A DNA stretch of 45,034 nt from Protoeuglena noctilucae. Lineage: Eukaryota. Under the pieces are notes generated by a model. The model ran no database searches. It was not told the origin of the DNA and worked only from the letters and a program-made list of their open reading frames with translations. The position numbers were made by a program, and so were the translations under genes. The stretch spans positions 1 through 45,034 of the forward strand of contig OY253691.1 in assembly GCA_958009085.1 (NCBI GenBank), in the 5' to 3' direction. This document shows, one piece after another, positions 1-45,034 of this stretch (the first letter of the stretch is position 1; every line of letters starts with the position of its first letter).

Positions 1-71
1 GTTTTAGTAGCTCAACGGCAGAGCGTGGGATTGAAAATCCCGAGGTATTGGTTCGATTCCACTCTAAAACA
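1..71 (+). tRNA. trnF: tRNA-Phe(GAA)
   Basis: Acceptor gttttag/ctaaaac, anticodon loop tt-GAA-aa, T-loop ttcgatt. Confidence 0.9.
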
Positions 72-74
72 GTG

Positions 75-296
75 ATGACTGAACTACGACTTGTTGGTGC
101 AGGACTAGCAACCATGGCTCTAGCAGGAGCGGGGGTAGGGCTTGGAAATGTATTTGGATCTCTGATTCTTTCTGTAGCTCGTAGACCGAGACAAAAAAGA
201 CAACTGTTTAATTATGCCATTCTAGGAAGAGCACTCACGGAAGCCATTGCTCTGTTTGCCCTAGTAGTAAGATTTATTCTAATGTTTGTAATGTAA
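75..296 (+). CDS. atp9: ATP synthase subunit c (9)
   Basis: [17 protein letters not shown] and ALTEAIALF motifs; ATG at 75 just after trnF. Confidence 0.95.
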
Positions 297-297
297 G

Positions 298-1143
298 ATG
301 TTTGAGATGAATTTTTGGAAAGTTGTCAGTCAAATCAAAAATTTTTGGACTAAATTCCAAGCTTCGAAATTCTTTCAAGAAATTCAAAAATTCGGTAAAG
401 AGCTTCTGAAGCTTGGGAGGAGAGTTTTCTTTAGAATGAAACTAATAGATAGAAACAGATTTACCGCTTCGTTTTCTACCTTTTTTGAAAAAGCCAAAGC
501 AAAGCTGGATTCTTACCTAATAGCCCGTATTTTTCTATCTCTAAGAAGACTGGTCTTTCTCTTTCGATTCCTTATCACGAGTCAATTTCTTTTCCTTCTT
601 CTAGGGGTTAGGAGGATGAGCAGAACTCTTTCCATTTGGGTCAAACAGGCTATCGAAAAATCTCATTCTTCAAAGTCGTCCAGTTCGTCGAGCCAATCTG
701 AAAATCCGCTTGCTAAGACTCCGGAGATTCGGAACGAGGCAGAGTCAGATTTTTCCACGAACTGGTTTCAGAAGCTGAGATCTTGGTTTTTTGCGACTCA
801 AAAATCTCCGAGTTCAACTCCACCTTCCAAGGCTAGAAAAGAAGAAAAAGGAAATGTTTCGGAGACTAACGAATCGTCTGTAGAAATTTGGCCAAAATTT
901 AGAGAACAAAAAACGAAGACGTACTCGTCAAGTAGTTCTTTTTCTCCAAACGAGGAGAAATCAACTTCTCGAAACGAGGAATCGAACGTCAAGCATCAGG
1001 AAAAATCCAATTCAAAGCTTCCTTCCCCTACGGAAGATGAAAAAAACTCCTCGAATTTTGAAGATTCAGAGGATACATTTATTTTTCCTACAGTTTATTT
1101 TAGAACTAGAGCTCTACGGCTTCTACGCCTAATTTTCAAATAG
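298..1143 (+). CDS. Orphan ORF, 281 aa, hydrophobic segment followed by Ser/Glu/Lys-rich region
   Basis: ATG 1 nt after atp9 stop; Leu codons read are all CTN as in true genes; no family recognised. Confidence 0.6.
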   Translation: MFEMNFWKVVSQIKNFWTKFQASKFFQEIQKFGKELLKLGRRVFFRMKLIDRNRFTASFSTFFEKAKAKLDSYLIARIFLSLRRLVFLFRFLITSQFLFLLLGVRRMSRTLSIWVKQAIEKSHSSKSSSSSSQSENPLAKTPEIRNEAESDFSTNWFQKLRSWFFATQKSPSSTPPSKARKEEKGNVSETNESSVEIWPKFREQKTKTYSSSSSFSPNEEKSTSRNEESNVKHQEKSNSKLPSPTEDEKNSSNFEDSEDTFIFPTVYFRTRALRLLRLIFK

Positions 1144-1861
1144 ACGGTGGCGTCTTATTTGCCAAAAATTAGCTTTTTTAGGTTAGGGAATGATGTTGTC
1201 CTAGGCGGACAACATGGGGAACTAAAGCATAGGAAAAACGGAGAAACTCGTTCTAAAAGGGGAAAAGCGGAGGTATTGGGATTTCCTTTTTTCTACGGAA
1301 AACTTCCAACCAATGAAGTTTTGCTTTGTACCTCTTTCTTCTTTCTTTTCATACTTGCTTACATACCTTTTTTTTCAGTTCCTAAGGAACTGAAAAAAAT
1401 TCTAGCAGAAAACCATTTGGGGTACGTGTGTCTGAGGAATGGAATTCCTTCGACGTTTTTGGTTCAAGTCCAAAATCTGCTTATTTTTTATGCTCTCTTC
1501 ACTCACTAACCTATGCGAAGCATAAGTAAGTAAGCACAGCATCATTCACTTACTATCCTCTCTTTCAGAGAGGTTAGTAAGTGATTCTAGGTAGGTAAGT
1601 GAATAGAAAACCATTCGCAAGTTCTCATTTTACTTTCTCAGAAGTAGGTTTGTAGAATTGGTTTTTGTTTTTTTTTCTTTTAGATATGTTTTTGTTTGAA
1701 TTGGAAATTTTACTTTGAGGAACGTTCGTTCTAATAAAAAACAGTGTGAGAGATATGTACGGCTGATCCAAAAATTTTTCTCGAAAAAAGGGATAGAGTA
1801 TGATAAAAAAAAACTAAAATATCTGAGAAAAGAATTTTTCAAACGATACGAAGTGTATCCT

Positions 1862-2791
1862 ATGAACTCTTCTACTTTTTTTCTGAAAAAATGGCAGACG
1901 ACTCGCTTCGTCCTCCGGACCTCGACGGTTCTAACGAAAAGACGACTGGAAGGGAGACAAGTGATTTTTGCTATGTTCAAGTTTTTTTCTCTAGGTCTGA
2001 AATCTGGTCTTTCTTTTCTACAGACCGTAAAAACTCGACTTAAAGAAAAAAACTGGAATCTTCCTTTTCCTATCCAAAGAAAAATAAAAATCGATTCTGA
2101 AATGCTTAAAAGCTTTTCCAGATCCCTCGTGAAACCTGTCGAGAAGAGTGTCGCTTCTTTTGAGACTTCGAGGAAAGAAATGGAAAAAAGAATCGAACTC
2201 CTAAAAGCACAAATCGAAAGAGTAAAAAACCTAGAGAAAAAGGTGGAGAGGGTAAATTTTCATCAAGTGAAACATCAAGAAAAACAAGAAGAATTTCTAT
2301 CAAAACTAACCCAAATGACATCTACCCTCGACCATCTCTCTAAAAAGGTGAATTCTCTGGAAAAAAAAGACGCTCCCTCTAGGTTTAGGAAGGATCAGTT
2401 TTTTCACGAAGTTCAGATTCTGAAAGATCAAAATTTTCAAAATCTTGAACAACAAAAGAAAAGAATTGAAACCATGGAAAAATCACTTAACCATTTTCAA
2501 ACGAAGCTCAACTTTCTAAGTCAAGAAATAGAGAAGATTGAGATGACTCAACGCGATTCTTTTGGTGGGGAAAACCGATTTAGGAGGAAAACTTTTGAAA
2601 AGAAAATTCCGAACAGACCTACAAAATTTCCAGAAACCCATTTTCGGTTTAGCCTTTCTCAGGGAAACAGACAGCAGACAGAATATCTGCCTCGATCGGA
2701 ACAAGACGTTTCTGGGATGGAACCAAAAAAGAAAGAGAAGTTTTGGTCAATCTATTTCAAAATTGGCAATGGACTCCCGAAAACAGACTAG
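1862..2791 (+). CDS. Orphan ORF, coiled-coil-like (start uncertain)
   Basis: Long frame using CTN Leu; heptad-like E/K/L/Q region; first ATG at 1862. Confidence 0.55.
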   Translation: MNSSTFFLKKWQTTRFVLRTSTVLTKRRLEGRQVIFAMFKFFSLGLKSGLSFLQTVKTRLKEKNWNLPFPIQRKIKIDSEMLKSFSRSLVKPVEKSVASFETSRKEMEKRIELLKAQIERVKNLEKKVERVNFHQVKHQEKQEEFLSKLTQMTSTLDHLSKKVNSLEKKDAPSRFRKDQFFHEVQILKDQNFQNLEQQKKRIETMEKSLNHFQTKLNFLSQEIEKIEMTQRDSFGGENRFRRKTFEKKIPNRPTKFPETHFRFSLSQGNRQQTEYLPRSEQDVSGMEPKKKEKFWSIYFKIGNGLPKTD

Positions 2792-2793
2792 GA

Positions 2794-4107
2794 ATGTTCC
2801 TTTTTAGACTTAGCTTTAGGAAATTTGTTTTTACAATTATGGAAAGAATTCAAATTCTTTATGCTCCAGAAGTCTCTACGAAACCTAGAATTCCTTTTTC
2901 CACTTTTCTTGCTAAAAAGATTTTTTCTTTTTTTGAAACCATTTCTTCTTATTTTGGAAAGATTTCTTCTGAGAATTTTTTCCTCTTTTTTCTTCTGGCT
3001 GTGGCTAGTATTAGATATCTTTGGTGGTCGTTTTCTTGGACCAACCTTCTGGGATGGGTTGGAAAATATCTTCTCATTCCAGCTAGATTTGTTGGAAGGT
3101 TTCATGTACTCACTGGAGGCTGAGGATGGGTCGGACTCAGGAGGCTCTCTCCGTATTTTCAGGCGATGGCGAGTCAGCTACTTGTTTATGCACAATGGTT
3201 CCTAGCTCAGTTTTCTAGACTAAGTCCAAGAATTCAATATGGTAGGATTGGTGCCACCAGACTGATTTTTCTCAGAAGGGGGGGATATAGATATTATGGT
3301 TTTTCCCGATCTCGTCCAAAAAGAAGACGAGTTTCTCAAGCTGCGGAAGCTCAAAGAAACCAAATTTCCACTGATCTGGAACCAAGAGCCGGAAATGAAG
3401 AAACCAATGATCCACAAGTGGCTAGACCACTTGGAAACAGGAATCTAGGGAATGATCCTAGAGAAGAAAGAAATCTTAGACAAGATAGAAATCTTAGGGA
3501 AAATAGAAATCCTGGAGGGGATGTTCTCGAAACTAGGCAAAGGGGGCCACAAAGGCCAAAACCACCTATCAGCAAAATCGAAGAACTCCCAGATGGGCTA
3601 CCTCCCCTGGAGATTCGAACTCGAAGAGAAATTCTTGAGGCTATGGTTCAAGTTAGAAATCCCGACGTAGATAGAATTCGTAGGCGTCGAGCGGAAGCTG
3701 GAGTAGGGATGGATCAAATGTTTAATATATTTGAGAATGAGCTTGAAGAAATTCAAGCTTTTTTTGAAGGTCGTGAAGAAAGGGAGATCCTAGATTCAGA
3801 ACAGACGTATCGAATTCTGCGAAAAAATGATGAACTACTTGAAAAAAAGTTTGCCGAAAGGCAAGAAAAAGCCCATTTTCACGCCAATTCGGAATTTGTA
3901 CAACGTGGACAAGCGCAGGTGCAGCCTTACCGGCATGAAAATGAGAGAAGTTCTAGAAATTTTCCTAAATCTCCTTTTGAGGATCGAGCGAATCCTGTAC
4001 ACGTTCACGATAGGCCAAAAACTACGGATTCGCACACCATTCAACTTGGTACCAATCCAAAAAGGGTTCAAACTTTTCAGAATTTTATTAAAAAGGTGCC
4101 GAAGTAA
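2794..4107 (+). CDS. Orphan membrane-protein ORF with one in-frame TGA at 3121-3123
   Basis: Track ORFs 2743..3123 and 3166..4107 are in the same frame separated only by TGA; ATG 2 nt after the previous stop; CTN Leu usage. Confidence 0.5.
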
Positions 4108-4201
4108 TCTCCGAATTTTGAACCTCTTTTTTTTTACTAACCTTTCTAACTGAGAGGAGGGTAACTCTCTTTGAGTTTTCAATAAGTCAATAGAGAACTC
4201 A

Positions 4202-4297
4202 GAGCAAATAGCTCAGTGGTTAGAACATTTGGTTTTTCTCTAAACGAAGTTTAAGTAGAGAACCAAAGAGTCAGAAATTCGAATTTTCTTTTGCTCA
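4202..4297 (+). pseudogene. tRNA-Ile-like paralog with a 23-nt hairpin insertion in the anticodon loop
   Basis: Acceptor gagcaaa/tttgctc and D arm nearly identical to trnI at 26168; anticodon stem tttgg/ccaaa encloses 30 nt instead of 7. Confidence 0.65.
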
Positions 4298-4700
4298 AAC
4301 TAGCTAGTTCTTAATTTTTTACCTTTTCCTTAGTTAGCTTTCTTGTCTTCACTAACTTACCGACCTATGCCTAGAATCACTTACTAACTAACTTACTTAC
4401 CTTTCTGAAAGAAAGGTAAGTAAGTTAGTTAGTAAGTGAATGATGCTACGCTTACCTAAACTTTGTTTAGGTAAGGACGGACAGCATCAGTTAGCGAAGC
4501 ATTGCTAAACAAAGTTTAGGGAAAAAACCGTGGTAGGTTCTGATTTTACTTCTTTTGAACTGGATGAAAAGTTGGTTTGTCAACTTTTCTTTACCTAGAT
4601 TCACTTAGCTTTCTTGTCTTCTCATCATTAACTTATGCTGTCCTCTCTTCACTTACTTATGCTTTGCATCATTTCATTCATTTACTTATGCAAAGCATAA

Positions 4701-11481
<6,781 letters not shown>

Positions 11482-11799
11482 CATTTTCTTGGACTAAGGG
11501 GAATGCCTCGTCGATATCCGGATTATCCTGATTGTTTCGCTAAATGGAATAGAGTTTCTAGCTTTGGATCATATATTTCACTAATGGCAACTCTTCTATT
11601 TGCTTATATTAGATATGACGCTTGGAGAGGAAATCAATCTACAGAGAAAAGACCATGGAGAGTAGGATATGGTTGGGGAGAAACCAATCTTTCTCTAGAA
11701 TGGGTAGTGCCATCTCCAACAAGATTTCATACCTATCCGGGTTCTGCACCTAGAATTTACATTCCAAATGCTTGCATTACCTATGCGAAGCATAGGTAA
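11482..11799 (+). CDS. cox1: Cytochrome c oxidase subunit 1, exon 3
   Basis: HFLGL(AGG)[22 protein letters not shown] lies within a palindrome. Confidence 0.93.
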
Positions 11800-12396
11800 A
11801 ACATCATTTACTTACTTACCTACCTAAACCGAAGGTTTAGGTTGCTATGCTTTGCTAACTTACCTATGCTTTGCATAGGTAAGTATGTAAGTTAGTAAGT
11901 GAATAGAGGTAACTAAGTTACTTCCATTTATATACTAACTTTTCTGAAAGAAAGGTTAGTAAGTTAGTAACTAAAAGAGAGGTAAGTGAAGGGGTAGCTA
12001 GATTCACTAACCTCTATTCACTTACTTACCTCTCTGAAAGAGAGGTAAGTAAGTGAATGATGCTTCGTTGACTTATGCAAAGCATTTACCTCTCTGAAAG
12101 AGAGCTTAGTGAATGATAGAGTCTAAGCTATTTGACCAAGTTTATGCGTAATTTTTTACTATTTTTTTAGGTTTCAAAAAATCGAATAAAATCAATGGAT
12201 TCCACTTTCTATCTAAACAAAGTTAACCTTACCTCTATTCACTAACTAACCTATAATCACTAACTTATGCATTCCTATGCTATGCGACAGCATAAGTTAG
12301 TGAATGCTCTTTCAGAGAGGTTAGTTAGTAAATAGAGGTAAGTAAGGTAAGTAGAGAGGTAAATATCAATTAAATAAAAATAACAAAAATCAAAAC

Positions 12397-14358
12397 ATGT
12401 ATGGACTAATTCTTTATCTACCAATTGCTGGAGCAAGAGTTTGCGGCCTAGCAGGTCGTTGGCTCGGGGCACGGGGAAGAAGAAGGGTTAGAACTTCTTG
12501 TCTAAGAATGACAAGAGGACTAAGCTGGAGAAGGTTTTATGAAGTCGGCATTAGGGGGGTTCAAGCCTATGTCGCTCTAAGACCTTGGTTCCGGAGAGAT
12601 AGTTTCGAAATTCACTGGAGATGTCATGTGGATAGACTTACAAGGGTCATGATTAGACTAGTAAGTACGGTTTCGACGCTTGTTCATCTTTATTCAAGCG
12701 AATATCTTAGAAAAGACCCTCATCTTCCTCGATTTTTTTCATATCTAAGTTTTTTCACCTTTACAATGATGGTACTCGTGACTAGAAGAGATCTTGTCCA
12801 ACTTTTTTTTGGTTGGGAAGGTGTAGGAGTAGCCTCTTTTCTTCTCATTCAATTTTGGTTTAGACGAGCTAGAAGAAATTCGGGAGCGAACAAAGCAATG
12901 ATTTACAACCGAGTGGGAGATGTTAGACTCGCCATTGGGGCGTTTGTGAGATATAGTCTTGCGGGAAGAGTTGACTTCTCTAGTCTATCTCTAAGAAGCA
13001 CTCTTCTCGTGGATTCTACTCTTTCTTTTGCATCCTTTGAATTTCCGGCTCTCACAACCCTAAGACTGCTTCTTCTGTTTGGTGCTATGGGAAAATCAGC
13101 TCAACTAGGGCTACATCCGTGGCTTCCAGATGCTATGGAAGGACCAACTCCGGTGTCTGCGCTTATTCATGCCGCGACTATGGTTACAGCCGGAGTCTAC
13201 CTTCTAGTGCGAACAAATGTTCTTAGAACGGAAACGTCGCTTAGAAGAGTAAGAAGAGTTGGAGCACTCACTTCGCTTTTTGCTGTTAGTGTAGGAAGTG
13301 GACAAACAGACATGAAACGAATGATTGCTTATTCTACTTGTAGCCAACTGGGATTTATGGTTTTTGCTTGTGGATGTGGACAATTTTCAAGAGCTATTTT
13401 TCATCTGTTTACTCACGGATTTTATAAAAGGCTGCTATTTCTTGCCAGGGGGGCCGTACTTCATGCTCTGAGAGATGAACAAGATATTCGTCGAATGGGT
13501 GCCAGAAGACGATTCCTTCCTTTCACGGCTACTAGGCTCGTGACTGGAAGTTTTGCTCTTAGAGGATTTCCGTTTAGAGCTGGATTTTATTCTAAAGATC
13601 TGATCCTCGAAACCGCTGAAGGAACTATGACTCTTCTCACAGCTCCAAGAGCTCTTTGTAGAAGTCTTAGAGCTTATGGAACCGCTTTTTACAGTACCAC
13701 TCTAATTGTCAGAAGATTTCTAGGCTCGCCTAAAAGGCCTAAATCCACAGTAGCAAGCAGACACGAACCAGGATTTGCTATGAGATTTCCACTAGCTAGA
13801 CTTTCTCTAGCAAGAATTTTTGTTGGATGGTTTACTGAAGATCTATTTGTAGGAGTAGGTACTCCGTTTTGGGGGGCTTCCGTAGCAAACCATTATTCTA
13901 CGGAAGGTCTTCTTAGGATGGAATTTCAATCATGGAAAGTTCTGCCAATTCTTCTTAGTAGACTTGGAGTCATTTTTGGTTATTTTTCATCGATTTTTCT
14001 GTCTAAAAAAGTTGAAGAGAGTGAATTTAACCAATTTCTGAATCCTCTTCGAGTGTATTTCATTCCTTCTGCGGTAGCTTCTTCAAGAAGAGCCTCTCAA
14101 AATTTTCTAACCAGACGTTGGGGATTTGACAGACTTTTTCATAAACATCTCGCCTCCACTGGTTTTCATCATGGCTGGGTCACTACTTATAGACGACTAG
14201 ATCAAGGAGTTCTTGAATATCTGGCTCCTTATGGAAGGGCAAGAAGTGTTCAAAAAAGTTCTCAACAAGTGCGTTCTTTCCAAACTCCAAGTTATGGCTA
14301 TGGTCAATTTGTGTTTAGAATGTTTAGAAGAAGAATTTTTCTTATTGTCATTACCTAA
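12397..14358 (+). CDS. nad5: NADH dehydrogenase subunit 5
   Basis: GWEGVG, KSAQLGLHPWLPDAMEGPTPVSALIHAATMV, IAYSTCSQLG. Confidence 0.96.
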   Translation: MYGLILYLPIAGARVCGLAGRWLGARGRRRVRTSCLRMTRGLSWRRFYEVGIRGVQAYVALRPWFRRDSFEIHWRCHVDRLTRVMIRLVSTVSTLVHLYSSEYLRKDPHLPRFFSYLSFFTFTMMVLVTRRDLVQLFFGWEGVGVASFLLIQFWFRRARRNSGANKAMIYNRVGDVRLAIGAFVRYSLAGRVDFSSLSLRSTLLVDSTLSFASFEFPALTTLRLLLLFGAMGKSAQLGLHPWLPDAMEGPTPVSALIHAATMVTAGVYLLVRTNVLRTETSLRRVRRVGALTSLFAVSVGSGQTDMKRMIAYSTCSQLGFMVFACGCGQFSRAIFHLFTHGFYKRLLFLARGAVLHALRDEQDIRRMGARRRFLPFTATRLVTGSFALRGFPFRAGFYSKDLILETAEGTMTLLTAPRALCRSLRAYGTAFYSTTLIVRRFLGSPKRPKSTVASRHEPGFAMRFPLARLSLARIFVGWFTEDLFVGVGTPFWGASVANHYSTEGLLRMEFQSWKVLPILLSRLGVIFGYFSSIFLSKKVEESEFNQFLNPLRVYFIPSAVASSRRASQNFLTRRWGFDRLFHKHLASTGFHHGWVTTYRRLDQGVLEYLAPYGRARSVQKSSQQVRSFQTPSYGYGQFVFRMFRRRIFLIVIT

Positions 14359-14432
14359 ACTTTTCACTTACCTCTAATCACTTACTTATGCGAAGCATAA
14401 GTAAGTGATTAGAGGTAAGCTAATAAAAGTAG

Positions 14433-14966
14433 ATGATTTCTCGATTTCTTTTTCTTTCTATTTGTTTTCTCGTATCTAGTTTTGTTACTCTATGTCTTTC
14501 TTTTTCTATAAGACCTTTTTGGATCTCCTATTTTGTTATTCATAGACTTCCACTGGAAAGACTTCATCTCTATCAAACTACAGAATCCACTAGCTTTGGT
14601 TTTTGTATTTGTCTCAGGATTCTAAGCAGTCTACCTCTCTTTTTTTATTATACTAAGCAATTTCAACCTTCTAGTTGGCTAGCCAATAGGAAACGTGGTC
14701 CTAGAATCAAAATTTCTGTATTTCTTGGTAGGTGGAGAAGAAGGTTTTTCCTCATTCTTTGGCTATTTGAATTTCAAAGAGATCTGTCAATTGAAGAAGA
14801 TCTTTGGTGGAGCAATCAAGAAACTTCATGGAATGCTTCTTTTCCTCTGCAAAGTCAAGGTAAGTACTCTGGAGTTTTTTTTAGAGAACTAACTCCGAAT
14901 AGAATTTTTTTTAGAAGGGTTTTTAGATTTCTTTTTTCGGTTATCATTTCTATTTTCCTCTTCTTA
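14433..14966 (+). CDS. tatC: Divergent, short TatC-like membrane protein (TTA stop)
   Basis: Hydrophobic ORF with weak resemblance to mitochondrial TatC N-terminal half; no TTR for 177 codons, then TTA at a repeat boundary. Confidence 0.4.
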
Positions 14967-15207
14967 CTTACCTACCTATGCATTCCTTACTTACTTATGC
15001 GAAGCATAAGTAAGTAAGGACAGCATAGCAACCAAAACCTTCGGTTTTGGTAGGTAAATAGAGCAGCCTATCAAGCAAGTAAGCGAGTTACCCTCTTCGA
15101 GTGTATTTCATTCCGCTTCGAGTTCTCAGCCCTTTACCCAAACGTGTAACTTATTTAATTTTCTTTCAGTTAGTAAGTAACTGAAAGAAAATTAAATAAT
15201 TGATTTT

Positions 15208-15279
15208 AGGTTTCTAGCTCAGTGGTAGAGCAGTGGACTTTTAATCCATTGGTCATGGGTTCAAATCCCATGAAACCTA
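15208..15279 (+). tRNA. trnK: tRNA-Lys(UUU)
   Basis: Acceptor aggtttc/gaaacct, loop ct-TTT-aa. Confidence 0.92.
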
Positions 15280-16233
15280 AAAAACTTTTGGTTATCTCTA
15301 TAAAACAAAGGTAAACCAGAAAATATCTTGAGAAAATACCTCTTCAAATCCAAGCCTATACCAACATTTTATTAACAAGTTCTAATTTGTTCATTGGCAG
15401 AAGATAAATAAAATACTTACTAACCTTTCTTTCAGTTACCTCTAATCACTTACTTATGCTTCGCATCATAACAACCTAAACCGAAGGTTTAGGTAGGTAA
15501 ATGCTCTTTTAGTAACTCCTTCAGAGAATGTAGAGAAGAGGGTAACTCGCTTACATACTAACCTCTCTGAAAGAGAGCAACCTATGCAGTCCTTACCTAT
15601 GTTTCACATAGGTAAGGAATGCATAAGTAGGTAAGAAGAGGGCAAAATAATTCTTACCTCTATTCACTTACCTATGCTTCGCATAGGTAAGTGAATGAAA
15701 CTTTGTTTAGGTAAGAAAAATGATTTTCAATAATCAAAAAGAAAAAATTTGAAGGCTAAAAAGTGGTTGCTGCAATGCATTTTTCCTATGTTTTCCTTTA
15801 TATAGTATATGATTCACTAACCTATGCTTCGCATAGGTTAGTGAATAGAGAGATTCAAAAATACATATTAAATGAACTCATAAAACTACTAGAAAATATG
15901 GTAACATAAAGACAATAAAATGTAGATATTGAAAACTAGTGAGACAACCTTGGTTAAAGTAAAAAAACATACATTTATTTTCAGAAAATTGGATAAATGT
16001 GCAGACAGATAAATACCAGAAACAACTAATTAAATAAAGAGAAAAAAGGTTAGTGATATAGTCTAATTTTTTTTTTATTATTGAAGATGAGGTTATTCCC
16101 TGTACTTATTTATCACGTTTAAAGAAACATTCCATTTACCTATGCTTCGCATAGGTAGGTAAGTAACATTTCCAAGATTATCATTCACTTACCTATGCTT
16201 CGCATAGGTAAGTGAATAGAGAGATGTAACGAA

Positions 16234-16304
16234 TGGGATGTAGCCAAGTGGCAAGGCACAGGGTTTTGGTCCCTCGATCGAAGGTTCGATTCCTTCCATC
16301 CCAG
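16234..16304 (+). tRNA. trnQ: tRNA-Gln(UUG)
   Basis: Acceptor tgggatg/catccca, loop tt-TTG-gt. Confidence 0.92.
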
Positions 16305-16470
16305 TTGACTTCAGATTCATTTTTTTAAACTAGACTTTGTTTGATTCACTAATTAACCTCTCTTTAAGAGAGGTTAATTAGTGAATAGAGGTAATACGTA
16401 TGTCGAAGTGAAAATGAACCAGATTTGGTTACCTATGCTTGGCATAGATTGCCTCTACCAGGTAAAACAG

Positions 16471-16542
16471 GCACCATTCGTCTATCGGCAAGGACGTTGC
16501 CCTTTCACGGCAAAAAGGCGGGTTCAATTCCCGCATGGCGCA
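16471..16542 (+). tRNA. trnE: tRNA-Glu(UUC)
   Basis: Anticodon stem ttgcc/ggcaa, loop ct-TTC-ac; one acceptor mismatch. Confidence 0.9.
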
Positions 16543-16788
16543 TATTTAGATTTTACTATTTTGCAAATCCATCCTTTTCATTCACTTACCTATGCTTCGT
16601 TAACTTATGCTTTGCATAAGTAAGTTAGTGATTAGAGGTTTGGTTTCTTTCTAATCACTAACTTACTAACCTATGCTTTGCATAGGTTAGTAAGTTAGTG
16701 AATGATCTTTGTTTCATTGAGATAATGAAATTTCGTTCCTTATTTGTTTAACAACTATTTAACAATTATGTATAGGATATAGGATAAC

Positions 16789-16873
16789 AACTAAAACTCT
16801 TTACCTACCTATGCTTCGCTAACCTAAACTTTGTTTAGGTTAGCGAAGCATAGGTAGGTAAAGAGTTTTAGTT
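16789..16873. repeat. Perfect nested palindrome, 41-bp arms with 3-nt loop (example of the dispersed family)
   Basis: aactaaaactctttacctacctatgcttcgctaacctaaac-ttt-reverse complement. Confidence 0.9.
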
Positions 16874-16917
16874 ACTACAATGTATTATTATTTTTTTTTT
16901 TATGAAAAAAAGACAGG

Positions 16918-17217
16918 ATGTCAACTTATGGACTAACCCTAAGAATTCTTCTGTTTGTGCTAGCAACGATCAGTCTAAGAACAAATCGTCAAAGCCTTCT
17001 TCTTTGGTTTTTTGCCATTGAACTTCTTCTTCTAGCAGCCAATCTTCTCTTTCTAACCATTTCAGTGGCACTAGACTCGCTAGAAGGTCAACTAGTAGCC
17101 ATTTTTGTACTAACCGTAGCAGCAGCAGAGTCCAGAGTGGGTCTATCTCTTCTGGTAATGTATTTTCGTACTCGAAAAACAGTCTCTCTGAGATCTTTTG
17201 AAAGACTAAAAGAATAA
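16918..17217 (+). CDS. nad4L: NADH dehydrogenase subunit 4L
   Basis: IELLLLAAN, LTVAAAES(AGA)VGL. Confidence 0.94.
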   Translation: MSTYGLTLRILLFVLATISLRTNRQSLLLWFFAIELLLLAANLLFLTISVALDSLEGQLVAIFVLTVAAAESRVGLSLLVMYFRTRKTVSLRSFERLKE

Positions 17218-17636
17218 TGACTTTTGTTCTAAAATTTGCTACAAATGATCGTAAAACGATCGGTCACTATCGAAAAAATAGTACGAAGTTCTCGAAGAGA
17301 GCTAAGAACTCGAAGAGGGAACAAAGGACAAGAAAAAGAGTAGAGTCCAGACGAATTAATATTATTCGCTATCTTCGTAGTGTCTATTCCGAAGATCTTC
17401 ATAATAAAATTAAAGTTCGAGTGTATAGAATGCCTTTTGTGGATACCACTAAAAAAGCTCTTGGAGCACGAATGGGAAAAGGAAAAGGAGCATTTCATGA
17501 AAAACTAGTAATAGTGAAAAAAACAACTCCCAGATATAAAATTAGAATTCCACCAATGCCAAATCCAAAAAGACTACTAAGACAATCAGCTCGTAGTAGA
17601 GAGAAAAAACTAGGTTTCAAGGTTATTTTTTGCTAA
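17217..17636 (+). CDS. rpl16: Ribosomal protein L16, divergent
   Basis: TKK..GARMGKGKG motif; TAATG overlap with nad4L. Confidence 0.85.
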   Translation: MTFVLKFATNDRKTIGHYRKNSTKFSKRAKNSKREQRTRKRVESRRINIIRYLRSVYSEDLHNKIKVRVYRMPFVDTTKKALGARMGKGKGAFHEKLVIVKKTTPRYKIRIPPMPNPKRLLRQSARSREKKLGFKVIFC

Positions 17637-17803
17637 CCTCTAATTACTAACTTACTTACCTTTCTTTCAGAAAGGTAAGTAAGTTAGTAAGTGAATGAAA
17701 CAAAGTTTAGGTAAGTAAATGATGCTTCGTTAACTTATGCAAAGCATTTACCTCTCTTTCAGAGCATTGACCAGCGGTGATTCTAGGTAAGTAAGTGAAT
17801 TTG

Positions 17804-17890
17804 GGAGACATGGCTGAGTGGCTGAAAGCACCAACTTGCTAAGTTGTCAATACTGAAAAGTATTCATAGGTTCGAATCCTATTGTCTCCG
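17804..17890 (+). tRNA. trnS: tRNA-Ser(GCU)
   Basis: Acceptor ggagaca/tgtctcc, loop tt-GCT-aa, long variable arm. Confidence 0.92.
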
Positions 17891-17893
17891 AAG

Positions 17894-18850
17894 ATGATTA
17901 AAAAAAACGTCAGTTTTCAAATGAGAAATTCATACCGCACGTTTCAAAGGTCTCAAACGTTTCCAAGTTTTCTAAAAAAAGAACCACAAATGAAAAATAC
18001 TGGAAAAAAAGTAAATCTTTCTCTTGAAAAATTTCGTTCTTATCTTAGGAATGAAATATTTACTAACCTTTCTTCTTCTTCCTATGCTTCGCATAGGACA
18101 AGAAAGCTAACTGAAGGAGAATGTAAGAAGACACTGTCATCGTCTGGCCATCCGGCATGCTATGAGAAGATTGGATTTCGTAAAAAAACTGGATTTCGAA
18201 GAGTAATTGAAAATCGTTGGTCTCTTCATGAAAAAAAATCAGATTTTTATGGTCTAAAAAAAAGATGTTTTTTTCATACAAAAGGACTTTCAACTTGTGT
18301 GAATCCAAAGGTCAATAGAATTTTTGGAAAAACTTCAAGAAAAAAGACTAAAAAACTTACTTACCTTTCTTGTCCTATGCTAAGCATAGAAAGAGAGCTA
18401 CCGAAACCTTCAGTTTCGGTGGGTAAGAAGAGGACGAAGTTCTCGAAGAGGGCTGCTAAGAACTCGAAGAGGATTAGACGGCTTCAACGAATCCTTAAGC
18501 CACTGGTTTTTCCCAGACCGAACCTGAATCAATCTTCACGCCTGACGAAGCTCTCGAAGAGGACAGAGTTCTCAAAGAGGAATAAAATACTTACATTCTC
18601 TCTTAGAGAATGTAAGAAGAGGAGTATTGAGAATTTTGCCACATCTCTCAAAAAGAATTCTCTAAGAGTTGAACTGAGAAGAGTTCGTCAAGGTCGGCGA
18701 ATAATGCCAGTAGCGATGCCAGTATTTCCAAGACGAAGAAGAAAACTAAGACTACGAAAAAGACCGCGAGATGAAAATTTTTTTAAACAAGTGGAAAACA
18801 GCAAAAGTTCACGTAAAAAAAGATGGTGGCCTTCAAAAATCAAGGTTTAA
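17894..18850 (+). CDS. rps7: Basic protein, probably a repeat-expanded ribosomal protein S7
   Basis: TTR-free Lys-rich ORF; C-terminal VEL..VRQGRRIMPVAMPV resembles the S7 VEVR..RVGGATYQVPVEV hairpin. Confidence 0.4.
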   Translation: MIKKNVSFQMRNSYRTFQRSQTFPSFLKKEPQMKNTGKKVNLSLEKFRSYLRNEIFTNLSSSSYASHRTRKLTEGECKKTLSSSGHPACYEKIGFRKKTGFRRVIENRWSLHEKKSDFYGLKKRCFFHTKGLSTCVNPKVNRIFGKTSRKKTKKLTYLSCPMLSIERELPKPSVSVGKKRTKFSKRAAKNSKRIRRLQRILKPLVFPRPNLNQSSRLTKLSKRTEFSKRNKILTFSLRECKKRSIENFATSLKKNSLRVELRRVRQGRRIMPVAMPVFPRRRRKLRLRKRPRDENFFKQVENSKSSRKKRWWPSKIKV

Positions 18851-18947
18851 TTCTTTCCTCTTCGAGTTCTTAGCCCTCTTCTTACATTCTCTTTCAGTTT
18901 TGTACAAAATGTACCAAAGCTTAGTAAGTAAGAAAAACATGCTTCTC

Positions 18948-19020
18948 GAGAATGTAGCTCAGAGGTTAGAGTATTGGCCTGTCACGCCAAAAGTCGTGGG
19001 TTCAAATCCCATCATTCTCG
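18948..19020 (+). tRNA. trnD: tRNA-Asp(GUC)
   Basis: Acceptor gagaatg/cattctc, loop ct-GTC-ac. Confidence 0.92.
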
Positions 19021-19494
19021 CTCACTTCCAAACCCTACATTTCGAAGAGATGTGGAAATCTTCGATTTTGTGAAGAAAATCTTAATTTAGAGGAATAAAA
19101 TACTTACTTACTCCTATGCTTCTTCGCATAGGACAAGAAAGGTAATTCTTTTAGAGAATGTAAGAAGAGGGCAAATAACTTGAAAAGGGTAACTCGCTTA
19201 CCTACCTAAACCGAAGGTTTCATTCACTTACTTACCTCTCAGAAAGAGAGGTTGCTAGAATCACCGCTGGTGAATGATGCTTTGCTAACTTACCTATGCG
19301 AAGCCTAAACAAAATTTCATTCACTTACCTATGCTTTGCATAGGTAAGTGAATAGAGGTTAACAAAGCATAGGTTAGTAAGTGATTAGAGGTAGAACCTC
19401 TCTTTTCGAGCATTCACTTACTTACTAACCTCTCTTTCAGAGAGGTAAGCTTTGCATAAGTAAGTGATTCTAGGTTAGTATGTAAGTAAGACGA

Positions 19495-19565
19495 GGCAAA
19501 ATCGTCTAACGGAAAGATTATAGATTGCAAATCTAAAGATAGTGGTTCAATTCCACTTTTTGCCT
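19495..19565 (+). tRNA. trnC: tRNA-Cys(GCA)
   Basis: Acceptor ggcaaaa/ttttgcc, loop tt-GCA-aa. Confidence 0.9.
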
Positions 19566-19738
19566 AAAATTCGGGTTTCATAAGATTTATCTGTGTCACA
19601 TCCGGGTACATTTTTTTTACCTCTTTATTTATCTTTCTTTCTTACATTTTGTACAAAATGTACCAAAGCTTATAACCTCGATTCACTTACTAACCTCTCT
19701 TTCAGAGAGGTAAGTAAATGATTAGAGGTAACCAAATC

Positions 19739-19997
19739 ATGCAAAAGACAAACCCTCTTTCTTGGTGGCAAGTTCATCGAGATGAATTCTTTCTGAGTCA
19801 TAGACTGAGAAAACCTCTAAGATCTAAAAATTTTTATCATCTTGTAGAATTTAGTCCTCATCCGTTTCTGGCGGGAATTAGAAGACTATGGTTTACTTCC
19901 GGAGTGACAAGATGGTGTCATCAAAGCACTTTTGGCGGCTGGTCTAGACTCATGGGTCTGGCAGGGATCCTATTTGTAATGTATGTATGGTGGCGTG
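19739..19997 (+). CDS. cox3: Cytochrome c oxidase subunit 3, exon 1 (start uncertain)
   Basis: YHLVEFSPHP, MYVWWR before GTGCG. Confidence 0.88.
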
Positions 19998-22900
19998 GTG
20001 CGCTAGAGTACTGTGAATATCTTTTCCTTTCTGAATGATGAAGTTTATGTTTCTCATTCGAAGAAAGGCACCTAAAACTGAGTTTTGGAGGTGTAAGGCT
20101 GTCACCCAACGGGATCTGGTAACGGATTATGTTGAAGCGGTGAGACCATGTCAACCTGCGGAGAAACCTTGTATCCAAAAAAGTTGGCTAGCTAGGGATT
20201 CTAAGGCTACACTAAGAAACCTGATACCAAATGATCGGATGTCCAAATCCCGAAAGTCAGCAAGGTTTAAGGCTTTCGTCAGGAGTGTCTTCTTTACTCT
20301 CGCCAAAAGAAGGCTGTTCAGTTCTCCTGTGGTCAACTCCAACCGGAGTGGCTTCGATGGAAAGATCATTTCTTTTTTCTTTTCTTGTCCTATGCTAAGC
20401 ATAGGAAGAAAGCTATCAGAGAGAGAATGCAGATGTATCCAAAGAAGATTTGGCAGGGGCCTAAGGAATCAGCAAAGAATTCACGGAAATCTAGGAAGCC
20501 CTCATTGGCTTTCTAAGGGATTCTCTGAAAAAGAATCTCATCTAAGAAAGCCTCGGTCGAAAGACTATGAGGGTGTCGGAGGAGGCGTAGTAGGTATCGG
20601 ATCTGAGAAATCGATCCGGCTTGAAGCTTCTGGTTACCAGAATGGTAACGCATTCAAGCGCCGAAGGACCTCCAGGTGGAATTCGAGAGTCTGGGTTCGT
20701 GGAAATACTCCTAGGACAGGTCGAAATTTTACTTCTAAGAACTCGGTTCCTAGAATGAAAAGCATTCAGACTTCGTCTTCGGAACTTTCACTCGCAGCTC
20801 TACGCCACAGAAATGAACAATCCCCTGGTCGTAAAAATCTTTCTGTAATTCAAACTATTAGAGAGGAAGCTACTCTCATTCTTGCGTATGAGCTTCTTAA
20901 ATCGAAACCTGGAAATCTAACTCCAGGTTTTCCTATGCGATCCTCGGTAACTCTGGGCGGACTTACCCTCTTCGAGCGTAAACGAGTTACCCTCCCATGG
21001 ATTCGGGAGACCCAAAAACAACTTCTTCTAGGAACTTACAAGTTTCCTAAAAGACGCCGAAAATGGATTCCGAAATCGAATGACGCGGGGAACCAGAATT
21101 CAGATTCACCTTGGGGGGAAAAACTCGTCCAGAAAGCAATCCAACTCACCTTTGAACAAATTTTTGAACCCATATTTCTTCCCTCATCTCATGGTTTTCG
21201 TCCAGGAAAGGGGTGTCATACGGCACTTAGAAATGTGGCTGGTCAATGGAAAGGAACAGATTGGGTGATTCAAGCAGACATTTCCAAATGTTTTGATACG
21301 ATTTGCCACTCTACACTTCTAAATCTACTTGACAAGCATGTGAGATGTAACAAAACTCGAGGGCTCGTAAAACGAGCTCTCAAAACGGGTTGGATTGAAA
21401 TCGGAGGGATCGCTAGATCTAAAACACAGGGAATTCCTCAAGCTTCGGTTCTAAGTCCTATTCTTTATAATGTGTATCTCCACCAGCTGGATCTTTTCAT
21501 GGATCAACTGTCCAAAGAGTTTGACAAGGGATCAACGAAGAAGATGTCCCCTCGTTATAAAAAGGTTTACGATCAAATAAAGAAGGCATTTGCCGAAAAA
21601 GATATCTCCCTCGGGAAACAGCTACGTTCAGAGCTTTTCCAAATTCCTTACAGCGATCGGAATTCTCATGGAGTAATTCATGTCAAATATGTTCGTTATA
21701 GAGATGACTTCATTGTGGGAATCACGGGACCTTATAAACTGGCTAGTCTGGTTCAACAAAAGATCACCGAATTTCTTAAAGATCAACTTTCTCTGACTAT
21801 GAATGAAAGCAAAACCAAGATTGTTAACTTCCATTCGGAAACCGTTCGCTTTCTTGGAGCCGACATTCGTAGAGAGAAAACACTGATTCGCACCCGAAAA
21901 ATGGGAAATACCATGACCAAAAAGCGGGTGGCAGGGCGTCCTCAAATGTTCGCTCCGATGATAGAACTCTACGACAAACTAGTTCAGAATGGGATCGCCG
22001 TCTGGCAAACCCATCCCGATGGCAAACGTGAACTTGTCTCGGTTCGATGGACCAAAGCCATCAACCTAGATCATCACCAAATTGTCCATAAGTATAACTG
22101 GATTCATCGGGGAGTTCTCAACTATTATACGTTTAGATCGAATCGAAGCAGATTTCACCATTATGGCAAAATCCTTCTTTTCTCTTGTGCCCTCACTCTC
22201 AAGAGCAAGATGAAGCTTCCATCCATGAGAAGAAGGTTTAAGCGGTTCGGGAAAAATCTTAAATGCCCTCACACGGGGGTAAGTTTTTATTTTCCCCCGA
22301 ATCTTAAAACCCTTCCGTATCCTAGCAAGTTTCTCAAATCTTCTGGAAATCCAAATCTGGAACAACTGTTTCAACTTTGGAATTCTAAGCTCACGAAGAG
22401 CTCATTTGGTAGAGGATGTTGTATTTGTGTTGTGGCTCTCAGGAAAACGTGGAGATACATCATGTACGCAAAATTCGTGACCTTCCGAAAATCAGAAGCT
22501 CATGGTTTACTACCCAGATGGCGGCTCTGAATCGGAAACAGCTCCCGGTATGCTCGCTTCATCATAAGAAGATTCATCAGGGCGCTCTCACCGAAGAAGA
22601 AAAGCGAATCTGGACGGAACGTCTACGCACCTGGGTTAGCTCTCAAAAAAAAGGGGAGTTCTAACTCTCTAGAAGACAGGAAAGATGAAATTACGAAATT
22701 AGGGATGAGTTAATTTTCTGGGGTGGTAAGAATTCTTACTGGCAAGCCGTATGACGGGAAATTGTCACGTACGGTTTAGAGGGCGGTTTGTATTTCTAAA
22801 CGGATATCTCTTTCTACTTAGACTTCGGTGAATTTTTAATTTTTAAAATTTTACTAAGCTTATTACTATTAGGGAATTAAGTAAAGTATAAGGAATGACC

Positions 22901-23116
22901 TATATTCACCTACCTAAACCGAAGGTTTAGGTAGCTATGCTTTGTTAACCTCTATTCACTAACTTACCTCTCTGAAAGAGAGGTAAGTTAGTGAATGATG
23001 CTTCGTTAACTTATGCAAAGCATAAGTAAGTAAGTGAATGAAACTTTGTTTAGGTAAGTAAGTTAGTGAATAGAGGTAACTAGAGATAGAAGCAAGGAAT
23101 GCCTTCCGACCCCTAC
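19998..23116 (+). mobile_element. Group II intron in cox3
   Basis: 5' GTGCG, domain V aagccgtatgacgggaaattgtcacgtacggttt near 22744, 3' gacccctAC; splicing restores WWR-DIVRES. Confidence 0.93.
20035..22664 (+). CDS. Intron-encoded RT/maturase with frameshifted HNH domain
   Basis: GFRPGKGCH, ADISKCFD, GIPQASVLSP, Y(AGA)DD; EIHHVRK..NRKQLPVC lies in another frame after 22430. Confidence 0.88.
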
Positions 23117-23727
23117 ATATTGTGCGAGAATCCACTTATCAAGGAAATCATACTCGAAGAGTTACTGGATCTCACCGAATGGGGGTTCTGTGGTTTATTG
23201 TAAATGAAGTTTTTTTTTTCAGAGCCTTCTTTTGGGGATTTTATCATTCAGCTCTTGTTCCAGTGGTAGACATTTGGCTTCAATTCCCTCCTAAAGGAAT
23301 TGAAACCGTAGATGTTCTAGGAATTCCTCTCAAGAATACTCTTATTCTTCTAAGATCAGGAGTTAGAGTTACGTGGAGACACAAAAGAACACTTGCTGGA
23401 AGCAAAGAAGGTGTGACTCAAGGTCTAAGACTAACCCTCAGATGTTCAAGAGTTTTTCTTAGAATTCAAGGATTTGAGTATATGGTGGCCCCTTTTACGA
23501 TTTCAGACGGAATTTACGGATCGACGTTTTTTATGAGAACCGGATTTCATGGATTTCATGTACTCGTTGGTTCGATTAGACTTCTCGCAGCTTATCTTCG
23601 TCATCAGGCCGGTCATTTTACAGTTCGAAATCATAAAGGGTTTGAAGCTGCAAGATGGTATTGGCACTTTGTGGATGTAGTTTGGCTTTTTCTGTTTATT
23701 TCTATTTATTGGTGGGGTGGGGTCTAA
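23117..23727 (+). CDS. cox3: Cytochrome c oxidase subunit 3, exon 2
   Basis: RESTYQG, TGFHGFHV, WYWHFVDVVWLFLF. Confidence 0.95.
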
Positions 23728-23839
23728 TTGTTACCTCTTCTCACTAACTTTTCTTTTAGTTACTAACTTACTAACTAAAAGAAAAGTTAGTAACAAACAA
23801 CAAACAAGTTCAGATAAAAAAGAATACATCTAGAATCTA

Positions 23840-23944
23840 GCTCTATTTTTTAGGTTTTGATGATCCACCCCTAAAAAAGGATGGTGACCCTCAAAACCTC
23901 TTTGCCTACTAAGGTCTTCTTGGAAATCAAAGACAAAATAGGGC
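23840..23944 (+). rRNA. rrn5: Candidate divergent 5S rRNA
   Basis: Hand-folded three-way junction: gctctatttt/aaaatagggc, aggttttga/tcaaaacct, cacc/ggtg with 13-nt loop, ctttg/caaag with TACT...GGAAA internal loop. Confidence 0.55.
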
Positions 23945-24260
23945 GGTAGCTTTCCGCTGTAGCTTTACGTTTTAACTTTTTCTCATATTTCCCTTTTCTG
24001 CTCTTCTGACCTATGCATTCCTCTATTCACTAACTTACCTCTCTTTCAGAGAGGTAAGTTAGTGAATGATGCTTCGTTAACTTATACAAAGCATAAGTAA
24101 GTAAGTGAATGAAACTTTGTTTAGGTAAGTAAGTTAGTGAATAGAGGAATGCATAGGTGTTACTTAGGTTTCACTTACTTATGCGAAGCATAAGTAAGAA
24201 GAGGGCTAAGATACTTACATTCTCTAAGAGAGAATGTAAGAAGAGGTGAGTACATATCCG

Positions 24261-24641
24261 ATGACACTTTATATTAATTCGCAAAGAAATCTACGTGTGA
24301 GAGATAACTCAGGCGTTAAAAGAATAAAAAGACTTCTTCCAATACCACAAACCAATTCTAAACTGAAAACAAGAGTAATTACCGAACTAAAAACTCAAAG
24401 CCAACAAAGTCGAAAAAACCTGGAAACAGGAAAACTTGTCCGATTTCTTCTTGTCAATACCCGAGCAAGAATGAAAGGTAAAAATGGAGTACTTCGCCGT
24501 AATCAAACTACGACCGTAGTGGTAGTAAATGAAACTCGAAATCTTAGCTCAGCTACTCTGACAGGAACTCGCATTTCAACAAAACTTCCCAAATCTATGT
24601 ACGGAAAAGGACGAAGAATTAGGAAACGAGTAACTGACTTA
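24261..24641 (+). CDS. rpl14: Ribosomal protein L14 (TTA stop)
   Basis: LRV(AGA)DNSG and GTRI motifs. Confidence 0.82.
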
Positions 24642-24727
24642 TGCTGTCCTATGCTATGCATAGGACAGCATAAGTCAGTAAGTGCTTTGTGAGCTAATTA
24701 GTTGATTTTTGTGCCGATACGATTATT

Positions 24728-24824
24728 TTACTAACCTTTCTTTCAGTTACTTACCTCTATTCACTTACCTATGCAAAGCATAGGTAAGTGAATAGAGGTA
24801 AGTAACTGAAAGAAAGGTTAGTAA
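24728..24824. repeat. Perfect palindrome, 47-bp arms with 3-nt loop
   Basis: ttactaacctttctttcagttacttacctctattcacttacctatgc-aaa-reverse complement. Confidence 0.9.
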
Positions 24825-24863
24825 GTAAAACGAACCATGCGTATCAGTAGAAATAAAAAAAAG

Positions 24864-25853
24864 ATGAGAACTTATACACTAACCCCAAGACTTAGATTTA
24901 GAAGAAGTCTTAGAAAAAGACTAGGAGTAGCCGTTCCTCTTCTGGTAAGAGTTAGAATGAGAACTCTGAGAGAACGAAAAGTAATGGCTTCTATGCAACG
25001 GCGAAAAGGGCCTAATCAAGTCGGACCTCTAGGTCTGCTGCAACCTTTTGCTGATGGAGCTAAACTCGCGGTAAAAGAGCCAGTTCTTCCAACCACTTCT
25101 TCCCTAAGAATGTTTCTTTTTGCCCCAAGACTGAGTTTCCTGCTAAGAATTGTTTTTTGGTCTGTACTTCCCGTGAGACCAGGCAGAGTTCTCACAGATA
25201 CTCCTTTTGGTCTTCTATTTCTATTTAGAATTTCTTCACTAGGAGTGTACGGAATTATGATGGCAGGGTGGGCCAGTCAATCCCAATATGCTTTTCTAGG
25301 TTGTCTTCGAAGTGCGGCGCAAATGATTTCTTATGAGGTCAGAATTGGACTGGTAGTTCTCACCGTGATTCTACCAACCCAAACTCTAAATCTGAGTGAA
25401 ATCGTTGAAAAACAAACCACCCTTTGGAATAGAATTCCTTTTGCTCCGATTAGAATTCTTTTTTTCATCTGTTGTCTTGCCGAAACCAACCGAGCGCCTT
25501 TTGATCTTCCAGAGGCGGAAGCAGAGCTCGTGGCAGGATATAATGTGGAATATTCCTCGCTAGGATTTGCACTCTTTTTTCTAGGAGAATATAGAAATAT
25601 GATTAGAATGAGTACTCTATGTTCCATTCTTTTTCTAGGAGGATGGCTTCCTCCATTTGCCATTGCACCATCTACATGGATTCCAAGAAGAAGATGGACT
25701 GGGCTGAAGACTTCTCTTTTTCTATTTTTTTATATCTGGGTTCGTAGATGTGTCCCACGATATCGATACGATAACCTGATGCGACTAGGTTGGAAAGTGT
25801 TTCTTCCACTAAGACTAGCAAGATTTTGGAGATCAAGAAGACTAACCTGGTTA
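24864..25853 (+). CDS. nad1: NADH dehydrogenase subunit 1 (TTA stop; alternative start 24837)
   Basis: [42 protein letters not shown]. Confidence 0.94.
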
Positions 25854-26167
25854 CCTAGAATCACCGCTGGTGAATGATGTGAAACATCATTCACTTACTA
25901 ACTTACCTATGCTTTGCATAGCAACCTCTAATCACCGCTGGTGAATGAAACCTTCGGTTTAGTTACCTTTCTTTCAGAAAGGTAAGTAAGTTAGTGAATA
26001 GAGGTAACTCATTCACTTACCTACCAAAACCTTCGGTTTTGGTAGCTCTCTTCCTATGCTTAGCATAGGTTATTAGGTGAATAGAGGTAAACGTTACATA
26101 ACCATTTTTATATTTTAGAAAATAATTTTTTTTTACTTAGAGCAAAGTTCTTTGCTCTAAGCAACTA

Positions 26168-26240
26168 GAGCAAATAGCTCAGTGGTTAGAGCGTTCGGCT
26201 GATAACCGAAAGGTCAGAAGTTCGAATCTTCTTTTGCTCA
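26168..26240 (+). tRNA. trnI: tRNA-Ile(GAU)
   Basis: Acceptor gagcaaa/tttgctc, loop ct-GAT-aa. Confidence 0.92.
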
Positions 26241-26330
26241 AACTTGAGATAACTCGTTTCACTCGAAAAGATACAAATTCTGGAACTTATAAATAACATA
26301 GTTAGTAAGAAATCTAAAAAAAAATAGGTT

Positions 26331-26417
26331 GGAAGAATGGCCGAGTGGTCGAAGGCGCCGGTTTTGAACACCGGTAATTTGGTAACAAATTCGTGGGTTC
26401 GAATCCTACTTTTTCCG
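26331..26417 (+). tRNA. trnS: tRNA-Ser(UGA)
   Basis: Stem ccggt/accgg, loop tt-TGA-ac, long variable arm. Confidence 0.92.
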
Positions 26418-26561
26418 TAGACAGGGAGCTAGTTTAAAGTTTAAACAATTTCCATACTCTTTTCTATGAAGATTTTTTTTTTTTACCTACCTAAACCGAA
26501 AGTTTAGGTAGGTAAAAAAAGCAGAGGAACTCGAAGAGGGCAACTCGCTTACACTCGAAGA

Positions 26562-26633
26562 GGGTAATTAGCTCAGTGGTAGAGCAAATCCCTTACAAGG
26601 ATGAGGTCAGAGGTTCAAATCCTTTATTACCTA
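26562..26633 (+). tRNA. trnV: tRNA-Val(UAC)
   Basis: Acceptor gggtaat/attacct, loop ct-TAC-aa. Confidence 0.9.
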
Positions 26634-26941
26634 CAACAAAACAGGTGATTTTCTATTCTTTTAAAAAGGACAGAAAAACTCGAGAAAAGTAATTCGCTTA
26701 CAGACTTACTTACCTCTATTCACTTACTTACCTCTCTTTCAGAGAGGTAAGTAAGTGAATGAAACCTTTGGTTTAGTTACCTTTTTTTCAAAAAAGTAAG
26801 TGATTAAAAAAAGGGCGAAGAACTCGAAGAGGAATGAAATACACTCGAAGAGGGTAACTCGCTTGCATACTAACCTCTCTTTCAGAGAGCAACCTATGCT
26901 GTCCTTCACATAGGTAAGGAATGCATAGGTAGGTAAGAAGA

Positions 26942-27013
26942 GGGCACATAGCTCAGTGGTAGAGCAATGGTCTTCTAATCCACAGGTCAAGGGTTCAAAT
27001 CCCTTTGTGTCCA
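26942..27013 (+). tRNA. trnA: tRNA(UCU) with alanine identity, inferred tRNA-Ala reading AGA/AGG
   Basis: Loop ct-TCT-aa; acceptor GGGCACA/TGTGTCC-A gives G1:C72, G2:C71, G3:U70, A73. Confidence 0.88.
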
Positions 27014-30000
27014 ATAAGACGGAAACCTAGACAAACTCTTGAGGACAGTTTATGTAACTGAAATGTCTTTTTTTTGAAAAAAAAGAATTTCCTCTCATGG
27101 AAACCTTTTTGGTTTTTTCTGAAAAAATGAAAAAAGCGAATGGAACCATCTTACTAGCTAATCCTTGATTCAACCGAGATTTCGTTGTTAGTGGAGAAAG
27201 AACACGAAAGTCTATTTCAAACAAACAAGAATGAATTGAAAATTCAACCACAGAAGGTGAAAGTCCTGTATTGACTTGAAAAATAGAATTTCCAGAATTT
27301 CCAGATAAAGTGGAAAGAAAAAAGTACCACCTTTTAGGAAACGGGAAAAGAGTTTGATCCATAGTGCACTAGTACTGTGAAGGAAAGGTTGAAAGAATTT
27401 GAAACATACGAAATCTTCAAGCCAAGGATTTGTTTCTTTGTTTACCTAGTAACCTCTATTCACTTACCTATGCAAAGCATAGGTAAGTGAATAGAGGTTA
27501 CTAGGTAAACAAAGAAACGGAGTTCCTTTTGCATCATGAGCCAACGAGTTGTACTATGGCCCAAAGGTGTAATTGAAAACAAAAACGCAGGGAAAAAGTA
27601 CAGGCCCGAAACCAGGTGAGCTAACTTTTTCCAGAGATGAAACTTTTAACTAAAAGTGTAAGGCTCGAACCGGTGTCTGTGGCAATAGACTCGGAGGAGA
27701 GAAGGTTAGAGGTGAAATGCCAATCGAACCTGGTGATAGCTGGTTCTCGAAGAAACCTGTTTTGGCAGGCAGCTCTTCTACTTACTTATGCGTTCCTATG
27801 CTTTGCTAACCTATGTTTCACATAGGTTACTAAACAAAGTTTAGGTAAGGACAACATCATTCACCAACGGTGAATATAGGTAAGTAATTGGAAACTTAAC
27901 AAGTAAACTAAGTGTTCCATGCTTTTTTTTTGGTACATTCTCAAAGCTTAGCTTTGCGTTGGTAGAATAAAAAAAAAGATTTAGAGCATTCGGACTTAGG
28001 GCGCAAAGGTTCTAAGTCAAAAGGGAAAAAGCCCAAACATTCAGAAAAGGTCTTTAAGTCAAGAACTTCTTTTAGTTACCTGCCTAAACCTTTGGACAGG
28101 TAAGTAAAAGAAGAGTTTGATAGGAAAAAAAAATCATTTTTCATAAACTTTTCTTTTAACAAAACTAATGCTCTTTTTGTAGGCTTAGAAGCAGCCATCT
28201 TTTTTTACTTATATTTATAATAGTGTAAGTATACACATTTTGAGAAAGCGTAAAAGCTCGAGTGCATAAGAAAAATGATTTTGATCTATAAACGAGGCTA
28301 AATCTTGCACCTATTCTAATGCTTATCTATTTAGACTTGTTATCTATATGTAGATTCACTTACCTACGTATGCATTCCTTACTAACTTATGCTTCGCATA
28401 AGTAAGTGAAGACAGCATAGGTTGCTGCCTAAACCGAAGGTTTAGGCAGGCAAGTAAGTGAAGGATAGGTAACAGTACGGATAAGGGTATTCGAGCGTAG
28501 AGTAATAAGTTAATTCTGTGAAGAAATAAAAACTCTAGTGACTATGTTGGCACGAGTAGCGGAAACTGTAATATCAGCTTTATTTACTTAATTATTTCTA
28601 ACCTATGCTTTGTTTACCTAAACAAAGTTTAGGTAAGTAAGTAAATAATTGAGTAAAGGAATTAAGGTGATTCATGAACTTACAGGGCCGAATCCTCAAA
28701 GGTTTCTTTGCTCGGGTGTACCGCAGAGAGTTTATGGTCCCTAAGAAAAATTCTGAAAAGATAATTTGAGGGGTGTTCTTTCTTTTGCTTTTATTCTCGG
28801 TAACTCGTTTTGTTACCTCTCTTTGAGAGAGGTACCTTAAATTTCTTACTAACTTACTAACTTACCTATGCAAAGCATAGGTAAGTTAGTAAAAAAAAGA
28901 CTACAATTTTTAGGAATAAGTAGAATAAAAAAAGAGAAAGCAGGAAAAATAGTTTGCACCATACTAAAACCGACACAGGTGAGGAAGTAGAAATCTACTA
29001 AGGCTTGGGAAGACTCGAACATAAGGAACTCGGCAAAATACCACGGTATCTTCGGTAGAACGTGGGCCCATAAAAGGTTGAAAAAAATCGGAGAGGGCGA
29101 CTGTTTAACAAAAACATAGGTCTCTGCCACTGCGTAAGCATACGTATAGAGATTGATTCCTGCCCGGTGCTAATTCTGTACAAGAACAGGTTTTTGATAC
29201 TTTTACTTGCTAATTTATGCTTTGCTAACCTCTCTTTCAGAGAGGTTAGCAAAGCATAAGTAAGTTAGTAAAAGGCTTGAAATTCGAAGATTAGTAAACG
29301 GCGGCTGTATACCTGACGGTCCTAAGGTAGCGAAATTCCTAGACGCTTAATTGGCGTCCCGCATGAAAGGATTCACGATCCTCTCACTGTCTCATGTTCG
29401 AAGCCCGCGAAACTCCTTTCCCCGTGCAGAAGCGGGGATGTATCAGTTAGACGAGAAGACCCTAGTAGCTTTACAGGACCGGACCTTTATTTTCATTTTT
29501 CAATTGTGTAGATCATGTGGGATTGTTTTTATTTTGCTTTCTTTATTACTTACTTACCTTTCTTCCTATGCTTCGCATAGGACAAGAAAGGTAAGTAAGT
29601 TAACAAACAACATCTTGAAAAACCACTCAATGGAAGAATACAAATTAAGTGAAAAAAAAACAACAAAGGTCTTGAGACTGTTTGGTTGGGGCGACAACCT
29701 CCTAAAGAGTAACGGAGGTGTATGAAGACTTTTCTTAAATAGGGCACAGCCTATTTGCATTCGGGATTTCGAAAAAAAAGTTTGATTGGACAGAAAAACC
29801 TTTCTGCCAAGGGTGAAAGCCTATAAAACTGACCCAGAGCAAAGGAGTGGAACTTGCTCTGATCCACGGATCAAAGTTACACTAGGGATAACAGGCTAAT
29901 CAAGCTCTAGAGAAGCTATCGACGGCTTGGTTTGGCACCTCGATGTCGGCTCTTCGCTTCCTGGGGCTGTACAAGGTCCCAAGGGTTGGACTGTCCGTCC

Positions 30001-30084
30001 AGTAATGCGGAACGTGAGCTGGGTTCAATACGACGTGAGTCAGTATGGATTCTATCTGCTGATACGGTAATTTTTCATGGAAAA
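27014..30084 (+). rRNA. rnl: LSU rRNA, main fragment up to the end of domain V (ends approximate)
   Basis: agtactgtgaaggaaag, cccgaaaccaggtgagcta, cctaaggtagcgaaattcct, gggataacaggct, cacctcgatgtcggctc; no sarcin-ricin loop here. Confidence 0.9.
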
Positions 30085-30447
30085 ATTTCTTTAGGCAATA
30101 AAAAGCCATAAGATAACTAACTAATTATTATTACCATTTTTTTTTTTACAGATTTTTCTTGTTTTTGTTACCTTTCTTGTCCTATGCTCTATTCACCTGC
30201 CTTACCTCTAATCACTTACCTATGCGAAGCATAGGTAAGTGAATGATGTTTCACATAGGTAGGCTGCTATGCTTCGCATAGGTTAGTGAATAGAGCATAG
30301 GACAAGAAAGGTAAGTAAGGAAATACTGATCTCTAAATAAATCCTGTTCCTTTTTTCAAAGAAAAAATGAAAAAGATTAATCTTGAAACACTACTTAGGT
30401 ATCAAGTCTCAGTTACAAATAACAAATATCAAGATTTCTGAAAAATT

Positions 30448-30519
30448 GCGGCTATAGATTAAGGGTTAGATCCTGTGCCTTCCAAGCATAAGATGTGGGT
30501 TCGAATCCCACTAGCCGCT
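30448..30519 (+). tRNA. trnG: tRNA-Gly(UCC)
   Basis: Acceptor gcggcta/tagccgc, loop ct-TCC-aa. Confidence 0.92.
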
Positions 30520-30779
30520 TTTTTCTGACATTATATTATATATTATGTACTTAGTTATTTACCTTTCTTTCAGAAAGGTAAGTAAGTTAGTTAGTAACGA
30601 ATCATTCACCAACGGTGATTATAGAGAGATTAATTCAATAACTAAATCCGACAGATAAATCCAATAATTTTTGAATTATCTATTTCATTGTTACATTCAG
30701 AAAAAGAGGAGTGAAATCTATCATTCACTTACTTATGCTTCGCATAAGTAAGTGAATATAGCTAAAAAAGGTGGCAAAA

Positions 30780-30852
30780 GAGAGAATAGCTTAGGTGGTA
30801 GAGTTCTAGATTCCAAATTTAGCGGTCGTGGGTTCAAATCCTACTTCTCTCG
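30780..30852 (+). tRNA. trnW: tRNA-Trp(CCA)
   Basis: Acceptor gagagaa/ttctctc, loop tt-CCA-aa. Confidence 0.9.
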
Positions 30853-30854
30853 AA

Positions 30855-30925
30855 GGCAGAAAAAGGAATGGTTCCTTGCCGGGCTCATCCCCCGGACCTT
30901 GTTGGTTCGAATCCAACTTCTGCCC
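30855..30925 (+). tRNA. trnM: tRNA-Met(CAU), atypical
   Basis: Stem ccggg/cccgg, loop ct-CAT-cc, acceptor ggcagaa/ttctgcc, short D-loop. Confidence 0.85.
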
Positions 30926-31133
30926 TCTTCGAGTACTTCGTGCTCTTCGAGTACTTAACCCTCTTCTTACTGATTTACTTACCTCTCTTTCAGAGAGGTA
31001 AGTTAGTAAGTATGCTGTTAGTAACCTCTATTCACTAACTAACCTATGCTGTTCTATGCGAGGCATAGGAGTTGTTCTATGCGAGGCATAGGAGTGCATA
31101 GGTTACTAAAAATAGAGTTAATTAAATCAAAAA

Positions 31134-31487
31134 ATGCTCGAATCTCTAGGAGCTCTGACAACTCTTTTTCTGAGAACCCTTCTTTCTCTAGTACTGATGA
31201 CAGTAAGTTTTCTTACCTCTTCACGAGCTCTGGATGTAGAAAAAAGATCTGCTTATGAGTGTGGATTTGACCCGTTTGATAAACTCGGTCATCCATTTGA
31301 AATTCGATTTTACCTGGTGGCCATTCTGTTTCTGATTTTTGATCTTGAAATTTCTTTTCTTTTTCCATGGAGAATGGTATATCAAAATCTCGGTTCTCTG
31401 GGTTTTTGGTCTATGAGAAGATTTCTGGCCATTCTAACTGTAGGATTTTATATTGAATGGAAGGAAGGAGCACTTGATTGGCAATAA
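31134..31487 (+). CDS. nad3: NADH dehydrogenase subunit 3
   Basis: SAYECGFDPF, FYLVAILFLIFDLEI, GALDW. Confidence 0.95.
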   Translation: MLESLGALTTLFLRTLLSLVLMTVSFLTSSRALDVEKRSAYECGFDPFDKLGHPFEIRFYLVAILFLIFDLEISFLFPWRMVYQNLGSLGFWSMRRFLAILTVGFYIEWKEGALDWQ

Positions 31488-31827
31488 CTGGTATTTCTTT
31501 TCTTACCTCTAATCACTTACTTACTTATGCTTTGCATAAGTTAGCGAAGCATAAGTAACTAAACCGAAGGTTTCATTCACTTACTAACTAACTTACTTAC
31601 CTATGCAAAGCATAGGTAAGTTAGCAAAGCATAGCTACCTAAACCTTCGGTTTAGGTAGGTAAGTTAGTGATTAGAGGTTGCTATGCATTCGTATGCGAA
31701 GCATCATTCACTTACCTATGCTTTGCATAGGTTAGTGATTATAGGTAGGTGAGTAAATCAACACTTGATTCACTATCTTTTTTTTTTCATTATTTATCTG
31801 GTAGATAATCAACAAAAAAGTATTAAA

Positions 31828-31980
31828 ATGCCTCAACTAGATATTATGAGTTTTATGCCACTTTGGTGGAGAAGAAGAGTAGCTACAGTACTAAATTATC
31901 AAACCGTGATTCAAATTTTTCTCCCTTTCTCAATTCGGTCAAAAAAAGTTCGTAATATTTTTAGTACCTCTAGAAAATAG
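31828..31980 (+). CDS. atp8: ATP synthase subunit 8
   Basis: N-terminal MPQLD; the apparent RRR becomes a hydrophobic AAA under AGA=Ala. Confidence 0.88.
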   Translation: MPQLDIMSFMPLWWRRRVATVLNYQTVIQIFLPFSIRSKKVRNIFSTSRK

Positions 31981-32057
31981 CATTCACTAACTAACTTACT
32001 TACCTATGCTTTGCATAGGTAAGTAAGTTAGTTAGTAAATAGAGGTAACCAAACGAA

Positions 32058-33230
32058 ATGACGGTTCTAACGAATCCAACACAAAGTCCAATTTTTAACG
32101 AACCGGGCTTTAAGCTACTACGCGAGCATCTGGTGGATTATCCTACAGGTGAAAACCTCAATGATCTTTGGGGATTTGGAAGTCTAGCTGGAATTTGCCT
32201 TGTAATTCAAATTTTTACTGGAATTTTTCTAAGAATGCACTATCCCGCATCTACAACTCTAGCTTTTGAGGCGGTGGAGCAGCACATTATGCGAGATGTG
32301 AGTTATGGTTGGCTTCTTCGTTATTTTCATGCTAACGGAGCCAGTTTTTTTTTCATTGTAGTTTACAGACACATGTTTCGAGCTTTTCTGTTTTCTAGCT
32401 ATACTGCTCCGCGAGAACTTGTATGGCTATCAGGAATTGCACTTCTTCTTGTCATGATTATTACCGCTTTTCTTGGCTATGTGCTTCCATGGGGACAAAT
32501 GAGTTTTTGGGGAGCGACAGTAATTACTAGCCTAGCTAGTGCCATTCCTCTAGCCGGTCAATCCATTGTCGAGTGGCTATGGGGAGGATTTTCTGTTGAT
32601 AATGCTACACTGAATCGATTTTTCAGACTTCATTTTGTTCTTCCATTTAGAATTGCTGGTCTAGCTATTCTTCACCTTGCCGCTCTTCACCAATATGGAT
32701 CCACCAATCCGCTTGGTACTATTGTGGAAAGAAGAAAAGTAACTCTTTATCCTTATTATTATGTAAAAGATCTGGTAGCTTGGATTAGATTTAGAATGGC
32801 TTTTAGTTATTTTGTGTTCTTCGAACCAAATGCAATGGGCCACCCGGATAATTCAATTCCTGCGAATCCTCTTTCAACTCCAGCACATATTCAACCCGAA
32901 TGGTATTTTCTTCCTGTGTATGCCATCCTACGAAGTCTTCCTGACAAACTTGGAGGGGTAGTTAGAATTGCTAGGGTTTTTGCTAGTATGAGATTTCTTC
33001 CTTTTGATCAAGTTGGAGTGTTTCGTTTTGGAGGATTCCGAATTTATCATAAAAGACTATTTAGAAGATTTGTTGGAACTTGTGTATTTCTGGGATGGAT
33101 TGGTGCCAAACCTGTGGAAAGTCCTTTTGTAGAATTTGGCCAACTTTCTGGTAGACTCTTCTTTCTGTATTTCCCTCTTCAAATGAAAATGGCTCAACTT
33201 GAACGAGAATATCAAGAATCTCTGGTTTTA
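32058..33230 (+). CDS. cob: Apocytochrome b (TTA stop)
   Basis: [32 protein letters not shown]. Confidence 0.96.
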
Positions 33231-33426
33231 CTTACCTCTATTTACTTACTTACCTACCTAAACCTTCGGTTTAGGTTGCTATGATTTGTTAACCTCTATT
33301 CACCGCTGGTGAATGAAACTTTGTTTAGGTAAGTAAGTAAGTTAGTGAATAGAGGTAAGTACAAGCTATACAAGTAAAATAGCAACCTAAACCAAAGGTT
33401 TAGGTAGTATGGTATTTAAAAAAAAT

Positions 33427-33498
33427 GGTGTTCATAGCTTAACGGTAAAGCATCGGATTGTGGATCCGGCGAAAAGAGTTCAAGTCTCTTTGGGCGCC
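33427..33498 (+). tRNA. trnH: tRNA-His(GUG)
   Basis: Loop tt-GTG-ga, encoded G-1 with C73. Confidence 0.9.
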
Positions 33499-33672
33499 CT
33501 GGTTACCTCTATTCACCTACCTAAACCTTCGGTTTAGGTTGTTATGCTGTCCTTACTTACCTATGTTTCACATAGGTAACTAAACTTTGTTTAGGTTAGC
33601 GAAGCATTTACCTCTCTGAAAGAGCATTCACCAGCGGTGATTATAGGTAAGTAAGTTAGTGAATAATCTATC

Positions 33673-34962
33673 ATGACTTTTGTATTTTCATTTTCAGAAT
33701 ATTTTCTCAGTGTGAGAGCCATGTATCTTCTTTTTTCTAGCGAATCTCGCGATTCTTACAATCTCTCGAAACAAAGAAGGATTTATAGAAGAAGAAGAAG
33801 CTTTCTAAGTCTTCTTGATCTTAGAAATAGGGCTTGTGTTACAAGTCTGCTTCGCACAAGAATGGCCAGAAGAGCAAGATGGATTCTGTTCCTCCATGCA
33901 TCAACTGCCAAAACCAAAGATCGATCATTTAGATTTCTGATTCTAAGAAGCACCAGAGCATCCATGTTTATGCTTCGAACAGAAAGTCTTCTATCTATTT
34001 ATCTAAGAATTGAACTTCAAAGAATCTGTAGATATGTTCTTAGAAGACGAGAAAATCAAAGAGCTGTGGAAGCAAGGCTAAAATATCTAATTCTCGGAGC
34101 ATTTAGATCCGGAATTCTTCTGTTTGGTCTAGCACTCATTTATAGAAGATCAGGGACGCTTCGTATTGGCTGCTTCGCAACAACTATTTATGAAAGTGAA
34201 CTTTTTACCGCTGGAATGACTCTTCTAAGAAGAGGTCTTTTTTTCAAAGCTGGAAGAAGACCATTTCATTTTTGGGTTCCAGACGTATATCAAGGGATTC
34301 CTACTCTTTCAAGAGCCTATTTTAGAACTGTAAGCAAAAGAAGAATGCTAGGTCTTCTGCTTATTCTTCCAATTTCAACAACAAGAATCTGGAGAGTGAG
34401 AAGAAGATCAATGCTTCTAGGAGTGCTTGGAGCTATTCCTCAATTTCATCTGAAACGTCTGTATAGATACAGTTCGATTGCACAAGTTGGATATATCTGT
34501 CTTGGCCTACTATCTGTAGAAAAAATGAGTGGAGTTAGAACCAGAGCTACCGCAGGCGTAATTAGATATCTTCTCATTTATATTAGAACGACTCTTCACA
34601 GATTTAGCGTGTTTGCCGTTCCTTCGTATACCACATTTGCTCATATGCAAGAATCTTCTTATGTTGGTATGAAAGTTCAAATGAGACTAGTCTTTTTTTC
34701 TCTTGCGGGAATTCCCCCTCTTCTAGGATTTAGGGCCAAAGCCAGAGTTCTTCAAAATGCAAGTTATGTAGGAGAAATGAGAAGAGTGAGGCTAGCCCTT
34801 CTGGCGAGTAGTATTGGAGTATTTTATAGTCTCAAAATGATTCAAACCATGTTTTACAGGCCGGTTTCTAAAACTATGAGAAGAGAAATCCCAAGAGTTC
34901 AAAGAACTTTTCTTTGCAGACCTGTGATTTTTCTAACAACTGGCCTATTTGGTCTTATCTTA
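33673..34962 (+). CDS. nad2: NADH dehydrogenase subunit 2 (TTA stop)
   Basis: EA(AGG)LKYLILG, PFHFWVPDVYQG, YSSIAQVGY, FSLAGIPPLLGF. Confidence 0.92.
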
Positions 34963-35357
34963 GAAAGTCTTCATTTGATTGTATTTTGGTTTTTACCTCT
35001 ATTCACCGCTGGTGAATGAAACTTTGTTTAGGTCAATATTATTTTTTTTTACCTAAACTTTGTTTCATTCACTAATTTACTTACCTATGCTTTGCATAGG
35101 TAAGTAAGTTAGTGATTAGAGGTAAAGAGCTGAACGTGTATTTTATTCTTTTTTACATTCTGGTAAAAGTCATACTAACTTATGCTGTCCTTACCTATGT
35201 GAAACATAATTCACCAGCGGTGATTATAGGTAAGGAATGCATAAGTTAGTAATAAAATGCACTTGCTTTTTACATCATAGAAAATAAATTTTCATTCACT
35301 TACTAACTTACTTACCTTTCTTTCAGAAAGGTAAGTAAGTTAGTGAATAGAGGCCAA

Positions 35358-35430
35358 CAGAACGTAGCGCAGTTGGAAGCGCGTTAGCTTTGGGAGCTAA
35401 AGGTCGTAGGTTCAAACCCTACCGTTTTGA
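35358..35430 (+). tRNA. trnP: tRNA-Pro(UGG)
   Basis: Acceptor cagaacg/cgttttg, loop tt-TGG-ga. Confidence 0.92.
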
Positions 35431-35436
35431 GATCGA

Positions 35437-37195
35437 AAACAAATGGTTTTGTCCTGGCTACGGAAGAAAGCGTGTCTGAAGCTTTACACATGCGAGTTAT
35501 TCTTTCAACGAATGAAAGAAAGCGTACGGGTGAGTAAGAAAAAGAGATAAGAAGTTTTATCTAGACATCTTGTTTAGGTAAAAAAAAATAAGGATTGAAT
35601 TGGTAAACCAATAATAATTGAAAAGACAGAATTTCTTTTACTTAAACTTTGTTTAAGTAACTAAAATGTTGTATTCTTCTTTTTTCTTTTTCGGTATTAG
35701 GAAACTTTATTGTTATATGCTGTCCTTACCTATGTTTGACATAGGTAACTAAACTTCGTTTAGGTTAGGAATGCATAGGAAGCAACATAAAGAACCAATG
35801 ATGCCAAGCAGGCTTGAAAGAGTGACCTGTCACATCGGGAATGAAAAGGACCCGAACTTCGCAGAAGGCAGCAGTGGGGAATCTTGGGCTATGGGCGTTT
35901 ACGCTTGACTCAGCGAACAGACTTGATGGGGACGGTATGAAACTGTTAACATCTGAACTAGCTGTTCAGAAAATTTTGTTACTTACTTATGCTTCGTTAA
36001 CCTAAACTTTGTTTAGCAATGCTTCGCATTGGTAAGTAACAAAATTTTCTAAGCGGTTAAATATAGTCCTGGCCAAAACTCGTGCCAGCAGCCGCGGTAA
36101 TACGGGTGGGGCAAGCTTTTTCCATAAGAAATCGGTGTTAAGCAGGGAAAGACGGGAGTTGCATAAGCAGTAGAATAAAGTTTTTGAAAATGCAAAAAGC
36201 TTCTTTTGTTGGCAACTCCTAGAGTCAAAGAGATGTTTTTGGAACTCTCACAGAAAGGATACAATCTGACGATTGTGGGAAGAAGGCCGGAATCGAAAGA
36301 GAAATTCAAACTTTGAACTGACGTTGATTCCTGAAAGCGTGGGAAGCAAAACGGATTAGAGACCCGTGTAGTCCACGCCCTCAACTATAGAGGCCCTAGC
36401 GTAGGAAAAAAACTTCTATGCAGTCTTTTACGAAGAGTCTCTCACCAGCAAACTACTCTCGCAAGAGAAAAATGCAAAGGACTTGGCGGGATTCCTCACA
36501 GTCGGTGGACGATGCTCTTTAATCGGAGACAACGCCGAGAACCTTACCACTTCTTGAATAATTGTTTTATCTACCTATGCCATGCATAGGTAGGTACACA
36601 GAGATATAATTACAGGTACTACATGGCCACCACAAGCTCGTGCGGCAACGTGTCAGGTTTATTCCTCGGAACGAGCGAACCGCTTTTTTTCTGATATCTT
36701 TTTTCATATCAGAAAACACATCTTTATAACCAAAAAAGAGGAAGAAAGTCGGAGGGTAGGTCGTCACGATCCTTATGAAGTGGGCTAGAGGCGTCGGACA
36801 GTGATAAGGACACAAGACTCTTGTTATTGACTTTTTTTTACCTATGCATTCCTTACTAACTTATGCTTCGCATAAGTTAGTAAGGACAGCATAGGTAAAT
36901 AAATGAGTAAAACAAAAAACGAGAATTCTTTAAAGCTTATCCCGGTACGGATCACTCTCTGAAACTTGGGAGTGTGAAGGTGGAATCGTAAGTAAACGGA
37001 GAAAAGTACGCTCGGTTGAACAGGTTCTGGGAGTCTGCACACACCGCCCATCACGGGCTGGAAAATTACATGGCTGGAAGATATTTCTCGATTTTTCTTT
37101 TTGTTTAAGAAGAAAAGTCGGGCTATCGAATTCTATGGATTGACTGGTCCTAAGTTGTAACAAGGTAGTCGTAGGGGAACCTGCGGCTGGAAGGA
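35437..37195 (+). rRNA. rns: SSU rRNA (ends approximate)
   Basis: tcctggct, acacatgc, gtgccagcagccgcggtaatac, cacacaccgccc, gtaacaaggtag..gaacctgcggctgga. Confidence 0.93.
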
Positions 37196-37363
37196 AAAAT
37201 TAGATCAATTCTGAACTTTCTCACCTCTATTTATTTACCTCTAATCACTAACTTACCTGCCTAAACCTTCGGTTTAGGCAGGTAAGTTAGTGATTAGAAG
37301 TACGATTTTGGTTTTATGTTTCAGAAACGGTGAATTTGTGTGTGTTTTTTTTAACGAAAAATT

Positions 37364-37435
37364 GGGGATTTAGTTTAGTGGTAGAATGCTAATTTTGCAA
37401 GTTAGATGTCATTGGTTCAATTCCAATAATCTCCA
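37364..37435 (+). tRNA. trnA: tRNA-Ala(UGC)
   Basis: Acceptor ggggatt/aatctcc with G3:U70, loop tt-TGC-aa. Confidence 0.92.
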
Positions 37436-37690
37436 AAAATTTTTTTAAATTTAGGAATTATTTTCCGCCATTCAATTCTGTGCTTACCTCTATTCACTAA
37501 CTTACCTACCTAAACCGAAGGTTTAGGTAGGTAAGTTAGTGAATAGAGCAACCTATGCTGTCCTTACTTACTTATGCGAAGCATAAGTAAGTAAGGAATA
37601 CATAGGTAGGTAACGGAAAGAAAGGTTAACGAAACATGGCTAAAATTTGTTTCATTCACCAGCGGTGAATAGAGCTAAGTACTATTTCTA

Positions 37691-39004
37691 ATGTTTAACA
37701 GAACAGAACAATTTCAACTGATTCATATTCTTCCTATTTATAAAGATTCTCTAGATCTTTCAATTACAAACAGACTAGTTTATCTAATTAGAACCGCTAG
37801 AATTCTACGATTTTTTCTGCCAAAGCAAAATACGATTCTTCCCTCTTCAGCCAATCTAAGACTGGAACAAATTAGATCTTTTATTCAAGGAATGACAGAA
37901 GATCAACTGGGAAAAGAGAAATCAAGACCATTTGTTCCACTTGTACTTACAGTTTTCCTAATGCTTCTTGGAAGAAATCTACTAGGAATGATTCCTAATA
38001 CTTTTCCTTTCATTCTGAGAATTAGAAGATATCTAAGAAGAACTAATCTATTTCACTGGTTTTTTCGTTTCGGTTTCGGAGGTCTTGTTCCTAGGTCAAA
38101 TCAAAACCTTATGAAATCAGAAAATCAACAAATTCAAAGCTGGAATTTTTTTCCAGAAAATTTTAGCTCAAGGTTTGAAGCGACTATGATTTGGATTCAA
38201 CTTCAATTCCAAACAGTAAGACCGAAAGCTACTCTTTCGTCTCTCTATTCACCGCTGGTGAATGGAGGTCAAACAATTCATAGACTTCCTGTAGGGAAAT
38301 CTGTGAGTACGTCGTCCTATGCTACGCATAGGAAACTAAGAGAAACAAACCATAGCGCAACCACTGCTTTTGTAAATGCTATGGAATATCCTCATAAAGA
38401 AAAACTTTCTTACCTCTCTTTCGGAGAGGTAACTACTTCGAGTTATCTTGGCATGAAATCTTCAACAAAAAAAAACTCGTGGAATATTAAATCAGTAAGC
38501 GATTTCAAAGCTTATAGAGTTCAAAGATCTCTTTTTTTTGTAAGACTTGGTTTTTTTAGCACTGCTCCTAGAAGGTTTACTCCAACAAGCCATCTTAGAT
38601 TTACTTTTAGGATTTCTAGTTCACTGTTTGTGGGTCTAATTTATTATAGCCTTGAACGTCATGGTCTTCACTTCTTTTCTCTATTTTTTCCAACCGGAAT
38701 TCCATTTGCACTTGCTCCTTTTATTGTAATGCTGGAAAGAATTTCATTTTTTTTTCGACCAGTCAGTCTGGGGATTCGACTTAGAGCTAACATGACAGCG
38801 GGTCATATTCTACTACATACTCTAAGAGGATTTGTGGGGCAGTTTCTTGGAAGAAAAGGAATCATCTTCTGTATTCTAGGGAGAAGAGGAGGGAGAATTC
38901 TAGAAGGAGTTTTCCTACTTGAAACAGGGGTGTGTTTTCTACAGGCTTATGTATTTACCGTACTGTTCACTATTTATCTAAAAGATGCAGAAGTTCTTCA
39001 CTAG
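37691..39004 (+). CDS. atp6: ATP synthase subunit a (6) with ~190-codon in-frame insertion
   Basis: NLLGMIP...FTPTSH, RPVSLGIRL(AGA)ANMTAGH, LQAYVF. Confidence 0.92.
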   Translation: MFNRTEQFQLIHILPIYKDSLDLSITNRLVYLIRTARILRFFLPKQNTILPSSANLRLEQIRSFIQGMTEDQLGKEKSRPFVPLVLTVFLMLLGRNLLGMIPNTFPFILRIRRYLRRTNLFHWFFRFGFGGLVPRSNQNLMKSENQQIQSWNFFPENFSSRFEATMIWIQLQFQTVRPKATLSSLYSPLVNGGQTIHRLPVGKSVSTSSYATHRKLRETNHSATTAFVNAMEYPHKEKLSYLSFGEVTTSSYLGMKSSTKKNSWNIKSVSDFKAYRVQRSLFFVRLGFFSTAPRRFTPTSHLRFTFRISSSLFVGLIYYSLERHGLHFFSLFFPTGIPFALAPFIVMLERISFFFRPVSLGIRLRANMTAGHILLHTLRGFVGQFLGRKGIIFCILGRRGGRILEGVFLLETGVCFLQAYVFTVLFTIYLKDAEVLH

Positions 39005-40457
39005 CTTCCAATCTAGGAATGAAATCCACGAAAAAAGAAATTACTCGCAGGGGAAAGGTTTTGATGTTCCTCTTCGAGTTCTTAGCCCTCTTCGAGTACG
39101 TCCTCCTCTTAGATGCAAACAAACGTACGAACGATCTTCCTATGCTGAACAGCATAGGACTAAAACTCTCATTGTGGTAAGAATGAGATTTCCTCTTCTT
39201 TGGAGAAGAAATCATCAAGTTGGAGCGATCACCATCTTCGGTCAACCTATTCTTCTGGATGGCCTGAGACATTGGTTTCTACTTCTGACAAGTTTTCTAA
39301 TGCCGTTTACTTTTCTGATTGGAGTGAATCGAGAACAGTATTCTATACTTGCCAGAAATCTTTTTCTGGTGGAAAGAACTCTTCTTAGAAGATTTGTAGT
39401 TACTGAACTTCTAACCTTTTATATTCTTTTCGAAAGAGTGCTTATGCCTCTTTTTCTTCTAGTAATTGTGTATGGATCGCGCGCTCGTCGAATTCGAGCT
39501 GCATTTCAGTTTTTTCTTTATACAGTAGTATTTTCTCTTTTTCTACTTGTAAGATGTGTCTGGCTTCAAGCTTACTTTGGTACCACCGATTGGCGGGTTC
39601 TAAGCTGTCAGACTTTTTCAGGTTTTCAAGAAGGACTTCTGTTTCTTGCTCTTTTTACAAGACTAGCAGTAAAAGTACCAATGATGCCTCTTCACCTATG
39701 GCTTCCCGAAGCACACACTGAAGCTTCCACAGAAGGATCGGTGATTCTTGCAGGAGTTCTTCTGAAACTAGGAACCTATGGAATTCTACGTTTCCTTCTT
39801 CCCATGTTTTCGTGGGCTAGAGCCCAAAGAGCTCCTCTAGCCATCACTCTTAGTATTCTGAGAGTTCTCAGAGCAGCTCTCACCTGTATTCGTCAAGCGG
39901 ATCTTAAGAAACTCATTGCCTATTCGTCAGTTTCGCATATGGGACTTGTAACTCTTGGTCTGTTTAGAGGAAATCTTTCAGGACAAGTCGGTAGAACTTT
40001 TCTCATGCTGACTCATGGAATTGTTAGTCCAGCCCTATTTCTTAGAGTTGGTCTTCTCTATGAACGATTTGGAACTCGAATTCTTGATGTTTACGGCGGG
40101 GTGGCTCTAAGAATGCCTCTGTTTAGAATTTTTTGGGCTATTTCACTCTTCTCTAATATGGCTATTCCAGGAACCGCAAGTTTTCCTGCTGAATTTCTTA
40201 TTCTTCTCGGATCGTTTCAAGAAGCTAAACTAGTTACTAGTCTAAGGGCTATTGGAATGGTCCTAACGGCGGTGTATAGAGTTCGTCTGTATACTCTTGT
40301 ACTCGGCGGAGGTCTGAAACCACACATGACAGCTGCTGCTGATCTTAATCGTCGTGAAAGTTTTCTGAGTGTTCCTTTTATCATTCTCATGCTTTGGAGA
40401 GGTATGAGACCAATGTCTGTTCTAGAATCGCTAGAAACTATTCTTTATTTTTTTTAA
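38985..40457 (+). CDS. nad4: NADH dehydrogenase subunit 4 (start uncertain: 38985 or 39183)
   Basis: KVPMMPLHLWLPEAHTEASTEGSVILAGVLLKLGTYG, IAYSSVSHMG. Confidence 0.92.
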   Translation: MQKFFTSFQSRNEIHEKRNYSQGKGFDVPLRVLSPLRVRPPLRCKQTYERSSYAEQHRTKTLIVVRMRFPLLWRRNHQVGAITIFGQPILLDGLRHWFLLLTSFLMPFTFLIGVNREQYSILARNLFLVERTLLRRFVVTELLTFYILFERVLMPLFLLVIVYGSRARRIRAAFQFFLYTVVFSLFLLVRCVWLQAYFGTTDWRVLSCQTFSGFQEGLLFLALFTRLAVKVPMMPLHLWLPEAHTEASTEGSVILAGVLLKLGTYGILRFLLPMFSWARAQRAPLAITLSILRVLRAALTCIRQADLKKLIAYSSVSHMGLVTLGLFRGNLSGQVGRTFLMLTHGIVSPALFLRVGLLYERFGTRILDVYGGVALRMPLFRIFWAISLFSNMAIPGTASFPAEFLILLGSFQEAKLVTSLRAIGMVLTAVYRVRLYTLVLGGGLKPHMTAAADLNRRESFLSVPFIILMLWRGMRPMSVLESLETILYFF

Positions 40458-40622
40458 AAAAAAAGCTACTGTATTCCTTACCTAAACAAAGTTTAGTAAC
40501 CTATGTTTCACATTAACCTATGTTTCACATAGCGTAGCATAGGACAATCTCTATTTACTTAGCTTTCTTGTCCTATGCATAGCATAAGAAAGAAAGCTAA
40601 GTAAGTAACGAAATCACCGCAG

Positions 40623-41306
40623 GTGACTGTTTCTTTTCTAAGTAGACTATTCAGAGCACTTACTCTTAGAGCGAGGGTTAGGCTTGTATTTGCTACTCAT
40701 CCTGTAAGTGCAGTAATTTCTCTGGTTCAAGTTTTTGTAGCTAGAGGGGCTTTTCTTAGAACTCTAGGTCTTGATTTTTTCACATTTACTTACATTGTTA
40801 TTTATGTAGGAGCAATTGCGGTTCTTTTTCTCTTTGTTATTATGCTTCTAGATACGAGATCTGAAACCCTCTTCGAGAGCAAGCGAGTTTTCCTCTCCGA
40901 GAATTTCGTGAGTCGAAATTCTCTAGAACTAAATAAAAACTCATATTTTTCTTCTACTATCAGTAATCACTCCTCTGGAAGAATGAGTTTCGTTTTTAGA
41001 AGAAGGAGAAGAAGATTTTTTCTAAGACTGGTATCCGGATTTTCTATTTCTTCCGAACTAGAATATAATGCTGTTGAAGCTTGGAATCTTGAGGAAATCG
41101 ATGTCCTGTCAGTAGGACCAGCACTGGGATTTCATCTATACACAACCCATATTCTCGATTTTCTGCTGAGAGCCATGCTTCTTCTTGTGGCAATTGTTGG
41201 GTCAATTCAGATTTCATTTTTTGGAATGACATTTCAACAAAAGAGAAAATCGCAAACTATTTTTCAGCAAATGGCACGTCAAGAGAGCAAAACCATTCGT
41301 TTTTTG
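40623..41306 (+). CDS. nad6: NADH dehydrogenase subunit 6 (GTG start, TTG stop)
   Basis: HPVSAVISL, IYVGAIAVLFLFVIM, LLVAIVGSI. Confidence 0.88.
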
Positions 41307-41465
41307 TTTTTACTTAAACTTTGTTTAGTAACCTCTAATCACTTACCTATGCAAAGCATAGCAACCTAAACCGAAGGTTTAGGTAGGTAAGTTAGTGAAT
41401 AATGCTGTCCTCTATTCACTTACTTATGCATTCCTATGCTATGCATAGGACAGCATAAGTAAGTA

Positions 41466-41547
41466 AGGGATATGACCGAGTGGTCAAAGGTGAGGGATTG
41501 TAACTCCCTTGAAATTTTCTTCGTGGGTTCGAATCCCGCTGTCCCTA
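41466..41547 (+). tRNA. trnY: tRNA-Tyr(GUA)
   Basis: Stem aggga/tccct, loop tt-GTA-ac, long variable arm. Confidence 0.92.
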
Positions 41548-41885
41548 GAGGAACCCTCTTCGAGTACTTCGTGCTCTTCGAGTTCTTAACCATACATGGT
41601 TATTACTGATTTTTCAAACAAGTAGAAGTTACTTTCGTATAGGGTAATTCACTTACATACTAACTAACTAACCTTTCTTTCAGAAAGGTTAGTAAGAAGA
41701 GGAATAGAATACGGTGTAATATCTATTTACTTACCTACTTAAACCTATGGTTTAGTTACTAACTAACTTACTTACCTATGCTATGTTAACCTAAACTTTG
41801 TTTAGGTAAGTAAGTTAGCGAAGCATCATTCATTTACTTACCTCTCTGAAAGAGAGGTAAGTAAATAAAGACGAATGTCAAAAGG

Positions 41886-41957
41886 TCTTTTCTAGCTCAA
41901 TGGTAGAGCGGCGGACTGTTAATCCGTAGGTTGACGGTTCAATCCCGTCGAAAAGAG
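41886..41957 (+). tRNA. trnN: tRNA-Asn(GUU)
   Basis: Acceptor tcttttc/gaaaaga, loop ct-GTT-aa. Confidence 0.92.
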
Positions 41958-42216
41958 TTTTCCATGAAAAAACACTTGAAAGGACTTATCGCTAGTACGA
42001 GAGGATTGCGATAAAAAAACCACTGGTTTTTCGGCTGTTTTTCCAAAAGCATCGTCGAACAGCTACGTTTTGAAAGGAGAAGAAACGAAGGTTTCGAAAC
42101 CATCCTTAACACAAAGTTTTCTTTTTGTGAAAGATTCTCACATGAATAGGCTGAACGGTTTGGCTATACAAAGTATAGTGAATTTAGCTTGTCAGTACTA
42201 ATTGTCTATTAACTTT
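41958..42216 (+). rRNA. rnl: LSU rRNA 3' fragment, domain VI (3' end approximate)
   Basis: Sarcin-ricin loop AGTACGAGAGGA at 41994-42005 in stem ttatcgc/gcgataa; gaataggct and gtactaat 3'-terminal motifs. Confidence 0.85.
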
Positions 42217-42506
42217 TGTTGTACTTTTAGGTAGGGCGAAGAACTCGAAGAGGAATGAAATACACTCGAAGAGGGCAAATAACTTGAAAAGGGTAACTCG
42301 CTTACATACTTATTTCTATTCACCTGCCTTATCTCTAATCACTAACCTATGCGAAGCATAGGTAAGTGAATGATGTTTCACATAGGTTAGGTAGGCTGCT
42401 ATGCTGTCCTCTATTCACTTACTTACCTATGTTTTGTTTAGGTTAACAAAACATAGGTAAGTAAGTGAATAGAGGTAAAAACCAAATGAAGACTGAAAAA
42501 AGAAAC

Positions 42507-42589
42507 ATGGATATGGCGGAATGGTAGACGTACTAGATTTAGGCTCTAGACTTGAAATAAAGGTGTGGGTTCAAGTCCCACTATCCATA
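42507..42589 (+). tRNA. trnL: tRNA-Leu(UAG)
   Basis: Acceptor atggata/tatccat, loop tt-TAG-gc. Confidence 0.92.
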
Positions 42590-42681
42590 AAAATTATATA
42601 TTATAGAGTGGCCTTACCTCTATTCACTTACTTATGCAAAGCATAAGTAAATGAATAGAGGTAAAATAACTCAAATAAATT

Positions 42682-43428
42682 ATGGACTACGCAATTTGGT
42701 GGCGAAGCACATGGACTTATCTTTTTCAAGACTCAAGATCTCAAATTGCTACTGCAATTACAAATTTTCATTCTGATGTAATGGTAATTATGCTATTTGT
42801 AGTAGGATTTGTACTTTGGATTCTAACTCGAACAAGAATTCTTAGAATGAAAGCTCAACGCACTTACAGAATTACTCACGGTAGAAGAATTGAGATTATC
42901 TGGACTCTTCTTCCAAGACTAGCAGTATCAAGTATTGCTCTACCGTCTTGGACTCTTCTTTATTCAACAGATAGAATTCCAGGAGAAAGAACTAATCCTT
43001 TTGATCTAACCATTAAAGTGACAGGTCGACAATGGTACTGGTGTTACGAATATGGTCTAGATCTAAGAGAAGATGTAGAAAGGCCTAGTTTTGAAAGTTA
43101 TATGACTAGAGAAAGAGATCTCCCACAAGGAGGTCTTCGTCTCCTAGAAGTTGATAATCGAGTGGTTACTCCAAGAAATCGTATGATTCGAGTTCTAGTG
43201 ACTAGAGGCGATGTTATTCATAGTTGGGCAGTACCATCTCTAGGAGTCAAGTGTGACGCTATTCCAGGACGGCTCAATCAAGTGTTTTTTCTTAGAAATC
43301 GAGAAGGTGTTTTTACTGGGCAATGTTCTGAACTTTGTGGAACCTACCACAGATTCATACCAATTGTGGTGGAAAGAATAGGAATGGAGCATGCGCTAGT
43401 GTGGCTTACTGAGAGAATGGATTCGTTA
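42682..43428 (+). CDS. cox2: Cytochrome c oxidase subunit 2 (TTA stop)
   Basis: GRQWYW, RLLEVDN, DVIHSWAVPSLG, GQCSELCG. Confidence 0.95.
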
Positions 43429-43548
43429 GATAGAATGGATTTTGGCACTAGCCTAACCTAAACTTCGTTTAGGTTAGTCAGGTATTCTAGGATAGAACCA
43501 TACCATAACGATTCATCGGAGGACGAGGGGAGCTCGTCGTATGATTCT

Positions 43549-43866
43549 ATGTTTCTAGCCGGGTATCTGGAAATGGCACAATACTATGCTGAGGAGTCAG
43601 CACGACGAGCTGTAGGGCTTCCTCATGCTGAACTAGCCTGGCGGGCGAGGACAGCTGTAACTCATCTGTCACAGCAGCGGCTACATGAGCTAACTGATAT
43701 GCAAGTTAAAGAACTAGTTACTCATGTCGACCTAGCCCTCCGACTGGCGGATCTGGAAGCCTGGGATACCTGGCAAACGATGGCCAATTCTCCCTCGACA
43801 GAGATTAAAGAGGCTAGGAAGGCTTCACTTCAAGGACGGCAACTTCCGCCGCCTGGCAAAAGTTTG
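43549..43866 (+). CDS. Orphan ORF of 105 aa in a GC-richer island (TTG stop)
   Basis: Leu codons are CTN up to TTG at 43864, after which TTA/TTG become frequent. Confidence 0.4.
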
Positions 43867-44194
43867 AGCTCTTTATCCTTAACGAACTCACCATTGACAT
43901 TGAGCTCTGGTAGTTGCTCAAGCTCGGGAAGTGCGTCGAGAGACACGTGTGGTAGCCCGGGAAACCGCGGCTAGCATGGCGGCTTTCACGGCCTGGGGAA
44001 GGGTTGAGACACTCATTGTCCTTAACGCACCTCTATTCACTAACTTACTTACCTTTCTTTCAGTTACTAACCTATGCATTCCTTACCTATAATCACTTAC
44101 CTATGCTTCGTATAGGTAAGTGATTAGAGGTAAGGCAGGTGAATGAAACAAAGTTTAGGTAAAAACCTAAAGACTCTCAAAAAAAAAAATAACT

Positions 44195-44620
44195 ATGGTA
44201 ACTGGAATACAACGAGTTCGAGGAAGACGTAAAATGAAAAAAAAACAAGTAGGAAAACTGACTTATCGAATTCTTGGAGGCTGGACGATTCAGCCGTTTA
44301 AAAATACGATTCTGCATTCTCGCGGATTTCGAAAGGGAATTTGTAGGCGAATTCATACGATAACGCCAAAAAAACCCAATTCAGCTCTGCGAAAAGTAGC
44401 ACGAATTCAACTTCCTGGAGGAGGTCGTGTTATGGCAAGAATTCCAGGAGAAGGTATTCATAATCTTTCGAAATATTCTCTTGTACTTCTCCGCGGAGGT
44501 CGAGTGAAAGATCTTCCAGGGGTTAAATACAAAGTGGTGCGTGGAGTCTATGATTGTCTCCCGATTCAAGGCCGAGTGCTTAGGCGATCCAAATATGGAA
44601 CCAAAAAACCTTCCCACTAA
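44195..44620 (+). CDS. rps12: Ribosomal protein S12
   Basis: [29 protein letters not shown]. Confidence 0.95.
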
Positions 44621-44705
44621 ACTCTTCCCACGAAACTTCCTTTTCAAGACTCTTCAAAAAAAAGCATTCGTAGGTTCGAAGCCTACGATTCCCGAATAGA
44701 TTCGC

Positions 44706-45008
44706 ATGGAAAAGACTTGGATTTCTTTTTCTGGACGAGGATTTGGGCTCAAACGAATCGTAATCGGAGAAAAAAGACGGCTGTGGTTTAAACTGGGTTA
44801 CAATCGTTGGAAAGAATGGAAACTTCCCAAAGAAGTCAGAGTAATTCTTTTTAAAAAAAAAGAATTTCTCATCCTTGGTCCTAAACCTATGGTTCAAAGT
44901 CATGTGACTCATCTTCAACATCTACGATCTCCGGATATTTATCATAGAAAAGGAATTCATCTCTCTCAACAAATTCTTCGTCGAAAGACTGGTAAAAAAC
45001 AAGCTTAA
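44706..45008 (+). CDS. rpl6: Ribosomal protein L6, short C-terminal-domain form
   Basis: G.G..., KLGY and RSPDIYH(AGA)KGI resembling RPPEPYKGKGI. Confidence 0.75.
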   Translation: MEKTWISFSGRGFGLKRIVIGEKRRLWFKLGYNRWKEWKLPKEVRVILFKKKEFLILGPKPMVQSHVTHLQHLRSPDIYHRKGIHLSQQILRRKTGKKQA

Positions 45009-45034
45009 GATTCACTTTGTTTAGGTAAGTAAAA

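Follow-up and report, generated by a model that had tools for sequence, protein, structure and literature searches.

Does translation end at TTA and TTG in the mitochondrial genome represented by this locus? The first-pass annotation had read both as stop codons, and this observation is real and was correctly read. The window, that is, the whole stretch of 45,034 nucleotides that we analyzed, is very probably a complete marsupiomonadalean mitogenome, matching the published one of Protoeuglena noctilucae, with UUA and UUG as stops that an altered mitochondrial release factor, mtRF1a, would recognize. The UUR-stop code is already known for this mitogenome (Barcyte, Zihala and Elias 2025, PMC12574857, published in October 2025 and cited below from passages and supplementary tables), and the present work is a confirmation of a published code rather than a discovery. 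New here are the gene-by-gene comparison of nad1, nad2 and nad6 ends with those of close relatives, the statistics of TTR (TTA or TTG) density on either side of the first TTR, the RNA-library contigs that show no altered letter at the TTR sites covered, and the frequent location of stops within dispersed repeats. Sense-to-stop reassignments are among the rarest changes of the genetic code, and where one is overlooked, protein ends and annotation are wrong and genes appear falsely fused. Reading of the raw sequence alone can recover a non-standard code correctly.

TTA and TTG codons within and beyond genes

Neither TTA nor TTG was found among 8790 in-frame codons in 28 coding segments, compared with 1019 CTN codons; position-specific base frequencies predicted ~260 TTR in this set. 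Leucine was always encoded by CTN, as had been claimed from the sequence, and internal TTR codons, whose presence would argue against termination, were looked for throughout the 8790 codons and none was found. The same segments contained 564 TTR in the +1 frame and 230 in the +2 frame, and TTR accounted for 5.06% of non-coding trinucleotides. Past the first in-frame TTR the avoidance was gone, with TTR at 13 of 145 codons (Fisher p = 3e-24). This difference between gene bodies and tails weighs against a reading in which UUR triplets are very rare Leu codons, decoded by an imported tRNA or edited in the mRNA to CUR, and nine proteins extend to a standard stop; we regard that reading as highly improbable. 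It would also require TGA termination without RF2 in five of the nine read-through forms. TGA is otherwise used once as a stop and never occurred in frame (0/8790 codons, compared with 162 TGG), and pedinophytes lack mtRF2a according to the cited passages of PMC12574857.

Nine of the 26 coding sequences (35%), six of them conserved core genes, end with UUR; in non-coding DNA, 39% of the trinucleotides of the five stop types are TTR. The complete tally was 7 UUA, 2 UUG, 12 UAA, 4 UAG and 1 UGA. When ORFs were called with NCBI table 23 plus TTG as a stop, all 28 ATG-started ORFs of at least 95 aa were + strand ORFs, and no identified gene was broken; table 11 gave 66 ORFs of at least 80 aa on both strands. 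All eight TTR positions first proposed were confirmed: in each case a long + strand frame meets its first TTR there, with the next standard stop 8 to 36 codons further on. The list was incomplete, as a ninth, TTA 22507 in the cox3 intron ORF, had been left out. In that ORF, TGA follows 7 codons past the TTA. In orf105, four further TTR occurred within 12 codons past TTG 43864, and no protein family was found in Pfam under table 11 or with AGR = Ala.

Table 1. Features that end at TTA or TTG, and two tRNA genes, with coordinates counted from the first nucleotide of the window
Feature	Coordinates	Strand	Length	Basis
Lineage-specific ORF (orf177)	14433..14966	+	177 aa	First in-frame TTR is TTA 14964-14966
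Reverse-transcriptase/maturase ORF of cox3 group II intron	20035..22509	+		Ends at TTA 22507-22509; RVT_1 and Intron_maturas2 matches
rpl14	24261..24641	+	126 aa	Ends at TTA 24639-24641; L14 profile end
nad1	24837..25853	+	338 aa	Ends at TTA 25851-25853; close-relative ends
tRNA with anticodon UCU	26942..27013	+		Alanine identity elements G3:U70 and A73 in the cloverleaf
cob	32058..33230	+	390 aa	Ends at TTA 33228-33230; metagenomic cob ends
nad2	33673..34962	+	429 aa	Ends at TTA 34960-34962; close-relative ends
nad6	40623..41306	+		Ends at TTG 41304-41306; GTG start inferred from relatives
trnL(UAG), only leucine tRNA gene	42507..42589	+		ARAGORN; anticodon UAG, reads CUN
cox2	42682..43428	+	248 aa	Ends at TTA 43426-43428; structure and metagenomic ends
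Putative orphan ORF (orf105)	43549..43866	+	105 aa	First in-frame TTR after ATG is TTG 43864-43866

The label "tatC-like" given to orf177 did not stand. No TatC match was obtained at Pfam E <= 1 under table 11 or with AGR = Ala, either for orf177 or for its relatives P0171-P0173, and identification as TatC was rejected. Under table 11 orf177 had no Pfam match at all at E <= 1, and with AGR = Ala its sole match was Competence at a chance-level E of 0.25. Only two clear relatives were found among 1.84 billion representatives, both without a Pfam family. Separately, the genome contains an unannotated candidate atp8-like ORF of MPQLD type, for which no match was found among solved structures.

C-terminal ends of homologous proteins

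The cited passages of PMC12574857 show C-terminal alignments of cox2 (Fig 7B legend) and of atp6, nad3 and cox1 (S19); in these passages the C-termini of nad1, nad2, nad6, cob and rpl14 of P. noctilucae are not displayed. The first-pass annotation had placed the end of homology at the first TTR. This held for nad1, nad2 and nad6 against close relatives, for cob and cox2 against metagenomic genes and for rpl14 against its profile, but not for nad1 and nad2 against distant homologs.

Close relatives of nad1 are 80-85% identical, and seven of eight end 7-8 residues past the anchor W331; here the distance from W331 is 7 residues to TTA and 15 to TGA. Four of seven nad2 relatives end 13-15 residues past the anchor L414, compared with 15 residues to TTA and 34 to TGA in this genome, where the tail contains 3 TTR. 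Relatives of nad6 end in ..KTIRF, ..KTLRR or ..KTIRWR, 8-9 residues past the anchor R225, and here TTG lies 8 residues and TAA 29 residues past R225, with 4 TTR in the tail. Ends within ~2 residues of the TTR position were found in close relatives for nad1 (7/8), nad2 (4/7) and nad6 (3/7), and predicted proteins overran it in 1/8, 3/7 and 4/7, respectively. Marsupiomonas sp. NIES-1824, whose mitogenome has no TTR at all according to the passages cited from PMC12574857, ends within this distance of the TTR position in all three genes. These stops of close relatives at the TTR position speak against the decoding of UUR as rare leucine.

For rpl14, translated with AGR = Ala, positions 2-116 of the 122 in the Pfam L14 profile aligned with residues 5-119, which predicts an end at about residue 125; termination at TTA gives 126 residues and read-through 143. 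Solved COX2 chains stop 1-4 residues short of the cox2 TTA position. Among metagenomic cox2 ends (n = 28), 13 were within 3 residues of position 248 and 3 within 3 residues of 259, and for metagenomic cob ends (n = 74) the same 3-residue margin took in 32 around position 390 and 9 around 408. The cob relatives came from 80 loci that were 52-66% identical to the query. Because the 30 of these 80 loci that were checked had 19 to 53 TTR codons per gene, none of the 30 is a UUR-stop relative, and the metagenomic cob loci served as controls and for end-position counts only. End counts for cob, cox2 and nad1 were taken from the best-scoring HSP per metagenomic gene, and the distant nad2 count from the HSP that extended deepest into the query.

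The distant homologs of nad1 and nad2 favor the rare-leucine reading, since their lengths are nearer the read-through forms. Seven of nine distant metagenomic nad1 genes came to within 3 residues of the length set by the standard stop, one of nine ended near TTA, and for nad2 all eight distant ends were nearer the standard-stop length. In addition, the nad1 TTA aligned with Leu in four distant homologs (MAFFT). Standard-stop ends for nad1 and nad2 based on these lengths were nevertheless dropped, because close relatives show that short C-termini occur in the family.

Dispersed repeats and RNA contigs at gene ends

When dispersed repeats were defined as 12-mers present three or more times in the whole genome, they covered 254 of 462 tail bases (55%) and 149 of 8610 bases in the nine gene bodies (1.7%), bearing out the claim that frames past TTR run into repeats. 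The tails of nad1, orf177 (51 nt) and cob (54 nt, with 3 TTR) were entirely repeat. The read-through tails of nad1 and nad2 both end in ..TAGE*, as had been noticed, and both are encoded by the same repeat, ACC GCT GGT GAA TGA, also present downstream of cob. Tails built from repeats that recur in non-coding DNA are a further argument against extension of these proteins by rare leucine codons.

Five of the nine TTR stops, including that of rpl14, lie inside dispersed repeats, compared with 4 of 17 standard stops. The repeats form a dispersed, partly palindromic family with arms of CTTA/TAAG period that adjoin gene 3′ ends, and they start at, or no more than 31 nt from, seven of the nine TTR stops. 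This proximity would suit an alternative in which mRNA 3′ ends are processed at repeats, the transcript being cut within a codon and tailing completing a standard stop, as in the T/TA stops of animal mitochondria. All nine terminal codons, however, were TTA or TTG. No other codon beginning with T took this place, even though TTT outnumbers every other codon genome-wide (n = 514), and a processing signal does not need the exclusion of TTR from gene bodies. Moreover, the stops at 22507, 43426 and 43864 lie outside repeats, two of them with no repeat within 150 nt. We therefore give processing at repeats very little weight as an explanation of the gene ends.

A tentative and rather doubtful proposal is that most UUR terminators were supplied by the dispersed palindromic repeats, whose invasion trims C-termini and helps to lock in the reassignment. 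With UUA as a stop, an element in either orientation (TTA in one arm and TAA in the other) could close any frame, and invading repeats could overwrite ancestral stops and shorten C-termini harmlessly. Such trimming would in turn help to fix the UUR reassignment. No mention of repeat-supplied stops was found in the main text of PMC12574857, from which the words "palindrom" and "dispersed repeat" are absent.

Contigs from RNA libraries of three studies covered seven of the nine TTR sites, TTR 14964 and 22507 lying outside the stretch compared, and no altered letter was listed at any of the seven in these assembled contigs, in which minority variants are dropped and DNA may be included. The lack of a listed T-to-C difference at these sites argues against editing of UUR to CUR. 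The contigs break at repeats and contain many joints between repeat copies, which were taken as assembly effects; contig ends were not used for placing transcript ends.

tRNAs, release factor and related codes

ARAGORN found 20 tRNAs with one for Leu, and a relaxed, intron-allowing run added no Leu(UAA/CAA) tRNA. The claim that tRNA-Leu(UAG) is the only leucine tRNA was thus upheld by both runs. At 4202-4297 there is one more tRNA-like element, but its variable region is short, which sets it apart from the Leu tRNA. Because the mitochondrial tRNA genes include none for Thr or CGN, tRNA import clearly occurs, and the missing UUR tRNA gene alone therefore proves nothing. Import would also be available to a rare leucine codon. 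When nad1 was compared with distant homologs, Ala was most frequent at AGR codons (39/132 cells) and Arg was outside the top six, whereas Arg occupied 36 of 40 cells at CGN codons. The tRNA-UCU with G3:U70 and A73 is a hallmark of the Marsupiomonadales code, in which AGR = Ala.

At the level of sequence, the use of TTA and TTG as terminators is supported by codon statistics, by the rise in TTR density past the first TTR, by tail repeats, by the C-termini of close relatives and by the tRNA set. UUA and UUG have very probably lost their Leu meaning and become end-of-translation signals; no mitochondrial tRNA reads UUR, and every Leu is written as CUN and read by trnL-UAG. The single mitochondrial RF1-type factor, mtRF1a, probably has a rebuilt loop past its PxT motif, as judged from the literature. 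The altered factor, whose changed second-position specificity the first-pass annotation had proposed, would tolerate U in addition to A in the middle of the codon and would then read both UAR and UUR. UUA and UUG would have changed together because RF1 accepts either purine at position 3. We infer the mtRF1a step from a correlation in the literature. In S7 Table of PMC12574857, a partial mtRF1a of P. noctilucae retains PxT as PDT, and a comparison by eye sets the following loop, IKADKVQTS, against ETQGRIHTS in Pedinomonas minor.

Alternatively, UUR may be unassigned, in which case ribosomes would stall for want of a tRNA and a rescue factor acting independently of the codon would release them, giving the same protein ends. 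The missing tRNA gene for UUR agrees with such rescue, as does the frequent position of TTR stops at repeat edges, by which mRNA 3′ ends might also be marked, and the cited passages of PMC12574857 contain no direct evidence of mtRF1a binding UUR. We nevertheless consider rescue unlikely, given the proportion of coding sequences, conserved core genes among them, that UUR closes. In one relative UUA is the main terminator, with 15 genes ending on UUR (14 UUA and 1 UUG) compared with 2 on UAA (PMC12574857), which is hard to square with slow rescue. Two independent lineages with UUR stops have an altered mtRF1a loop, whereas the loop is normal in Pedinomonadales, where UUR = Leu (PMC12574857).

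Termination by an altered mtRF1a agrees with the published code of Marsupiomonadales (Pedinophyceae), in which UUA and UUG are stops, AGR is Ala and the UUR stops are tied to a modified mtRF1a (PMC12574857). The genome studied here showed no difference from that code and was alike in all features tested: UUR at gene ends only, no cognate tRNA, the G3:U70 and A73 of tRNA-UCU, and trnW(CCA) without in-frame TGA. It also equals the published P. noctilucae mitogenome in length (45,034 bp), GC content (38.96%), tRNA number, intron pattern and the five stop-codon counts, as given in the cited parts of PMC12574857.

The precedents named in the first-pass annotation (table 23, Pycnococcus and Marsupiomonadales) were correct, as judged from passages of PMC12574857 and the printed table 23 rule. 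In mitochondria of Pseudoscourfieldia marina (= Pycnococcus provasolii), an independent lineage, both UUR codons are stops, mtRF1a has unusual mutations in the same region and UGA encodes Trp (PMC12574857). UGA = Trp failed when applied here, as TGG and a trnW with anticodon CCA were found and TGA, the terminator of one ORF, never occurred in frame within genes; in addition, AGR = Ala. Table 23, for the mitochondria of Thraustochytrium and other Labyrinthulea, likewise changes UUA from Leu to stop. In that lineage UUA alone is changed, which is laid to a Ser204 change in mtRF2a (PMC12574857), whereas here mtRF1a is implicated and TTG is also a stop; retention of TTG as Leu failed, since gene bodies contain no TTG and the first stop met in nad6 and in orf105 is TTG. 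Altered organellar release factors also accompany sense-to-stop changes in mitochondria of Scenedesmaceae (UCA and UCG) and plastids of peDinoflagellates (UUA and UCA), with other codons and factors, an Arg182 change in mtRF1a and pRF2, respectively (PMC12574857). UCA is an ordinary sense codon in the genome studied here, with 112 uses (S10 Table, PMC12574857).

TTA and TTG within genes and at their ends

Every frame between standard stops was scanned for in-frame TTA and TTG (TTR), and both codons were then added to the stops. In the long, gene-bearing frames TTR was absent from the gene bodies, its occurrences being confined to the stretch before the start and to the final 7-36 codons, and nine frames closed on TTR once both counted as stops. 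Eight of these ends had been placed correctly by the first-pass annotation, which missed the one of the cox3 intron ORF. Its statement that Leu is always CTN was borne out by 28 coding segments (8790 codons), which contained 1019 CTN but neither TTA nor TTG; the commonest codon was TTT (514). Base composition does not explain this absence, because 260 TTR were expected from position-specific base frequencies, the other two frames of the same coding DNA contained 564 and 230, and TTR made up 5.06% of trinucleotides in non-coding DNA. Control cob genes from 30 unrelated mitochondrial contigs, out of 80 loci fetched, had 19 to 53 TTR each.

Coordinates of TTR gene ends and other features in the window
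Feature	Position	Strand	Remark
TTA	14964	+	end of orf177 (orphan ORF)
TTA	22507	+	end of cox3 intron ORF
TTA	24639	+	end of rpl14
TTA	25851	+	end of nad1
TTA	33228	+	end of cob
TTA	34960	+	end of nad2
TTG	41304	+	end of nad6
TTA	43426	+	end of cox2
TTG	43864	+	end of orf105 (orphan ORF)
orf177	14433-14966	+	hydrophobic product
nad6	40605-41306	+	first ATG at 40842
Long frame	2746-4107	+	open for 454 codons save one TGA
TGA in long frame	3121-3123	+	between LTGG and GWVG
tRNA match	4202-4297	+	Rfam, 50.6 bits
trnI(GAU)	26168-26240		
atp8-like ORF	31828-31980	+	between nad3 and cob; 50 codons; stop TAG
100-aa ORF	44706-45008	+	
Repeat example	4340-4720		12-mer recurrence
Repeat example	14964-15080		12-mer recurrence
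Repeat example	33228-33340		12-mer recurrence

The avoidance of TTR ceases abruptly at the first TTR. The tails, from this codon to the next standard stop, contained 13 further TTR in 145 codons, compared with none in the preceding 8790 codons (Fisher p = 3e-24). Nor do the tails resemble genes: as had been noticed from the sequence, frames continued past TTR mostly run into repeats, with 254 of 462 tail bases in 12-mers found at least three times in the window versus 149 of 8610 bases in the bodies of the nine TTR-ended genes. The read-through end TAGE that nad1 and nad2 were said to share does derive from one repeat, also found downstream of cob. TTR was located inside a dispersed repeat in five of the nine cases (orf177, rpl14, nad1, cob and nad6) versus 4 of 17 standard stops. 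If the nine genes were read through, five (cox3 intron ORF, rpl14, nad1, cob and nad2) would end on TGA, which otherwise terminates one intron ORF only.

When the three standard stops, TTA and TTG were all applied, 28 ATG-started ORFs of at least 95 aa were obtained, all on the + strand and with all identified genes intact; table 11 gave 66 ORFs of at least 80 aa on both strands. TTR ended 9 of 26 CDS (35%) and supplied 39% of the trinucleotides of the five stop types in non-coding DNA; such a similarity is expected if the first of the five to be encountered ends a gene.

The short dispersed repeats, partly palindromic and rich in CTTA/TAAG periods, begin about 30 nt or less from most gene ends, and 12-mers with at least three copies account for 18% of the window. 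Assemblies of both RNA and DNA are broken or wrongly joined at these repeats. A term search of the main text of PMC12574857 found neither 'palindrom' nor 'dispersed repeat'.

Protein ends, tRNAs and transcripts

C-terminal comparison with orthologs agreed with the TTR ends in close relatives. Residues were counted after a conserved anchor. In nad1, where the relatives are 80-85% identical to the window (n = 8), 7 residues precede TTA and 15 precede TGA; seven of eight relatives have 7-8 and one has 17. The nad2 frame has 15 residues to TTA and 34 to TGA, with 13-15 in four of seven relatives and 21-28 in three, and nad6 has 8 to TTG and 29 to TAA, with 8-9 in three of seven and 12, 15, 16 and 26 in the others. 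The relatives with longer ends are gene calls made under the standard code, and several carry Leu at the expected stop position at the protein level. Marsupiomonas sp. NIES-1824 has 8 (nad1), 13 (nad2) and 9 (nad6) residues; according to S10 Table of PMC12574857 its mitogenome lacks TTR, and therefore these ends are set by standard stops.

Among 74 usable of 80 metagenomic cob homologs, 32 had ends no more than 3 residues from the length set by TTA (390) and 9 no more than 3 from the read-through length (408). In cox2 the TTA-based length was matched to the same tolerance by 13 of 28 metagenomic homologs versus 3 of 28 for the read-through length, and solved COX2 chains end 1-4 residues short of the TTA. 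When AGR was read as Ala, positions 2-116 of the 122-position L14 profile matched residues 5-119 of the 126 in rpl14.

For nad1 and nad2 the TTR end finds no support among distant homologs. Of nine nad1 homologs, seven ended no more than 3 residues from the read-through length and one near TTA; all eight nad2 homologs were nearer the read-through length. Extrapolation from solved plant Nad1 gives an end at about residue 344. MAFFT placed the nad1 TTA opposite Leu in four distant homologs; the segment aligned there is poorly conserved. The close relatives show that shorter C-termini are a trait of this family. Homology does not settle where the two orphan ORFs and the intron ORF end.

The first-pass annotation had found trnL(UAG) only, and ARAGORN and Rfam likewise identified it as the sole leucine tRNA gene; an intron-tolerant ARAGORN run detected no Leu(UAA/CAA) tRNA in the window. 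Because no tRNA for Thr or CGN is encoded, tRNA import must occur, and the missing UUR tRNA gene is therefore supporting evidence only. Contigs of four RNA libraries from three studies were compared over 24200-44000, a stretch with seven of the nine TTR sites. Over nad1, cob, nad2, nad6, cox2 and orf105 there were long pieces without differing letters. No differing letter was listed at the seven sites, rpl14 included, which argues against U-to-C editing, with the caveat that contigs hide minority variants and RNA libraries may contain DNA.

The tRNA match at 4202-4297, missed by default ARAGORN, has acceptor, D and T arms nearly identical to trnI(GAU). An insert of about 21-23 nt in the anticodon loop, able to form its own hairpin, makes the anticodon ambiguous, and a Leu tRNA can be dismissed because the variable region is short. 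The element is a disrupted copy of trnI or else an atypical tRNA.

Gene content and additional reading frames

All recognisable genes are on the + strand: atp6, atp9, cob, cox1 (two introns), cox2, cox3 (one intron), nad1-6, nad4L, rpl14, rpl16 and rps12, with intron reverse-transcriptase/maturase ORFs and several orphan ORFs. ARAGORN found 20 tRNAs, and Rfam the large and small rRNA and three group II intron domain-V matches.

The ORF between nad3 and cob starts with MPQLD, a typical ATP8 start. Its match to Pfam YMF19 improved from E 0.077 (table 11) to E 0.0037 (18.5 bits, under the 22.6 cut-off) with AGR as Ala; its nearest protein-atlas clusters were all ATP synthase protein 8 (score 0.90, 189 shared features), and no match was found among solved structures. 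It looks like a candidate atp8, a gene stated to be missing from Marsupiomonadales (PMC12574857).

With five stops, the frame at 2746-4107 links an unannotated 109-aa ORF to orf313. No other TGA interrupts a reading frame, and the arrangement could reflect a pair of separate ORFs, a gene in decay or a site of read-through. The 100-aa ORF had no Pfam match, and its C-terminal motif resembles one of L6 proteins. By this motif and by elimination against a published gene list it is likely rpl6, at only about half the usual length. Seventeen genes in PMC12574857 served for the elimination. orf177 has a conserved core in common with the metagenomic sequences P0171 (E 9e-13) and P0172 (E 8e-12), and is therefore probably a real lineage-specific gene rather than an isolated orphan. 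Homology of nad6 starts well upstream of its first ATG, and alignment of relatives from about GTG 40623 suggests a non-ATG start.

Release factors and relation to known codes

The TTR observation is thus confirmed, and its reading as stops is supported. We take the mtRF1a step from the literature: UUR termination was attributed to this mitochondrial release factor, whose codon-binding region is modified in Marsupiomonadales, independently modified in Pseudoscourfieldia marina and unmodified in Pedinomonadales, where UUR is Leu; mtRF2a was absent from every pedinophyte examined (PMC12574857). In the partial P. noctilucae mtRF1a given in its S7 Table, the PxT tripeptide is, by eye, kept as PDT, and the next loop reads IKADKVQTS versus ETQGRIHTS in Pedinomonas minor. 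Relaxing the second-position check of an RF1-type factor would add precisely UUA and UUG to its codons, and the same relaxation of an RF2-type factor would add UUA only, as in Labyrinthulea. The main rival, in which UUR is unassigned and ribosomes are freed by codon-independent rescue, appears quite improbable: UUR closes 35% of CDS in the window, it ends 15 genes in a relative versus 2 by UAA (PMC12574857, S10 Table), and release-factor changes recur in two lineages.

The UUR-stop code of this mitogenome is already known, and PMC12574857 was the sole description found by literature search. For the Protoeuglena noctilucae mitogenome, Table 2 of that paper (Barcyte, Zihala and Elias 2025) gives 45,034 bp, 38.96% GC and 20 tRNA genes, and the window has the same length and GC content; the intron pattern, two in cox1 and one in cox3, is described there as unique. 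Our stop counts equal those in its S10 Table for all five codons (UAA 12, UAG 4, UGA 1, UUA 7 and UUG 2). The paper displays C-termini of cox2 (Fig 7B legend) and of atp6, nad3 and cox1 (S19); added here are gene-by-gene end tests (nad1, nad2, nad6, cob and rpl14), TTR density before and after the first TTR, and the RNA-contig check.

The window shows the marsupiomonadalean code as published rather than a variant form of it. As in Marsupiomonadales, it has a tRNA-UCU with G3:U70 and A73, AGR codons aligning with Ala rather than Arg, a trnW with anticodon CCA, and no in-frame TGA. It differs from table 23, in which TTG stays Leu, and from the code described for Pseudoscourfieldia, in which UGA is Trp.

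Follow-up and report, generated by a model that had tools for sequence, protein, structure and literature searches.

Sense-to-sense codon reassignments are rare, and those captured by alanine include CUG in the nuclear genes of Pachysolen and CUN in the mitochondria of Eremothecium. In green algae, the mitochondria of Sphaeropleales read AGG, or AGR as a whole, as alanine by means of a tRNA-Ala(CCU) or tRNA-Ala(UCU) (Noutahi et al. 2019, PMC6551751). As the source of this tRNA, Zihala and Elias (2019, PMC6821328) proposed a duplicate of trnW(cca) in Bracteacoccus and duplicates of trnA(ugc) elsewhere. The reading of AGR as alanine was first predicted in the pedinophyte Marsupiomonas by Turmel et al. 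(2020, PMC7748506), and Barcyte, Zihala and Elias (2025, PMC12574857) extended it to all Marsupiomonadales, including Protoeuglena noctilucae and its tRNA, with G3:U70 and A73 highlighted as the basis of alanine charging. The same paper does not find the tRNA itself to be close to any tRNA class, and its Neighbor-Net is inconclusive.

The window analyzed here, i.e., the whole stretch of 45,034 bases (38.96% GC), is a green-algal mitogenome from a pedinophyte of the order Marsupiomonadales, and among named cytochrome b sequences, the closest belongs to Marsupiomonas sp. NIES 1824 (84% identity). The 20 tRNAs called by ARAGORN are all on the + strand, as are the two rRNAs and the protein genes, and three matches to group II introns were obtained. 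Table 2 of PMC12574857 gives the same profile for the mitogenome of P. noctilucae, with 45,034 bp, 38.96% GC, 20 tRNA genes and group II introns, two in cox1 and one in cox3. In addition, the row for this species in the S18 figure of that paper equals positions 26942..27013 letter for letter. Since the same gene and the same reading are printed there, the finding is not new: the tRNA(UCU) and its role are real, correctly interpreted and already known, having been published in 2025. Our own comparisons agree that the gene very probably specifies a tRNA through which AGA and AGG are decoded as alanine in the mitochondria of a marsupiomonadalean pedinophyte, and thus provides the molecular basis of one sense-to-sense reassignment. 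Two points may be useful additions, namely, a hint of a Lys-type tRNA body and a trnP(ugg) gene that also carries G3:U70 and A73. The gene, its main elements and the ordinary alanine tRNA of the window are as follows.

26942..27013, + strand: tRNA(UCU) with alanine identity marks, predicted to read AGA/AGG (ARAGORN, Rfam, published S18 row)
26974..26976, + strand: anticodon TCT, i.e., U34 C35 U36 (ARAGORN, gene position 33; Rfam alignment)
26944, + strand: G3, the 5' half of the G3:U70 wobble pair (sequence, pair table)
27010, + strand: U70, the 3' half of the G3:U70 wobble pair (pair table)
27013, + strand: discriminator A73; the next bases are ATA, and CCA is not encoded
37364..37435, + strand: ordinary tRNA-Ala(UGC), with G1:C72, G2:C71, G3:U70 and A73, which decodes GCN (ARAGORN, Rfam, pair table)

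ARAGORN calls a 72-nt tRNA with the anticodon tct on the + strand at 26942..27013, and the gene matches the full length (positions 1-71) of Rfam model RF00005 with 72.2 bits (gathering score, 29), the fourth best score among the 22 Rfam tRNA rows of the window. The acceptor stem consists of G1:C72, G2:C71, G3:U70, C4:G69, A5:U68, C6:G67 and A7:U66, followed by A73. An earlier reading made from the sequence only had named the TCT anticodon together with G1:C72, G2:C71, G3:U70 and A73, which both the ARAGORN call and the letters bear out, and had noted that the top three pairs are those of the tRNA-Ala(UGC) at 37364, with which the pair table agrees, A73 included. The Rfam covariance alignment shows two nonstandard pairs, A27.C43 and U31.U39, both in the anticodon stem, and the tRNA is of the short-variable-arm type, without a long variable arm. 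Minimum free-energy folding yields a structure other than the cloverleaf (z -2.37); given that tRNAs often misfold in silico, the covariance model is the relevant structure test. A mismatch in the acceptor stem itself, A3.C70, was seen in another tRNA of the window, tRNA-Glu(UUC) at 16471..16542 (+).

As an outgroup, we used mitochondrial loci found by a cob protein search of metagenome contigs, of which 80 were kept (51-66% identity), none of them from a Marsupiomonadales genome. Among the 237 distinct nonalanine tRNAs from these 80 unrelated contigs, G3:U70 occurs once, and its presence in tRNA(UCU) is far from chance. The D loop of tRNA(UCU) reads AGUGGUA, which places a U at position 20. 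The lack of A20, also pointed out in the sequence-only reading, is therefore correct and sets the gene apart from true tRNA-Arg(UCU), for which the outgroup has A20 in 13/13 and G3:U70 in 0/13 genes, but it is no peculiarity within this genome, since a simple parse finds A20 absent from 18 of the 20 tRNAs, the exceptions being those for Cys and Pro.

The meaning of AGA and AGG was assessed from the proteins. In an alignment of cob with 111 distant homologs that share about 61-66% identity with it and lie outside the close clade, AGA/AGG falls on a conserved Arg column in 0/11 cases, the residues of the 11 conserved columns being A (3), L (3), S, V, D, K and W, whereas CGA/CGT falls on conserved Arg columns in 8/8. 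For AGR, a column likelihood computed from cob alone gives -63.5 for Arg, -26.3 for Ala and -25.2 for Leu. Arg is thus rejected, whereas Ala and Leu are too close to be told apart; as controls, the families GCN, CGN, CCN, GGN and CTN each give their standard residue. When AGR was read as Ala, the Pfam bit score was higher in all 19 family rows, which cover 13 gene segments. In cox1, for example, AGR lies where the Ala reading brings the protein into line with the conserved motif. For ten segments (13 Pfam rows), AGR was also read as X, Ser and Leu, so that the sums below compare Ala, Ser, Leu, Arg and X.

AGR read as Ala: summed Pfam score of 2562.9 bits, 13 rows
AGR read as Ser: summed Pfam score of 2514.5 bits, 13 rows
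AGR read as Leu: summed Pfam score of 2434.9 bits, 13 rows
AGR read as Arg: summed Pfam score of 2431.9 bits, 13 rows
AGR read as X: summed Pfam score of 2431.0 bits, 13 rows

Among the readings scored by Pfam, AGR fits alanine best, with Ala ahead of all four other readings in 11 of 13 rows; in the other two, both from cox2, Ser is marginally ahead of Ala (178.0 versus 177.4 and 61.6 versus 61.1). With AGA used 291 times and AGG 36 times, the 4,387 counted codons contain 327 AGR versus 263 GCN, meaning that tRNA(UCU) would serve more alanine codons than the ordinary alanine tRNA does. It is also the only AGR-cognate tRNA in the window, where the 20 ARAGORN calls comprise one tct and no cct anticodon. 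The earlier claim that this gene is the likely decoder of the reassignment and has alanine identity is thus supported, on the grounds of this sole cognate tRNA, the cob columns and the Pfam preference for Ala.

Codon usage in the window shows a second peculiarity. TTA and TTG are absent from the bodies of 12 genes and confined to the last ~5% of five table-11 open reading frames, at codon 339 of nad1, 391 of cob, 430 of nad2, 228 of nad6 and 249 of cox2. The ARAGORN list for the window holds no trnL(uaa), no trnR for CGN and no trnT. PMC12574857 proposes UUR as stop codons in Marsupiomonadales, and the TTR pattern at the ends of reading frames, together with the lack of trnL(uaa), agrees with this proposal. 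The companion traits of the order are therefore present here, with UUR only at gene ends and without trnL(uaa), trnR (CGN) and trnT.

AlaRS recognizes G3:U70 together with A73 and the first two pairs of the acceptor stem and ignores the anticodon, while ArgRS of the bacterial and organellar type relies on A20 plus C35 and also uses U36. The UCU anticodon would then be no hindrance to alanylation, and a tRNA that combines it with such an acceptor stem should insert Ala at AGR. ArgRS would be kept off by the missing A20, even though C35 and U36 remain, and LysRS would be kept off by C35. The AGN box is shared with a second tRNA:

17804..17890, + strand: tRNA-Ser(GCU), decoder of AGY (ARAGORN)

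Since AGY is served by this tRNA, U34 of tRNA(UCU) must be limited to purine-ending codons, and it is presumably modified such that AGR is read and AGY (Ser) is not. The tRNA would be excised from a precursor transcript extending into the large rRNA, and CCA would be added posttranscriptionally.

That AGR might instead stand for another residue (Ser, Gly or Leu) or be ambiguous, through tRNA(UCU) or an imported tRNA, is very improbable. The 1.1-bit lead of Leu over Ala in cob alone and the slightly better fit of Ser in the two cox2 rows point in this direction, and import would be required anyway for Thr and CGN, given that the window has no tRNA genes for them. However, the lead of Ala in the sum of the 13 Pfam rows is 48.4 bits over Ser and 128.0 bits over Leu, and tRNA(UCU) does not have the long variable arm used for Ser and Leu identity. 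Some animal mitochondria do use AGR for Ser or Gly, the Gly case being cited in PMC12574857, but C2:G71 and G3:C70, which that paper gives as Gly identity elements, are absent from tRNA(UCU), and no Gly column is found among the 11 conserved cob AGR columns. An ordinary trnR(ucu) that is still arginine charged, with the odd AGR pattern due to fast protein evolution, is scarcely credible: it has on its side the ARAGORN label tRNA-Arg, which derives from the anticodon, and the ArgRS elements C35 and U36, and against it the contrast of AGR with CGA/CGT on the conserved Arg columns of cob, an Arg Pfam sum that is the second lowest, within 1 bit of X and 131 bits under Ala, and the lack of the A20 that all 13 true genes have.

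The strength of the G3:U70 argument is limited by another tRNA of the same genome.

35358..35430, + strand: tRNA-Pro(UGG), with G3:U70 and A73 but C1:G72 and A2:U71 (pair table)

The CCN columns of cob fit Pro by +57.0 bits (column likelihood). CCN is thus still proline despite G3:U70 and A73 in trnP(ugg), showing that these two elements are insufficient for alanine decoding here. The G1:C72/G2:C71 context common to tRNA(UCU) and tRNA-Ala(UGC) probably matters. The single nonalanine tRNA with G3:U70 among the 237 of the outgroup is likewise a tRNA-Pro(UGG) with C1:G72 (locus L012), and the comparison suggests that the organellar AlaRS needs the G1:C72, G2:C71 context or is blocked by C1:G72. 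Neither trnP nor tRNAPro nor proline turned up when the PMC12574857 main text was searched.

Directly downstream of tRNA(UCU) lies the large-subunit rRNA, whose Rfam match begins 6 bases within the 3' end of the tRNA. In three RNA-library runs from two studies, contigs extend across the tRNA into the start of the rRNA, with 0 differing letters.

27008..30099, + strand: large-subunit rRNA region (Rfam LSU_rRNA_bacteria, 951.5 bits)
26835-27461: contig of run X10
26731-27337: contig of run X12
26731-27150: contig of run X14

A fourth RNA-library run, X17, gave no cover over tRNA(UCU). The contigs are compatible with cotranscription of tRNA and rRNA. Data of this kind cannot reveal a mature tRNA with its ends, CCA and modifications, and the libraries may contain DNA. 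The contigs of the three runs show no sign of editing at U70. We also observed that one X14 contig (depth, 139.6) passes from 27150 straight to 27498, leaving out 347 bases within the 5' part of the large-subunit rRNA region (27151..27497), whereas the X10 and X12 contigs run through at least part of this segment. Possible explanations for the skipped bases are a spacer that is removed between rRNA pieces, an intron-like insert and strain variation.

To gain an idea of where the body of tRNA(UCU) comes from, we compared it with the other tRNAs of the window and of the outgroup.

15208..15279, + strand: tRNA-Lys(UUU), the window tRNA most similar to tRNA(UCU) (pairwise identity)

The two agree at 54/72 positions, the highest value of all 120 pairs among the 16 short-variable-arm tRNAs of the window, versus 45/72 for the trnA(ugc) of the window. 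This confirms the earlier statement that the body is nearer to trnK than to trnA(ugc). Among the 206 pooled tRNAs of the window and the 80 loci, the nearest is the Lys(UUU) tRNA of a distant mitochondrion (60/72), and the mean identity to tRNA(UCU) by class is 0.69 for Lys, 0.63 for Ala and 0.60 for Arg(UCU), with 0.62 for the best Arg. The traits of the Arg(UCU) class, namely, the A20 D loop, the anticodon-stem type and the T-stem type, are absent from the alignment row of tRNA(UCU). We also scored it with a class-profile classifier in which the anticodon was masked and which placed 187 of 196 known tRNAs correctly in leave-one-out; its Lys profile was built from 8 genes and its Arg(UCU) profile from 13 outgroup genes.

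Lys profile: tRNA(UCU) scores +9.7 bits, and +8.6 with the acceptor also masked (true members, 10.7 to 25.4)
Ala profile: tRNA(UCU) scores -1.7 bits, and -14.1 with the acceptor also masked
Arg(UCU) profile: tRNA(UCU) scores -21.9 bits, and -6.7 with the acceptor also masked (10 of 13 true members, 29 to 53)

The Lys score of +9.7 lies just under the range of true Lys tRNAs and is reached by none of 188 non-Lys tRNAs (maximum, -1.7); when the acceptor is also masked, 1/188 reaches the score of tRNA(UCU). A maximum-likelihood tree of 78 tRNAs and 70 columns places tRNA(UCU) beside the Lys cluster with no support, AU tests reject no grouping (Lys, p 0.378; Arg, p 0.492; Ala, p 0.402), and the Arg-constrained tree has a log-likelihood 0.15 above that of the free tree. 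Furthermore, the Lys-like stems are shared with the general tRNA consensus of Rfam, and their combination occurs in 4/8 Lys, 5/33 Met, 3/11 Asp, 2/5 Trp, 0/13 Arg(UCU) and 0/13 Ala tRNAs. As tRNA(UCU) has C35 and not the U35 of tRNA-Lys(UUU), it is no present-day Lys tRNA, and only its descent is at issue.

From the sequence comparisons, we tentatively place first an origin of tRNA(UCU) as a duplicate of trnK(uuu) rather than as a remoulded trnR(ucu), a reading to which we would give slightly less than an even chance. Two point changes would suffice for this route: U35 to C would move decoding to AGR and end recognition by LysRS, and C70 to U would create G3:U70 for AlaRS. Several outgroup Lys tRNAs (e.g., those of loci L006, L020 and L043) have G1, G2 and G3, and some of them also have A73. 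If true, a Lys origin would mean that an alloacceptor tRNA was recruited after the loss of trnR(ucu), contrary to the published view. The trnW(cca) duplicate proposed for Bracteacoccus is a precedent for such recruitment across acceptor classes.

According to that published view, the ancestral mitochondrial trnR(ucu) was remoulded in place into an AlaRS substrate, which we consider a real possibility, although one that falls short of being probable. It leaves the anticodon unchanged, a "transmogrified" trnR(ucu) is the most parsimonious source according to PMC12574857, and the same paper describes such a path (C70 to U) for the plastid trnR(ucu) of peDinoflagellates; moreover, the Arg(UCU) grouping has the highest of the AU p values given above and is not rejected. 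It has to contend with the clearly negative Arg(UCU) profile scores, both with and without the acceptor, with a best identity of 62% among the 13 outgroup tRNA-Arg(UCU), and with stems that are found in none of these 13 and a D loop without A20. Inspection by eye of the S18 figure in PMC12574857 points the same way: all six Marsupiomonadales tRNA(UCU) rows have GGG...UCCA ends and no A20, whereas most of the 25 other green-algal rows, below that of Tetradesmus, have the canonical Arg form, so that the six reassigned rows differ from most of the nonreassigned ones. In the same figure, also by eye, U31.U39 is common to Marsupiomonas and Protoeuglena and not found in the four other Marsupiomonadales. 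Since the rows of Oistococcus and Marsupiomonadaceae sp. have a regular A31:U39, it is a later change on the Protoeuglena/Marsupiomonas branch.

An origin from a duplicated trnA(ugc), with the anticodon altered to UCU in the way suggested for some tRNA-Ala(CCU) of Sphaeropleales (PMC6821328), is improbable. The top three acceptor pairs and A73 match trnA(ugc), one outgroup Ala(UGC) tRNA is 74% identical to tRNA(UCU), and the AU test leaves the Ala grouping standing, but the window trnA is less similar than trnK, the Ala profile is negative and drops further once the acceptor is masked, the anticodon-stem type occurs in 0/13 Ala tRNAs, and PMC12574857 reports no Ala affinity. The sequence-only reading had favored a former Arg(UCU) or Lys-type tRNA over a trnA duplicate; similarity and profiles speak for this, but it is unproven, as the AU test does not reject Ala.

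Further tRNA-like elements were seen in the window and in viral contigs. A 21st element at 4202..4297 (+) matches the Rfam tRNA model with 50.6 bits and has no ARAGORN call. Its acceptor, D and T arms resemble those of trnI(gau) at 26168..26240, with a long hairpin (26 extra bases in the Rfam alignment) in place of the anticodon arm. Probable explanations are a degenerate copy of trnI or a processing signal. A pattern search of viral contigs for UCU tRNAs ending in TCCA matched 39 loci, 0 of them related to tRNA(UCU). Two phage-like contigs, L081 (9971..10041, +) and L089 (9999..10072, -), each carry one UCU tRNA with G1:C72, G2:C71, G3:U70 and A73 that is unrelated in sequence to that of the window; phages may use these tRNAs to insert Ala at AGA, or the resemblance may be due to chance.

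Set against the described systems, tRNA(UCU) shares with canonical mitochondrial tRNA-Arg(UCU) the anticodon loop CUUCUAA, C35 and U36, as well as the A73 of most members, and differs from it in the D loop, where the canonical tRNA has A20, in the type of the anticodon and T stems, and in G3:U70, which the canonical tRNA lacks. With Pachysolen and Eremothecium it has in common that AlaRS ignores the anticodon, so that a G3:U70 tRNA with any anticodon inserts Ala, although codons, compartments and lineages are different. The likeness to Sphaeropleales lies in Arg codons captured by a tRNA that AlaRS should accept; that event is nevertheless independent, took place in another class of green algae, mostly involves a CCU anticodon (AGG only), and has trnA or trnW as the proposed origin, not trnK or trnR. 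The plastid tRNA(UCU) of peDinoflagellates, likely a further case of AGR-to-Ala reassignment, also combines UCU with G3:U70 where AGR is no longer Arg, but it is a plastid gene with a clear descent from plastid trnR(ucu) by C70 to U, has U73 instead of A73, and shows a mixed amino acid signal, Ala or Gly (PMC12574857). Finally, the Marsupiomonadales tRNA(UCU) described in PMC12574857 is the same object, with no difference in the gene itself. The difference lies in how its origin is read: our profiles give a Lys-type signal, whereas the paper reports no affinity and favors a remoulded trnR(ucu).
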